Assembly (NCBI GenBank): GCA_963780185.1
Contig: CAWABA010000001.1
Coordinates: 32,001-96,000, forward strand
Direction: 5' to 3'
Length of the DNA: 64,000 bases
Source of the DNA: Candidatus Bathyarchaeota archaeon
Lineage (GTDB): Archaea; Thermoproteota; Bathyarchaeia; Bathyarchaeales; Bathycorpusculaceae
The notes beneath the pieces were generated by a model. It saw nothing but the letters and a program-made list of their open reading frames with translations. It did not search any database and was not told the DNA's origin. Position 1 is the stretch's first letter; each line of letters opens with the position of its first letter. A program made the translations under genes and the position numbers. Of the stretch, positions 1 to 64,000 are shown piece after piece.

Positions 1-117
1 TTCTTTTTTGTTTTCTCTAAATTTTGTTCAATTCAATTCTGTAACTCAATTTCTGTTAAGAAAAACGCGACTGGTTTCCTCATACTGACAGATTCTTTGG
101 AGATTCTCCGGATTTCG

Positions 118-169
118 TCTATATAGAGCATGCTGTTCTCAATATTTTATTTTGGATAGGGCTAAATAA
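118..169 (+). promoter_or_regulatory. Promoter block duplicated at 2609-2659 (TCTATATAGA palindrome ... TATTTTGGATAGG(G)CTAAATAA)
   Basis: ~50 bp near-identical to 2609-2659. Both lie ~45 bp upstream of a surface-protein ATG and end in a TAAATA TATA-like box. Confidence 0.75.
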
Positions 170-214
170 ATTCAGTTAGGAGTTAACTTAGCAAAGAAGG
201 GAGAGACGTGTTAT

Positions 215-1252
215 ATGAAAAAACTCGCAGTGGCATTTTTTCTCGTAGTCATCGTTTTGGCAAGCATGATGGTGCAGGTTAAAGCATCTTCAATAGTAAC
301 TCTTAAAGTCAATCCTGACCAAAACAATGCCACCCAATTCCCATACAACGTTTATTCGTTGTTGACCTTAAATGAGACCCTATCGTACAACAACATTCAA
401 TCCGTAACTTACCCAAGTGACGGACTCGTCGGAGTCCAAATTCAAGATCCAACAGGCGCCACGACAGTAATAAGAACCCTTTCAACCGGCATTACAGTTC
501 CATACAGCATACCCGCAACGGTCAGTCAAGCATACCTAAGCAACGGTCAAGAACAACAAATCAACAGCATAGGAATGCCCGGTGCGCTGAATCCTGTTAT
601 CCCAATGCTCTACTTCAGCGTCACCAACAACTTGAACACAATCCAATCGATCTTAGTCACCTTCAACGTATACGACAGCGCCGGAGTACCAATCGCCGAA
701 GCGTCTCAACCAATGAGTAACGTCGCAGCAACTTCCTCCTCAGAGGCGATTTTAGATTTCCAGATTCCATCATGGGCTCATTACGGAACAGCTTACGCTT
801 ACGTGGACGTTTTCAATACGTGGCCCAGCCAAGGCGGTGTCCCGCTTGGAGAGGAAAAAGCCTTCCAGTTCACCATAACTGGCAGCACGCCATTCCAAGG
901 AACTCCTCCTACGACTTTCAGTTTGAATGGTCCTCCCTGCGAGAACTTCAACATGACATTCAGGCTGCCTAAAAGTTCTGTTCCAGGCAGCTACACCGCT
1001 TATTCTTCTACAAATTACCTTGGGGTCGCTGGATCTCAAGTCACGCCTTTTTCAGTGGCGCTGCTTGATGACCTAAACGGTGATGGACACGTTAACTTTA
1101 ACGATGTTTCAACCTTTGTCTCGATGTACATAGCTTACTATTCCTCGTCTCACACGTACTCTGCGGCGATAGACTATGACCATAATGGTCGAATAAACTT
1201 CAACGACGTGAACCTCTTTGTCCATTACTACATACAGTACTGGAGCTCGTAG
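215..1252 (+). CDS. Secreted protein with C-terminal dockerin (duplicated EF-hand-like) domain
   Basis: Signal peptide MKKLAVAFFLVVIVLA; C-terminal paired DLNGDGHVNFNDV and DYDHNGRINFNDV Ca-binding repeats. Confidence 0.85.
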   Translation: MKKLAVAFFLVVIVLASMMVQVKASSIVTLKVNPDQNNATQFPYNVYSLLTLNETLSYNNIQSVTYPSDGLVGVQIQDPTGATTVIRTLSTGITVPYSIPATVSQAYLSNGQEQQINSIGMPGALNPVIPMLYFSVTNNLNTIQSILVTFNVYDSAGVPIAEASQPMSNVAATSSSEAILDFQIPSWAHYGTAYAYVDVFNTWPSQGGVPLGEEKAFQFTITGSTPFQGTPPTTFSLNGPPCENFNMTFRLPKSSVPGSYTAYSSTNYLGVAGSQVTPFSVALLDDLNGDGHVNFNDVSTFVSMYIAYYSSSHTYSAAIDYDHNGRINFNDVNLFVHYYIQYWSS

Positions 1253-1256
1253 ATTC

Positions 1257-2546
1257 ATGACCAAAAAAATCATCTGCCAACTGACAATCATCCTCATCCT
1301 GTCCTTCTCCATTATCTCATTGATTCCCAACGCCAAAGCTCAAACGCAACCAACACTTTCTCTTACCCCCTCAACAGTTCCCATCACACAACTCAGCCAA
1401 ACTTTCACTTTAGATGTCTCAATTTCTAACGTCCAAAACCTTTGGCAATGGGACGCCGCAATCGCTTGGGACCCCACGGTCCTAACTCTTCTTAACACCC
1501 CGCAAGAAGGAGCTTTCATGACGCAGGCGGGCACCACGATGTTTATTGCTATCCCTCCAGGAAATGGAACAGTCTCAGATATTGACGATACACTAATGAC
1601 TTCAACTGGAGCAAGCGGAAACGGGATCTTGGCGATACTCCACTTCCAAGTAATAGGGCAAAGTGCAACGACATCCGTTCTGCTTGACAACATCACCCTT
1701 GAAGGTCCCCTTCCAGCTGGATCAACCACGGGAACAGCGCATCCAGTGATAACGCCAACATCCACTTCTTCAACTGCGACAATCACCTTTGTATCAGGCG
1801 GCGCCCCCGCAGCTAACGCCGGCACGGACCAAACAGTACAGCAGGGAACAACAGTTACGTTCGATGGCTCAGGGTCGGTCTCGTCAGGGTCCTCTCCGGC
1901 GTATTCTTGGTCATTCATGGATGGCGGCGTCAAAAAAACTCTCACAGGCGTAGCTCCAACCTACACGTTTAGCACTCCAGGCGTATACGTCGTCACCCTA
2001 GCCCTCATGGACTCAAACGGCAACAGCACCTCCACGGTAACGATAAAAGTGCAAAGCAACAGCAAACCAGTCGCAGTAATCGCCATAGACGGCTTCAGCC
2101 AAGGGCAATCTGCCACCGTCGGGCAACCAATTACTTTCAACGGCACAAAAAGCAACGAAGCCAACAACGGAACGATAGCAAGATACCTGTGGGACACTGG
2201 AGATTGTTCATCAGGTACAAACGCAACTTTAACCCACACTTACTTGGTGCCGGGAACCTTCAATGTGACATTAACAGTTTTTGACGCAACCGACCTCAAC
2301 GGCACCGCGTGCATCCAACTCATCGTCGCGAAAAACCCAAACCAAACCCCAACTCCCACACCTAGCACTACAACGCAAACACAAACCTCCAGCCCCGACC
2401 CAACCTCAACATCAACTCCCACTGCAACGCCTCCATCAAACTACAATCCTCAAACAAGCTTACCGACAGCTGTTTTGGCAATCGTGGTAATAACTACAAT
2501 TGCAGTATTCGGCGGCTCAACGGTTTGGCTACGAAAAAGAACTTAG
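1257..2546 (+). CDS. Membrane-anchored cohesin + 2 PKD domain surface protein
   Basis: Likely ATG at 1257 with signal peptide. Cohesin-like FTLDVSISNVQNLWQW..WDPTVL..EGAFM..GNGILAILHFQV, two PKD repeats (VTFDGSGS..YSWSF; YLWDTGD..HTY..PGTFNVTLTV), P/T linker, C-terminal TM + RKRT. Confidence 0.85.
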   Translation: MTKKIICQLTIILILSFSIISLIPNAKAQTQPTLSLTPSTVPITQLSQTFTLDVSISNVQNLWQWDAAIAWDPTVLTLLNTPQEGAFMTQAGTTMFIAIPPGNGTVSDIDDTLMTSTGASGNGILAILHFQVIGQSATTSVLLDNITLEGPLPAGSTTGTAHPVITPTSTSSTATITFVSGGAPAANAGTDQTVQQGTTVTFDGSGSVSSGSSPAYSWSFMDGGVKKTLTGVAPTYTFSTPGVYVVTLALMDSNGNSTSTVTIKVQSNSKPVAVIAIDGFSQGQSATVGQPITFNGTKSNEANNGTIARYLWDTGDCSSGTNATLTHTYLVPGTFNVTLTVFDATDLNGTACIQLIVAKNPNQTPTPTPSTTTQTQTSSPDPTSTSTPTATPPSNYNPQTSLPTAVLAIVVITTIAVFGGSTVWLRKRT

Positions 2547-2608
2547 CGGAAAACGCCAGAAGGGACAACTTCAACTTCTTTTAACAAAATTCTTTTTCGC
2601 TTGATTTT

Positions 2609-2659
2609 TCTATATAGAGTCTGCTGTTCTCAATATTTTATTTTGGATAGGCTAAATAA
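2609..2659 (+). promoter_or_regulatory. Second copy of the duplicated promoter block
   Basis: Near-identical to 118-169. Confidence 0.75.
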
Positions 2660-2701
2660 CGTTAGTTTGAAGATAAAACACGGAAAAGGGAGAGAAATTG
2701 T

Positions 2702-3493
2702 ATGAAGAAATTCGTGTCAGTATTTTTCATCGTCGCATTCGCTTTAACTATCTGTATTGTGGTTGAGCCTTCACATGCAGCCACGACAACGACAATAACC
2801 GTTGACTCAAGCACCCAACAGTTTCCATCAGCCAAAGTTGGAGACACCATCCAAGTCAATATTTTGATAAACAACGTACAAGGTCTCTGGGCTTGGGACT
2901 TACCTGACATAATGTTTAATCCTGCGGTCTTGAACATAACCGGGATTACTGAAGGACCATTCCTGAAAGCTGCAGGTCAAACCATGTTCTTATGGACCTC
3001 AAGCTCCGCCCTTGCCTTCAGCCAAGGCGACATACCAGACACTGCAGACACACTGATGGAGTACACCACCGCAAGCGGAAGCGGAGTCCTCGCAACACTA
3101 TCCTTCAAGGTTCTGTCCCTAGGCACATCGCAGATTACTTTCAGCCAAACAACCCTATTAAGTTCAACAAACCTTGGATCAATCTCTAGCCCTAACTATC
3201 AGCAGATTAACTGCACAGCCACCGATGCTACAATAAGCGTAGGAGTTACTTCTATCCCCACAGCAAGCCCCACGCCAAGCCCAAGTTCCAGTCCAACTTC
3301 CAGCCCAGCAGCTGCCTCATCGCCTACGGCTTCGACAACTCACGACGCTCCATCTTCAAGTGATCCATCGGCAACCCCAATCTCGCAAAAAGTCCCAGAA
3401 TTCCCAGTTATGTCAATCCTGATTGGCGTTTTGGCGGTTGCAACTATCTCAGCGGTGCTGGCAGGTAAAAAAGCTAAGTTTAATACGAAATAG
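2702..3493 (+). CDS. Cohesin-domain protein with S/P/T linker and PEF-CTERM sorting signal
   Basis: Cohesin-like domain paralogous to 1257..2546 (NNVQGLWAW, FNPAVL, EGPFL, GSGVLATLSFKV). C-terminus is VPEFP + TM + KKAK. Confidence 0.85.
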   Translation: MKKFVSVFFIVAFALTICIVVEPSHAATTTTITVDSSTQQFPSAKVGDTIQVNILINNVQGLWAWDLPDIMFNPAVLNITGITEGPFLKAAGQTMFLWTSSSALAFSQGDIPDTADTLMEYTTASGSGVLATLSFKVLSLGTSQITFSQTTLLSSTNLGSISSPNYQQINCTATDATISVGVTSIPTASPTPSPSSSPTSSPAAASSPTASTTHDAPSSSDPSATPISQKVPEFPVMSILIGVLAVATISAVLAGKKAKFNTK

Positions 3494-3813
3494 CTTTTTG
3501 CCAATTTATTTAGTTTTTTCCAAACTCCGATTTGGAACTTGCCCTTTTCACCTAAGACTTCAAATTTTCAAAAATCACGAAAATAAATATTCCAATGATC
3601 CCGTTTTCCTTCAAGAGAGCACGAAACTTCCGTTTTATATATTCTAAAAAGAATCTATATTGATTCCATAATCTATTTGGCTAAAGTAAAATAGTTAACG
3701 ACCCGTTACTCCCCTCAAAAGGGAGCGCTTCGATTGTTTCGCGAAAGACGTGTTGTGAGCTTTACCGCTCAGTTTGCAGTAACACGTTCACCTGTCTTCA
3801 ATGGGGGGTATAG

Positions 3814-5464
3814 TTGAAGCGCAAAAACTTAGTTGGTTTGGCGCTGGTTTGTATCGTGGTTGCTTCAGTTTTTGCCTTAACTACGCGTTTCATTGATGCC
3901 CAAACTGCTCCAGTTCTAAGCATCGTGCCCACGGGCGCGAGCGGCGCATCGGGCACCACAATTATTTCGTCTCAAGCAGTCGGCACCACTTTTTCTGTTG
4001 ACGTTCGTTTAGACAACTACGCAAGCGTTAATGTTGGAGGCGCCAACAATGGTGTGAGTGAGATAAGCTATCTGGTACATTGGGATCCTGCAGTTCTGAC
4101 GGAAACAAATTTAGTTCATAATTCTTGGCTTCCTGACCAATCAAAGATGGGTACTTTACCTGTCGACAATACAAATGGCTATCAGACTGTTGGCCAGATT
4201 TGCTTCGGCTCGGATTCTCAAGAGACTGCTGACAGCTCAACGGGGTCAGTGTCTACTACCCTAACGTTCAAGGTGCTCTCTGCTGGTACAACCGCTCTTA
4301 CTCTTGCGCCAAGCGACGTCGGCGTCCCATACCTTTCTGCTCCATCGACAGTCGATAATAAAAACCACGACGTAACGGGAACAATCACATTTGACGCGCA
4401 GTACGGATTATCAACTTCACCTACGCCCATAACTTCTATCCCTCCCAGTCCCACGCCAACACCTGGGTCAGTTTACAGTCCGACCGCTGTCGTCTCAACT
4501 CAAAACGGAACAGTGTTCCAAACGGGTAGTCAAATAGTTCTGGACGGCAGTTCCTCAACGCCCGGATCGGACAACCAAATATGTCCAATAACGAATTATG
4601 CTTGGCTGGTTCAATATCCTGATGGTTCCCGATTCAACGCGGCCAGTGGCTCCATTGTATCGATCGTCGTGAACACTACAACGTCTCTTCGAGTAAACCT
4701 GATAGTAACAGCAAAAGATGTTAACACGTCCCCTAGCCCTCAATACGTGAACACCTCAGCAACAAGCATTTGGATAAATGTTGAACTGCCTCAACAAATG
4801 ACAAAACTTGACGTTTTCACCAATAAAGGCGGGACTGGACCAAATACGTCCAGCGGACCCTTTGGGCCTCAAGAACTGGTTCGATTATTCGCCTATGTTT
4901 CCTTCAACGGAGACTCCTCAACCCAACGAAAACGTTGTATTCACCGTGATTAATCCTAACGGGACAATTATCTCTGTACAGGCAACACTCACTAATTCAT
5001 CGGGTTATGCCTATTCGGACTACAGAACGCCGAACATTGGGACATCAAATTTTGGGACATGGACTGTTTTGGCTTCTGTAGATGTCAATCAAGTAGTAAT
5101 GACTGACTCAGTTACTTTTGAATACAATTACCTTGTCACCGTTAACGACATAACGTTGCCTGCAAGCGTCCACCGGCAATCCTCCGTGACCATCAATTTA
5201 GCTATTCAAAACACCGAAAACTACACGTCCTCAGCAACCATCACCATAACGGTTTACGATCAAAACGACGTACCGATTTACTCCTACCTGACTACCGTAA
5301 ACAACTTGGCTAACACAGGGTCAATTTCAACAACATTCACCATTCCCTCAACAGCTTTTGTCGGGCAAGCAACAGTTTACGCCAACGTTTTAACCACTAA
5401 TCCTTTGTCTGGCGGAGTTCCTTTCTGCCCTGAACGAACAGCAAATTTCCAAATAATATCCTAG
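3814..5464 (+). CDS. Secreted cohesin-like + PKD + Ig-like protein, one frameshift near 4911
   Basis: ORFs 3814..4953 and 4808..5464 join to give a full-length paralogue of 5501..6757 (DVFTNKGG..GPFGP..PNENV.F). Confidence 0.75.
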
Positions 5465-5500
5465 GCGAAAAAAAAAATGAAGTCTCGGGAGATGAACTGA

Positions 5501-6757
5501 ATGAAACGCAAATCACTGATGTGCTTAATCTTAATTGTCATAGTAGTTTTTTCTGTTTTTTCTATGACTACCCGCTTTATCGACGCCGTGAATAATCCAG
5601 TTTTAAGCGTCGTCCTTTCAGGTACTACGAGCACAAATTCTATTTCCTCAGCCGTTGGAGCAACTTTCAATGTTGACGTCCGCGTCGATAATATCGGCAG
5701 TGTAACTCCAGGCGTAAATTGCGTCAGTTACGGTTTAACTTGGAACCCTGCGGTTCTATCATGCACAGCTAAAAGCGATAATTCTTGGTTGCCCAGCCAA
5801 TCAAGTATGGGCGATTTGCCCCTTAACAGCACAAGCGGGATGGAAATCATCGGTCAAATTGCCTTCGACATAAGTAACCCTGCGGCTTGTGCAACAACTG
5901 GCGGCGTAAGCGTCAACTTTACCTTTCAAGTAGTCTCAGCGGGCACCTGCACTATTGGGCTTCAGCCCAGCGACGTCGGCGTCGCATACCTCACCTATCC
6001 AGATAGCCAAGGCAATAGTCATAATGTCGTCGGAACCACAACATTGAACGCAACGTTCACTTCGTCGGCTCCATCCAATTCTTTAGTTAACATCGACGTA
6101 TTCACCAGTAAAGGCGGCGTCGGCAAGAGTGCAAGCGGCGGGGCATACGGACCCCTTCAAATGGTCCCGACTTACGCCCTAGTTACTTATGGTGGCGCTT
6201 CAATGCCTAACGAAAATGTCATGTTCACCATACTTGACGCAAACGGAACCTCTTACTATAGGCAAGGCGTCACAAACGAAAGCGGCGTCGCGACGATTCA
6301 ACCCAGCTTTCGGCTTCCCGCACCCGATTATGGTTCTCCTCATACAAGCTTTGGAAAATGGTCAATAACTGCTTCAGTCACCGTGTCGGGAGCAACAATG
6401 AGTGACAATGTAACATTTACTTTCGCCTACTTGACCGGCATAGGAAACGTAACAATCCCAGCCAGTACCCACAGAAACGAATCCCTACCAATTCAACTCA
6501 CAATAAACAATCAGGAGATTTCTGCCCAATGGACAAAGCTAAGCATTACGCTGTTTGACCATGCAGGCGCGCCCATCGGCTCCTCCATCATAACGGCATC
6601 TGGGCAAACAGAAAATATCACCGTCGTGGACGCAGCCATCACTATACCCTCATGGGCATTCACCGGGCAAGCAACCGCATACCTGTGTCTGCTCTCTAAT
6701 TCAACAAACGTTCCATTAGCCCCCGAAAGTACAGCAAAGTTCAACATCCTATCCTAA
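5501..6757 (+). CDS. Secreted cohesin-like + Ig-like domain protein
   Basis: Signal peptide; FNVDVRVDN..WNPAVL..FTFQVV cohesin-like N-domain; paralogue of 3814..5464 lacking the PKD. Confidence 0.8.
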   Translation: MKRKSLMCLILIVIVVFSVFSMTTRFIDAVNNPVLSVVLSGTTSTNSISSAVGATFNVDVRVDNIGSVTPGVNCVSYGLTWNPAVLSCTAKSDNSWLPSQSSMGDLPLNSTSGMEIIGQIAFDISNPAACATTGGVSVNFTFQVVSAGTCTIGLQPSDVGVAYLTYPDSQGNSHNVVGTTTLNATFTSSAPSNSLVNIDVFTSKGGVGKSASGGAYGPLQMVPTYALVTYGGASMPNENVMFTILDANGTSYYRQGVTNESGVATIQPSFRLPAPDYGSPHTSFGKWSITASVTVSGATMSDNVTFTFAYLTGIGNVTIPASTHRNESLPIQLTINNQEISAQWTKLSITLFDHAGAPIGSSIITASGQTENITVVDAAITIPSWAFTGQATAYLCLLSNSTNVPLAPESTAKFNILS

Positions 6758-6939
6758 ATCCAAGGAAAAATCGTGTGATTTCAACCACATAGACACTATA
6801 TTTTTCCTTTTTTCTCAAAGGAACTATTTTCTAAATTTCAAAACCTCTGACTCTATTGAGTCTATTTGGATAATGGGTAAATAGTTTTGCGGCGGGAAGA
6901 CTTCAGGAGAGGACGAAAGGCAAACGAAAGAGGCTTAAT

Positions 6940-7352
6940 ATGCGGAATGTCGTTTTGGCAGCTCTTTTAATTTTTCTTATAATGACTTCAACCATTTACG
7001 TGGACGGGGCTTTTTTCTCTCAAGCACATCAAGTCACAGTCAACGCCGCAACGACATACCACTTTGTTGCAACTGGTTCTCCCGCTTCAGTGACCGCTGG
7101 GCAGTGAAAGGCGCCTCCGACGGGGCATCAGGCACGGCACATTTGACAGTAAAAAATGTGGTTTTAACAGCGGATTTGAATCACGACGGCAAAGTCGACA
7201 GCCTTGACCTCATGTACTTTGTTTATGCTTACAACAATTTTGGTGAAAACGGGATTGTTGGCCCCATCTGCGATTTTAACCATGACGGGCAAATAAACTT
7301 CCATGACTTGGTGTTATTCGTACTTGCTTACATAGCATACGAGAAAAGCTAA
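6940..7352 (+). pseudogene. Dockerin protein with internal deletion/frameshift (signal peptide 6940-7107, dockerin 7104-7352)
   Basis: ATG 6940 gives MRNVVLAALLIFLIMTST...TAGQ-stop. The dockerin ADLNHDGKVDSLDL / DFNHDGQINFHDL follows in another frame. Confidence 0.65.
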
Positions 7353-7808
7353 AAAGCCAGCCATAACCTGACGCAGTCAAACATCAATCCAGATAAGTTG
7401 CCCATAGCTTTCTATCTCAGGCGTGCGTTGTTTAATTCAACTATTTAGATCACTAAGAAAAAATGAACGCTAAAACATACTATGATTTGTCTTTAGATTA
7501 TATGTGAAACTTTTAAGAACATTAAAAGCCTATGACATTTTGAACCCGCAAAGATGCAATGTCCCCTAGAAAACAGATAAGGTTCGGCGAGTCAGCCTTC
7601 AACAGCCACCACAAAAAATCCCTGAGATTGGCATCTCAAATCCTAACTCATATGTTGGAAGTTAGATTCGCCGAACAACTATTTTTAGTAACCACGTAAA
7701 TAATTCCAAATTAACCCAAATACGTTCTGAACAACCCGCCCATAAATCGGGCTGAATAAATTGATTTTCGGAAGATTAGTTCTATCTTGTAGGTGCTTTT
7801 TCAACTAA

Positions 7809-8336
7809 TTACTTTGGCAACCCTGCTTGAGAATCAAATCTTGCAAAAAGAAAATAAACCAAAATTCCATCTACAAACAACCCTGCAAACGATGCGGGTG
7901 CACCAACTGCTCCCAAATACAGAAACTGAACAAACTGGAAGCAAGCGGCCAACGCAAACATCGCCAACGCAGTAAAGCGAGCAAGCCTATGTCTAACCCA
8001 AAGTCCCAATCCTACAAGCAGAAGGTCCAGCCCGATAAGCCATGAAACTAATCCGATTGTTGACGTGCTCAAATTGGCTAGTTGCCCGATGTAAAATGGG
8101 ATTCCAGGTACCCAGTTGACGGAAGAAACTACCGTTTGGACTGCCTGACTTGATGCGCCTTTGACCGTCAAAATTAGGAAAAGCCCACCGATGATTAAAA
8201 CTACTCCGAATGTTATGACTAATTTGCTGATTAAATCGGTGATGAGTGGGCGGTCTGACGTGTACTTTCTGAGCTTGTTTATTGCGTCGGTAACTGGGGA
8301 AATATAGTCTTTTACTCCTTGCTGCATCTTTATCAC
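7809..8336 (-). CDS. Hypothetical membrane protein (~4 TM), overlapping the phoU stop
   Basis: Hydrophobic helices; 4-bp overlap with the upstream gene. Confidence 0.7.
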   Translation of the reverse strand: MIKMQQGVKDYISPVTDAINKLRKYTSDRPLITDLISKLVITFGVVLIIGGLFLILTVKGASSQAVQTVVSSVNWVPGIPFYIGQLANLSTSTIGLVSWLIGLDLLLVGLGLWVRHRLARFTALAMFALAACFQFVQFLYLGAVGAPASFAGLFVDGILVYFLFARFDSQAGLPK

Positions 8337-9388
8337 ACGAGTATTGAATCTACTGTTAAGTTCAGCACGATTTCGGCGATGTCGCAGGAATATTCAGCTG
8401 TTCTTCTGATGCTTTCAATAATCAGTCGCAGACTTGCGATGTCTTCAGTGTCGATTTGGGATGATGCAACCGCTTCCCGCTCTAAAATCCCAACTTCCTT
8501 AATGCTTTCTATGATTGTTTCAGCTCGGTTGTAATCTTGCCTGAAAAGTGACTCCATTGCAGTATCAAACATTTTAATCGCTACAGCGCTCATTTTCTCT
8601 ATTTTTCCTGAAACATCGCTGTCCAATTTGTGTTTGAGCGTCAACACGTTTTCAGCTATCTTAACAGCGTGGTCTGCGGTTCGTTCAACGGACTTGGTCA
8701 CGAGACGGTAACCCAAGCAGTCTTTGCCGCTTGCAAGACCAATTTCTTTGCTTACACGGGGGTTTTGTATCGCCGTCTTTAACTGCCTTATTACGTAAAG
8801 ATTGAACCTGTCTACTTCATTATCTGTCGTTATTACGTCCTTGAGCGATAAGTTGTCGTTTGAGCCGAGGCATGATATCGCGTCTTTATGCATCGACGTT
8901 GTAATTATGCTCATTCTTCGAAGAGCACTTTGAATGGTCAATTCAGGGTAGCTTAAAAGAACCTGCAGCATCAACTGAACAGAAGTGTCAGTCACGATTT
9001 CGGTTCCAACAAGCATCCGCCGCACAAAAGCCTTCACGTCATGCCTCTGATTGGACGATAAGGATTGTTTATCTGATTTAATATGAATAGAGTTGTAACC
9101 CGACAAATATGCCGACACGATCTTTCTATTGATCATTTCAGTATCATCATTAGCGGAAACCAGAATCGTGGCTTCATCTAGCCTTTTCTGAACTCTTGAG
9201 CTTGGAGGAACAATCGTTAACAATCCGCTTTCTTCTTCATGAAGTTTAATGAAACTTCCCTTTTTCAGTTGATTTTGAGCTATCCAGTTTTTCGGCAGCG
9301 AAATAATATATGTGGAACCACCTGTAAACTGAATTTTCCGTGTTTCATCGTCCACTTTTGCCTGCCACAAACTTAGCCCTTCTCTCAC
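8333..9388 (-). CDS. phoU: Archaeal phosphate uptake regulator (AbrB/SpoVT N-domain + PhoU domains)
   Basis: ETRKIQFTGGSTYIISLPKNW AbrB-like start; DNEVDRF, ERTADHA and RTAEYSCDIAE PhoU motifs. Confidence 0.9.
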   Translation of the reverse strand: MREGLSLWQAKVDDETRKIQFTGGSTYIISLPKNWIAQNQLKKGSFIKLHEEESGLLTIVPPSSRVQKRLDEATILVSANDDTEMINRKIVSAYLSGYNSIHIKSDKQSLSSNQRHDVKAFVRRMLVGTEIVTDTSVQLMLQVLLSYPELTIQSALRRMSIITTSMHKDAISCLGSNDNLSLKDVITTDNEVDRFNLYVIRQLKTAIQNPRVSKEIGLASGKDCLGYRLVTKSVERTADHAVKIAENVLTLKHKLDSDVSGKIEKMSAVAIKMFDTAMESLFRQDYNRAETIIESIKEVGILEREAVASSQIDTEDIASLRLIIESIRRTAEYSCDIAEIVLNLTVDSILV

Positions 9389-9590
9389 TTAACCAACAAG
9401 TACGTTTTGCCCTAATTGAATTACATAATAAATCTCTTCGCTAAAGAGATTATATATTAAATTATAATCTATGATGGCTATTGTGGAAACCAATATAACC
9501 CGCACGCTTCCCAGTGACTCCCCGGGGAGAGTAGCATTTCCCATTAAGCAAACAGAATAAACGCTAAATCGGGTAAGGAAAGGAAAAAAC

Positions 9591-10343
9591 TTGGGGAAAG
9601 TCGAGACTAGAAAATTCAATCTTTGGTTTAAAAATAATCACGTCCTCAAAGACATCGATTTAAACATTAAAGAAAACGCTGTCACGGCGATCATGGGGCC
9701 TTCAGGCTGCGGCAAATCGACGCTTCTGCGTTCAATCAACCGCATGAACGATCTCATCAACGGTTGCCGCACAACAGGAGAGATAAGGGTTGACGGACAA
9801 AACGTCTACGCTGACGGCAACAACGTTTACGATTTAAGAAGAAGAATAGGCATGGTTTTCCAAAAACCCAACCCGTTCCCCAAATCCATCTTCGAGAACG
9901 TGGCTTTTGGCCCCCGAATTCACAGCATGGCAAAAGGCGAAAAACTCGATGAACTTGTGGAGAAAAGCCTCAGAGGCGCCGCTTTATGGAACGAGGTCAA
10001 AGATCGACTAAACGAAAGTGCCTTTTGCCTTTCAGGAGGGCAGCAACAGCGGCTTTGCATTGCGCGTGCGTTGGCGGCGGAGCCTGAGCTTATTTTGATG
10101 GATGAGCCGTGTAGCGCTTTGGATCCTGCTGCGACTGCGCGCATTGAATCGCTTGCTGTGGAGCTTAAGCAGAAGTATACTGTTATTATTGTGACTCATA
10201 ATTTGCAGCAGGCGGCTAGGGTGTCTGATTTTACTGCTTTTATGTATGTGGGTGAGTTGGTGGAGTATGATGATACGAAGTCGTTGTTTGAAAACCCGAA
10301 GAGTGAGTTGACTCATAACTATATTACTGGGCAATTCGGTTAG
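9591..10343 (+). CDS. pstB: Phosphate ABC transporter ATP-binding protein
   Basis: [54 protein letters not shown]. Confidence 0.95.
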
Positions 10344-10429
10344 TCTGCGGCGTTTTGTTTACTTAAAATCCTGTTCGTATTTTCATAAATATTAAGTCTT
10401 AACAGTCATTTACTTGTTTTGGATACACA

Positions 10430-10675
10430 ATGACCATAAACCCAAAAATAACCCACAGAATCAACATACTATTCCACAGCATAGGCTTAAGCTGTTTAGG
10501 CGGAGCAATCTTTCTCCAAATCCTCGTCTTCTCAAACATCCTCCTGCAAGGCTACTTCCGCGCAGTAGAAACCAACATCTCAATCCTTTCCCTTGAAACT
10601 ACATTGGCCGTCTTCGCAGCCATCTATTTTGTTTACGTCTACCAAAAAATCATCCGCAACGCCCTAACTAACTAG
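10430..10675 (+). CDS. Small 2-TM hypothetical membrane protein
   Basis: Two hydrophobic helices. Confidence 0.6.
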   Translation: MTINPKITHRINILFHSIGLSCLGGAIFLQILVFSNILLQGYFRAVETNISILSLETTLAVFAAIYFVYVYQKIIRNALTN

Positions 10676-10930
10676 CTCGCACATTTTATTTTGACGTCGC
10701 CCGCGTCGATGACATAATTGGCGTTGACTTCTATTGACTAGAAACGACTACTACAAACTATTAGCAACTAAAACTGACTCAACCTGAAAACATCTCAAGC
10801 CCCAAACCAAAAAACCAGATCAAACCACAAAGAAAAAAACTGAAGCGCACCAGACTCAAACAACGCGTCCCGCCATACGGAAAGGTTATTACTTTTAGAG
10901 CGGCTTCAATCGTAGCTGGAGAAATGAAAA

Positions 10931-11692
10931 GTGCCCCTCGCATTTATTATCGGAACCGCAGGCTCAGGCAAATCCCTGTTCACAGCAGCCTTCAGCGAAT
11001 GGCTGAAGATGTCAAAACAAGACGTCGCCGTCGTCAACTTGGACCCAGGCGCGTTGAAGCTTCCATACTCGCCCGACGTTGACGTCCGCAACTACGTTGA
11101 TGTAGGCGACTTGATGGAAAAATATGGGTTAGGACCCAACGGCGCCTTGATTATGGCGGCTGATTTAATCGCTGACGAAATCGAGAACCTGAACCGCGAC
11201 ATAGCGGAAGCCCACGCTGACATCGTTTTGGTGGATACTCCTGGTCAAATGGAGTTGTTCGCTTTCAGAGCCAGCGGACCCTACATCGTGGACGAGTTAA
11301 CCAAGGAGCCTAAAGCATTAATTTACCTCTTCGACGCCGTATTCTCCATAAATCCGATGAACTACGTTTCAAACATGTTTCTTTCCGCCGCAGTTTACAA
11401 CCGATTCTTCCATCCGCAGCTGCATGTTCTTTCGAAGACTGATTTGCTTCCTAAAAAAGATGTGCAGTCGATTGCTTCTTGGTCAGCTAACCCGCGGGCG
11501 CTTGAGGACGCGATTGAAGAGAAACTGCAGGGGACAAAACGTCTCTTCAGCCGCAACATGATGCAGGCTATTAACAGGCTTGGCTTAACGTTTCTGTTGA
11601 TGCCTCTTTCGTCAAAAACAAACGAAGGCATGACTAACATCAACACCACACTTGAACGCATACTAAACCAAGGCGAAAAATACACCACTTAA
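10931..11692 (+). CDS. GPN-loop GTPase
   Basis: GTAGSGKS P-loop, VNLDPG, GLGPNGA, DTPGQME. Confidence 0.92.
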   Translation: MPLAFIIGTAGSGKSLFTAAFSEWLKMSKQDVAVVNLDPGALKLPYSPDVDVRNYVDVGDLMEKYGLGPNGALIMAADLIADEIENLNRDIAEAHADIVLVDTPGQMELFAFRASGPYIVDELTKEPKALIYLFDAVFSINPMNYVSNMFLSAAVYNRFFHPQLHVLSKTDLLPKKDVQSIASWSANPRALEDAIEEKLQGTKRLFSRNMMQAINRLGLTFLLMPLSSKTNEGMTNINTTLERILNQGEKYTT

Positions 11693-11694
11693 AC

Positions 11695-12330
11695 TTACGC
11701 GGGAAGCAGCGTCCAGCCCGCGGCGAATGCTCCCCTTTTAGCTCGCAAAGATGAGTCAGCGCCAGCGATGATTATGACGTCGTTGTCTTGGGGTGCAAGT
11801 TGCTCAAGAATCTGCGTTGCAGCTTTAGGGTAGTCTTTTTCTATGCAGTCGCTGACCGATTGAATCTGCAAGTGGCCTTTTTTGAAAACAAGAACTAAGG
11901 CTTTTCTGGCGCCCGCAATGATGGCGGCGTCTCTCTGGTCGATTCCCGATTTCACCTTGTTTCCGCTGTTTTTAACTAAAAAAGCGAAGTTAAATTCAGA
12001 TTGGCTTAATTCTGTTTTGGGGATTTCGACGCGTTTGGGGAAGACTTGTTCAAAGTGACGCCAAGTCTCTTTTCCTTTTTCTGTTAGGTTACATCCGCCT
12101 TTGCTGGTTTCAATCAGCTCGGCGGTTCTGAGCCTGTTTATTATTGTGCGCACGGCTCCGTCGCCAACGCAAAGTTTCTTAGCTAACGTGTTTCTGCCCA
12201 ATGGCTTCTGTGACATTAGCTCCAGCGCGTAGAAAATGTGAAAGACGGTGAAGGTTGTTGATGGTCCTGGAGCTTTTTTTCCTGCGATTTCCTGTATGAA
12301 TTTTTTTAATGATGCAACCATTTTTCGCAC
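11695..12330 (-). CDS. Winged-helix protein, DUF4443-like
   Basis: PLGRNTLAKKLCVGDGAVRTII HTH; GIDQRDAAIIAGA. Confidence 0.7.
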   Translation of the reverse strand: MRKMVASLKKFIQEIAGKKAPGPSTTFTVFHIFYALELMSQKPLGRNTLAKKLCVGDGAVRTIINRLRTAELIETSKGGCNLTEKGKETWRHFEQVFPKRVEIPKTELSQSEFNFAFLVKNSGNKVKSGIDQRDAAIIAGARKALVLVFKKGHLQIQSVSDCIEKDYPKAATQILEQLAPQDNDVIIIAGADSSLRAKRGAFAAGWTLLPA

Positions 12331-12367
12331 TGCTCTAACATAGCGTTGACTGGGTTTTTATAATTTG

Positions 12368-12763
12368 TTAAAGGCTTAGGCAGGTTGGCTTCGATAAGCA
12401 ATTGGCGGATACTTCGACAAGCGCTCCTGTCTTCAATTCGCAGGCGATTGTGGCGCGGGCGGGGAATTCGCTGTCGAAGAACTTCGCGTATTCAGTGTTG
12501 AATTGGTCAAACAGTGTCATGGAAGAAAGGTAAACTGTGGTTGAAACAACATCTTTCATTGTGTATTGTGCCGCTTCCAAAATGGCTTTAATGTTCTCCA
12601 TGACCTGCGTGGTCTGTGACGCTATGTCCACGGCGACTATCTTGCCTTGGTTTGGGTTAATCGGCAGTTGCCCCGAGACAAATAGCAATTTGCCCGCTTC
12701 CACTGCTTGGCTGTATGAACCCACAGGTTTTGGAGCTTTCAGGCTGAAAACTGTCTTTTTCAT
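12368..12763 (-). CDS. RidA/YjgF family enamine deaminase (last codons probably shifted by an indel)
   Basis: APKPVGSYSQAV, FVSGQLP, FPARAT, LVEV. Confidence 0.9.
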   Translation of the reverse strand: MKKTVFSLKAPKPVGSYSQAVEAGKLLFVSGQLPINPNQGKIVAVDIASQTTQVMENIKAILEAAQYTMKDVVSTTVYLSSMTLFDQFNTEYAKFFDSEFPARATIACELKTGALVEVSANCLSKPTCLSL

Positions 12764-12921
12764 CTTATCCCTCTCTTGTTGTGCCGTCTCGGGATTAAAA
12801 TTGTTTTTTGCTTTGACGCATGTCGAAGATTTGTGTTTAGTTGCTTGCTCGTAGAAAGATTTTTAAGAAAAACGGCAAGTATCTTATGTTCCATTAACAA
12901 CTTGGATGGAAAGCGATTCCT

Positions 12922-14127
12922 ATGAGAATAAACGGAAAATACTTGTTCACTTCAGAATCTGTTGGCGAAGGGCACCCAGACAAAGTAGCAGACCAAATAT
13001 CTGACAGCGTACTTGACGCAATCTTCACAAATGACCCCAAAGCAAGAGTTGACTGCGAAACTCTCGTCATGCAGGGAACCGTGATGATTACAGGTCAAAT
13101 CACCACTTGCACCTACGTTGACATACCGAAAATTGTCCGCCAAACCCTCAAAGAAATCGGGTTCGACAACGCCAAGGACGGCTTAGACTGGGAAACCTGC
13201 GGCATCTTGGTTTCGTTGACGGCGCAGTCTGCCGACATCTCCCGAGGAGTTAACGAATCGAAAGGTCACGAGCAAGGCGCAGGCGACCAAGGCATGGTTT
13301 TCGGCTACGCAACCAACGAGACAAAAGAGCTTATGCCGCTGCCGATTATGCTGGCGCATAAACTTGTTAAGCGTTTGGCTGAATGCAGAAAAACAAAGCT
13401 TATTCCATGTCTGCGTCCTGACTGCAAGTCTCAGGTTACTGTGGAATACGTTAATGGCAAGCCTAAATGTGTAAAAACCGTGGTTATCGCTGCACAAAAC
13501 AACGGTTCGCTTGAAGATGCCGCTCTTAAGAAGGAAATTATTGAAAAGGTCATCAAGAACGTTATCCCCCCAAACATGCTGGCGGAGGACGTCAACTACG
13601 TTATCAACGGCACAGGCAGATTCGTTATCGGCGGAACTCTCGCGGATTCAGGGTTAACTGGAAGAAAAATCATCGTTGACACGTACGGCGGCGTTGGAAG
13701 CCACGGAGGCGGATGCTTCAGCGGCAAAGACCCATCAAAAGTCGACCGTTCAGGCTGCTACATGGCAAGGTACATAGCGAAAAATATTGTTGCCGCAGGA
13801 TTAGCTGATCAATGCGAAATACAAATTTCGTATGCCATCGGCGTTGCACAACCAATCTCCGTGCTGGTCAACACTTATGAAACTGGGAAACTGCCTGACT
13901 CAAAAATTCTCGAACTCATAAACAAGCACTTTGACATGAGACCTAAAGCCATCATCGACCAACTGAACCTGCTTCGACCCATCTACAAGAAAACTGCGTG
14001 TTTCGGGCACTTCGGAAGAGAAGAAGCAGACTTCGCATGGGAAAAAACCGATAAAGTCGACGTTCTCAAAAAGAACTGGAAAACGCCAAAAAAGCGTAAA
14101 CCAGAAACCCCATTTTCATTCTATTGA
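12922..14127 (+). CDS. metK: S-adenosylmethionine synthetase, bacterial/eukaryotic type
   Basis: FTSESVGEGHPDK, GAGDQG, GRKIIVDTYGG, GGGCFSGKDPSKVDRS. Confidence 0.95.
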   Translation: MRINGKYLFTSESVGEGHPDKVADQISDSVLDAIFTNDPKARVDCETLVMQGTVMITGQITTCTYVDIPKIVRQTLKEIGFDNAKDGLDWETCGILVSLTAQSADISRGVNESKGHEQGAGDQGMVFGYATNETKELMPLPIMLAHKLVKRLAECRKTKLIPCLRPDCKSQVTVEYVNGKPKCVKTVVIAAQNNGSLEDAALKKEIIEKVIKNVIPPNMLAEDVNYVINGTGRFVIGGTLADSGLTGRKIIVDTYGGVGSHGGGCFSGKDPSKVDRSGCYMARYIAKNIVAAGLADQCEIQISYAIGVAQPISVLVNTYETGKLPDSKILELINKHFDMRPKAIIDQLNLLRPIYKKTACFGHFGREEADFAWEKTDKVDVLKKNWKTPKKRKPETPFSFY

Positions 14128-14131
14128 ATAA

Positions 14132-14948
14132 TTAGTTTTCCACGGTGGCTTTTCCGCCGTTTTCTTCAACCAAATTGGCAAGTTCACGCATCGCTTTAGC
14201 CAGCATTTCTTTCGGTTTTTCCTCCGCTTTTGCTGCTATTGTCAGGTGGATTTCGATGTGGGATTTACTCTCGCCGCCCATAGGATGCGACTTGATGTAA
14301 ACCCCGCTGTTGGCAGCCATAACCTTGTCAATTAGCGGCGCCAACTGCGACTCCATGATGTCTTCCAGAAACAGGCTTCTTTCGCAAAAAACTCGGTCGC
14401 CCACAGCCATCTTAAGCAGCGGCGCAATGGTCTGCGTAAAAATTGCTTCCATTTCCGACGGCACGCCTGGCAGCACAAACAAAACCGTTCCCTTCAGGTC
14501 CACTCGGACGCCGGGCGCGGTGCCAACAGGGTTGTTGATGGGCTCAGTTTTTTCTGGCAAAGTCGCCATTTTAACTCGGGCAGGAGTCATGTCGCTAGCG
14601 GCAGGTTTCTTTTTTTGGCGTATTCTACGTGTCTTGCTTTTACCATCGCTAACGCTCTCTTCATTGACTTCCAATTTTCGGTGCAAAAGCCTTCGCTACG
14701 CCTTGCAGAGTTTTGTCGTCAAAAGTTGGGCCTAATCCGCCCGTGGAAATAATAAACTGTGGTTTCCTTTCTAAGGCTTCGCAAAACACATCGGCCATTT
14801 CCTCAACAATGTCCTGCACAACTGTTATGCGCTTAACGTTTACGCCAAGATTTGTTGCCTGTTTACCCAGCCAATATGCATTTGTGTTAACTACTTTGCC
14901 AATCAGTAACTCGTTGCCAACGCAGATTATTTCCATTTCCACAGTCAT
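14132..14948 (-). CDS. CinA-like molybdopterin-binding (MoCF) domain protein, frameshift near 14685
   Basis: EIICVGNELLIGKVVNTNA, STGGLGPTFDDKT, then NPVGTAPG and LPGVPSEM in the second frame. Confidence 0.85.
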
Positions 14949-15090
14949 TGGTTCTTCGCCATTTTTGTTGCGTTTAGAATAGGGTTGTATTCTTTTATAC
15001 CGTTTGCTTTGAGGGTTAGCGGTGGGAAGTTCCCGAAATGCTTTTATGTGCATAACACTAACTTGCCAACTCCGAAGGAGACCTCATCGG

Positions 15091-17508
15091 ATGTACCCTA
15101 AATCCAAAAACAAAAAGGCACTTGCCTCTTTCCTATTCCTAATCCTATTTACCTCAACAATGGCGATTTTCGGAGCATTAAGCACAATGCAGTTTGCCCA
15201 CGCAGCCGCCTACCCCATAACCATTTACAGGTACGACGCCCCAAACAGCCTAACCAACCCAACAAACCCGTCGCAAACAATCAGCGTCCCTGACTTGGCG
15301 GCTCTATCGTCCAGCTTCATCACTGGCTACGGCGGTTTTTACCAGTCTAACCAGCACGCAACAGCCTACGCGCAGTACACGGGTCTTCCCGTCTCTTATC
15401 TTTGCAACCTAATCGGGATTAACGCAAACTACAAAGTCAACGTAACTGGGGGCTCTGGCAACGCTTTGTTCAGCTACGGTTACGTCATGAATAATGTTGC
15501 TGACCAAACAACTTACGATTCGGCGGGGACTTCGCATGCGGCTCCGCAAAGCGACGTTAACTTGATTCTTGCTATGAGTGGAGGTACGCTTAGCGCATCC
15601 AACGGAGATTTTCCAAGACTTCTGTCCATAAACCAGACGGGTAATCTGCCTCTTGCGGTCAACGGCGCAGGCGGAAAAGGCATAACCACCATCAAAGTCA
15701 TCTATCAGGGTTCAGGAGCCACCATCGTTCCAACAAGCCTAACAGTCGGTTACACCCCCAGTGCAGTCGACGAAGCAGGAAGCCAAACTGTGCAAATAAG
15801 CGGAGTACTGAACAACTCTGCGTCGGGCATTTCAGGCGAGCCGATTACTTTGTTCCGAAACGACACATCGTTTGGCTGGGTTCAAATCGGACAAACCACC
15901 ACTGTTAGCGGCGGCGCCTACAACTTCGGCTGGGTACCAAACGCATCTGTCCCAGTAGGTAACTACCAAATTCAAGCCTCGTTCAGCGGTGACTCACCCA
16001 ACAATTATGCTCCAGCCACCGCTCAGACTCCCGCATCGCCAGGACTCAACGTTGACGCTGTGCTCGTTGCCCCTTCCCTGATTCCATCAGCAGTCGCGGT
16101 TGATCAGGGTCAAATTAGCTACCTCAATATCACCGCGATAAATACGGGTACTTCACCCTACACTTATCAATGGTTTGAGAAGGCTCCAGGCGGCGGCTAT
16201 GCACTAGCTGGGTCAAACTCTGTAAGCTTCAATTTTGTTACTTCAAGCACAACGACCGTTGGCAGCTGGAGCTTCATCCTTCAAGTAACTGACAGCACAG
16301 GCGCATCAGCGAATTCTACCGCTTCACCTATCCCAGTTAGCGTGGCTCCCACTATCGCGGTTGCTCCCACTACCTTGATCGTTATGGATGTCAACCAAAT
16401 GAAGACCTTCACTGCAACAGCATCTGGCGGAACAGGCACCCTGAGCTATCAATGGTATCTAGGTGGTAACGCTGTTTCTGGCCAGACGAGCGCAACCTAC
16501 ATTTTCATCGCCGCCTCTTCTGGTTCACCCCAGATTTACTGCAAGGTAACCAACCAAGCCTCCACCCCAGTTGTTGTCCAGTCAAATATGCCTGCAATCA
16601 CGGTGAATTCAGCGCTTATTCCTCCAACCGCTTCAGCATCTCCCGCATCGGTCACTCAAGGTCAAACCTCAAGTTTGACTCTCGCATCCGTAACAACGGG
16701 TACCTCGCCCTACACTTATCAGTGGCTGCAGACGTCTCCTGGCTCAATTGCAACGCTGATAAACGGCGCCACTTCATCAAGCTATAACTTCGTAACCTCA
16801 GCTACCACGACCACGGGAACTTGGAGTTTCATTTGTGTCATAACTGACAGCGCTGACGCAGGAACCAACTCCACCTTGGTTAATGTCGCTGTTAACGCTC
16901 CATCTCCAACTCCCACAGCCTCGCCGACACCAACCCCAACCCCAACTCCTACTCCGACCACGACCCCTGGTTCAGCGCCGAAGGAGTCTTCAACGGCAAC
17001 TGTCAGTGATGGTTCAGCCACGGTTGACCAAGCGGCAACAACAGGAGTCAAGGTGACAGTCAGTGGTTCTTCACTGCAAAACGGGCAAAAAGTAAACGTC
17101 ACATCCACCGACTATGGCAGCAACCAACCCGCAGGAACAGGCGCAGTGTCAGTCAACGGAGCCTCCTTCTACGACATTAAAGTCTCTTCAAGCAGCACCT
17201 TAGGCTCCGACGTCACTGTTACAGTCGCCATTTCAAACGTGAACTTCACCAGCTCCAGCAGAATTGAATATTGGAGTGGCAGCGCATGGGTTTCCGTTAC
17301 AACAACGTTCACTGTACCCGACACCGTGTCAGGTGCCATACCCGCATCAGCCTTAACAGGAACACCCATACTAGTCGGCACACCAAAATCAAACGCCTCG
17401 CCAAATGATACTTACCTGGCAATAATTGCAGCAGCAATCGCTTTAGTAATAATCCTAGCTGTGGTCTTTCTCGTCATAAAACGAAATGCGAAAAAGACAA
17501 CAAATTAA
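15091..17508 (+). CDS. Large surface protein: Oxidored_molyb-like N-domain, Ig-like repeats, PT linker, TM anchor
   Basis: Signal peptide from ATG 15091; YTGLPVSYL..ILAM..PRL motif; two repeats containing TGTSPYTYQW..FVTS.TTT.G.WSF; C-terminal TM + KRNAKK. Confidence 0.75.
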   Translation: MYPKSKNKKALASFLFLILFTSTMAIFGALSTMQFAHAAAYPITIYRYDAPNSLTNPTNPSQTISVPDLAALSSSFITGYGGFYQSNQHATAYAQYTGLPVSYLCNLIGINANYKVNVTGGSGNALFSYGYVMNNVADQTTYDSAGTSHAAPQSDVNLILAMSGGTLSASNGDFPRLLSINQTGNLPLAVNGAGGKGITTIKVIYQGSGATIVPTSLTVGYTPSAVDEAGSQTVQISGVLNNSASGISGEPITLFRNDTSFGWVQIGQTTTVSGGAYNFGWVPNASVPVGNYQIQASFSGDSPNNYAPATAQTPASPGLNVDAVLVAPSLIPSAVAVDQGQISYLNITAINTGTSPYTYQWFEKAPGGGYALAGSNSVSFNFVTSSTTTVGSWSFILQVTDSTGASANSTASPIPVSVAPTIAVAPTTLIVMDVNQMKTFTATASGGTGTLSYQWYLGGNAVSGQTSATYIFIAASSGSPQIYCKVTNQASTPVVVQSNMPAITVNSALIPPTASASPASVTQGQTSSLTLASVTTGTSPYTYQWLQTSPGSIATLINGATSSSYNFVTSATTTTGTWSFICVITDSADAGTNSTLVNVAVNAPSPTPTASPTPTPTPTPTPTTTPGSAPKESSTATVSDGSATVDQAATTGVKVTVSGSSLQNGQKVNVTSTDYGSNQPAGTGAVSVNGASFYDIKVSSSSTLGSDVTVTVAISNVNFTSSSRIEYWSGSAWVSVTTTFTVPDTVSGAIPASALTGTPILVGTPKSNASPNDTYLAIIAAAIALVIILAVVFLVIKRNAKKTTN

Positions 17509-17545
17509 TGAACTTGAAAAGTAAGCAAACTCAAGGAAAACCGCG

Positions 17546-18496
17546 ATGGCTACCAAACAAACCCCTTTCCTTCTAGCTCTGGTAACTGTCATCGTATCAG
17601 CTTGTCTTATTTTCGCCATGTTCAGTTGCCTTCAGCCAGCATACGCAACAACCGCTTGGTCAGTCACCGTTAAACGCTGGGACACCCCGAACAGCCTAAC
17701 AACACCAACTAACTCGCCCACCCAAACCTTGCTGGTCGATGACATCGGCGATTTGGCAAACAGCAGCCTGCAGGTAGTGTCGGGCTATGGTGGGTTTTAC
17801 CAGCAAAACCGCAACCAAACCGCCTATGCCAACTTCACAGGCGTCCCCGTCTCCTATTTCGCCAGCTTGATTGGGATAAACACAAACTACGAAGTCATAA
17901 TCCGAGGAGTAGGCTCCAACGAGTTCGACTACAACATAATAATGAACAATCAAGCCGACGCAAACTCAACATGGGATTCCAACCAAACAGAATATGCCCC
18001 TCCCCAAAACAACATCTGCGTCATACTCGCCTACCTCGCAAACGGCGAATCAATCGACACCTATTTGGGTGACACGGAAGCGCTCAGAACCCTCTCCGTA
18101 AACCCAAATCAAAACCAACCTGGATTGGCAATCCTCGGCGCTGGCGGAAAAACAGCAACCGAAGTGGACATAATCTATCTCGGAACTGGAACACCCTACG
18201 GACCCAATCTTCCCGCTTCCCCATCGCCCACAGCCACGGCTTCACCTTCAGCTTCACCGACATCAACCGCCTCGCAAACACCCGCAGCTTCACCGACAGC
18301 CTCCGCTTCATTTACGGGACAACCAACTCCGGCGGCGGGGGTTCCTTCAACCACGGGTTCAGCTTCACCTAAAGGAGCTGCGCCTAATTCCGAAGGGCTT
18401 GTGATTGTAGCAGCCGTGGTTTTAGTTGCAGTGATTCTGGCGGTTGCTGTGGCGCTGAATCAAATCAAGAAGAAAAACCTGAACACTAAGGTTTAG
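17546..18496 (+). CDS. Surface protein paralogous to the N-domain of 15091..17508, S/P/T linker + TM
   Basis: Shared R.D.PNSLT.PTN, GYGGFYQ, TG.PVSY..LIGIN.NY.V and GAGGK motifs. Confidence 0.8.
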   Translation: MATKQTPFLLALVTVIVSACLIFAMFSCLQPAYATTAWSVTVKRWDTPNSLTTPTNSPTQTLLVDDIGDLANSSLQVVSGYGGFYQQNRNQTAYANFTGVPVSYFASLIGINTNYEVIIRGVGSNEFDYNIIMNNQADANSTWDSNQTEYAPPQNNICVILAYLANGESIDTYLGDTEALRTLSVNPNQNQPGLAILGAGGKTATEVDIIYLGTGTPYGPNLPASPSPTATASPSASPTSTASQTPAASPTASASFTGQPTPAAGVPSTTGSASPKGAAPNSEGLVIVAAVVLVAVILAVAVALNQIKKKNLNTKV

Positions 18497-19054
18497 TTTC
18501 TTTGGGTTCTGTTTTTTGGTTTGGGCGTTTTGGGAAGGGAAGATGCTGGACGCGGTTCACGATTGCTGAGGAAATGATTCCGCCTGCTCCTCCAAACGTG
18601 AGGTGTATTGCGCCTGCGATGCCTATGCCGGCGATGAGAATGTTGGCGTTCAAACCTATTGCGCTGGTTATGGAGTAGTTTACGAGCATTTTGTCAAAAC
18701 TTCCGAAGGCGCCTAAGAGACATCCTACCAAAACGTTGCCTAAGTGTCCTCTAAATATCAATGCCAAAATGTCCATCGTGAAACCCATTGCGATGTACTC
18801 AAAGACTTCCAGAATGCCCTTATCTGCCATTCCCAGCGTGCCTAACAGCAAACCTGCAATTACTCCGATGAAGGTGCCTGCCCCGAACTTTTTGGTGACG
18901 CCGATGCCTACGACGAATGGGATTACCCAGAACAGCGCCATGTGCCAGGCCATTTCATTGGGGTTTTAAAGTAAGTCATGAGAACGTAGACTAGCGCAGA
19001 CATAAGGGACAGAAAAGTCAGTTCGTAAACCAAAAAGTATTTTCGCCCTTTCAA
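18486..19054 (-). CDS. ECF transporter S-component-like membrane protein, frameshift near 18950
   Basis: TTG 19054 gives MKGRKYFLVYELTFLSLMSAL..KTPMK.PG, continuing in the next frame as HMALFWV..KFGAGT. About 5-6 TMs. Confidence 0.65.
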
Positions 19055-19065
19055 ATTAGCACACC

Positions 19066-19843
19066 TCAACTTGGCACACTCGACTTCAAATTTAGTTGGA
19101 AATCGTTTCCTATCGCTCCGTTAACCGCCACCAAAAGCACGAAGTCATCCTGAACTCTGCCGCCCGTGAAATCAACATAGAATGTTCCGTTCTGGCTGTT
19201 TGTGATAGTTACGTTGCCATCAGGGTTTCTTGGGTTCGGCGTGATGTGAAGCGAGTTTAATCCGCCGCCAGACTTGTCAAATTTCATCAAGTATGTGTCG
19301 TTGCCATAAACATCGAAGGCTGCACCTTCTTTGTTTGAAACTCTCACGTAAATGTGGTTGGAGTCAGACATCTGCGTGGCATTCGCCAAGACACTCGGTG
19401 AACCCGTATCAGCGGTTACACAGTAGCCGCTTGCTCCGTCTCCGTCAGCGCGGTTAGTCCATGAGATTCCCCCGTTTGATTTAATGTACCCATAAACGTG
19501 GAAAGCAGCGGTTCCATGCAAACCCGAAAATGAGTAGTCTACCTTGACGCAGGGGTAAGTTGCGTTCAAATCCGATGTGGCATTCAAATCGACAAACATC
19601 ATGTAAAAGGGCCCGTCCGTGGTGACCTCGACTCCGGGCATAACGGCAAGTTTGGAGGCGTAGGGAACCCATACTTGGGGGCCATAAAGGAAATCCGCGG
19701 CGGAAAACGTTTCATCCAGATGGTAGCTGCCTCCGACTGTGTTTGCTGGTTGACTCAGATAAGCCCATTGGACAGCGAAAACTAATCAAAATAAGTAAGC
19801 CGAAAACCGCAAAAGCCGCTGCCAGCTTGTACTTAAACCGCAA
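19066..19843 (-). CDS. Secreted/anchored beta-rich surface-domain protein, frameshift near 19785
   Basis: N-terminal TM from TTG 19843. The frame of ORF 19066..19641 extends upstream (ETFSAADFLYGPQVW). Confidence 0.65.
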
Positions 19844-19845
19844 AT

Positions 19846-20539
19846 TTACGGCCTCTTAAGAGCAACAAGGAACTCCCCGTGGGGCTCCACGAAAAGTACA
19901 GCTTTACCTTGGATGAAGCTCGGTGTCGCGTTTTTCGGAATCTGCACGTTGCCTTCCTTGACAATTTCTCCTTGAAGGGTTAAAATCTCGTCTATGCCCG
20001 CTCCGATGACCTCTGGAACAGACCTGACGCCTGACAGCTCCCTGTTCTTGCCTTTCAAAAGAAATCTTCCATCATTTTGCAGAGACGCCAAACCGACTCC
20101 TGCAATGGCGCCGATGACTCCGCCTTCGGTTCCGCCTAAACCTTCAAAGCGTATTTGACTATTGTCGGCGACTTGGCGAGCCCGTTCCTGAGTTACGACG
20201 GTGGTTTTGGCGTCGAGACCGAAGGCAACTGCCGAAGCTGTTATCTTGCTGGATTGGGCTATCGCTAATCCAGGATCGCTTCCAACGATAAAATCATCAA
20301 GCATCATCTTTTTGGTTGCGGCAAATATTTCATCCATCGCATCTGCAGGAGCCTCGGCGTGGATCACTGCGCAGCTATTGTGCGATGTAAACGGGATTTC
20401 TGGGATGGATGAAAAGTTGGTGACGCGTGACGCCGAAAATTTGGTGCTTTTTTGCAAGTTCTGTTGCGATGGTTCTTGCAAGTCGTCCTGTTCCTCTTGA
20501 CTCCAATGTGTCCGTGTCGTCTATTCCCACGTAAATCAT
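19846..20539 (-). CDS. TiaS N-terminal-like (DUF1743-related) protein, frameshift near 20403
   Basis: ATG 20539 gives MIYVGIDDTDTLESRGTGRLAR..GVTRHQLFIHP, then IPFTSHNSCA, SDPGLA and GGVIGAIAGVGL. Confidence 0.75.
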
Positions 20540-20672
20540 TCGATAGCCTCAATTTAATGGGACGATATGTATTTTTAGGCATAACGTTTAACGTACTGAA
20601 CTATTAAACTTGTTGATGTAAAGAGAAAAATAGTCACACCTAAGAAAAGGCCTTTGTCTTTTCTGACTTGGC

Positions 20673-20879
20673 TTATTTTTTCTTGCTTAGGTACCAATTG
20701 AGGTATTCTTTTCTGCGGTTTTGTCTCTGTTCTTCTTCTGTTTCTTCAGCAGGTCTGTTTTTGTCTCTTAGGTCGTTGAGTTCCTGCTGTGTCATTTGTA
20801 GCCCGCAGCTTTTGCAGATGTAGCGTTTGGTACCTATTTCGTAATGACATTCTCCGCCGCATTCAGGACAATATATCAT
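20673..20879 (-). CDS. Small zinc-ribbon protein
   Basis: CPEC ... CKSC. Confidence 0.75.
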   Translation of the reverse strand: MIYCPECGGECHYEIGTKRYICKSCGLQMTQQELNDLRDKNRPAEETEEEQRQNRRKEYLNWYLSKKK

Positions 20880-21091
20880 TTTACCCTTTCTCTTCGCGAA
20901 TTTTATAGGTTAATCGCCTTCGCAAAGATATTAGTCTTCGCCTCAAAATCCCGATTTTTCGCTGATTTTCTTCTCAAAAAGCATCTGCCTTTCTTTTTAG
21001 CCTACGTACTTTTTCAATAATCATCTTGCTTCTTTCAAAAAGCTTTTATAATAAACCAACAGATGCAAGGGGTAATACGTTAATTTGAGGA

Positions 21092-21673
21092 TTGAAAATG
21101 AGCAATGAATATTTAGCTAAACTAGCAAACCCTGCCCCGCTTGGACTACTCGGTTTCGGTTTAACCACCGTTCTACTCAATCTCGCTAATGCTGGCGCTT
21201 TTCCGTTAGACACAATGATTCTCGCAATGGGCATCGCCTACGGTGGAATCGCGCAAATCATTGTTGGTGCAATGGAGTTCAGAAAAGGCAACACTTTCGG
21301 CACCGTCGCGTTCACATCCTACGGCTTATTCTGGTGGAGTTTCGTCTTGCTTTTGCTTCTGCCCAAATTCACAGGGTTCGCAGGACCATCTGCTGCTTCT
21401 CTCGCTGCGTACTTCATAATGTGGGGAATCTTCACATTTGGAATGTTCTTCGGCACACTGAAAGCTAACCGTGCACTGCAATTCGTGTTCTTGAGCCTAA
21501 CAATCTTGTTCGTCATCCTAGCCATATCTCAATATGCTGGAAGCGCTACATTTACAAAGATAACTGGAGTCGAAGGCGTCATCTGCGGATTAAGCGCAGT
21601 CTACCTTGGCATAGCCGAAGTCCTGAATGAATCGCACCAAAAAACTATCCTGCCAATTTGCCCGACTCACTAG
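21092..21673 (+). CDS. Acetate uptake permease, SatP/GPR1/FUN34/YaaH family
   Basis: [29 protein letters not shown]. Confidence 0.93.
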
Positions 21674-21757
21674 AAACCCACAGTTCTTTTTTTATTTTGT
21701 AATAAAACTACTGAAAAACTTATATTCTCAGGAGCTTACCATACCCAGCAATTTAGG

Positions 21758-23725
21758 TTGAGCGAAATGTCAGAATCTAGTTTACCCTTCGACGAGAAGT
21801 ATAGTCCAAGTATCGCAAAATTTTCTAATGGAGAAAAAAGAAAACAAGAATCAGAAAAAGCGCTGAAGAATCCGCAGGCTTACTGGGCTGAGAAGGCAAA
21901 AGCCATCGATTGGTTAAAGCCTTTCAGCAAAGCCCTTGATGATTCAAACCCGCCGTTCTTCAAGTGGTTCCCAGATGGGGAACTAAACATTTGCTATAAC
22001 GCTTTAGACAGGCACATCAAAGGTCCCCGCAAAAACAAGCTTGCTTACATTTGGGAAGGCGAAATGGGTGAAGTAAAAACTTACACTTACTATCAGCTTT
22101 ACCGCGAAGTAAACAAGTTTGCAAAAGCACTCAAAGACCTCGGCGTCAAAAAAGGCGACCGCGTCGCAGTTTTCCTCCCAGTTATCCCCGAGTTGCCAAT
22201 GGCTCTGCTTGCAACCGCAAGAATAGGCGGAGTTCACACTGTAGTCTTTTCAGGATTCAGCGCTGAAGCCTTAGCAGACAGAATAAATGACTGTGGAGCA
22301 AAAGTCCTTATCACGGCAGACGGCTCGTTCCGAAGAGGAAAACCCGTAGGCATCAAAGACAACGCCAACCGTGCAATGCCTCTTATGGCCAACATCGAAA
22401 AAGTAATCGTTGTAAAACGCACTGGTCAACCTGTCCAGATGAAAGAAGGCAGAGACATATGGTACCATGACGCACTGGCAAACGCAGGCGCAAGTGCCTA
22501 CGTGGAACCAGAAAGCATGAAATCCACCGATCCACTGTTCATTCTGTACACTTCAGGAACCACAGGTAAACCAAAGGGTGTTCAGCACGGAATAGGCGGA
22601 TACCTTGTTTGGGCTTACTGGACTCTAAAGTGGGCTTTTGACCCAAATGACGAAGACATTTACTGGTGCGTTGCAGACATCGGCTGGATCACCGGGCACA
22701 CATACAACGTGTATGCACCTCTCAGCCATGGAATCACTGCGTTCCTGTTCGAAGGTACACCAGATTACCCCGGACAAGACCGATGGTGGGACATGATCGA
22801 AAGACACGGCGTAACCATCCTTTACGGCACACCAACCGCTGTCAGAATGTTCATGAAATTCGGCGAACAACTCGTACTAAAACACGACCTAAGCACCCTG
22901 CGAATTTTGGGCTCCGTCGGCGAACCGATAAACCCCGAAGCGTGGAAATGGTACTACCGCGTCATAGGCAAAGAAAGACTCCCGATAATCGACACCTGGT
23001 GGCAAACTGAAACAGGCGGATTCATGATTTCTCCAGCCGCAGGCATAGAACTAACACCTCTAAAACCAGGCAGCGCAACCCTTCCGATGCCGGGAGTCAA
23101 CGCAGACATCTACGATGAGAAAGGGCAGCCAGTGCAAAAAGGCCAGAAAGGTGTGCTAGTACTCAAGTCACCTTGGCCGGGAATGCTTCAGACCATCTGG
23201 AAAGACCCTGACCGCTTCAAGCAAACTTACTACGGAAGATGGCCTGGAATCTACTTCTCAGGCGACTACGCAGTCCGCGACCCAGACGGGTACTTCTGGC
23301 TTCTGGGCAGATCAGATGAAGTTCTCAAAGTAGCAGGACACCGAATCGGCACCGTTGAGCTTGAAAGCGCATTGGTCGCGCACCCAGCAGTTTCTGAAGC
23401 AGCAGTCATGGGCAAAGAAGACGCAGTTAAAGGCGAAGTTCCAGTTGCATTCGTCGTTCTAAGAACCGGATTCACACCATCCGACGAACTCCGCGCCGAA
23501 CTCATAAAACAAATCAGAACCACAATCGGACCCATCGCAACCCCAGACGCAATAGTATTCGTGAACAAGATGCCTAAAACCCGCAGCGGCAAAATCATGC
23601 GGCGACTACTCAAAGCCGTCTTGACAGGAGCACCCCTCGGCGACACATCAACCATTGAAGACGAAGGCTCAATTGAAGACATCAAAGCAACATACAGTGA
23701 ACTGCGAAAGCAGCTCACCAAATAA
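21758..23725 (+). CDS. acs: Acetyl-CoA synthetase (AMP-forming)
   Basis: YTSGTTGKPKG, DTWWQTETG, GHRIGTVELES, PKTRSGKIMRR. Confidence 0.96.
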   Translation: MSEMSESSLPFDEKYSPSIAKFSNGEKRKQESEKALKNPQAYWAEKAKAIDWLKPFSKALDDSNPPFFKWFPDGELNICYNALDRHIKGPRKNKLAYIWEGEMGEVKTYTYYQLYREVNKFAKALKDLGVKKGDRVAVFLPVIPELPMALLATARIGGVHTVVFSGFSAEALADRINDCGAKVLITADGSFRRGKPVGIKDNANRAMPLMANIEKVIVVKRTGQPVQMKEGRDIWYHDALANAGASAYVEPESMKSTDPLFILYTSGTTGKPKGVQHGIGGYLVWAYWTLKWAFDPNDEDIYWCVADIGWITGHTYNVYAPLSHGITAFLFEGTPDYPGQDRWWDMIERHGVTILYGTPTAVRMFMKFGEQLVLKHDLSTLRILGSVGEPINPEAWKWYYRVIGKERLPIIDTWWQTETGGFMISPAAGIELTPLKPGSATLPMPGVNADIYDEKGQPVQKGQKGVLVLKSPWPGMLQTIWKDPDRFKQTYYGRWPGIYFSGDYAVRDPDGYFWLLGRSDEVLKVAGHRIGTVELESALVAHPAVSEAAVMGKEDAVKGEVPVAFVVLRTGFTPSDELRAELIKQIRTTIGPIATPDAIVFVNKMPKTRSGKIMRRLLKAVLTGAPLGDTSTIEDEGSIEDIKATYSELRKQLTK

Positions 23726-23797
23726 TTTCTTTTCTTTGTATCTTTTTTGTATCAAAAAATTTCTTAAAGCAACTTACGCAGAGCCTTTTTTGGTTGA

Positions 23798-26608
23798 CTA
23801 AGCGACGGCGGCTGCTTTGGTTTTTTTCTTGGTTGCCTGCTCTGAAACGTCTTGGGTTTGGGCGGTTTGGTTTTTCTCAGCAATATTTGGTTGAACGCCG
23901 CAAATGCTGTCGGGGTCTTCGTTTTTTAGGTTCAATGTTCCTCTAGCGGTTCCGTCGCCGAGGTATTCGAATTTGAAACCCATTTTGCTCATAAGATCCA
24001 TCGCCCGCGCGTTATCAGGAAGCACTATAGCGTAAACCTCTTCCAACCCTTTCTCTTTGGCGATGTCAAGCACGTAATCCACCAGTTTGGTGCCTAGGCC
24101 TAAACCTTGAAATTGGTCGCGTACGATGAAGGCGACTTCCCCGTTTTTCCCGTCGGATTCTATGCTTACGCGGGCGACGCCGAGGATTTTTCTTTGTGGA
24201 CTTTTCACAAGTTCGGCGACTATAGCTATTTCACGGTCGTAGTCTATGTTGCAGTAGCGCACAACTACTTCATGCGGTGTGTCTCTTAGTATCTCAAAGA
24301 ATCTGTAACGTATAGATTCCTCAGAGAACCCTCGGAACATGTCTAGCCACAGCGGTTCATCTTCAGGTTTTATGGGTCTAAGCAGCACTTCTTCCCCGCC
24401 TTTAAGAGACCAGATCGTCTCGTATTTTTTCGGGTACGGGCTAATCAGCATGTGCTCGTGCGGGTCAAATTTTTTGCAGACTGAATCTTTGTTGATGGCG
24501 ATGTGTGCGTCAAGGATGTAGGCTTCTTTCTCGCTTACCAGCAGCGGATTGATGCTGATTTCTTTTATCTGCGGAAAATCCACAAGCAGCTTGGAGAAGA
24601 GAAGCAGAGTTTCAATGACTTTTTTGATTTCAACGGGCGGCGTGTTGCCGTATCCTTTGAGAAGCTTGTAAACCTTGGTTTCTTCCATCATGCGGCGGAC
24701 AAGCGTGATGTTCAGCGGAGGCAGCCCGATGGAGTAATCCTTGAAGAGGTCTAAGCCTGCACCCGACATGCCGAACAAGATTACGGGTCCAAAAACCGGG
24801 TCGGATTTGCCTCCGATTATTAGTTCGTACCCTTTTTCCTCAATCATGTGTTGAATCATAACGCCGATTATCTGCGCGTTAGGCTTGTACGCCAATGCCC
24901 TTTGAATAAGGCTCTGGTAGGCTTCCCGAACCTCCCCCGGCGAATTCACGTTCAAAACAACTCCGCCCGCGGCTCTCTTGCTGGGAATTTGAGGCGAAAG
25001 AATCTTCAACACCACCGGGAACCCGAGTTCCTGCGCGGATGTAACGGCTTCGTCGGCGTTGTGGGCAACTAGGTCTTTTAGGATTGGGAAATTGTAGTAT
25101 TTGAGTATGCTTTTGGCTTCTTCTTCAGTGAGTATGTCTCGGTTTTCGAAAGCGGCGTTTCTAATTATCGCCATAACGGGACGTTTAGGTGGGGAAGCAT
25201 CAAGAGGTAGCTCTTCAGGTGTTTCATAGAGCAACTCGAGGTTTCGTTGGTAATTGTACATGTACATGTAGGTTTTTGTTGCTTGGTCAGGTGTCGAATA
25301 TGTTGGGATGTCGTTGGCGCTGAAGATTTTGTTGGCATGCATCACCGCGTCAAAACCCATGAAAGACGTCAAGATGGTTTTGTTCTTGTACGGCCTGCTG
25401 TTTATGAGGTCAACTATGGCTTGTGCTATTTCAACGGGTTCCGAACCAGCTTGCTGCGTAAAAATAATCAGTATCCCATCTACTGTTTCGTCGTCAAGGC
25501 ATGCTCCAACCGCAGCCCTGTAATAATCCGCTTTGGCATCCCCGACCACGTCGATGGGGTTGCCTTTGCTCCAGAAAGAAGGCAAAACACTGTCAAGCAC
25601 CTCCATGGTTTTATCGCTGAGCTTCGCCAGTTTCCCGCCTCGCGCAATCAAAGCGTCAGTAGCCATTACTCCAGCACCGCCTGCGTTGGTTATTATGGCA
25701 AGTCTTGACCCTTTCGGCAACGGTTGAGTCCCTAAAACCTGGGCAGCATTAAACAAGTCGTTTATTTCTTGGACGCGAACTATACCTGCACGTTTGAAGG
25801 CGGCGTCGTAGATGTCGTCTTCCCCTGCAACTGAGCCTGTGTGGGATGCAGCTGCTCTAGCGCTTTCGGGGTATTTGCCTGCTTTCACCACGATTATGGG
25901 TTTGGTTCTTGAAAAGTGTCTGGCGGCGCTCATGAATTTTCGGGCATCCGTTATCCCTTCGATATACATTATTATGCTCTTGGTTTTCGGGTCAGAACCA
26001 AAATAATCTATTAAATCTCCGAAGTCAACGTCAACCATTGAGCCGACAGAGGCAAAGTTGCTTAACCCGATGTTTTCATGGATTGCCCAATCAAGAATCG
26101 CTGAACCCAACGCGCCGCTCTGAGAGATGAACGCGATGTTGCCTGGCTTAGGCATCCTATCCAAAAAAGAAGCGTTAAGATTTATTCGTGGGCGGATTAC
26201 GCCGATGCAGTTGGGACCAATAACTCGGATGTCATATTTTTTTGCGGTTTCAGCAATCGCTTTCTCTAAGGCTTTTCCTTCAGGGCCCGTTTCTTTGAAT
26301 CCTGCGGAGACGATGATGACGCCTTTCACCTGCGCCTTCCCGCATTGTTCCATTACTTCCTGGACGGTTTTGGCAGGCGTCGCGATGATGGCTAAATCGA
26401 TAGGTTCAGAAATTTGGTCGACTGACTTGAAGGTTTTAACTCCGAAAATCTCGGGTTTTCGAATGTTCACAAAATAATATTTGCCCTCGTAACCCAACTG
26501 ACTAAAATTTTTAGCTAATAAGGACCCTACTGAGCCTTCAACGTCGCTGGCTCCTATTACGGCGACGCTTTGCGGGTTGAAAATCTTGTCGAGATTTTTA
26601 GTGACCAT
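23798..26608 (-). CDS. ADP-forming acetate-CoA ligase alpha/beta fused to GNAT (Pat/Pka-type lysine acetyltransferase)
   Basis: CoA-binding GPNCIG, SQSGALG, AASHTG, NPID; ATP-grasp region; C-terminal GNAT (IDYDREIAIV, QGLGLGTKL). Confidence 0.9.
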   Translation of the reverse strand: MVTKNLDKIFNPQSVAVIGASDVEGSVGSLLAKNFSQLGYEGKYYFVNIRKPEIFGVKTFKSVDQISEPIDLAIIATPAKTVQEVMEQCGKAQVKGVIIVSAGFKETGPEGKALEKAIAETAKKYDIRVIGPNCIGVIRPRINLNASFLDRMPKPGNIAFISQSGALGSAILDWAIHENIGLSNFASVGSMVDVDFGDLIDYFGSDPKTKSIIMYIEGITDARKFMSAARHFSRTKPIIVVKAGKYPESARAAASHTGSVAGEDDIYDAAFKRAGIVRVQEINDLFNAAQVLGTQPLPKGSRLAIITNAGGAGVMATDALIARGGKLAKLSDKTMEVLDSVLPSFWSKGNPIDVVGDAKADYYRAAVGACLDDETVDGILIIFTQQAGSEPVEIAQAIVDLINSRPYKNKTILTSFMGFDAVMHANKIFSANDIPTYSTPDQATKTYMYMYNYQRNLELLYETPEELPLDASPPKRPVMAIIRNAAFENRDILTEEEAKSILKYYNFPILKDLVAHNADEAVTSAQELGFPVVLKILSPQIPSKRAAGGVVLNVNSPGEVREAYQSLIQRALAYKPNAQIIGVMIQHMIEEKGYELIIGGKSDPVFGPVILFGMSGAGLDLFKDYSIGLPPLNITLVRRMMEETKVYKLLKGYGNTPPVEIKKVIETLLLFSKLLVDFPQIKEISINPLLVSEKEAYILDAHIAINKDSVCKKFDPHEHMLISPYPKKYETIWSLKGGEEVLLRPIKPEDEPLWLDMFRGFSEESIRYRFFEILRDTPHEVVVRYCNIDYDREIAIVAELVKSPQRKILGVARVSIESDGKNGEVAFIVRDQFQGLGLGTKLVDYVLDIAKEKGLEEVYAIVLPDNARAMDLMSKMGFKFEYLGDGTARGTLNLKNEDPDSICGVQPNIAEKNQTAQTQDVSEQATKKKTKAAAVA

Positions 26609-26771
26609 TCCGATTTAGCCCCTGAATATGTCCAGTGAATACTCTAAATTAAACTAGTCTACCGCAATATTTGATTATTATGAATCCAAAATTAAAAAAC
26701 TGACGCTAAGACGGCTCTTTGCGCGGAAAAGAACGCTTGTTTTTTAGATTGGACAAAAAAATAAAAGAAAA

Positions 26772-27767
26772 TTAGATGGGGTAAGCTCCGCAAACTTTGC
26801 AGAACTGTATTTTGGTTTTGATGTGGCTCTTGCATTTTGGACATTGGATGCCGCCGTTGTCTGGGAAGACGTCTTTGGGTTTGCCGAATTTTTTGCGGAA
26901 GACTTCGTAGTAGAGTAGCTGTTCTTTGTCTTGGATTTCAACGTCGTCTGCTGCTTTGATTGCTGCCTTCTTCTCCGCAAATTCCTTTTCGGTAATCATG
27001 TCGTTGAAGTAGGTTCTCAGCGTTTCTGTTCCTGTTCCTGCTTCAAGAGGCGCTTTAGGTCTCCAGATGACATCCATAGGAATCACGTCTTCGTAGGCTT
27101 TGCGCAGAATCCACTTGCTATATTTTACGCCGTTATACATGTTGATTTTGTATTTGATCGGTAGCTTCATTGCCCATTTCATGAATTCTGGGTCACGGTA
27201 AGGTGCCTTGATTTCCATTCCAAGAGATTCAGCCATGGGATCAGAGGAGAAACCCATTTCCGCCCACATTTCTTCTTGTTTCTTTGCAAACTCCGCTTCT
27301 GACAGGTGGAATTGCCATGGGTAGCCGAAGAGTTCGTCTAGCGCGTCGCCGGTGAATGCTGTTTTGTATCCTTTTGGCTTTAGCAGGGTTAAGCCGATGT
27401 AGACTGGTAGGCTGTTTCTGATTTCCATTGGATCGTATTTTTTGAGTGCTTCGACGACTTTGGGGTAATATTTCATTACGTCTTCTTTGCCGAACTGGTA
27501 GGTCTCTTGTTTTAGGTGTAAGAGCTCAACCATTCGTTTGACGTATTCGGTGTCTTTGGGTTGTCCGTGTTTAAAGGCTAAGGTGAGGCATGGGATGTCG
27601 GGTTTGTATTTTACTGCTTCATAAGCGATTATTTGGGTGTCGGTTCCCGCCGAAAACAAGAAACTGTCCGCCATGTTGTTTTTGACGACTTTGTTTACAA
27701 GCTTTCTGATTTGTGGTAGGAGTTTGTTAACTTCTGAAGGGTCTAGTGCCATATCTTTCCCTCGCAA
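26772..27767 (-). CDS. Asparagine synthase C-terminal (ATP-pyrophosphatase) domain protein with C-terminal Zn ribbon, no glutaminase domain
   Basis: FSAGTDT PP-loop variant, TGDALDELFGY, KWILRKAYED, WRPKAP, CPKC..CKVC. Confidence 0.85.
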   Translation of the reverse strand: MRGKDMALDPSEVNKLLPQIRKLVNKVVKNNMADSFLFSAGTDTQIIAYEAVKYKPDIPCLTLAFKHGQPKDTEYVKRMVELLHLKQETYQFGKEDVMKYYPKVVEALKKYDPMEIRNSLPVYIGLTLLKPKGYKTAFTGDALDELFGYPWQFHLSEAEFAKKQEEMWAEMGFSSDPMAESLGMEIKAPYRDPEFMKWAMKLPIKYKINMYNGVKYSKWILRKAYEDVIPMDVIWRPKAPLEAGTGTETLRTYFNDMITEKEFAEKKAAIKAADDVEIQDKEQLLYYEVFRKKFGKPKDVFPDNGGIQCPKCKSHIKTKIQFCKVCGAYPI

Positions 27768-27975
27768 TTATACCATGCTTGTCATTCCACGGATATTTAA
27801 GCTTACCGACTGCATACAAAAGCCGTGAAAACTTAAACATCTGTGTTGAAAGTGAACAAAATACTGAACAGTCGAGGTCTAACATGCATCAACATCATTT
27901 TGCCCGACAAAACATCACCTTTAAAAGTCAAAAATTGTCAGTCAATAGCTCAGCCCCAACACACAGAGGATCAAC

Positions 27976-28728
27976 GTGAAAGCAAGCATACTCCACATGG
28001 AAATACGCAACACCTTCCAAGCAAACCTAAGCGCAGCCAAAGCAGCAGTCGACAAAGCCTCAAAACAAAAACCAGCAATAATCGCGCTCCCAGAATACTT
28101 CACTGTCCCCAACTGCATGACAGACTTCACCGACGCACAAAAAATCTCCGAAGAAACCTGCGAAGAAACCCTCATTTTCCTGCAAAAAGAATCAAAACAA
28201 ATCGGCGACATCTACCTCCTCGGCGGCTCAGTTCTCCAAGAAGACAGTGGACAATACTACAACACAAGCACCCTGTGGAAGAGTGGCTCTCTTTTAGCTA
28301 AATACAAAAAAATAAACCCCATAAAAGCCGAAATCAACGCCGGCGTTGCCCGAGGCAGCCAACCCGTCGTAGTTGACACGGAAATCGGCAAAATTGGGCT
28401 GCTCGTTTGCGCTGACTCGTTTGACCCTGCCCTTGTCAAGCAGGTGGCGTCGATGGGTGCGGAAATCATTTCTCTTCCAGTTGCAGCAATGGGCACTCAT
28501 CCCGTGGTGAAGGGTCACCCGTTAACCGAGGGGATCGCGCGTACCTACGGCATGTTCTTGCTTAAGGTGGGAAACGTGTGTTCAAGCATGAGAGGCGGAA
28601 GAAGCGCAATCATCGCTCCATGGGGCATCCTAGGCGAAGTTACCGACGCGCCGAAAGACTCGATTTTAACCCGAGACCTCGACATGCAGCGGCTAAAAGA
28701 ATACCGCGCCAAACTCAGTAAAGCTTAG
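27976..28728 (+). CDS. Carbon-nitrogen hydrolase (nitrilase superfamily)
   Basis: LPEYF, YKKIN, GLLVCAD triad; GRSAIIAPWG. Confidence 0.9.
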   Translation: MKASILHMEIRNTFQANLSAAKAAVDKASKQKPAIIALPEYFTVPNCMTDFTDAQKISEETCEETLIFLQKESKQIGDIYLLGGSVLQEDSGQYYNTSTLWKSGSLLAKYKKINPIKAEINAGVARGSQPVVVDTEIGKIGLLVCADSFDPALVKQVASMGAEIISLPVAAMGTHPVVKGHPLTEGIARTYGMFLLKVGNVCSSMRGGRSAIIAPWGILGEVTDAPKDSILTRDLDMQRLKEYRAKLSKA

Positions 28729-29599
28729 CCCAACCGTCGACGATTCGGCTCATTTCCTTAAAATCATATTTCTCGAACCAATCCCGTAACTCACGGTTTT
28801 GAACAGCAAACCTGCAGACTTGCCTCGCGTTCTCAGAATCATGCACCAGCAGCAAAACAGCATCCAACTTGAGTTTGGAAATGTAAGCCACCGTTTTGAG
28901 TAAAACTTCAAGTTTTTCGTCTGTGGGCATTTCAGCACTTAACTCAACTACAACAGGCTTCTTCAAAGACGAAGCAAAATCCCTCGCCAGCATGATAGTC
29001 CAGTAATTAGTCAAGTAATCCCGCGATGAAAGCGGCACATGAAAATACTCAACCAACCCCGCAATAGCATCCAAATCCAAGCCGTACCGTTCTTTAGCAA
29101 GCACTGGGTCTGGGTAAATTTCCACTGCGAAAGTTCCCTTCACCAGTTCTTTGGCTTCTTGCAGAAAATTTGTAATTGTTTGGGCTCTCCACTGCGTCCA
29201 ATTTAAGCCGCTTTGCCTCCACAGCTCAACGCATCGGGGGCAGACACAGTATTCTTGGTTGGGGAAATGGTAAAGATTCAACGTGACGCCCAAAATGTTT
29301 TCTTTGCTTAGGCTTTCAATGTAATTCATCGCTTTAGCCCTGTAAGCTGGATGGGTAGGGCAAACAAAATCAAACGCCAAGTTTGAACGCCTGTTTCTGC
29401 GTAGTGCTGGACCAGTGTTTGACATGGCAACTAAGGTTGGGTCTTCACGTATCGCTTTAGCGTCACAAAAAACCGTAACATCGTTCTGCATGCCCTTCGC
29501 GGCTGGGAAACATTGTCCATCCGCCCATTTTGAGTAGTAAACGTGAATGTCGTAGCCCTCGACTTTCTCGGGCTTGTACGTAACTAAGCCTATCTGCAT
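28715..29599 (-). CDS. Uncharacterised putative TIM-barrel protein with CxCxxC, paralogue of 31819..32724
   Basis: GPALR..R.NL..D.VC.T.P, YCVCPRC, W..WRA....FL, PDP.L...R.G.D shared with the paralogue. Confidence 0.7.
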   Translation of the reverse strand: MQIGLVTYKPEKVEGYDIHVYYSKWADGQCFPAAKGMQNDVTVFCDAKAIREDPTLVAMSNTGPALRRNRRSNLAFDFVCPTHPAYRAKAMNYIESLSKENILGVTLNLYHFPNQEYCVCPRCVELWRQSGLNWTQWRAQTITNFLQEAKELVKGTFAVEIYPDPVLAKERYGLDLDAIAGLVEYFHVPLSSRDYLTNYWTIMLARDFASSLKKPVVVELSAEMPTDEKLEVLLKTVAYISKLKLDAVLLLVHDSENARQVCRFAVQNRELRDWFEKYDFKEMSRIVDGWAKLY

Positions 29600-29651
29600 A
29601 CTTCTCTATTTGATGCACGCAAACAATATATTCTTGGCGCTTTCTTAAATC

Positions 29652-29870
29652 TTGATTCAAATGGGCAAACTCCAGAAACAGGCTATTCTCATTGATACCG
29701 CTAAATGCACACCTTGCGCAGGGCTCATTTGCGTCGGCGTTTGCCCTCAGGGCGTTTTCGAAGAAGGCAAAAATAGGAAGCCGCAGATTGTTGATGTTGT
29801 CGAATGCACCAAATGTGGTGTCTGCGTGAATCTTTGCCCAGCAAAAGCCATTACTATAAGCAAACCCTAA
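29652..29870 (+). CDS. 2x[4Fe-4S] ferredoxin
   Basis: CTPCAGLICVGVCP and CTKCGVCVNLCP. Confidence 0.9.
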   Translation: MIQMGKLQKQAILIDTAKCTPCAGLICVGVCPQGVFEEGKNRKPQIVDVVECTKCGVCVNLCPAKAITISKP

Positions 29871-29895
29871 CAGGTGGTTAAGGCGGCGGGCTTGC

Positions 29896-30936
29896 ATGGA
29901 ACAGTTTAACCTTGCAGACAATGTGAGGCTTGTCATCAAAGAAAATGTACTAGCCGTAATTTGTGATAGTCCTTTAAAGACAGTTAGTTCAGCATTCTAT
30001 CAAGGCGGGCATAACCAGCTTAAAGCTGTCCTCAATGTAGGGGTGCCGGACGGATACAATGACCGCTCCTTGCACCTTGACCCGCTGGAACTAATCACCT
30101 CATCCGCAGCCAAACTTGGCTTAACCAAAGATTACCTTGCCATGGTCACAGCCGCCAAAATCCAAAACTACAGCCTCGTCACCAAAAAACTCGAAGACTT
30201 CTCAGTAAGCGTCGCAGCAACGGCGGGCTGCAAACACGGAGAATCCTCCGGAGAAGAAATGAACGTGGCGGAAATCGGCGGAGGCACCATAAACGTCATC
30301 GTCTTCATCGATGCTGACCCGTCAGATAGCTGCATGGTAGCATCCGTCATCACCGCAACCGAGGCAAAATCCGCAGTTCTCCGAGACTTCGATATCCGCA
30401 GCTTCTACACTGGCGACTCCGCAACAGGGTCAATAACCGACAGCGTCTCAGTGGTCACAAACGGCAAAGGCAAAGCAATCAACTACGCTGGTCCCGCATC
30501 GAAGCTAGGCAAAGCCGTTGGGTATTGCACCCGAAAAGCCGTTGCGGAAGCCCTCGTCAAGCAGGAGCCGTTTTGGGCAAGCCGAACAGTGCTGGACAGG
30601 CTCAAGGAGAGGCATCTTCCGCTGGAAAAGCTTGCGGCTGAAGTATCCAAAATCGAAGGCTTAAAGGTTGACGCCTCGGGTTTGGCTGAATTTCTAAAGA
30701 ATAACCCAGTTAGCCTCGCTTACCTGTTAGCTGCTGCAAAGATGGATGACGACGTAAAAAAGAACCTGTTGCCAGCGGAACTTGGCGATGCGGTTGAGCT
30801 GAGCAAATGCTTCGGCAACCCAGACTGTATCGCGGCTGATTGCTCTAAACTGCCTCGTTACGAGGAAGTTGATTTGCCTCCCTTCCTAAAACAAGCGTTA
30901 ATCAGAATCGTCAAGGCGGCTCTTATCAAGCATTAG
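29896..30936 (+). CDS. cbiZ: Adenosylcobinamide amidohydrolase with C-terminal extension
   Basis: VSSAFYQGG, MVTAA, GTINV, TATEAKS, ATGSITDS. Confidence 0.85.
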   Translation: MEQFNLADNVRLVIKENVLAVICDSPLKTVSSAFYQGGHNQLKAVLNVGVPDGYNDRSLHLDPLELITSSAAKLGLTKDYLAMVTAAKIQNYSLVTKKLEDFSVSVAATAGCKHGESSGEEMNVAEIGGGTINVIVFIDADPSDSCMVASVITATEAKSAVLRDFDIRSFYTGDSATGSITDSVSVVTNGKGKAINYAGPASKLGKAVGYCTRKAVAEALVKQEPFWASRTVLDRLKERHLPLEKLAAEVSKIEGLKVDASGLAEFLKNNPVSLAYLLAAAKMDDDVKKNLLPAELGDAVELSKCFGNPDCIAADCSKLPRYEEVDLPPFLKQALIRIVKAALIKH

Positions 30937-30963
30937 TTGATCCAATGTTGAGATTAGTTTGCG

Positions 30964-30983
30964 GTACTATTCCACAATAGTAC
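30964..30983. promoter_or_regulatory. Inverted repeat GTACTATT-N4-AATAGTAC, putative operator
   Basis: Perfect 8-bp arms, ~60 bp upstream of the HTH regulator 31042. Confidence 0.5.
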
Positions 30984-31041
30984 ATTCCCTTACAAATAGT
31001 AATAAAAACGGGTAGGCAAATACGTCTGAAGGGAACCCAGC

Positions 31042-31734
31042 TTGAATTTGCGCAAAGCCTCGCTCGCATTAACATTGGCGTTCGTTATTGCTTTTTCATG
31101 CGTAGCTCTGATTCAACTGGAAAAACACAACTCATCAAGTTTCAAACTGAATGCCCCTTTCAACTCTAAATTCCCTGGGCAGGGTCATTCTGAATCAGTT
31201 TTCGCCGCGACCAGTTACGTATCCAGTCAAGGCGCCCTCGAAGACAAAGCCAAAGAATCGCCTCTCCCACTAATCAACAATTCAACACGTGCTGAAGTGT
31301 ACGACTTCATTGACACAAACCCAGGCATCCAGTTTAGGGGCATATGCGCGGGACTAAACATAGCAATAGGGACTGCCGAGTTTCATTTAGGTGTCCTCAA
31401 AAAAGCTGGTTTAATCTCGTTTATTCGTGACGGGAAATATAAACGGTTTTTCGTAACGAAAAAATTCTCGCTGAAGGAAATGGAGTTTATTTCTCTTCTA
31501 AGACATGAAACTCCGAGAAAGATTCTTGAGCGAATTAACGCCGAGACCGCAATTTCTCACTGCAAATTGGCCTCGCAGTTGTCAATTACTTCGCAGGGGC
31601 TAACTTGGCAGATGAATAGGCTAAGAGAAGACGGAATCATCAACGGAAGAATCGATGGGGTAAAAGTCACGTATACCTTAAATGAGGCGTGCCTCCCGAT
31701 GTTAGCCAACCTCCTCTCTCTGACACGGGAATGA
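31042..31734 (+). CDS. Double winged-helix transcription regulator with N-terminal TM/signal segment
   Basis: TRAEVYDFIDTNPGIQFRGI..HLGVL; second HTH LASQLSITSQGLTWQMNRL. Confidence 0.85.
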   Translation: MNLRKASLALTLAFVIAFSCVALIQLEKHNSSSFKLNAPFNSKFPGQGHSESVFAATSYVSSQGALEDKAKESPLPLINNSTRAEVYDFIDTNPGIQFRGICAGLNIAIGTAEFHLGVLKKAGLISFIRDGKYKRFFVTKKFSLKEMEFISLLRHETPRKILERINAETAISHCKLASQLSITSQGLTWQMNRLREDGIINGRIDGVKVTYTLNEACLPMLANLLSLTRE

Positions 31735-31818
31735 TTCGCAGCCCTTTGTTGAAAAGACTTAAATAACTTGCGAATTTTATTCGGTAGGTAAAACAAAAGT
31801 TACAATGGTGTATCGAAC

Positions 31819-32724
31819 TTGAAATTTGGCGTATTTCTCTATCAACCCGAGCCTGTTGAAGGCGTCGACTACAACTTTTACCGACTAAAATCCGAATCAG
31901 GAATCGTCGGAAAACCAAACCCTGAAATGTACACTAACATCGCATGCTTCGGCGACAACTTTATGGCTGCAAAAAAGCCAGACTGGGTCTCCGTAAGCTC
32001 CTTTGGCCCTGCACTACGCACAAACAAACGATACAACCTCCGCTGGGACGTCGTATGCATGACTAACCCAGAAGCCCGCGAATACAACCTCAAAATCATC
32101 GCGGAAAGCGCAAAAGTCACCCCAGGCATAAGCATCAGCAGCCAACACTTCGCCGACCAAGGCTTCTGCACCTGCCCAAGATGCGTCAAAGAGCAGGCGA
32201 AGAGCGGATTGAGCTGGCTTGACTGGCGCGCAAAAGTCGTGACTGAATTTTTGGCTGAAGTCAAAGAAATCGTCTCAGGCAAACCCCTGTTCGTAAACTG
32301 CCTGCCTGACCCGTTACTCGGCAAGGTCCGTTTTGGCTACGACTTCGAAGCCATGGCGCAGTACGCAGACTACTTTGTCATCCCAATGTTCAGCAAAGCC
32401 TACCCAACCCCATGGTACTGGGAAACAATCGCAAGAGGCTACAAGAGCTTCCTAAAGAAGCCTGTCTACGTGAACTTTTACGTCCGCGGACCAAACGAAA
32501 CATGGGACACAGTGGCACCAGCAGACCAAATCATGACAGTTGCAACCAGAGTAGCTCGCCAAGGAATCGACGGAATAATCTTCCTAGCAGAAAAAGCCGA
32601 CTACATAAGAGAATTCCAGAAGAAATGTGTGGAGAATAAAGAAAAGCGTGAGTTCCTTAAAGGCCACAACGGCGACGAAGTCCTCGAACTCTTCAATCGA
32701 TGGGAAAAGATGCTAAAAGCATAG
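31819..32724 (+). CDS. Uncharacterised putative TIM-barrel protein with CxCxxC, paralogue of 28715..29599
   Basis: FCTCPRC; motifs shared with 28715..29599. Confidence 0.75.
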   Translation: MKFGVFLYQPEPVEGVDYNFYRLKSESGIVGKPNPEMYTNIACFGDNFMAAKKPDWVSVSSFGPALRTNKRYNLRWDVVCMTNPEAREYNLKIIAESAKVTPGISISSQHFADQGFCTCPRCVKEQAKSGLSWLDWRAKVVTEFLAEVKEIVSGKPLFVNCLPDPLLGKVRFGYDFEAMAQYADYFVIPMFSKAYPTPWYWETIARGYKSFLKKPVYVNFYVRGPNETWDTVAPADQIMTVATRVARQGIDGIIFLAEKADYIREFQKKCVENKEKREFLKGHNGDEVLELFNRWEKMLKA

Positions 32725-32819
32725 CATCCCACAATTCTTCCCTATTTTATTTTTTGTTTTTTGGCAACTTTAGGTTAACAGGGTTGTTTTATACAAAAAC
32801 ATAAATCCTACTTGTTCCG

Positions 32820-35800
32820 ATGCCCTCCACTGAGGAACATACGTTGAACCCTAAAGGCATCGTTTGCGTTTGTTTACTAATAATCATTCTTGCCCCGTCC
32901 ACAGCTATTTTAGTTAACCTGTCGATTAAAAGTTCAGTTGCGTCTCCCAACCGAGATGTAAACATCGTCCAGCCTGACTTGCAAACTCCGCAGGTGACAG
33001 AGCACAAAGTCACATCTGCTGAACTTGCCCAACTGGAAAATGACGAAGGCGTCTTTGAAGCCGACGCGAGCCCAGCAACGCCAGCCGACGGGTTAGGCGG
33101 AGACGCCCATCCTCCAACTGCTCAGGAATGGGCTTCGATAGCGCCCGACGCTTACCTCGTCGCCAGCATCACTTCCCCCTGCGTGGTACCCGCCAGCGTA
33201 GACAACTCCCAGACGCCTTGGTTTCCGCCGATTGGCGTGCAAAACCACGGTTGCAACGCCTTCTCAGTTGCTTATTACACCAAGACTTTTCAGGAGGCAA
33301 AGGAACACGGCTGGGATCTCAGCGGCGCAAGGTGGCAGGGCTTTAGCTCGGGCAGCTACGGCTACCCCACGGCAAGCTACCAAAACGAAATAATGAGTCC
33401 CGCCTTCGTATACAACCTCGATGACCCTTCAGGCTCGATAGAGAGCACCATCAGCTTGGTCTGTAACATCGGCGACTGCACTTGGGCTGCGATGCCCTAC
33501 GACGGGAACAACTGGACAGGCTGGCCCTCTGAAGCTGCTTGGACGCAGGCAGCCTACTACCGAGGCAACAGCACAACAAACTACCAATACATCGACTTAA
33601 CCACAAACGCTGGGTTAAACAACCTGAAAAACTGGTTAGCCAACCAAAACTTAGCCTCAATCTACATCAACGCTTCAGCGTTAACACCAAGCAGCCTTAC
33701 ACCTCAAGACTTCTTGACGCTGGACAACTACAGCCCATCAACAGCATCGTCAACCGATCACGTTAACACCATCGTCGGGTACGACGACACCATAAGCTAC
33801 ACCGAAAACGGCTCCACCCATTACGGTGCATTTAAGATAGCAAATTCTTGGGGCGCAGGCGTCTACAACTGGGAAAACATCCCTGACGGGTTCTACTGGA
33901 TATCCTACGCGGCCATGGAGCAAAGAATCAAAACCTGCCTCTTCTACAACGGCATGGTAGGGTACCAGCCGACCTTAACCGTATCCTTCAAAATCGTGGA
34001 CGACAAAAGAAGCGACTGCACCATAACAGTCGGCGTCGGCTCAACCACCTCGCCGATTGCAACCAAATCTTTCAGCAACTTCGTCAGCGGCTACCCCTAC
34101 CCATACAGCCCAAACGACCGTCTCCCATTTCCCGGCAACAACATAGTATTTGACATCACAGAATTCGAAAATTCCTTGCCAACCCTAAGCGGCCAAACCT
34201 TCTGGCTTAAAGTCGACGACGACGGCTCCGCGCCGGGGATAATCGCCAATTTTGCAGTGAACTCATCAATAGGCTATCAAGCTTCCACCAACGTGCCCTG
34301 TCCCCTTGTCAACCACGGCTCCACAATCGTGTATGTCACTTTGCCTTCGTCAGCATCCTTCACCGTGTCCCCGAATCTGGGTCCACCTGGCGGAGCTGTA
34401 ATCTTGCAGGCTGCAGGGCTAACCCACAGCGGGACAGCAACCCTCACCTACCTCAACCCACAAAGCAACCAATGGGTCACTGTAGCCAACAACGTAGCAA
34501 TTTCCAGTTCAGGCGCCTTCATCTACAGCTTGAACACTCCTGACCTGCTGAGAAACAACATCGCAGGCGACCACACTGCTGGGTCGGACACCATAGTTTT
34601 TAGGGTGCAGGACAGCGGCGGTTTATCCTACAACAGCTCAGTACCTTACACTGAAATGGCGAGGGCGCTGCTCCGAGTTGGAAACAACTTTGCCTCTAAA
34701 ACCTACGGAAACAACACAGATTTAACCGCCACTGTTTCAACAAGCGTAGGCAAATCGCTGAGCATAGCGGGCTGCTGGTTCCAACCTGGCACAGCTGCGT
34801 TGCTGTGGGATAACACGGCGGTTTCCACTGGGCTCTTGGTGGATGAAGACGGAGGCGTCAGCACGACCTTCACTGTGCCCGTCTCTAACGCTGGAGCACA
34901 CGTCGTAACCTTGCAGGATGGAAACGCCAAACTCAGCGTAAGCGTTACAGTCGTCCCTGTGCCGCCGCTGTTCGCGGTTGCTAACGGTGTTGTCTACACT
35001 TACCAGTCGGGAACCATAAGCGCCACCCAAGCTTCTTCTGGAACCCAACTGTGGTCTATCACAACCGCGATTACCCCTTGCTGCTTGGCGGCGGACAACA
35101 ACGCAGTTTACCTCGGCTCAACCAGCGGGTTAACCGCCCTAAGCATCACTTCAAAAACAACTCTCTGGACCATGACTTCAGCCTATTATCAGAACGCCTT
35201 CTCCCTGTCAGTTTTCGGCGGAGCCGTCTACGAGGGCACAACCTCAGGCTATTTTTTGGGTTTAGACCCCAACACTGGGCAAATCGTTGGTCCAGACACA
35301 GGTTACTATGGAAGTTTACCCACAGCCACCGTAGCCGCCAACGGCATCGTTTACCTCGCACTTTGGGATGGAGCCCTCAGAGCCTACACGGTTCCTGGAA
35401 CAATCTACTGGCGGTCCGACACATACAGCGGCACACCGTGGGTTTCGCTTGCACTCGACAACGGCCTGCTCTATGCAGGCGCGGGCAACCAAATTTATGC
35501 TTTTAACGCAAGCAACGGCAACCTAAACTGGTCAAACAATGTCGGGACAGCAGGCAACGTTTCTTTGTCGGCGGGCAACGGGCAGGTCTACGCGTCTTTA
35601 GGCAGTCAAATTTACGCTTTAAGCGAAAGCAACGGCGGTATCGAATGGTCTGAAACTCTAAGTTCAGCTGTCTCTTCGCCCACGGCTGGTTCAGGCGTGT
35701 TGTTCGCAGCCGTAGGAAACCAGCTTGAAGCCTTAACATCGTCAGGAACATTGTCTTGGTCGTATCAAGCTGGCGGCACAGTGTCCTCATTCGTCGTCAC

Positions 35801-36251
35801 CAATGGGTTGGCGTATGCAACCTCAAGTGACGGAGACTTAACCGTCGTCAACACTTCCAACGGACAGAAAGTTTGGGACCTGTTAACTGAGCCTTCGTCC
35901 ACGCCTTCTCCATCGCCGAGCCCTACACCTACCCCAACTCCTACGCCTTCACCCACTCCAGCGCCAACCTCTTCGCAAACCGCCCCCGCAGCCTCGACGT
36001 CCCCAACATCGGCACCCCAAACTTCTCCATCTGCCTCGCCAACGGCAACCGCTACCCCCACCAAAACAACCACAGCCACACCGACGTCGACTCCCATCGC
36101 TGAACTGCCGAACGCAACCGTCTACCTAATCCTTGCACCAATCGGGATAACCGCTCTAGTTGCCGCGTCCATTGTGACTTTGAAGAAGAAACAAGACTCC
36201 AAGCGCCCAACAAAAAAGAACTTAAATGGTAACGATGAGGCGAAGCTTTAG
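32820..36251 (+). CDS. Cell-surface papain-like (C1A) cysteine protease + Ig-like + PQQ-type beta-propeller + PT linker + TM
   Basis: PPIGVQNHGCNAFS (Cys), DHVNTIVGYDD (His), KIANSWG (Asn), GFYWISY; propeller repeats YAFNASNGNLNWS. Confidence 0.85.
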   Translation: MPSTEEHTLNPKGIVCVCLLIIILAPSTAILVNLSIKSSVASPNRDVNIVQPDLQTPQVTEHKVTSAELAQLENDEGVFEADASPATPADGLGGDAHPPTAQEWASIAPDAYLVASITSPCVVPASVDNSQTPWFPPIGVQNHGCNAFSVAYYTKTFQEAKEHGWDLSGARWQGFSSGSYGYPTASYQNEIMSPAFVYNLDDPSGSIESTISLVCNIGDCTWAAMPYDGNNWTGWPSEAAWTQAAYYRGNSTTNYQYIDLTTNAGLNNLKNWLANQNLASIYINASALTPSSLTPQDFLTLDNYSPSTASSTDHVNTIVGYDDTISYTENGSTHYGAFKIANSWGAGVYNWENIPDGFYWISYAAMEQRIKTCLFYNGMVGYQPTLTVSFKIVDDKRSDCTITVGVGSTTSPIATKSFSNFVSGYPYPYSPNDRLPFPGNNIVFDITEFENSLPTLSGQTFWLKVDDDGSAPGIIANFAVNSSIGYQASTNVPCPLVNHGSTIVYVTLPSSASFTVSPNLGPPGGAVILQAAGLTHSGTATLTYLNPQSNQWVTVANNVAISSSGAFIYSLNTPDLLRNNIAGDHTAGSDTIVFRVQDSGGLSYNSSVPYTEMARALLRVGNNFASKTYGNNTDLTATVSTSVGKSLSIAGCWFQPGTAALLWDNTAVSTGLLVDEDGGVSTTFTVPVSNAGAHVVTLQDGNAKLSVSVTVVPVPPLFAVANGVVYTYQSGTISATQASSGTQLWSITTAITPCCLAADNNAVYLGSTSGLTALSITSKTTLWTMTSAYYQNAFSLSVFGGAVYEGTTSGYFLGLDPNTGQIVGPDTGYYGSLPTATVAANGIVYLALWDGALRAYTVPGTIYWRSDTYSGTPWVSLALDNGLLYAGAGNQIYAFNASNGNLNWSNNVGTAGNVSLSAGNGQVYASLGSQIYALSESNGGIEWSETLSSAVSSPTAGSGVLFAAVGNQLEALTSSGTLSWSYQAGGTVSSFVVTNGLAYATSSDGDLTVVNTSNGQKVWDLLTEPSSTPSPSPSPTPTPTPTPSPTPAPTSSQTAPAASTSPTSAPQTSPSASPTATATPTKTTTATPTSTPIAELPNATVYLILAPIGITALVAASIVTLKKKQDSKRPTKKNLNGNDEAKL

Positions 36252-36266
36252 CGTTCCTGCAGGCTT

Positions 36267-37463
36267 TCACATGAAGTATCCTCTGGCTTCAAACAGAATG
36301 CAGCCAATCACTAGCAATCCCATGCTAACCCATAGAATCGCTCCTCCAGCCCAACGGTTTTTCCTGTAGATCAGGGCTGACACCCAGTATATCGGCAGCA
36401 TTGGCACGGCATAACGAACAGTGCTGTAGACTAATGAGTCAGACAGCAAAATAACCGTCATGGCGGCGTAGAAAGCCCAGTACTTTAGCAAGTCTGCTTC
36501 CCGCTTCAAATTGACCTCAGCTGACCCTGAAAGTGCATGGCTGACAAAGTATGCGGCAGGCAGCAAAATCAGTGCCAAGCCGACTCCGTAGAATAAGCTG
36601 TAGCCGGGGTTAATGCTCCCAAATTGTTGCCACAAGAACGGGTAACTCTTCCAGTAAAGGGTGCGTGTTAAAACGGTAATCGGGAAAAACCCTCCAGCAG
36701 ACACGTAACCTATCAACTGGAATATCAGGAATGGCGACGCAACAATCGCTGAGCACACTGAGAGTCGGACGGCTTTGGACTTGTTTTTAACGGATTGAAT
36801 CGCATAGATAAGGAACGGTATGAATACCAAGAAGCCGTCACTTCTTGTAAAAGACGCCAAGAAACCAAACAGGGCTGCAATTGGCAGTTTATCTTCTTCA
36901 AGAAAGTAAAAGGCTGCCAAGGCTAAAGCCATGAATAACGCTTCACTGTAAATGGCGGAGTAAAATACTGTTCCACCCCAAAACGAGAAGAACACTGTAG
37001 AGATCAAGGCTAATCGGGCTGAATTGAAGATTTTTTTCGTTAGCTTAAAGAAGAAATACACACTAAGAAAGAAAGCCACATTGCTTACTACAAAGCCTGC
37101 CAAATCTACTGCGTTGGCTACAGAAGAGAACGGCATGAAAAGCAATGACACTACTCTCATGGTGGCGGGATATAACGGAAAGAAAGCCCATTCGGGTCTA
37201 ATCAGGGGAGTAACGAACGAGGAACCGACGCTCTTGCCAAACCAATAAACGAGGTCCGGGTAGCCGCTGCGGTAACCGTAATTGGCTATGCTTATGTAGT
37301 ACCTTGAATCCCACCTGTCAAATAAGCTCACTATTGGGAGTTTAGATTGGTCGGCTGCAAGGTTTCTGGTTGGGTTAAGAAGAAGGCTGGTGATGATGAC
37401 AACCGCTATGACTAATATGCGGGAGCTTAAGCCGATGAGCAGAGCCTTATGCGTATCTTTCAT
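36267..37463 (-). CDS. GT-C mannosyltransferase, PIG-V/Mannosyl_trans2-like
   Basis: RWDSRYYISIANYGY, AFFPLYP, YSEALF, LASFTRSDG; likely ATG at 37463. Confidence 0.85.
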   Translation of the reverse strand: MKDTHKALLIGLSSRILVIAVVIITSLLLNPTRNLAADQSKLPIVSLFDRWDSRYYISIANYGYRSGYPDLVYWFGKSVGSSFVTPLIRPEWAFFPLYPATMRVVSLLFMPFSSVANAVDLAGFVVSNVAFFLSVYFFFKLTKKIFNSARLALISTVFFSFWGGTVFYSAIYSEALFMALALAAFYFLEEDKLPIAALFGFLASFTRSDGFLVFIPFLIYAIQSVKNKSKAVRLSVCSAIVASPFLIFQLIGYVSAGGFFPITVLTRTLYWKSYPFLWQQFGSINPGYSLFYGVGLALILLPAAYFVSHALSGSAEVNLKREADLLKYWAFYAAMTVILLSDSLVYSTVRYAVPMLPIYWVSALIYRKNRWAGGAILWVSMGLLVIGCILFEARGYFM

Positions 37464-37602
37464 GGTAAAGTGACCTGTACGAGTGGGTTTTTCCACAGCG
37501 TTTCTGGAGTTCTTAATCCCGCTTGACAGCAAATTTGCATTTAAGCATTTACTAAATTTCGCCGTCGGGCTGTCGGCTAGCAACGCGCAAGGGTGCCGCA
37601 GC

Positions 37603-37683
37603 ATGGAATGGCGCAGGGAACCTGAAGGCTACGGCGAAGACGAAGAGCTTGAACTCTTCAACCGCAGGGAAAAACTAGGCTAA
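37603..37683 (+). pseudogene. Diverged remnant of the 3' end of gene 31819..32724
   Basis: GYGEDEELELFNRREKLG* versus GHNGDEVLELFNRWEKMLKA*. Confidence 0.55.
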
Positions 37684-37714
37684 ACTCCACCGTCTTTTCC
37701 TTTCTTTCCTTCAA

Positions 37715-38284
37715 TTAAGCAGGGTATTTCTTTTCTTCGATAGTGGTTCCTGAGATTGTTATTAGAACGGCATTTCCGTTTACGGAAGCAATGGTGTGTT
37801 TTTTGCCGAGTTTGTAGAATCGGCTGAATTTCTCTGGAATCTCAAAAACCATCTTGCCCTTCTCCCTTCTTAAGAGAATTTCCCCTGTGAAGGCGGCGGA
37901 TTCTTTCCATTCTGGTTTTTCAGCGCTTGCGATTCCGATAGTGTTGCTGTCTAATGCATAGATGAAGGCACCTTTGCCCCAATTCCCAATTTCGGGTTGG
38001 AGCTGTTTGGCTGGGATTTCGATGGTGTTTGGGGGTTTGGTTTCTCTTGGGTAGAGGGTTTGTTTTGGGCAGATGAGGTTGACTATTCTGCCGCCTCTTT
38101 CTGTGTGGTTGATGGTGATGAGTCCTTGGTTGAGGAGCCTGCGGATTGAGCCGTCGGTTCTTCCGCTTTTCCACTCCAGATGCTTGGCAAGTTCGTACTC
38201 GGATAGCCCTGGGTACATTATTATGGCTTGGAGTAGGAGGTTGTCTGATTCTTTGCCTCTTATGTTTTGGGTTGGTTGCCGCAT
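37715..38284 (-). CDS. Winged-helix DNA-binding protein
   Basis: YPGLSEYELAKHLEWKSGRTDGSIRRLLNQGLI. Confidence 0.75.
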   Translation of the reverse strand: MRQPTQNIRGKESDNLLLQAIIMYPGLSEYELAKHLEWKSGRTDGSIRRLLNQGLITINHTERGGRIVNLICPKQTLYPRETKPPNTIEIPAKQLQPEIGNWGKGAFIYALDSNTIGIASAEKPEWKESAAFTGEILLRREKGKMVFEIPEKFSRFYKLGKKHTIASVNGNAVLITISGTTIEEKKYPA

Positions 38285-38336
38285 AGGCGTTGTCTCCGCT
38301 GTTGCTTAAGGTTGAAGGCTTGATTCACAGATAAAC

Positions 38337-38514
38337 TTTTGAAATATTACAAAACTCCAAGCAGAACCAAACCCGATCCCCGCCTTTTCCAACCTAAACT
38401 CGCAAAAGAAACAAACCCCAAACCAAAAAAACAACCTAAAACAAGCCCCAAGCGGAAGCCACCTACCGAGGGAGGGGGTCTATTATTTACAACCAAAACC
38501 CGCCACAAAAATGG
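38337..38514 (+). repeat. Dispersed non-coding element, copy 1
   Basis: TTTTGAAATATTACAAAA ... CCGAGGGAGGGGGTCTATTATTTACAACCAAAA; homologous to 53045 and 61387. Confidence 0.9.
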
Positions 38515-38614
38515 AGTTCATCACTTAAACCGGCAAAGCCTCGCTTTTGGTCTATCTGCAAAACACATAATAGTTGGCGTAGCCGATTTGAATGATTATC
38601 GTCGGGGAAACAAC

Positions 38615-40084
38615 GTGAAGGCTCACGTAGTACTTGCAAATCCACCTTATCCAGAAGATGTGCCGCAAGCCGTCTTCATCCCGCTCGGCATCAGCTACCT
38701 GGTCGCGGTGCTTGAGCAAGACGGGTACGAAGTCGACGTGGTTGACTGCCAAGTTGCCAAACTCAGCCAGAAAGATTTGGAGGACAAGTTCAGAAGCCTC
38801 AAAGCCGACATCGTTGGTGCTACAGCTGCAACCGTCACTTACTTCCCCGCCCTGCAAGTCCTAAAAGCAGCCAAAGCCGCCCTGCCCAACTGCGTAACCA
38901 TGATTGGCGGACCACACGTCACGGTTTTGGACGAACGCACCTTCACAGACAGCTCAGACGTCGACATTGTGGTGCGGGGCGAAGGCGAACAAACTATGCT
39001 TGAGCTTGCACGCTTAGTATCCGACGGCAACCTGAAGGGCCTTGGCGAGGTTGCAGGCATCACATTCAAGCGGAACGGGCAAATCTTCCGCACCCCTGAC
39101 AGAACCTTCTTGGAAGATATTGATACGCTTCCTTACCCGGCGCACAAGCACTTTGACGTAAGCCGTTACCGAATCAACGGGAAACTTTACATGCCTATCA
39201 TCACCAGCCGCGGGTGCCCATTCAACTGCGCCTTCTGCTTGGCATCCAAAATGTGCGGCAAAGGCTTTAGGGCACGAAACCCCAAAAAAGTCGTCGACGA
39301 ACTTGAATGGCTAAGAGACACGTTTGGGGCAGGAGCCTTCGCTTTCTACGACGACACATTCACCTCCGACGTGCCGCGGGCAATCGCCATCTGCGACGAA
39401 ATGAAAGCAAGAGGATTCGACATGCCGTGGGATTGCCGAACGCGGGTAGACAAAGTCTCCAAGCCTCTGCTGGACAAGCTTAGGAGCACAAACTGCCAAC
39501 TCATCCATTTCGGCGTCGAGTCAGGCAGCCAACAAATGCTCAACCTCATGCGCAAAGGCACCACAGTTGAGCAGAACGCCGGCGCGATAAAGCTGGCTAA
39601 AGAATCAGACATCCTTGTCGCAATATCCCTTGTCATCGGCTACCCAACCGAAACACCTGAAATGCTCAAGCAAACCGCAGACTTCATCCGCAAAACCAAG
39701 CCTGACTACGTTTACATGTGCGAAGCCGTTCCGTACCCTGGCACTCTGCTTTACGATTACGTGAAGGAGTTGGGGTTGGAGTTTTCGGAAAACTGGAACC
39801 TGTACCATGAGCAAATGCAAGTCTTCAAAAACACTTTGCTGCCGCTTGAGAAGCTGGAGCAAACCAAAAAATCAGTCTATGACAGCATCTTCACGCCTAC
39901 GTATTACCTGCGGATGAGGCAGAGAGGAGATTTTCACAGTCAAATCATGGCTCGTATGGCGCTGAATCATCTTGTCTGGAAGTACAGGGCTACAAGATGG
40001 GCGTTTAGGCAACTGGGTAAAGTTAGACCAGTCAAGAAAAGCCCAGGCGGACACAGTACGCCAAGCAAAGACCAGCAAGACTAA
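38615..40084 (+). CDS. Cobalamin-binding radical SAM enzyme (class B / BchE-like)
   Basis: PLGISYL, GGPHVT, RGEGE, TSRGCPFNCAFC, GVESGS, PYPGT. Likely GTG start at 38615. Confidence 0.92.
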   Translation: MKAHVVLANPPYPEDVPQAVFIPLGISYLVAVLEQDGYEVDVVDCQVAKLSQKDLEDKFRSLKADIVGATAATVTYFPALQVLKAAKAALPNCVTMIGGPHVTVLDERTFTDSSDVDIVVRGEGEQTMLELARLVSDGNLKGLGEVAGITFKRNGQIFRTPDRTFLEDIDTLPYPAHKHFDVSRYRINGKLYMPIITSRGCPFNCAFCLASKMCGKGFRARNPKKVVDELEWLRDTFGAGAFAFYDDTFTSDVPRAIAICDEMKARGFDMPWDCRTRVDKVSKPLLDKLRSTNCQLIHFGVESGSQQMLNLMRKGTTVEQNAGAIKLAKESDILVAISLVIGYPTETPEMLKQTADFIRKTKPDYVYMCEAVPYPGTLLYDYVKELGLEFSENWNLYHEQMQVFKNTLLPLEKLEQTKKSVYDSIFTPTYYLRMRQRGDFHSQIMARMALNHLVWKYRATRWAFRQLGKVRPVKKSPGGHSTPSKDQQD

Positions 40085-40122
40085 AAAATCAGCGGCAGAG
40101 GCAAACAGCCAACTTTTGGCAT

Positions 40123-42762
40123 TTACTGTGGCGCTGTTGCAGCAGCCGATGTTTCTTGAGTTTTCTTTCTGTTTGCATAGCTTGCCCCAAAGAGTGCGAT
40201 GAGGGCGACGGCGGCGATAACGGCGACTACTATTACTATGTCGTGTCCCATGGCAACGTTGTCTGTCGACGCAGGGGCAGACGCTTGGGCGCTGAAGCCT
40301 TCGGAGAAGCAGTAAATGTTCCAGTCGTTGCATCCGATGTACAGCATGCCGTCAGCTATGGTTGGCGAGGACCAGCTGCTGGAGGGCGTGTAGCCAGTGG
40401 TGATTCTTTCGCCGTTTTTGGTTGTATCCAAGATGAGGATGTGGCGTTCGCTGGTTGCCAAATAGATTTTCCCGTCAGCGTAGGAAGGCGAAACGTAAAG
40501 TTCGTCGCCTGTGTAGGCGCTCCAAACCACGTGTCCGTTGGTTGCGTTGAGGCAAACTATGTTGAAGATGTCGAGGATGTAGAGGTTGCCGTCCACGTAA
40601 ATCGGGGAGGAAACGATGAATTCGGTGGCTCTGGTGTTGATGAAGCTCCATACAAGCTTGCCCGTCTGAGCGTTCACGGCGTAGTAAGCTCCGAAGTCAG
40701 AGGCTGCAAACACCATGCCTGCTGCAACTGAGGGAGAACCAAGCATCTCTGTGCCTCCGAGGAACGAGTGCAAATAAGGAATCGTGAAGTTCCACATAAC
40801 CTGCCCCGAAGCTGCGTCCAGTTTGAAGAGCATTCCGGTTGACGGCTGCTGTGCAGTGAAGTAGACGGCGCCATCCGAGAAGGCTGGTGAGCCCTCGATT
40901 GGTCCGCCCGCAGGAGTCTTCCAAACCACCGCGCCCGTGTCCGCGTTCAACGCGTATAGGTTGCCGTCTAAGGAGCCGATGTAAACCATGCCAGCCGAAA
41001 CCACGGGTGAGGAGGTCAGCATCAAGTTGGCGTATGTGTAATGCAGGTTGCTGCCGACGTAGGTGTGCCAGTTGAGTGCGCCGTGGTCAGCGCTTAAGCA
41101 GTAAACGTAGCCGTCGTCACTTTCAACGTAAACCAAACCGTTTACAACAGCAGGAGAATCTTCAATCGAGCCTCCGGTAGCAAACTTCCAGATGAGCCTT
41201 CCGCTCAACGCATCAAGGGCATAAACGTTCTTGTCCTGTGAACCCGCATAAACCACTCCGTTGACAAGGGACGGCGAAGAAATAACTGACCCGTCGGTTG
41301 TAAACTTCCATGCCACCGTAAGGTTCGAAGGACCCACAGAGGCGGTGGAAGAATGCGATGCGTCAGCCCTAAACATCGTCCAATTGCTAACAACTGAGGA
41401 TTCAATCGGGATCAGCTGGGGCGTCGGCGTCGCCGTGGCAGCTGGGGTGGGGGTCGGAGAACTGGAAGGCGTCGACACCGGAGTGCCGCCGGATCCTATC
41501 GCCCACAGTTCGTCGTTTGTTGAGTACTCTGTTCCTGATGTTGTGTCAACGGCGGAGGTCACTTGGCCTGGGATGATGTACAAGTTTCCGTACGCAACTA
41601 TGGCGGATTCCCTTGGAGCCAGCGCTTCAATTGGAAGCGTCCAGATGACGTTGCCGTTATAGGCGTTTAAGCACGCGAATTGGGAAATTTGTGCGGGACC
41701 ATTGTATGCGGCATGTTGGCCTGTGGTAAGGTAGATTTTTCCGTCTGCAACGGTGGGCATTCCTGGCCACATGAAGTCGGTGTCTGGGCTTCTGTATTTC
41801 CATTGTAGGGCGCCGGTTTTTTCGTTCAAAGCGTACAGGTACCCGTCTTTGTTCATTTCGTAAACGGTTCCGTAGGCGATGGATGGTCCCGTTGTGAAGT
41901 ATCCGTTGGGGTCGGATGGTGGCGTGTATGTCCACATGATTTTGCCGTCGGCAGCGTTGAAGCAGTACATGGTGTTGTCGTCTGTTCCACCTCTGAAGAA
42001 GAAGCCGTCAGAGTAGGCGCCGTCAAAAATCATCGGTCCCTTCGTAAGCGTGTCCCAAACGATTGCACCCGTCGAGGCATTAAGCGCCAACTGCTGGTTT
42101 TCAAAGGAGCCTGCGAAAACTAAGCCGTCGCCGACTGTTGTTCCGATGCCTGCTTGGCCTCCACCTGGAATGTAGGCTGTCCATGCCACGGTGGGTGGTT
42201 TTGATGGGTCAGCGAAGTTCCAGGCGATGATGTAGGAGTTGTCTTTTACGTAGAACATTTTTGTTTCGGGGCTGTAGACGTTGGAGGTGAAGATTCCTGT
42301 GTCAGCGCAGAACGAGGTGCTGGTCCAAAGGATTTTGCCTGTGGATGGGTCAAGACAGCTGCCTTCCACCACCAAGTGGGAAGGATCGATTTCGTAGGCT
42401 ATTGGCCACGTCTTATTGAGCGGAATTATGGTGCTCCACGCAATTTGCCCAGCTTGGTTTACGGCGACAAGGGAGGTGTTGGTTCCGACGAAGATTAGTC
42501 CGTCGAAGGCTGTTAGGTCCGGTTGTATGCCGGGTATATTGGCTTTCCAAAGTACGCTGGAAGTGCTGGGGGCTGGTCCCGCTGAGTAACGGGTAAATGC
42601 TTCGTTTCCTTGGAATTGTGGCCAGTCATACTGATTCAAATTTGAATTTGTGCTGTTGCTTGCCTGAGCTTTCGCATTGATCTGCAAAGTTGAAATTGAC
42701 GCGAAAAATGACGAAGCAACAAGTACTGTGAGAATAGCTATAACTAAGATTTTTTTGAGAAT
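40123..42762 (-). CDS. Surface protein with two PQQ-type beta-propellers and a C-terminal TM
   Basis: WPQFQG and WTMFRAD propeller starts, SSP..VY.GS.D repeats. The signal peptide extends in frame to ATT at 42762. Confidence 0.85.
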   Translation of the reverse strand: MLKKILVIAILTVLVASSFFASISTLQINAKAQASNSTNSNLNQYDWPQFQGNEAFTRYSAGPAPSTSSVLWKANIPGIQPDLTAFDGLIFVGTNTSLVAVNQAGQIAWSTIIPLNKTWPIAYEIDPSHLVVEGSCLDPSTGKILWTSTSFCADTGIFTSNVYSPETKMFYVKDNSYIIAWNFADPSKPPTVAWTAYIPGGGQAGIGTTVGDGLVFAGSFENQQLALNASTGAIVWDTLTKGPMIFDGAYSDGFFFRGGTDDNTMYCFNAADGKIMWTYTPPSDPNGYFTTGPSIAYGTVYEMNKDGYLYALNEKTGALQWKYRSPDTDFMWPGMPTVADGKIYLTTGQHAAYNGPAQISQFACLNAYNGNVIWTLPIEALAPRESAIVAYGNLYIIPGQVTSAVDTTSGTEYSTNDELWAIGSGGTPVSTPSSSPTPTPAATATPTPQLIPIESSVVSNWTMFRADASHSSTASVGPSNLTVAWKFTTDGSVISSPSLVNGVVYAGSQDKNVYALDALSGRLIWKFATGGSIEDSPAVVNGLVYVESDDGYVYCLSADHGALNWHTYVGSNLHYTYANLMLTSSPVVSAGMVYIGSLDGNLYALNADTGAVVWKTPAGGPIEGSPAFSDGAVYFTAQQPSTGMLFKLDAASGQVMWNFTIPYLHSFLGGTEMLGSPSVAAGMVFAASDFGAYYAVNAQTGKLVWSFINTRATEFIVSSPIYVDGNLYILDIFNIVCLNATNGHVVWSAYTGDELYVSPSYADGKIYLATSERHILILDTTKNGERITTGYTPSSSWSSPTIADGMLYIGCNDWNIYCFSEGFSAQASAPASTDNVAMGHDIVIVVAVIAAVALIALFGASYANRKKTQETSAAATAPQ

Positions 42763-42992
42763 TGATAGTACCCCCTAATACCAAACATTTGCACATCTCT
42801 AATTAAGAGATTGACGCCTTGCCACCAGTCACTTATTGACAGTTGATTTCACTATAAACCTTACGGAAACCCCCTGCTTGCGCCTCGTGGCATAAAAAAA
42901 GCAGGAAAATGCTGTTTTGGCGAAAAATGAAAACAAGTGAGCTACCGCACAATCTTTTTTAGGTTGAAAGGAAACCTTAACATAAATATTGA

Positions 42993-44090
42993 ATGGGCGA
43001 GAGGGTGGATTTTGGCTTGACGAATAAAGGTCCTTTACTTATGACTTCTTGGAGGGCAACAGGCGCATGTAACGCCCGCTGCAAATACTGCAACGTCGAC
43101 GCCAACGGCTCCAAAGCCCCCAGGGAACTCACAACTCAAGAAGCCTTCCACCTTGTGGATGAAGTGGCAAAGTTCGGCGTCCGCTGGTTCGGCATCAAAG
43201 GCGGCGAACCACTCACACGCCCAGACATCTTTGAAATCACCAAATACGCCAAAAGCAAAGGCCTAAACGTTTGCCTGCTCACCAACGGCGCCTTCGTCGA
43301 CGGCTCCATCTACGACAACCTCGTCAGAGACCAAATCTGGACCAGCGTCAGCATCGACGGACCTGAAGAAATCAACGATCAACTCCGCGGCAAAGGCAGC
43401 TACCGCAAGGCGTTGGCCGCCATCGAGAAACTCAGCAAGGGCAAAATCCTCAACGGCTTAGCCTGCGCCATAACCACCATAAACTACCAGCATCTTGACC
43501 ATGTCTGCGAGTTGGCGGAGAAGTACCACGCGAACTTCGTCTGGTTCAACCATCTTGTCCCCAGCGGGAGAGCCAAGGAAATGGCTGACCTTACCCCCTC
43601 GCCTGAACAGTATGAGTGGGTGCTCAACCACATTTGGGACCTCACCGAAAAATACGAGGGCAAATTCGAAATCCACGTTCACTGCCCCCACTTTGCCCGC
43701 GTCGTCAAAATGCGCGGCATCCCAAACTTCGATGAATGGTACGAGCACAAGTTCCACGGCAAATGCACCTACTTCGCTTTCGGCGGCTACGTTTCCGTCA
43801 CGGAGAACGGCGACCTCATCCCATGCTTCTACACGGACCTCACACCCACCGAGCACCAGCGGCTGGGCAACATCCGAAACAAATCGTTGCAGGATGCATG
43901 GAAAGATGTCAAAGCCTCACCGTTCTACAGCAGCTTCCAAGACCGCAACCTACTCAAGGGCAAATGCGGAGTATGCGAGTACCGTGAAATCTGCGGAGGA
44001 TGCAGAAACCGCGCGTACGCTTACACAGGCGACATGTACGCTGAGGACCCTGCATGCGTTTACATCCCTGAAAGCCTGCGCAAGAAGTAG
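42993..44090 (+). CDS. Radical SAM/SPASM protein (AhbC/D-NirJ/PqqE-like)
   Basis: CNARCKYC, GGEPL, SPASM cysteines GKCGVCEYREICGGCRNRA..DPAC. Confidence 0.9.
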   Translation: MGERVDFGLTNKGPLLMTSWRATGACNARCKYCNVDANGSKAPRELTTQEAFHLVDEVAKFGVRWFGIKGGEPLTRPDIFEITKYAKSKGLNVCLLTNGAFVDGSIYDNLVRDQIWTSVSIDGPEEINDQLRGKGSYRKALAAIEKLSKGKILNGLACAITTINYQHLDHVCELAEKYHANFVWFNHLVPSGRAKEMADLTPSPEQYEWVLNHIWDLTEKYEGKFEIHVHCPHFARVVKMRGIPNFDEWYEHKFHGKCTYFAFGGYVSVTENGDLIPCFYTDLTPTEHQRLGNIRNKSLQDAWKDVKASPFYSSFQDRNLLKGKCGVCEYREICGGCRNRAYAYTGDMYAEDPACVYIPESLRKK

Positions 44091-44159
44091 CCCCGACTTT
44101 TCCATCTTTTAAGAGAAAACCTCTTTATTCCTTAAGACCCGAGTTAGATAAGAGCAGAA

Positions 44160-46437
44160 ATGAAAGCAGCCGCCTTTGTGTTCTGACTGTGCTGTTTTTG
44201 GCTTCAGCCATTTTGGCAAGCGTTGCCTCCGCAGAACAGCCCAGCGGCAGGTGCGTGGCCAATGTTTCACGGTGACCTCAACGCATTCGGGCGCTTCAAA
44301 TTCTCAGGCGTCCGAAGACGAACCAGACTCTGTGGAAATTTAATACGGGCGGTCAAGTGGATTCGCCCACTGTTGTCGGCGGCGTGGTTTACGTTGGCTC
44401 ATTTGACCACAAAATCTACGCTTTTAACGCTTCCAACGGCAGCGGAATTGTGGGGTTCACTTACGGGCGGAATCGTGATTTCTCGTCCCGCGGTTGTAGA
44501 CGGCGTGGTTTACGTGGGTTCAGAGGACCATAACCTCTACGCCTTGGACGCTCGAAACGGCGTTCAACTGTGGAATTACACCGCGGGATACTATGTTGAT
44601 TGCGACCCCGCTGTCGCCAACGGGGTAGTTTACTTTGGCTCCGAAGACCACAACGTCTACGCCGTCAACGCCGCAACAGGCGCTTACATATGGAACTACA
44701 CGACTGGAAACAAAATCATGATGTCCTCCCCCACAGTTAGCAACGGAATAGTTTACATCGGCTCAGAAGACAACAAAATCTACGCCCTAAACGCATCCAA
44801 CGGCGCCTTAATTTGGAGTTACACAACAGGCGGCCAAGTGGCTTCTTCTCCAGCCGTCAGCAACGGCGTAGTGTACGTGGGCTCACGACGATGGCACCCT
44901 TTACGCGTTAAATGCTGACAGCGGCAAATCAATCTGGAACTTCACAACTGGAGCAGCCATCTACTCTTCCCCCTGCGTAGGCAACGGATTAGTCTACGTG
45001 GGTTCAACAGACACCAAAGTTTACGCATTAAATGCCGCAAACGGAAAATCCGTTTGGAAATTCGCAACGGGCGCGGCAGTAGCTTCTTCTCCAACCTTTG
45101 ACGGCGGCGTGGTTTACGTCGGGTCAGAAAACAGCATAGTTTACGCCTTTGACGCTTCAAACGGCGGTTTGCTTGTGGAACTACACGACTGGGGACATGG
45201 TTATTTCCCATCCTGCAGTGGCTCAAGGCGTGGTTTATGTTGGCGGTTGGGACGGCAAACTTTACGCCTTAAACGCTGCAGACGGCAAGCTATGTTTGGA
45301 GTTTTGCGACTGGCGGCGAGATTGATTCTTCCCCGACCGTGTCTGGCGGCTTAGTGTATGTTGGTTCCCATGACGGCACAGTGTACGCTTTGAATGCTTC
45401 CACGGGAATGGTTGGCTACAACTTGGAGATGCATAACAACGTTGTTTGGAGCTACACGACCGAGGGCATGATTATGTTTTCTTCGCCGCGGTTGCCGACG
45501 GCAAAGTTTACGTGGGCTCCTACGACGACAACGTTTACGCTTTGAACGCTTTGACAGGCGCTTTGATTTGGAGCTTCAAAACGGGTGACTCAGTGGTTTC
45601 TTCGCCTGCAGTGGAAAACGGCGTGGTCTATGTTGGCTCGGAAGACCATAAAATCTACGCTTTAAACGCCTCCGACGGCAAGCTTGATATGGCAGTTCAC
45701 CACTGGCGGCCAGATAACGGTGTCTTCTCCCGCAGTCTACGACGGCAAAGTCTACATTGGCTCAAACGACGAAAACGTCTACTGCCTTAAACGCTTCAAA
45801 CGGAACCCTCATGTGGAAGTACGCGACAGACGGCTACGTGGTTTCTTCCCCTGCCGTGGCAAACGGGCATGGTTTACGTGGGCTCATACGACCACAAAAT
45901 TTACGCTTTAAACGCCTTAAGCGGCAAGCTTGTTTGGAAATATGCCACAGGCGGAGGCGTTGCATCGTCGCCTGCATTAGCCGACGGCTTAGTCTACGTT
46001 GGCTCGGCAGATGACAAGGTTTATGCTTTGGATGCATCCGACGGCAAAGCTCATGTGGAGCTACATAACGGGCGGGCAAGTTGCGTCTTCGCCTGCTGTT
46101 TCAAACGGAATTGTTTACGTCGGCTCATACGACGGCAACGTTTATGCTCTTAACGCCAAAACAGGCGCATAAATCTGGAGCTACGCAACTGGAGAGGAAT
46201 GGTGGTTTCTTCGCCAGCCATGGCCGACAACGCCGTTTACGTTGGCTCATACAACAACATGCTCTATGCCTTCGGCTCACTCATTCAACCACAACATCGG
46301 TTCAAACGGCATACGCAGCTGAACAATTTGCTGTCGTTGCAGTGGTTTTAGCGGCGATTGTCACTGCCGCAACGCTGGTTGCTACCAGATTTCTCAAGAA
46401 AAAAGGAAAAAAATTCACAGCGTCATGTTTTGAGTGA
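44160..46437 (+). pseudogene. PQQ-repeat beta-propeller surface protein (~16 repeats), multiply frameshifted
   Basis: SSPAV..GVVYVGS.D..YALNA..G..W repeats at a ~120-bp period, spread over all three frames; signal peptide at the 5' end, TM + basic tail at the 3' end. Confidence 0.8.
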
Positions 46438-46451
46438 GAATGCATGAAGGT

Positions 46452-47195
46452 CTATTTTTCGACGAGTTCAGCTTTGGTTATGTCGAGAACCGCGAAGCCT
46501 TTCCTTTTCACCTTGCGGCTTTGAACGATTTTGAGGCGCTTCTTAAACAACGGGGCATCGGTGACAAGCGTGTGGAACTCGATATTGCTTACCGCCGTTC
46601 CCGTTTCCTTGCTTTTGCTGCGAATCGCCGCCAAAAAGTCGGCATCCACTTTTCGCCCAAGCCAGTCTTCACTCAAAAAGTCAGTGTCAACAACGATTAA
46701 CGTTGCTTCAAACCCGCTCTGGGTGAAAGCCTCGATGTTCGCGTCTTCGCCGATGCCTTTGAGCGGAAAAATCATCTTCACCTTTAGCTCTTCACAGATT
46801 GGGGTAAGCATCGACATGTGGACTGCCGCTTGGTCTTCTTCGGCGCCCCACGCAATTCCCTCAACAGGCGGATTCAGGCTGCTAACCGTCGCCTTGAACT
46901 GGTCAACAAACCCCATCATCGAAACTTCAGGCTGAACAATCGGCAAACCCAACGCCTTCGCCTGCAACGCGATGATTTCCGGGTTAACTTCATGCGGAAC
47001 ATCCTTGTAGGGCTTCATCCTCGACAGCTTCATCAGAACCGAACCCGCCAAACTTTTGATTCTGTTAGGTTTGGGATGCGGAGGTTCTTTGAATATGAAG
47101 TTTATGAGTGTAGTAACGTTGTTTCCTTCCGAAATGGCGCCTGAGCAAGCTAAGTAGCTGTCTTTGCCGCCAGTCCACATTGAGGCAACTCGCAA
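46452..47195 (-). CDS. Diphthine-ammonia ligase (Dph6/DUF71)-like PP-loop ATP pyrophosphatase, divergent
   Basis: WTGGKDS, LQAKALGLP, WLGR, EFHTLVTDAPLF. Confidence 0.8.
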   Translation of the reverse strand: MRVASMWTGGKDSYLACSGAISEGNNVTTLINFIFKEPPHPKPNRIKSLAGSVLMKLSRMKPYKDVPHEVNPEIIALQAKALGLPIVQPEVSMMGFVDQFKATVSSLNPPVEGIAWGAEEDQAAVHMSMLTPICEELKVKMIFPLKGIGEDANIEAFTQSGFEATLIVVDTDFLSEDWLGRKVDADFLAAIRSKSKETGTAVSNIEFHTLVTDAPLFKKRLKIVQSRKVKRKGFAVLDITKAELVEK

Positions 47196-47382
47196 AATCT
47201 TCCCCGCAAAAAGCGTCAACCCCACCTTATAAAAACGTAACGGTGGAAGGGTATTTTTAAATAAAAATACTGAAATTCTCAATATTAAATTGGGTTTAAA
47301 AGAAAATGAACGTTAGAACGTTGAGACATTGAGACTAAACTTAGCTTCATAATCTTAAGGAATCTTGGCATTTTTCAGTCGT

Positions 47383-47985
47383 TCAGTCTTTTTGTTCCTT
47401 TTTTGAATCGCAGTTCCAATCAAACCGCTTCTCAAAATTAGACCGTAAATTCTTATCATCTTTAAGCTGTTTAACATAAGTCTCAAAATGCTTTTTTAAT
47501 TCCAAAACAAGCGTATGAGGGTTAACAATAAGTCTTTCCCCTTCTTCAGTTGGAGATATAGGTGGGAAACCTTCACCCAAAAGCATAATGTCGCTTTCAG
47601 TTAAGCCATGATGGTAAAGACCGCACCTAACATTATAATACATCTTTTCAGGAATCCAAGGATACTGTTTACATAATTCTGGGAAAACCATCTTTAATCC
47701 TTCAGCAAAATATTTGCGTGCTCCGCCAATCTTACAAGATCCATCTCTGTACTTGGCAATCATTTCAAAATAACTCATGAGTATGTCTAAAGTGGCATAA
47801 CCTGAGCCTACAATCTGCACTATTATAATTGTTCCATTATTTATTTTTACACCGTTAATAACCATATCCGCAATATCCAATTGCCATCCAGTAACTCTTT
47901 CATAAAAGATTTGTATTTTATTATCAAGTGTAAGCGCCTCTGGGAAATCGCTCCTTTTATGAAACGGTGTTATCATGTAATCCAA
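47383..47985 (-). CDS. Hypothetical protein with HEPN-like RxxxxH motif
   Basis: YYNVRCGLYHHG. Confidence 0.6.
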   Translation of the reverse strand: MDYMITPFHKRSDFPEALTLDNKIQIFYERVTGWQLDIADMVINGVKINNGTIIIVQIVGSGYATLDILMSYFEMIAKYRDGSCKIGGARKYFAEGLKMVFPELCKQYPWIPEKMYYNVRCGLYHHGLTESDIMLLGEGFPPISPTEEGERLIVNPHTLVLELKKHFETYVKQLKDDKNLRSNFEKRFDWNCDSKKEQKD

Positions 47986-48091
47986 TATTATCCCATAGCA
48001 CCAAATTCATTGTTTGCAGATTTAAGACTTATCTCTAAGTTTCTAACCCTTGATTTAATCAATTGATTAATAGGAATTCGTGGAATGATTT

Positions 48092-48385
48092 TTAGGCATT
48101 TAAGATTCTTGCAACCTCTTCTGCTGGGATTGTTCTCACTGTCTCGTTTGTGATTGCGTTTTTGACATATACCAACCCATAAAGTGAAATATGCTTAGAT
48201 TGAGACTTTTGAAGACGGAAACCTGTTGGTAGATTCAATCTTTTTCTAAGTTCTTTCAAGTTAGGGTCAGTTGAGCCACGTTTACTTTTGGTGAAAAGGG
48301 TTATGTGCTTCTTTGCGGCGACTGCCGCTAATCTAAGTCTACCATCTGGCGGAAGTTTTATTTCACAGGTAGGCTCTTTTTTCAC
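48092..48385 (-). CDS. Small basic hypothetical protein with FlaG-like C-terminus
   Basis: VYVKNAITNETVRTIPAEEVARIL. Confidence 0.5.
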   Translation of the reverse strand: MKKEPTCEIKLPPDGRLRLAAVAAKKHITLFTKSKRGSTDPNLKELRKRLNLPTGFRLQKSQSKHISLYGLVYVKNAITNETVRTIPAEEVARILNA

Positions 48386-48437
48386 ACCAAATCCCTTCTG
48401 ATAATTTCATTATTGTATGCGATTCAGTTTTAAGCTT

Positions 48438-48842
48438 TTACTGCTTGATTATATTACCGAAATTGAGGTTTTTGGGAAATGTTATTTTTATGCCTTCTTT
48501 TTGGTTGAAATCAAACCTTATAGAATTTACAATACTACAAAAAAACTCTAAGTCTCTAACGATGTAAATCCAGTCATTTGAGAGCTCTTTGGTTAGGGTG
48601 TGGTATAGATTCATTTTATTTTGCAATGTTATTGAGAATTTAACCACTTTATCCAAGTCATAATTCTTAGAATCAGAATAAGAAGCGATTGTATTAACCA
48701 ACTGCAAAATAGTTTGAATATTTTCCTTTATCACCAAAGAATTCTTTGGGTCATTCTCTAACCTGAGAATTTGCAGAGTTGCCCCACATATCAACTCTTT
48801 ATCCTTAACAAGCATCAAGCGTTCTGTTTCGGAAATCTGCAT
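48438..48842 (-). CDS. Hypothetical protein
   Basis: 134-aa ORF with its own promoter-like motif 26 bp upstream. Confidence 0.6.
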   Translation of the reverse strand: MQISETERLMLVKDKELICGATLQILRLENDPKNSLVIKENIQTILQLVNTIASYSDSKNYDLDKVVKFSITLQNKMNLYHTLTKELSNDWIYIVRDLEFFCSIVNSIRFDFNQKEGIKITFPKNLNFGNIIKQ

Positions 48843-48878
48843 AGCGGTATCTTTACAGTTTCAACCTTTTAGTTTTTG

Positions 48879-49613
48879 CTATTTCTTATTTTTGTCTTTT
48901 AATCGGTTTCCCTCTTCATGCAGTTGCATTAGCTTTTTCAGCGTTTGAGTCTTAAAATCAGGCTCAATGATTTCGGCAAAATTGACTATTAATAGGTTTA
49001 TTAACGAAAATTCAACATGTGGATAAAATGCAATTCTTGCAATAGATGGTTTGAATTCTGGTTTATGAGCCACATGAAGGCTACTATTTGAAAGGTCAAC
49101 TGCCATTAAAGAACTAATTGATTTAAAATCAGAATGAACGTAACCACAAAGTATTCTATACGCTTCTAAAAATTGTTCGTAATTTCCAATAGCGTTAAGT
49201 TCTTTCTTTATGGTATGAATTTTTAGTTCTCCCTTAAGCCATTTTAAGGCGTTCTCATTGGCTATTTGTTTGTCTTCACATAATACAACATACATTATAA
49301 CGCATAAATTTTCAAACAAGCTTCTTTGAATTATTTCTGTGTCATAATAATAACCTTTCATGTCTAAATCAAAACAAGCTTTCAAAGTCATTATTGCCCT
49401 TGAACTTAACATTAAAACAACCGAGTCTCTATAATCAAAAATTATTTCTCGGGTTATCGATTGATTACCTATATGCTCATTTAAACTATACAATAACTCG
49501 TAAGTCTCAATATGATTTCTTATTTGGTCTCCAAACAATGCCTTAGATTTTTCAATATTTTCTTTCTCTGCTTCAGATATTTCCCCAAAAGGTGTTGGGC
49601 TTTTGCTCAGCAT
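48879..49613 (-). CDS. Hypothetical protein, DUF5677/HEPN-like
   Basis: RSLFE and YRILCGYVH motifs. Confidence 0.6.
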   Translation of the reverse strand: MLSKSPTPFGEISEAEKENIEKSKALFGDQIRNHIETYELLYSLNEHIGNQSITREIIFDYRDSVVLMLSSRAIMTLKACFDLDMKGYYYDTEIIQRSLFENLCVIMYVVLCEDKQIANENALKWLKGELKIHTIKKELNAIGNYEQFLEAYRILCGYVHSDFKSISSLMAVDLSNSSLHVAHKPEFKPSIARIAFYPHVEFSLINLLIVNFAEIIEPDFKTQTLKKLMQLHEEGNRLKDKNKK

Positions 49614-50044
49614 GCTCTCAGTATTCTATCACTTTGCATTTAGTTTTTGCTATCAAGAAAGAAACTTGGCTTAATCTTATGGAGATGAGAAAGACCTAAC
49701 TCAGAAACATCTATCTTTCCTTTAACCACTTAACCAACCTATGAGATTCTCGTTTATTGTCTGATTGTTCAAGGGGCGATCTATCTTCGGCACTATGCTT
49801 GAAGCCAACAATGAGATATTTCATGCGTTATAGAATATTCTATAGCTTCTTTAGCTAATATTGCCCGATAGGCGGGTGAAGCATATACGGAAAGCATCTA
49901 CAGTGAAAAGTGGGTTAACGGTAAGCGGTTGAAGATGCTCAACTTTCTTTCTTCAAGCTATCTTCCGCCTTTAGCAAAAGGTTAAAATCCCAAAAATAAT
50001 ATGCTTAAGAACTGTAACCTCGGCAGAATGACTAATCATTCTAC

Positions 50045-51469
50045 TTGCGCAGCCAAACGTGTATGTTGATGACGACATCTAAAACGAAAATTGCTTTAGT
50101 TAATACACCGCTCCTCGAAGGGGCAGGTGACCACCCGCTTTTCGCGCCGCTTGGCTTAGCGTACATGGCGGCTGTGCTGGAGCAGAACAATTTTGAGGTA
50201 AAAGTCTTCGACTGCCCCATATACGGCATCGACCACGAGAGCTTAAAGAAGGAACTAAGCGTTTACCAACCCACCGTAGTCGGTGTGGGCGCAATGACGC
50301 AGACGTTTGAGTCAGCCCTCAAAACCGCTTACGCCGCAAAAGAAGCCTGCCCAGACGCCAAAATCGTTATGGGCGGACCACACGCAACCTTCCAAGACAG
50401 GGAAATCCTCGCACAGGAAGCCGTGGTTGACATTATCGTAAGAGGCGAAGGCGAAGAAACCCTTCTGGAACTTGCAAAGCAGCCTCAGTTGCAAAATATC
50501 GGCGACATCAAAGGGATAACTTACCGAAAAGACAACCAAATCGTGCAGACACCCACTCGACCCTTCATCCAAAACCTAGACGCTCTTCCACGCCCAGACT
50601 ACAAACAGATTCCAATCGAAAAATACCGAATAAACGGAAAAAGGATACTGCCGATAATCTCAAGCAGGGGATGCCCGTTCCAATGCAGCTTCTGCGTAGC
50701 CTCCGAAATGTTCGGCAGAACCTTCCGCGCAAGAAGCGCTGGCAACGTCCTCGACGAGATTGTGTGGCTTAAAAACGAGTATGGAGCAGAAGGAATCCAG
50801 TTTCAAGACGACACGTTTTCCTTCGACAAGAAAAGAGCCATTGACATCTGCGACGGAATGATTGAGCGCAAAGTAAACTTGAAGTGGGGCTGCGGAACCC
50901 GAGCAGACGTCACCACAAAGGAGCTGCTGGCTAAGATGCATAAGGCTGGCTGCGACGAAATCTGCTTCGGTGTCGAGTCAGGTTGCCAAAGAATCCGGGA
51001 TTCGCTGAAAAAGAAGGTCACTACTGAGCAGTGCGAAAACGCCATTAAATGGTCGAAGGAAACAGGCATATTCACAACCGTTTCAATCATCCTCGGGTAC
51101 CCGGGCGAAACAAGGGAAACCGTCCAGGAAAGCCTTGACTTTGTCCGAAAAGTTGAGCCAGACAGCGTATGGCTAAACATTCCCACGCCCTACCCCGGCA
51201 CAGAGCTACGTGCGCTGGTGCAGAGCAAGGGCTGGAAGATGACTAACGACTGGAACCGCTACAACACCATGAACGCCATCTTCGAAGACCCTGACCTGCC
51301 AGCGGAAGAAGTACTCAAGGCAAGAATGGAGTTCTACAACAAATTCTACTCGGTCAAGTACTTCATGCGCCAAGCCGTGAAGGGCTATTTGCGCGGCAGC
51401 GTCTACAGCAAAATCATGGCAAGAACAGCCGCGGGCTACATACTCATGCGAACCAGAAGCAAAGTCTAA
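50045..51469 (+). CDS. Cobalamin-binding radical SAM enzyme
   Basis: PLGLAYM, GGPHAT, RGEGE, SSRGCPFQCSFC, GVESG, PYPGT. Confidence 0.92.
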   Translation: MRSQTCMLMTTSKTKIALVNTPLLEGAGDHPLFAPLGLAYMAAVLEQNNFEVKVFDCPIYGIDHESLKKELSVYQPTVVGVGAMTQTFESALKTAYAAKEACPDAKIVMGGPHATFQDREILAQEAVVDIIVRGEGEETLLELAKQPQLQNIGDIKGITYRKDNQIVQTPTRPFIQNLDALPRPDYKQIPIEKYRINGKRILPIISSRGCPFQCSFCVASEMFGRTFRARSAGNVLDEIVWLKNEYGAEGIQFQDDTFSFDKKRAIDICDGMIERKVNLKWGCGTRADVTTKELLAKMHKAGCDEICFGVESGCQRIRDSLKKKVTTEQCENAIKWSKETGIFTTVSIILGYPGETRETVQESLDFVRKVEPDSVWLNIPTPYPGTELRALVQSKGWKMTNDWNRYNTMNAIFEDPDLPAEEVLKARMEFYNKFYSVKYFMRQAVKGYLRGSVYSKIMARTAAGYILMRTRSKV

Positions 51470-51562
51470 GATGTTTACGGCTCCACGAATTACCTCAAGA
51501 AAACACAAGATGCTTTTTTTCAATCCTAAAGCGACAGCAGCGATTTTTACGTAATCTTTATT

Positions 51563-52905
51563 ATGGTATCGAGCCGTTTTAAAGGTAAATTCGAGGGAAC
51601 TTGGATGACAAAAGCCTCTGCGCTTAAAAAAAGCACATCAGAAGTTTACGAGTCACGGGAAAATTGGCCGCCCTACACTTACAGGGATTACCCAGACATC
51701 AAACCTGAAACCTACAAAGCCTTCATGGAGTTCCTAAACACCGAGAACAAGTCGGGCAGATTGATGGAGCTTCAACCGTGGATTTCTGTTTGCGACTCAA
51801 AATGCGCGTTTTGTTATTTCCCAACCACCGCGACAAGCAAAGTGAAGATTGAGCCATACCTTGCCTTGCTCAAGAAAGAACTTGAAATGTACGCTAAAAC
51901 CAAGTATGTGAAGACAAGCTGTTTTGACGAAATCGTTTTGGGCGGTGGAACCCCCAGCGTTTTGGCTGCCGAGCAGATGATTGACCTTATCGATTTCTGC
52001 AAGGCGAACTTCAACATAAACAAAGAATATTTCATCAAAGTAACAGGTTCCTCAAAGACTCTTGCGCTTCCAAAAATCGACAAACTCGCCGAATACGGCG
52101 TTTACCAGATGGATATGGGCGCGCAAACCTTCGACGACAAACTCCGAAAATGCTTTGCTTGCCCGATTCTGCGGCAGACGTTGAAAAAGCCATTCGCCAT
52201 GCCCGGAAACTGGGTTTATGCGTCTGCGTTGACCTAATGTATAATCTTCCTGGGCAAACAATGGAAAGCTGGATAGACACACTCAAAAAAACAATTGAGC
52301 TTGACGTGGAAGTCGACGCATACTCGCTGCATGTTGATCCCGGCACGACTCTGGAAAAAATGATTAAAACAGGCGTTTCGCCGCCTACAGGAGACGCCGA
52401 ATACGAGAAGCAAATGTACCTGACAGCCTACAACATGCTTACCGAAGCAGGCTACAAAGCCGTTGGGCATGACCGTTTCAGCCGCGTTGAGTGGCACATG
52501 CGTGAAAACTGCCTTAACGGTTGGCCATGGGGTGGCATATTGACCACGGGTGCAGGCTGCTTTATGGGGTATCTGCAGAAGTTCAGTTACTCCAACATCG
52601 AAAACATCAACGACTACATGGCAGACGGTCAAAGCGGGGAAACTGCCGATAAGCAGACTTTCGAATCCACAAATGAGGACATGATGAGGCGAACGATGAC
52701 TCGGCTGTACCTGCGGTTGCCAGTGAGCAAGAAAGAGTTCATGGAGAAATTCGGAACCACACCCGAAAAGGTCTTTCCGAAACAGCTTCAGAAACTCAAG
52801 GACAAGGGACTTATCGAAATCGACGACAAAGAAGTCCGAATAACGAAGCTGGGCGAAATCTGGAAAGGCAACATAGCTTGGGAATTTGCACCTAACCAAA
52901 CCTAA
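51563..52905 (+). CDS. HemN/HemW-like radical SAM enzyme, frameshift in an A-run near 52150
   Basis: CDSKCAFC, GGGTPS, GAQTFDD, DLMYNLPGQT, GAG; HemN-type C-terminal helix region. Confidence 0.85.
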
Positions 52906-53044
52906 TTTTTCCCTTGCCCGTTTTTCTCCGTTTATTTCCTTTTAATCAATTTTTTTAAAGCCATAAACCCGAAAAAGTACCCCAAAACGATTGCCGCTTT
53001 GCGCGAGATGTTGTTTGATGATGCCATCCGGGTTTCCAGCAAAC

Positions 53045-53223
53045 TTTTGTAATATTACAAAACTTCAAGCGGAAACAATGGTTTTCCCTGTTTCTTTAGC
53101 TCGCAAAATCTTAAAGGATTTAAGCCTAAACCAAAAAATCAACCCAAAACAAGCCCTAAGCGGAACCCGCCTACCGAGGGAGGGGGTCTAGTATTTACAA
53201 CCAAAAACCACCACAAAAATGGA
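53045..53223 (+). repeat. Dispersed non-coding element, copy 2
   Basis: TTTTGTAATATTACAAAA ... CCGAGGGAGGGGGTCTAGTATTTACAACCAAAA. Confidence 0.9.
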
Positions 53224-53348
53224 TAAACAAAACCCTCAAAATCAACCCAAAACTCGAAAACTCCTTAACTTGCCCGTTCCGCATTTTTTCGCTTTATTTA
53301 GAAAACTATATAATTCCTCTCGGCGTACAAGCAGTCCCTAAGGGCGTA

Positions 53349-54740
53349 TTGAGTTTGAAGATTACTTTGGTTAATCCTCCTTATCCGTTGCATGTGCATT
53401 CGCATCCGCCGTTTATTCCGTTGGGGCTCGCTTATTTGGGCGCGGTGGCTGAGCAGGCGGGACACGAAGTCAACGTTATCGACTGCCAAGCAGAAAAACT
53501 AACATACGACCTTTTCAAGCAGAGAATCAGCCAGCTAAAACCCGACGTCATCGGAGTAACATCAACCACGCTTCTCTACAAATCCGCCATGCAACTCATC
53601 AACATAGCCAAAGAAGTCCACCCGCAAGCCGTCACGATGCTCGGCGGAAGCCACGCAACCTTCTGGGACGAAAACGCCCTCAAAGAGTACCCCAGCCTCG
53701 ACGTGGTTGTAAGGCGGGAAGGCGAAACAACCTTCGTTGAGCTTCTCAACAAGCTGCAAAGCGGAGGCAGCTTCTCTGACGTGCTCGGAGTCACTTTCCG
53801 CGCAAAAGACGGCACAATCGTCCGCACCGAAGACAGACCATTTCTGGAGGACCTAGACTCACTGCCTTTCCCCGCACATCATCTTCTTCCGCTTGAGTCG
53901 CTCAAACGCATGGGCAAAATCATGTTCCCACTTATGACAAGCCGCGGCTGCGTCTACTGGTGCGACTTCTGCAGCACAGTACGCATGTTCGGCAGAGGTT
54001 ACCGTTTCAGAAGCCCCAAAAACGTCGTCGACGAAATGCAGCTGGTACACGACAAATACGGCGTAGACCAAGTCACCTTCTACGACGACGCCTTCTCAGT
54101 TAACCGCGACCGAGTCATCAAAATCTGCGAGGAACTCCACACCAGAAAACTCGACATGACATGGGACTGCGGCACCCGCGTCGACATGGTTGACCGCGAA
54201 ATGCTAAAAACCATGCATGACGCAGGCTGCATAGCAGTTTGGATGGGCGTTGAGTCAGGTTCAGAAGCCATACTGGGAAAGATGAACAAGAAAATCAAGC
54301 TTGACCAGACACGGTCAGCCTTCAAAACAGCAACTGAAGTTGGGTTAATGACGATCGGGAACGTTGTGTTGGGGTTCCCAGGCGAGACGGAGCAAACGGC
54401 GAAAGAAACGATCCGCTTCGTCAAGGAACTTAAGCTCGATGACGTAGGCTTCTACGTTGCCACACCTTACCCGGGAACACCAATGTATGAACAAGTCGTA
54501 AAGAACGGTTGGCTACGGATCACCGACTTTGACAAATACGACACGGCAGGACCAACATTTGAAACCCCACAGCTAACCATGGAGAAACTTGCGGAGATCC
54601 GATACAAAGCTTACCAACAATTCTACCTGCGCCCAGGATACGTGCTTCACATGATGCGCAGAGGCGGAACATACGGGAAATCAGCGGTGAAAACTTCAGG
54701 CGCTTACCTGCTCAGGGCTCTGCACATTCGGCTGTCTTAA
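53349..54740 (+). CDS. Cobalamin-binding radical SAM enzyme
   Basis: PLGLAYL, GGSHAT, TSRGCVYWCDFC, GVESGS, PYPGT. Confidence 0.92.
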   Translation: MSLKITLVNPPYPLHVHSHPPFIPLGLAYLGAVAEQAGHEVNVIDCQAEKLTYDLFKQRISQLKPDVIGVTSTTLLYKSAMQLINIAKEVHPQAVTMLGGSHATFWDENALKEYPSLDVVVRREGETTFVELLNKLQSGGSFSDVLGVTFRAKDGTIVRTEDRPFLEDLDSLPFPAHHLLPLESLKRMGKIMFPLMTSRGCVYWCDFCSTVRMFGRGYRFRSPKNVVDEMQLVHDKYGVDQVTFYDDAFSVNRDRVIKICEELHTRKLDMTWDCGTRVDMVDREMLKTMHDAGCIAVWMGVESGSEAILGKMNKKIKLDQTRSAFKTATEVGLMTIGNVVLGFPGETEQTAKETIRFVKELKLDDVGFYVATPYPGTPMYEQVVKNGWLRITDFDKYDTAGPTFETPQLTMEKLAEIRYKAYQQFYLRPGYVLHMMRRGGTYGKSAVKTSGAYLLRALHIRLS

Positions 54741-55104
54741 CTTCCTCACAAACGCGACGGAAGCAAAAACCAGCACCATCCCGCTGAGAGAAACCGTTAT
54801 TGAAGTAAAGTTTATGCCAATAGGCGAAAGCCCCAGAAACAAGCCTGCTAACCCATCTAAACCAAAACTCAAAGCCACCGACAACACCAACTGCTCAACT
54901 GGATCAATACTATTTCTGCCCTATGAAGAGGATATTGATTAAGCAGTAGCCTGGCAGAAAAACGACAAAAACAAAACCGAAAACATAACGCAAAACAGCA
55001 AACAGGGAGTCGCCGGGAATAAGGTAAGTAACTGCCAAAGTTAAAACTGTGAATGCGATGATTATTTCAAGCCATTTAAGAGGTTTCAGATTTTCGCGCT
55101 TCAA
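54696..55104 (-). CDS. DUF1616-like small membrane protein, frameshift in a G-run near 54920
   Basis: LRYVFGFVFVVFLPGY..LF joins IDPVEQLVLSVALS in the next frame. Confidence 0.7.
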
Positions 55105-55142
55105 AACTTTAAACAAATAAAAAATAAAGGAAGGAGTTTTTT

Positions 55143-56054
55143 CTACAGGAACATCTTGTAGATTGGATGAGTCTCGTCTACGGGTCTTGTTCCAAGGTCG
55201 CCTGCGGCTGATGCAATGTATGTATCGGTTACTGCAACGGCTGGGAATATCCATTCTGCTTGTTCTGCGGGTCCAATCATTAGCCAGTTTGCGCCTGCTA
55301 CTTGCATAATTGAGTTCGTTGCGGTTCTGCATCCGGGGCGGAATTCTTTCGCGACGTTTGCTTTAACCCAACCCATCGTAGTGACAACGTTTCCGCTGCC
55401 TAAGCCTACTGGGTGACCATACTTCTCTTTCATGATCGGTATGGTTCGAACTGCAGTGCCCATGTCTGGAGCGAACGCGGGAATAGCTGTGTCAATCAAA
55501 GGTTTTGTGATTCCACCTTTTTCTGCCAACGCTAATGCTTCCTGGATAACCTTCATTTTACCTTCTAATGTGGTATCTTTGGGGTCATCAGCAAGCACTA
55601 TGGACATTTTGACGCCGCTTTCCTTTAAATTCGCCAATTCAGCATCAGTTACACCTTTGTAAACTGAGTTGTAAAGGCATCGGTCTGCAAGACCCATCTT
55701 TTTTGCAATGGTTGCTGCTGTCATACGTGTCTTCGGACTCATCGCGTCAAGCATCAACGGTGCGTCACTGTGTTTTGCAACGAAGTCAATGTACTTCTCA
55801 AAAGCCAAATCAGTAGTTCCAACGATATCAAAAGCGAACTGCACGCCGGTAATGTCACTTTGAGTCTGCATTGTGTTGATTATGTCTTCTGCTGCTTTTG
55901 CATCAAAAAGACCCTTGTTTGCGTCTTGAACCATTTTTTGGCCAAGCCAAAAGATAGAACCAATCAGAAAAGTCGGTAATTCCCCTGGCTGACCGCCAAC
56001 TTTAGCTTTTCCAACCGTGTAAATATTCTGTTTCGTGTTGAATTTAAAGGACAT
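55143..56054 (-). CDS. mtrH: Tetrahydromethanopterin S-methyltransferase subunit H family (MtrH/MtxH)
   Basis: KVGGQPGELPTFLIGSIF, LYNS, PLIDTA, GANWLMIGP, HPIY. Confidence 0.9.
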   Translation of the reverse strand: MSFKFNTKQNIYTVGKAKVGGQPGELPTFLIGSIFWLGQKMVQDANKGLFDAKAAEDIINTMQTQSDITGVQFAFDIVGTTDLAFEKYIDFVAKHSDAPLMLDAMSPKTRMTAATIAKKMGLADRCLYNSVYKGVTDAELANLKESGVKMSIVLADDPKDTTLEGKMKVIQEALALAEKGGITKPLIDTAIPAFAPDMGTAVRTIPIMKEKYGHPVGLGSGNVVTTMGWVKANVAKEFRPGCRTATNSIMQVAGANWLMIGPAEQAEWIFPAVAVTDTYIASAAGDLGTRPVDETHPIYKMFL

Positions 56055-56072
56055 GTTTCCTCATCTGAAGGA

Positions 56073-56501
56073 TTATTTTTTGCCTATTGCTTTCTTTGCG
56101 AGTTCAGGAGCTTCTTCCTTGTTCTTGCCGAAAAGTGCACCCATTGCGTCAGCGTCTTCTTTTTTAACCGCAGCACCGCCCATAATTATGGCGATTTTTC
56201 CTTTAAGGCCAGCAGCCTTCAATGCTTCATCTAGTTTTGCAAGATTGTTCTTTGCTGGTACAGTATTTACTGAAATAGCGATCAAGTCTGCATTGTTCTC
56301 TTTTGCTTTATCAACGAAAACTTGTGGAGCAACGCTTTTTCCGACGTCAATAGTTTTAAATCCAGCGCGTTTTAGCGATCTTCTGACTGCTTCTTTCGCT
56401 GTGTCATGCATGTCCGGTTCAATGTTGCCGATAACGACTATGCCGATTGGATTCTCTGGTTCTGGAGGCTCTTTTTCCATCATAGATTTAAGCCACGACA
56501 T
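56073..56501 (-). CDS. Stand-alone cobalamin-binding (corrinoid) protein
   Basis: EPDMHDTAK (DxHxxG-like), IDVGKSVAP, IAIS, IMGGAAV. Confidence 0.85.
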   Translation of the reverse strand: MSWLKSMMEKEPPEPENPIGIVVIGNIEPDMHDTAKEAVRRSLKRAGFKTIDVGKSVAPQVFVDKAKENNADLIAISVNTVPAKNNLAKLDEALKAAGLKGKIAIIMGGAAVKKEDADAMGALFGKNKEEAPELAKKAIGKK

Positions 56502-56621
56502 TTAAACACCTTTTTTCCTTTGTAATTACTCTGGGCTTTTTATACTCGAGTTTCATATTTAAGCTTTGACTAAAAAATTCATCAAAAATAAAAGAATACC
56601 ACGGAAAAGAGAGGGGCGCAA

Positions 56622-58932
56622 ATGTTCAAGGCAAACAAAAAATACGTTCTGCTTCTGTTAATTTTCGTCTTCTCATTCATTTACCGTGTTGTCCTAATGT
56701 TTTGGCAAAGCTTTCCTCCGGGCGCTGACATAGGATTACACGCCAGCGTCATCAACTCAATTACGGGGTCAGGCAACACTAATTTCCTCCACGATTACTT
56801 CCAGATGGGGGGAGGTCAATCCTTGACCTTTCCAGGGTACCATATTTTCACTTCAGCTATAATACTCATGACTGGCTTAACCGATTATGTTGCGCAGGCT
56901 CTAATTGTTGCGTTGTTTTCTTCGCTTATTGTCTTAGCGGCTTTCCTTGTAACTCGGGCGGTTTGGTCCGAATCAGCGGCTTTTGTGGTTGCCTTTTTAG
57001 TGGCAGTCTCACGTTTCGATATTGAAATGCTGATGTGGGCAGGCTACCCTAACGTTATAACGTTGCTTTTGATCCCTGTAACGTTCTACCTCTTTCTTAG
57101 AAGAGAAAGGTTCTCGTTGGCGCCCTTTCTTGTTTCAGGTTCGATTTTGGTCGGATCGATTTTTTTGACCCATTCTTTGAGCGCTGCAGTTTTTATCGGT
57201 ATAACCGCTATTACGGTGTTTTTTGCGTTGATTGCTCCCAAAACTTTTGGAACAACGCGCAAAAATGTTGCGAGCTGGTTGCTTCCAGTTCTCGGTGGTG
57301 CACTCCTTGTTTCACCATTTCTTGCAAGTGCGATTCCTGCTTACTTGAGCGCTAACTCGTCATTTTCCGCGGTTAACGTTATTGATCAAGCCGTAATCGC
57401 GACAAGAGTCCTTCCCATGGACGAAGTTTTGGCTCTCTTCGCCTGCCTTCTACCTCTTCTTTTATTATCCAAGAAGTATAACCGCCGATTCATTTCGCTT
57501 CCAACTTTCCTGATAATCATGTGGCTTTTCATTCCGCTATTGCTGACACAAGGTTACTTGTTTGGGCTTATAGTCGATTACAATCGTTTTCTTTACTTCC
57601 TGGTTTTACCCGTAATCATACTTTTCGCCATGATGATTGATCACGGTTCAGCATATTTTGCACACCTAACAGTAAACTATCAAAATCTTGCAAACCAGAT
57701 GCCGAAAACAACTCGAGCCGCAAACAAGTGGGCATCACGAATCTCCTCTGGCATAACCCGTAAGCGAGTTTACTCTATCTTCGCGTTAGGCTTCATTTTT
57801 ATCTTTCTCGTAACACTTCCCATTTTTCTAACACCTTGGCAAGGGGTCGAGATTCAAAGCTTCTATCAAACCATGAATAAGCCTGGCTACCAAGCCATTC
57901 AATGGGCCAAGCAAAACACAGCACCAGGCTCAATCTTTGTTTCTGACGCCCTCTATGGCTGGTGGCTTGGCGGTTTTGCAGAACGGCCAACCTTGAGTGC
58001 GGTCCAACCTCAGTATTTGACGGTTGACAGCGAGTTGGCGCCTGCAACTTTTGCTTCTAACTTGCTCGATACAGATTACATGATTGATAACGGCTACATT
58101 CAAGTTCGAGAAGACGGCGGGTTTGTGGGGAGACATAACCCTGAATTTCTAGCGGACCTCAATTGGTCACCTTTCCCCTTCTCCTTCTTCCAGTTTAACG
58201 ATAGCGAGATTACTTTGCTCTCACAGAATGCTGGATCTATGCAGTCCACAGACATAACTCAAATCCCGGTAGCCAACATGCAATTAGTCGGCGAGCAAAG
58301 CCACAGCCCATCAATTGTTGTCAACAAAGCAAACAACGACTTCAGCTACTCGGAAATCTTAACCATCTCACAAGGCGTAGCCTTCGCTAACATGACCATA
58401 GTAATCCAAAGCGACAATCCCAACATTTCTTTAGATTGGATCAACTTCATAATGAATTCACAAGGACAATTTCTACAGCCATCCAATAATACAGTCGCGA
58501 TGCTAGATACAGGCATGAAAGAGGTCGGTCAACTTGTTTTCATTGGCAATCAGCCGCAAGTGTCCGCGTTTAACACGCAAAGTCCCTGCATTGCACAACT
58601 CTCCTATAATCTGCAAGGCAAATCATATGCAGAAATACAGATTCTAGTGGGCATCTACCAAGTTACGGAAAATGATGTAGTAAACCCATACTAGCCTCAA
58701 CCAAACCTTGCTGGACAATGTTGAGACCGCGCAAAAACCAACTGACAATTTGCCCTTAACTACGTTTGATTATAGCGCGGCGTTGCAGGCTAACTCGGTT
58801 TCTTATGTCGCAAACCGCGATTTTGGAGTGAACGCGAAATTTGCTGATGACCCCCAATTTAGCCTCGTATTTATAAACAATGAAGTTGCCATCTTTAAAG
58901 TCAGGGCGAACATCAATCAGACTGGAGGATAA
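56622..58932 (+). CDS. Multi-TM GT-C-like membrane protein, frameshift near 58693
   Basis: GADIGLH, FPGYH, ~12 TMs, AIQWAKQNT periplasmic domain; the C-terminal fragment aligns with the end of the paralogue 58941..61340. Confidence 0.7.
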
Positions 58933-58940
58933 CTAGCTTC

Positions 58941-61340
58941 TTGATGGGTAGATTGGCAAACGAGAGACAGCTTGAAGTTGTGTTTATCGCGATTTTCTCT
59001 GTGCTTGTTTTAGTCATCTTCTACACGGTCATATCGATGAATGGTGTCGTGCTCGGAAATGACCCTGCTGTTCATCTGGTAAAAGCACAGATTTTCCTCA
59101 ATACAGGCAAAATACCATTGGAAAACTTAGGTTGGACGCCTCCTCTTTACGAGCTTTTGCTTGCCACACTTATTTCTTTCAGCGGTGCAACTGGAATCGG
59201 ACAGATGATTTTTTTAGTGAAAGCTCTCGCAGCAGTGGTTGATTGGCTGCTTTTTATGGCTGTTTACTTGATGGCCAGTAAGTTTTTTGGCAAGAAAGTT
59301 GGGGCCGTAAGTGCTGTTTTGCTGCTGATGTGTTTTCCTGTGTTTGAGGCTAACCAGTTTGGCGGCTACACCACAGTACTTGGTATAGCTTACATTCTTT
59401 TTATGCTTCTTTATTTAACGAAAGCTATAGCGGATTTCGGTTTCCTCGTGGTTACCTTCATCGCGGCTTTTGCCCTTGTTTTGTCCCATCAACTTGCCGC
59501 TTTCCTGGCGGTTATGATGCTGCCTCCGATCCTGATCTATATGGTGATAAAGTCTAGAGGCGCCTCCCTTAAGGTTGTATTAGCCTTGATAGTGGGCGGA
59601 GGAATCGCATTCCTTTATTACTTCAAAGCTATGTTCGGATACATTGGTCTTGTTGTGGAATACGTGTTTTTTGCAGTGAAAACGTATGCTTTCCAGATCC
59701 CATCCGTCAGCTTCAAAGCGTTCATGGTCAATTTTGGGTTCATTTTCTTTCTTGCATTAGCTGGTATTGGCATTTCATTCTTTTTCCTAAGGAAAGAGAA
59801 AAAACTGTTTTCTTACGCAATATTGATGATTAGTTTCTTTGTTCCGCTTTTCTTCGCTCAGTCTTATCTTTTTGGTTTCTTCATGCCTTTCCAATGGTTT
59901 GTCTATTACTTAACGCCTGCAATGGCTATATTCGCGGCTGTTTCCGTCGTGTTTATTCAAGAAAAGTTTCTTTCGTTTTATTTGAAGAACAGAACGAACC
60001 TCTTGGTGCATGAGGGGTCTCCTCAATTTGGCACAATTGGAGCTAAGGAAGGACAAAAGGTTGCAAAAGCTTTTAGGCAACGTCTGATTGGTCCTATCCG
60101 AAGAAATTGGCTAAAGATACTCACCGCTTCTTTAGTCTTATTGATGTGTCTAGTGCTCGTTTTTCGCTCCGACATGGTTTACGGTAAAATGATCCAAGCA
60201 AGCGTTTACTACTCAACAACTGATGTAAAAGCGCTTGACGCAGGCATCTGGCTAAAACAGAACTATTCGAATAACGCAACGGTTGTTGACACTGACATTC
60301 CTGGTTTTTGGTTTTCAGCGTTTTCAGGCAAAACCGTTATTGCGCAGACTTCAGCCACGGTTGAGACAAATGACGTCGCGTGGTCAGTTCTGAGTTTATC
60401 ATACGACATTCAGGATTCTCAAAACCTGTTTCGGGCCTACGAGGCTTATGGGAACACTTTCCTAGAAAGTTACATTTCCATCAACGGGATCTGGTATTGC
60501 GTGTCATCGTCATCTACAGCAGGAGACTTTATCTCTTTCACTGAAAACGGGAAGAACTACGATTTCTCTTTCTCAAACTTAACAAGGGACATTTACTTTG
60601 ACCAAAATACATACCCAGCACAGCTTGAGTTGCGGTTCTCAAACGACTATGTAGCGTTAACTGAGACAATGCTTGTTCAAAACAACACTTACCCAACCGA
60701 CTTTTCTTGGGCTGTGACCCCCCTAAATGGCGACATTACAAACGTAACGCTTTACCTAACCAACTATTTCAACCTCCAAAATACCTTTTTCGATAAGGTC
60801 CAAATTCCTCAGTTCATGGATTGGGTTAATCCTTGGAATGTAACTTCAAAAATGTCTAACGGAAATCTCTGGACAGTTGTCAATTTCCCAAATACCGCCT
60901 CGGCTAACTACGTTGGCATCTATGACGATAAAAACCAAATTGCTTACGCTTACAACTTCACCGACCGACCTGACTGGGGAAACATTGGTGCTTTGGGCGG
61001 GGGAAAAATTGATGCTGTACGATTCCAGTATCAATTCAACGAAATCAACGCTGACCAGATGGTTAAACGACAGTATCAAGTTCTCTGCCTTTCGAAAAGC
61101 AATTTTACAGCTTTGCAGGAAAGCAATATTGAAAGCCTCTTTAGCTTCAAATCCGACCCGTTCTCGGTCTACACCAGAAACTACAAAGACTACATAACCA
61201 GCAACAACATCCAATTCATAGTTTACGACCGAAACCAACTTGACCCCAACATAATCCACCTGAAATTCCTGCAGCTAATATACTCAAACAACCGATATGT
61301 AATCTTCAAGATATTGAACAACTACAACCAAACCCAATGA
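58941..61340 (+). CDS. Multi-TM GT-C-like membrane protein, paralogue of 56622
   Basis: GNDPAVH, WTPPLY, LSHQL, WLKQN, LIYSNNRYVIFKI. Confidence 0.75.
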   Translation: MMGRLANERQLEVVFIAIFSVLVLVIFYTVISMNGVVLGNDPAVHLVKAQIFLNTGKIPLENLGWTPPLYELLLATLISFSGATGIGQMIFLVKALAAVVDWLLFMAVYLMASKFFGKKVGAVSAVLLLMCFPVFEANQFGGYTTVLGIAYILFMLLYLTKAIADFGFLVVTFIAAFALVLSHQLAAFLAVMMLPPILIYMVIKSRGASLKVVLALIVGGGIAFLYYFKAMFGYIGLVVEYVFFAVKTYAFQIPSVSFKAFMVNFGFIFFLALAGIGISFFFLRKEKKLFSYAILMISFFVPLFFAQSYLFGFFMPFQWFVYYLTPAMAIFAAVSVVFIQEKFLSFYLKNRTNLLVHEGSPQFGTIGAKEGQKVAKAFRQRLIGPIRRNWLKILTASLVLLMCLVLVFRSDMVYGKMIQASVYYSTTDVKALDAGIWLKQNYSNNATVVDTDIPGFWFSAFSGKTVIAQTSATVETNDVAWSVLSLSYDIQDSQNLFRAYEAYGNTFLESYISINGIWYCVSSSSTAGDFISFTENGKNYDFSFSNLTRDIYFDQNTYPAQLELRFSNDYVALTETMLVQNNTYPTDFSWAVTPLNGDITNVTLYLTNYFNLQNTFFDKVQIPQFMDWVNPWNVTSKMSNGNLWTVVNFPNTASANYVGIYDDKNQIAYAYNFTDRPDWGNIGALGGGKIDAVRFQYQFNEINADQMVKRQYQVLCLSKSNFTALQESNIESLFSFKSDPFSVYTRNYKDYITSNNIQFIVYDRNQLDPNIIHLKFLQLIYSNNRYVIFKILNNYNQTQ

Positions 61341-61386
61341 GAAAAAACCGAGCCAACGGAGCAACTTCGCAACTCCTTTGGATTCG

Positions 61387-61568
61387 CCATATTTGTGTTG
61401 GGTTTTGTGATTGTAAAATAATAGACCCCCTCCCTCGGTCGGTGGCTTCTGCTTGGGGCTTGTTTTGGGTTGATTTTTTGGTTTGGGGCTTGATTTTGTT
61501 GTGGGTTTAGGTTGGGTTGGGCTGGGATGGGTGGGTTTTCTGTTTGGGGTTTTGTAATATTACAAAAC
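61387..61568 (-). repeat. Dispersed non-coding element, copy 3 (inverted)
   Basis: Perfect 20-bp palindrome GTTTTGTAATATTACAAAAC at 61549-61568; reverse-complemented G-box GACCCCCTCCCTCGG at 61424-61438. Confidence 0.9.
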
Positions 61569-61629
61569 TTGTTCAAATAACGCTTAGCCAAGGCAAAAAA
61601 CTAAAATTAAAGGAAAAAGCGGGGAAAGT

Positions 61630-62751
61630 TTACTGTTTCTTGAAGTAATTTGGATCTTCCCGCAGAACTTTCGGAATGTAGTTGCAGGCTGGGTCAGACT
61701 CGAACAGGTCACCTGTATAGTATTCGGCTCTTGTTCTGCATCCGCCGCAGATTTCCCGGTACTCGCAGATTCCGCATCTGCCTTTGAGGTTGCTTTTGTC
61801 GCGCAGCTTTAGGTGCAGTTCGCTCTTCTGCAGTTCTTCCCATGCAGTGCGAAGTTTCTTGTCTTTGACGTTGCCGATACGGTAGCCTTCGTGGAAGCCG
61901 CAGCTTCGGTAGTCGCCGTTTTCGGTTATGCCAATGTAGTTGCCGCCGATGGTGCATTTGCCAAGGTAGCCTTCGTTGTACCATTGCCAGAAGTCAACTG
62001 GGTTTTTTTGGCGTACGATGCGGGCGTAGAAGGGCGCGTAGACGTTGACTTTTACTTTACCGTAGAGTTTGCGTTGGATATCATAGATTTCATTGAATGC
62101 TACTTCGTATTGGTCTGGTGTTGGAGCTATTTCCTCCATGTGTTCGCCTGCTCTGCCGACTGGAACCAAGTTATGGTAGACAAGCATGCGGGCTTTGTAT
62201 TTTTCAGCCAACATAGCGGGATGAGCCATCTTGTCAATGTTAAACTTAGTCATAGTTGTGACTAAGCAGTCTAGGAGGCCAACGCTGCTAAGTTTCTCCA
62301 TGGCATGTATGGCTTGGTCGTAGCCGCCCTTGCGCCTAATTTTGTCGTTTGACTCTTTATCGCCGTCAATGCTGATTGCTGTGTGAACTTGATATTTACG
62401 CAATAGGTCAAAACGTTTCTCGTCCCATGCATAGCCGCTTGTGATCAAGCTGACTTTCATATCATGCTTTTTCTCTGCGTATTCAATAACTTCCCATACG
62501 TCAGGCCGAATCAAAGGTTCTCCGCCGCTGATTCCTAGCCATTGTGAACCGAACTCGGCCATTTCATCAACCATGTGTTTGGCTTGCTCGGTGTTTAGTT
62601 CTTGATCTTTAGCATATTCTTTGATGTAACTGCAATATGTGCAACTGCCTACACAGTTACGGGTACACCGCCAAACAACCATGAATAATGGGGCTGTGAT
62701 TGGATTCATTGAATTGCTCATTGAATTCCCAGTGTCAAGGTAAATTCGCAT
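61630..62751 (-). CDS. Radical SAM/SPASM protein, paralogue of 42993..44090
   Basis: CVGSCTYC, GGEPL, GRCGICEYREICGGCRTRA..DPAC. Confidence 0.9.
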   Translation of the reverse strand: MRIYLDTGNSMSNSMNPITAPLFMVVWRCTRNCVGSCTYCSYIKEYAKDQELNTEQAKHMVDEMAEFGSQWLGISGGEPLIRPDVWEVIEYAEKKHDMKVSLITSGYAWDEKRFDLLRKYQVHTAISIDGDKESNDKIRRKGGYDQAIHAMEKLSSVGLLDCLVTTMTKFNIDKMAHPAMLAEKYKARMLVYHNLVPVGRAGEHMEEIAPTPDQYEVAFNEIYDIQRKLYGKVKVNVYAPFYARIVRQKNPVDFWQWYNEGYLGKCTIGGNYIGITENGDYRSCGFHEGYRIGNVKDKKLRTAWEELQKSELHLKLRDKSNLKGRCGICEYREICGGCRTRAEYYTGDLFESDPACNYIPKVLREDPNYFKKQ

Positions 62752-62833
62752 ATGCGATATAAAACTTGCTCCTAGAAGGCAAAGTTTGTTTTGAATTAAA
62801 AGATTGCAGAAAGCGATTTTAGTCGAGCTTAAT

Positions 62834-63337
62834 TTAAGCTTTATTTTCCCTTATCGAGTTAGAGTCGTTCTTTATGATGATTTTTTCTTGCTGGGTATGA
62901 TGGGCTTTTCTAATTTGAAGAAGTCCTTCAACGGTAAAAACGGATAAGGCGAACACTGTTATGAGAATTATCACCAGAAAGAAAACTTTGAATTCGTAAG
63001 TTTCAACTGGGTAATGCACAACTAAAATTACTGCTTCAACGGCGAGAATGGCTAGAAAAACGATTGAGTAACGCCACAGTTTAGGCATTAAACGGCTGCC
63101 AACCCAGACATATCCTGAAACCCTTGCCTTATTCTTAGTTATGTATTCTCCGTACGCGTTTTTTTGCAGGTAGCCCAGGTCTTCAAGTTTCTGTAGGTGT
63201 CTATATGCCACGCTTGGGCTGCTGAGGTTTGCGGCTTTCATAACTTCCCTGGGCCCGACGGGTTTGCCTATCTTTAAAACGTGCAAGTACACGTCTAAAG
63301 TTATGCCTTCCAACTCTTCATTGTCTGTCTTACCCAT
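62834..63337 (-). CDS. Membrane-tethered winged-helix regulator (HTH + 2 TM)
   Basis: GPREVMKAANLSSPSVAYRHLQKL followed by two TMs. Confidence 0.8.
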   Translation of the reverse strand: MGKTDNEELEGITLDVYLHVLKIGKPVGPREVMKAANLSSPSVAYRHLQKLEDLGYLQKNAYGEYITKNKARVSGYVWVGSRLMPKLWRYSIVFLAILAVEAVILVVHYPVETYEFKVFFLVIILITVFALSVFTVEGLLQIRKAHHTQQEKIIIKNDSNSIRENKA

Positions 63338-63609
63338 GGCTTAGTCTCTAGGTAGAAGGATAAGTAAAAGCTTATCCGTATTAGGTTTGTTCAAGCGCAG
63401 GCAAATCTTTCCGATGCTTTTTCTTAGAATTCATTTTCAAAAGGATGCGCAAACGTTGAAACAATTTTCCAAACAGAAACTCTGTATTTTCTTTTAAAGA
63501 AGCATATCTTCCGTAAAGATTGCGATGCTTTCATCACATGTTGAGAAAGTCTTATTAAACCAACCAGCGCTAAATTGAACTCAGAAATCAAAAGGAGAAC
63601 AAGTGAATA

Positions 63610-64000
63610 ATGTCTAAACCTAAAGAATATTCATGGATGACTAAAGATAAACTAATGACATACACCTTTTTTGCGTTGCTCATACTCACCATCATAACAG
63701 CTGCTCTTTGGTCACAGGAAAAAACCCCTTCAGGCTGGAACCTCGGAGTTACATTGGCAATCAACGCTGTAATCGCTGTCGGCCTCGCGGTTGGACTGGA
63801 TGCGTTTCTGAATAAGATTACCGCCGACAGCCCACTCAACCTGCTGTCTGCCGCTGTTTTCGGCTTAATCGTCACCGATTGCTATGTGCTCGGTGTCCCC
63901 ACTCATGACCACACCTGGTTTTGATCTGTTCCCTCTGGAGGCACCTCAATGTTTCGTCTTTGTCGCTGCAATGTCTCATGATAGGCTTGGTCGTTTTCAA
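63610..64000 (+). CDS. Membrane protein, possibly RnfD/NqrB-like, probably frameshifted and running off the window
   Basis: Hydrophobic helices; SAAVFGLI resembles the RnfD SA.VTGLL motif (weak). Confidence 0.35.

What the first reader, a model, noticed from the sequence alone, without database searches (positions are those of the whole stretch)
38337..61568. Three-copy ~180-bp non-coding element with an invariant 129-bp palindrome-to-G-box spacing, always beside radical SAM genes
Seen: copies at 38337-38514 (+), 53045-53223 (+) and 61387-61568 (-). Each starts with the palindrome TTTTGTAATATTACAAAA (one mismatch in copy 1), continues through an A/C-rich strand-biased spacer, and ends in CCGAGGGAGGGGGTCTA(T/G)TATTT(T)ACAA..ACAAA(A/T)ATGG. 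The palindrome start lies exactly 129 bp from CCGAG in all three (38337/38466, 53045/53174, 61567/61438), even though the middle ~66 bp of copy 2 is strongly diverged. The shared reading frame has stops in copies 1 and 2 and no common start, so a conserved peptide is unlikely. Two copies precede B12-rSAM genes and one follows a SPASM rSAM. Inference: this is a fixed-geometry DNA module, such as a two-protein binding or recombination site, a non-autonomous mobile element or an ncRNA gene. It may shuffle or co-regulate rSAM cassettes: copies 1 and 2 are direct repeats around ~14.7 kb, and copy 3 is inverted.
Basis: partly seen in the sequence, partly recalled or inferred. Interest (0 to 1): 0.82.

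Follow-up and report, generated by a model that had tools for sequence, protein, structure and literature searches.

The report
Operator-capturing mosaic repeats in Bathyarchaeia
The three repeats are members of a genome-wide family of short non-coding DNA modules in a group of uncultured archaea, apparently made by joining the binding site of one regulator to the upstream tail of another gene family, and they sit at many of the points where these genomes have been rearranged.

Summary
The three copies and their 129-bp spacing are real, but they are 3 of 21 copies in this genome. Only 1 of the 18 outside the window has a neighbour with the radical-SAM cysteine motif. Each copy is modular: palindrome P, 64-bp spacer, core M, and G-box/inverted-repeat unit H. 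P lies upstream of the winged-helix gene 37715-38284 in 10 of 10 close orthologue loci, sometimes alone, so it is probably that protein's operator. M lies behind a 10-bp-periodic repeat array upstream of a tandem-AbrB/RIFT-barrel gene in 31 of 32 loci. P-M-H is therefore a gene-less fusion. P-to-M spacing is 80-84 bp in 57 of 57 copies from six genomes. Orthologous sites often carry a different head on the same M core. Elements lie at 11 of 18 sampled synteny breaks and at all three junctions of two nested inversions starting in this window. I found no conserved RNA fold, target-site duplication or shared transposase/recombinase. Best reading: a mosaic repeat family spreading mainly by ectopic recombination; the mover is unidentified. 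The scan noted this stretch before (e1-6520620).

The parts
38337..38514 (+). P-M-H element, copy 1: the copy still attached to its probable parent gene; left junction of the larger inversion
38337..38354 (.). P: 18-bp palindrome, probable operator of the wHTH protein; follows a short A/T box that remains upstream of most copies
38419..38444 (+). M core of copy 1 (82 bp after P start); same core as upstream of tandem-AbrB/RIFT genes
38466..38514 (+). G-box + H unit of copy 1: two arms 14 nt apart; hybrid of a left arm of one unit type and a right arm of another
37715..38284 (-). Gene for P0001, 189 aa: N-terminal winged helix plus a beta-rich domain of no assigned family; starts 53 bp from P, divergent
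52972..52988 (+). Degenerate upstream M core (M0) 73 bp before copy 2
53045..53223 (+). P-M-H element, copy 2 (P 53045-53062, M 53127-53152, G-box/H 53174-53223); member of a recently copied subfamily; junction of the smaller inversion
61387..61567 (-). P-M-H element, copy 3 (P 61550-61567, M 61460-61485, G-box/H 61387-61438); between convergent genes at a site that is empty in G080, G092 and G062

Best explanation
The element is a gene-less mosaic of two control regions. Its head P is the operator of a winged-helix protein (P0001) whose gene originally faced a small toxin-like ORF. Its tail M-H comes from the upstream region of a scattered tandem-AbrB/RIFT-barrel gene family. A deletion or recombination joined P to M-H next to the wHTH gene in one clade. 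The 180-bp unit was then copied around the genome, mostly into sites already holding an M-family element, by ectopic recombination or gene conversion on the shared M and H sequence, and less often into empty intergenic sites. The same shared sequence lets pairs of elements recombine and invert or translocate the DNA between them. Spacing is probably kept because proteins bind P, M and H on the double helix. SHOWN: copy numbers, P-wHTH and M-AbrB linkage, head swapping at orthologous sites, two empty sites plus copy 3's, enrichment at breakpoints. INFERRED: that the proteins bind these sites, the order of events, recombination as the copying route, and the reason for the fixed spacing.
For: P is 45-80 bp upstream of 10 of 10 close P0001 orthologue loci; in 6 of the 10 it is not followed directly by M. 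A collection-wide pattern scan found one more Bathyarchaeota record with the exact palindrome just upstream of a P0001-like gene (L349). The distant paralogue has its own related palindrome in 6 of 6 loci. 31 of 32 tandem-AbrB loci have M within 78-191 bp upstream, behind a repeat array (period 10 the best lag in nearly all); the miss is cut by a contig end, and the opposite-strand control is 0 of 32. H-like tails follow M in several of these loci. Intermediate state: G004, G068 and G071 have P, then two small ORFs, then M about 890 bp later; G091, G092, G114 and G000 have P fused to M at 82 bp. All 8 G000 P sites that were syntenic in the G080 DNA held carry an M-family element there, only 1 with P. 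H hybrids run one way, 13 against 0, as expected from collapse of tandem units. 11 of 18 G000/G080 synteny breaks have an element, against 272 of 5092 gene ends. All three junctions of the local inversions carry elements in G080 and G000. No candidate mobilising enzyme family was common to the element-rich genomes.
Against: Recombination on shared sequence does not explain insertion into empty sites (G114 L171 and L094; copy 3). Homology between nearest copies mostly stops sharply at the 5' edge of P and at an H right arm, which looks like a transposon with defined ends. G062 has 10 exact palindromes and G080 has 2, yet no close P0001 orthologue was found in either (93% and 82% complete), so the wHTH may not be needed to keep P. 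The shared blocks are short (25-60 bp) for homologous recombination (own knowledge). 7 of 18 breaks have no element. Elements could also have inserted at breaks after the fact. No binding was tested.
Confidence: 0.5

Rival explanations
1. Non-autonomous mobile element moved in trans by a dedicated enzyme not identified here. P and H would be the recognised ends. One candidate is the capsid-less terminase pair whose upstream repeat (Q) is another head of the same mosaic family.
For: Sharp homology limits at P and H. Empty sites exist. Lineage-specific bursts: P counts 20, 19, 10, 4, 2; H in 12 of 120 genomes. Q-type repeats lie upstream of the small gene before a terminase-large-subunit gene in G000, G092 (by eye), G062, G068, G071, G091 and G114 (pattern hits in 5 of 31 loci). 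One viral-collection contig has an AbrB-family gene with its array near such a terminase gene (L301).
Against: No target-site duplication at the empty sites examined and no terminal inverted repeat beyond about 6 bp. In 5-genome tests: Y1 transposase 1 of 5, RT 0 of 5, IS110 0 of 5, serine resolvase 0 of 5, DDE_Tnp_1 1 of 5, tyrosine integrase 4 of 5 but none in G114. IS91 is in 13 of 120 genomes and in none of the six P-M-H genomes. The small terminase-linked gene is in 30 of 120 genomes, most without H, and was not found in H-bearing G081, G117 or G040.
Confidence: 0.25
2. Host-maintained regulatory or chromosome-organising module: P0001 (or the M/H binder) uses the copies as a regulon or as dispersed anchoring sites, and selection keeps them.
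For: P stays nearly perfect (43 of the 62 scored palindromes are one of two exact forms) while the spacer drifts to 62% identity (shuffled 51%) at fixed length. Ordinary orthologous intergenic regions at 70-80% identity keep length within 2 bp in only 10 of 28 cases. A symmetric G-to-T change of P appears in G000 and G114, whose wHTH proteins also share residue changes in the helix-turn-helix (two related genomes only).
Against: Neighbours are unrelated and orientation is mixed. P sites are mostly not shared between close species. P is amplified where no close wHTH was found (G062).
Confidence: 0.15
3. A family of small non-coding RNA genes.
For: An A/T box precedes P in most copies; composition is strand-biased; the arms of P and H change symmetrically.
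Against: No Rfam match in the window. The consensus fold of 21 copies is -3.96 kcal/mol with only the palindrome hairpin well kept. Single window segments fold no better than shuffles (z from -1.1 to +1.5). All three window H units are hybrids whose arms do not pair. P would lie at or before the start site.
Confidence: 0.07
4. A device that shuffles or co-regulates radical SAM cassettes.
For: All three window copies adjoin radical SAM genes, and local inversions did move such genes.
Against: 1 of 18 copies outside the window has a CxxxCxxC neighbour. The window is rich in these genes. 8 of 8 orthologues of the B12-rSAM behind copy 1 in the first relatives sample lack the element.
Confidence: 0.02

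Closest known systems
Bacterial interspersed mosaic repeats: BIME/REP clusters and pneumococcal BOX elements (PMC3184786, passages read)
   Same: Dispersed, intergenic, modular, non-coding; lineage-specific copy numbers; described as protein-binding sites and associated with recombination.
   Different: A/C-rich and largely unstructured rather than G+C-rich stem-loops; no Y1 transposase in 4 of 5 genomes tested; the modules trace to control regions of identifiable DNA-binding genes; heads are swapped at orthologous sites; archaeal.
MITEs (PMC3184786, passages read)
   Same: Under 400 bp, non-coding, many copies, some empty sites in relatives.
   Different: No terminal inverted repeats of note, no target-site duplication seen, no partner transposase found.
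MraZ and its promoter boxes (PMC12957436, abstract and results section 6 read); PhS018, PDB 2GLW
   Same: The M-linked gene family has two internal AbrB-like repeats (hhalign 89.8%). Its model matches 2GLW (TM 0.74, E 2.9e-4) and, weakly, MraZ. Its upstream arrays have the same 10-bp period as MraZ boxes.
   Different: Up to 15 scattered paralogues per genome, each with its own repeat sequence, no dcw cluster and no conserved neighbour gene. This is the source of the tail, not the element itself.
Archaeal integron cassette arrays (10.1101/2022.02.06.479319, passages read)
   Same: In G012, G118, G122 and G107, M-bearing fragments lie in toxin-antitoxin-rich arrays beside a separate repeated hairpin-like site.
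   Different: That site occurs 2 times in G000 against 2 in the control; the P-M-H copies carry no cassette gene. I did not test whether the site is an attC.

Membership tests
MITE | Terminal inverted repeats | tested here: not met
   Alignment of 21 copies: the left end is a self-contained palindrome and the right end an H arm; at most about 6 bp of complementarity, and only in some copies.
MITE | Target-site duplication | tested here: inconclusive
   None seen at G114 L171 or L094, or at copy 3. The empty alleles come from other species and 25-40 bp appear replaced, so a short duplication could have eroded.
MITE | Partner transposase with matching ends | tested here: inconclusive
   No family common to the element-rich genomes among PF01797, PF02371, PF04986, PF01609, PF07282; other IS families not searched; genomes 82-98% complete.
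MITE | Short, non-coding, multi-copy, polymorphic for presence | tested here: met
REP/BIME | G+C-rich short stem-loop units | tested here: not met
   The spacer is 33% A and 37% C; window G-box/H segments fold worse than shuffles.
REP/BIME | Mosaic clusters of a few modules in intergenic DNA | tested here: met
   108 clusters of P, M, H, Q modules in G000.
REP/BIME | Associated Y1 (RAYT-type) transposase (feature from the search listing of PMC2817692 and recall) | tested here: not met
   PF01797 in 0 of G000, G114, G062, G003; 1 hit in G080.
Structured ncRNA family | Conserved secondary structure with covariation; Rfam match | tested here: not met
   only the palindrome hairpin, 1 of 13 pairs with a two-sided change.
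Structured ncRNA family | Discrete transcript | not testable with these tools
   No RNA holder listed.
Tyrosine-recombinase site (att/dif/loxP-like) for the H unit | Inverted arms around a short spacer with a fixed crossover point, and a cognate recombinase | tested here: inconclusive
   Arms are 14 nt apart in 34 of 34 matched TAC-GTA units, but hybrids switch at more than one position; no PF00589 hit in G114.
Operator of P0001 (autoregulated wHTH module) | Palindrome conserved upstream of orthologues and varying with paralogues | tested here: met
   10 of 10 close loci; a different, related palindrome at 6 of 6 distant-paralogue loci; L349.
Operator of P0001 (autoregulated wHTH module) | Direct, specific binding | not testable with these tools
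   Needs EMSA or footprinting.

The most novel reading that the evidence does not exclude
These Bathyarchaeia carry an undescribed genome-shuffling system without a classical transposase. A common core (M-H) picks up the binding arrays of several mobile-type DNA-binding proteins (tandem-AbrB paralogues, the wHTH P0001, the small gene before an orphan terminase) as exchangeable heads. Protein-bound heads target cutting or strand exchange at the core, possibly by the capsid-less terminase. This would spread the modules, swap heads between sites and reorder the chromosome at some 100 built-in joints.
Probability: 0.15. Interest if true: 0.88.

Novelty: new variant of a known kind. Interest (0 to 1): 0.64.

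Why it matters
It gives a traceable origin for a prokaryotic dispersed repeat: an operator and a promoter tail that lost their genes and multiplied. It identifies a likely main source of gene-order change in a widespread uncultured archaeal group. It also yields directly testable protein-DNA pairs: P0001 with an 18-bp palindrome, and dozens of 92-aa RIFT-barrel paralogues each beside its own 10-bp repeat array, a natural series for studying recognition by this fold. If a dedicated enzyme moves the modules, it is not among the usual families searched. Practically, the repeats create false ORFs (e.g. window 38339-40084 and 61322-61591) and probably break assemblies.

Tried and rejected
rSAM-specific association: rejected. 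Conserved peptide: no frame is open in more than 30 of 57 copies, P-to-M lengths are not held to multiples of three, and there is no common start. ncRNA fold: not found; no tRNA. No RNA holder listed; laying two low-depth DNA contig sets gave nothing usable on the junctions. IS91 as mover, prompted by one IS91-like gene 313 bp from an M in G111: rejected. Y1, RT, IS110, resolvase, TnpB, DDE_Tnp_1, tyrosine integrase: none common to the element-rich genomes; the TnpB-family hits were 25-residue zinc-ribbon pieces. The 428-aa ORF beside an AbrB gene in G102 is an AAA_14 protein, not an integrase. P0001's C-terminal domain as a tandem AbrB: not supported (hhalign 0.2-0.4%); fold searches of the whole model covered residues 3-81 only. 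A fixed 157-bp M-to-M minicircle: rejected, distances scatter widely (22 pairs, 97-303 bp, most 144-183). A 10.5-bp A-tract period in the spacer: not the strongest period. My early reading of the heads as 11-bp repeats was wrong for the AbrB arrays (period 10). A periodic array upstream of the terminase-linked small gene as a family trait: 0 of 31 loci passed my threshold, and Q is limited to one clade. Exact M pattern in the viral collection: 0 hits. P0001 in genome contigs by peptide patterns: none confirmed. Two look-ups in the scan's notes returned nothing. A DNA-profile search across genomes was not available, so cross-genome counts rest on patterns and undercount diverged copies.
Full report
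1. Observation. The window is G000:C1:32001-96000. Similar tools name the carriers of this element as Bathyarchaeia: all 21 of 54 collection hits that had M behind the palindrome. BLASTN, nhmmer and pattern scans of the 2.75-Mb assembly show a genome-wide family. The palindrome P occurs 22 times (reversed-genome control 2), the core M 76 times (control 1; 92 by a weight matrix, control 0), G-box/H units 74 times (control 3) and a module Q 39 times (control 0), in 108 clusters. 21 of the 22 palindromes head a full P-M-H element. Neighbours are unrelated genes in mixed orientation. 4 of 21 have a CxxxCxxC neighbour, only 1 of them outside the window (p=0.59 against 48 of 1943 ORFs).

2. Anatomy. 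P is an 18-bp palindrome with two main forms that differ symmetrically (24 and 19 of the 62 palindromes scored). The other 5 palindromes had no M in range: one further G000 site, one G062 site, and one each in G012, G016 and G066. The 64-bp spacer has drifted to 62% mean identity (shuffled 51%), yet 1552 of 1596 pairs differ by at most 2 bp. Orthologous intergenic regions of G000 and G080 at 70-80% identity do so in 10 of 28 cases. Those regions are longer and the element copies are related, so this is suggestive only. H is a ~58-bp unit with two arms 14 nt apart, present singly or in tandem. Of 62 pattern hits in G000, 34 and 14 are two matched arm types and 13 are hybrids, all in one direction; the remaining hit is one of those hybrids read backwards. 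The three window copies are hybrids. I found no Rfam or tRNA match, no consensus RNA fold beyond the palindrome and no frame open in more than 30 of 57 copies.

3. Origin of P. With one mismatch allowed, P occurs in 14 of 120 genomes of the genus: 20, 19, 10, 4 and 2 times in G000, G114, G062, G092 and G080, and once in nine others. P0001 (37715-38284) has matches in 18 of 120 genomes. At all 10 loci with a full-length close orthologue (48-100% identity), P or a symmetric variant lies 45-80 bp upstream. In G004, G068, G071, G058, G103 and a second G092 locus, P is followed by a 93-94-aa ORF (truncated in G103) of no Pfam family. I call it toxin-like only from size and context. In G004 a DUF2283 gene follows, and in G004, G068 and G071 M comes about 890 bp after P. 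In G091, G092, G114 and G000, P is fused to M at 82 bp. A distant paralogue (33%) has a different but related palindrome at 6 of 6 loci. One further Bathyarchaeota record has the exact palindrome before a P0001-like gene (L349). The N-terminal ~75 residues model as a winged helix. The C-terminal domain is unassigned. Against the link: no close orthologue was found in G062 or G080, which carry P-M-H.

4. Origin of M-H. M (two mismatches allowed) is in 66 of 120 genomes, up to 58 copies. Loci from low-copy genomes led to a family of ~92-aa proteins with two AbrB-like repeats. Its model (pLDDT 92) matches PhS018/2GLW at TM 0.74 and MraZ weakly, and the Atlas's nearest clusters are unnamed Bathyarchaeota proteins. 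The family is in 72 of 120 genomes, up to 15 copies. By my tally: both 56, M only 10, family only 16, neither 38; kin are not independent. I examined 32 loci: the 30 returned plus two more from G000. 31 have M 78-191 bp upstream on the opposite strand, behind a direct-repeat array whose sequence differs between paralogues and whose best lag is 10; the opposite-strand control is 0 of 32. MraZ binds boxes with the same period upstream of its own gene (PMC12957436, section 6). H-like tails follow M at several loci. In other families of the class (17 of 251 genomes) the arrays, a degenerate M and in some cases the G-box persist. No neighbour gene is conserved. H in its present form is in 12 of 120 genomes. 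So M-H is the far end of this gene's upstream region, and P-M-H is that tail with a foreign operator in place of the gene and its array. In G000 the three family members carry three of the other head types seen in gene-less copies.

5. Behaviour. Against about 840 kb of G080 plus 31 small loci (roughly 40% of that genome), 8 of 21 G000 P sites were syntenic. All 8 hold an M-family element in G080 and only 1 has P. The other 13 were breaks or fell outside the DNA held. Of 20 G114 P sites, 8 were syntenic in G000: 4 shared, 2 with another head and 2 empty. The clean empty site shows a 372-bp gain with about 25 bp replaced and no duplication. Copy 3's site is empty in G080, G092 and G062 and holds a different M-H insertion in G091. 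Homology between nearest paralogues mostly ends at P's 5' edge and at an H right arm (two rows there ran to the limit of the test and were ignored). In 800 kb of G080 there were 20 synteny breaks against G000. I dropped 2 at contig ends; 11 of the other 18 have an element in the G080 gap or at a G000 end, against 272 of 5092 gene ends and 22 (G080) or 16 (G000) of 137 within-block junctions. The p of about 0.001 uses a background that I assumed (0.25, or 30 of 137), and paired breakpoints are not independent. Locally, G080 has the order X-e1-B-e2'-C'-e3'-amidohydrolase, with an element at each junction, and G092 and G062 share this gene order. G000 has X-copy1-C-copy2-B-copy4'-amidohydrolase. 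Two nested inversions, copy 1 with copy 4 and copy 2 with copy 4, convert one into the other. Copy 4 is at C1:98009-98184.

6. Mechanism. I favour recombination-driven spread of an operator-tail fusion (0.5). Heads are exchanged where M or H already exist, tandem H units collapse in one direction, and element pairs invert DNA. A dedicated mover (0.25) would better explain sharp ends and empty-site insertions, but none of eight enzyme families searched is common to the element-rich genomes. These assemblies are 82-98% complete and other families were not searched. Host-selected binding modules (0.15), an ncRNA (0.07) and an rSAM device (0.02) follow. Binding, order of events and copying route are inferred, not shown.

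7. Relation to known systems. It works like BIME/BOX-type mosaic repeats (PMC3184786, passages) but fails the stem-loop and Y1 tests, and it fails the terminal-repeat test for MITEs. Five full-text searches (listings and abstract starts only) returned no description of such repeats in Bathyarchaeia; the library lacks most subscription papers. The archaeal integron preprint has no 'Bathyarch' in its main text (passages); its supplementary tables, which I could not see, may list arrays like those. Names such as RAYT, dif and loxP, and the role of terminases at packaging sites, are recalled and come from no call.

8. Verdict. The feature is real and larger than reported, with a different meaning. 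It is a new variant of prokaryotic mosaic repeats whose parts can be traced to the control regions of specific DNA-binding genes and which marks rearrangement joints. Interest 0.64. The scan's earlier first-reader note on this stretch (e1-6520620) also counted more than three copies.

Noticed in passing
G000:C5:4345-4623, C4:13014-13292, C9:202010-202414; loci L233-L261: Family of ~92-aa tandem-AbrB/RIFT-barrel proteins without a Pfam family, in 72 of 120 genomes of the genus, each beside its own 10-bp-periodic repeat array and the M core; no enzyme neighbour. Deserves its own study.
   Followed up: partly
L262 (G012:C1:1-16000), L263, L264, L269, L270, L271: Toxin-antitoxin-rich arrays with duplicated cassettes, M-bearing fragments and a repeated ~55-bp imperfect hairpin site that resembles an integron cassette site; not tested as attC.
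   Followed up: partly
G000:C6:655452-657199, C6:377410-378804, C5:118610-120049, C5:145035-146443: Four terminase-large-subunit-like genes (two confirmed by Pfam). The first follows a small gene whose upstream repeat array and first codons are scattered as gene-less Q modules.
   Followed up: partly
L265:4903-12151 (G102:C9): A D5-type primase-helicase element and an AAA_14 gene lie between two direct 433-bp copies of tail-M-array-AbrB gene.
   Followed up: partly
G000, e.g. C1:198553, C4:10553, C6:308989: S-type family: about 25 or more copies of a different repeat-array head, M and a two-palindrome tail; no cognate gene found.
   Followed up: partly
G000, e.g. C6:517762, C6:738929, C9:92501: T-type family: about 14 copies of an 11-bp-periodic array ending in a short palindrome, without M; one lies beside a paralogue of the terminase-linked small gene (C6:740612).
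   Followed up: partly
G080 loci L103, L114, L116, L120; G062 L085: A further palindromic head (R) on M-H, often between two M cores; cognate gene not sought.
   Followed up: no
window 44223-46300 (+): PQQ-repeat gene broken into many short ORFs by frameshifts (repeat spacing 120-123 bp); could be a pseudogene or assembly error.
   Followed up: no
window 51563-52905 (+): HemN-like radical SAM gene split into two overlapping ORFs.
   Followed up: no
window 42993-44090 (+) and 61630-62751 (-): Two paralogous SPASM radical SAM genes in inverted orientation (128-bp arms, 72%).
   Followed up: no
window 113-151, 2604-2642, 47253-47291: Three copies of a 39-bp A/T-rich upstream motif (repeat family D15).
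   Followed up: no
window 47245-49930 and 32762-36265: Segments absent from G080 at the syntenic place (DUF5677 and small ORFs; a large PQQ-repeat gene).
   Followed up: no
G000:C13:3045-4709: CRISPR-like array; an M core lies about 160 bp from its end (C13:4866).
   Followed up: no
P0049: A 566-aa protein in which a P0001-family region precedes an FtsZ/tubulin domain; may be a fusion or a gene-calling artefact.
   Followed up: no
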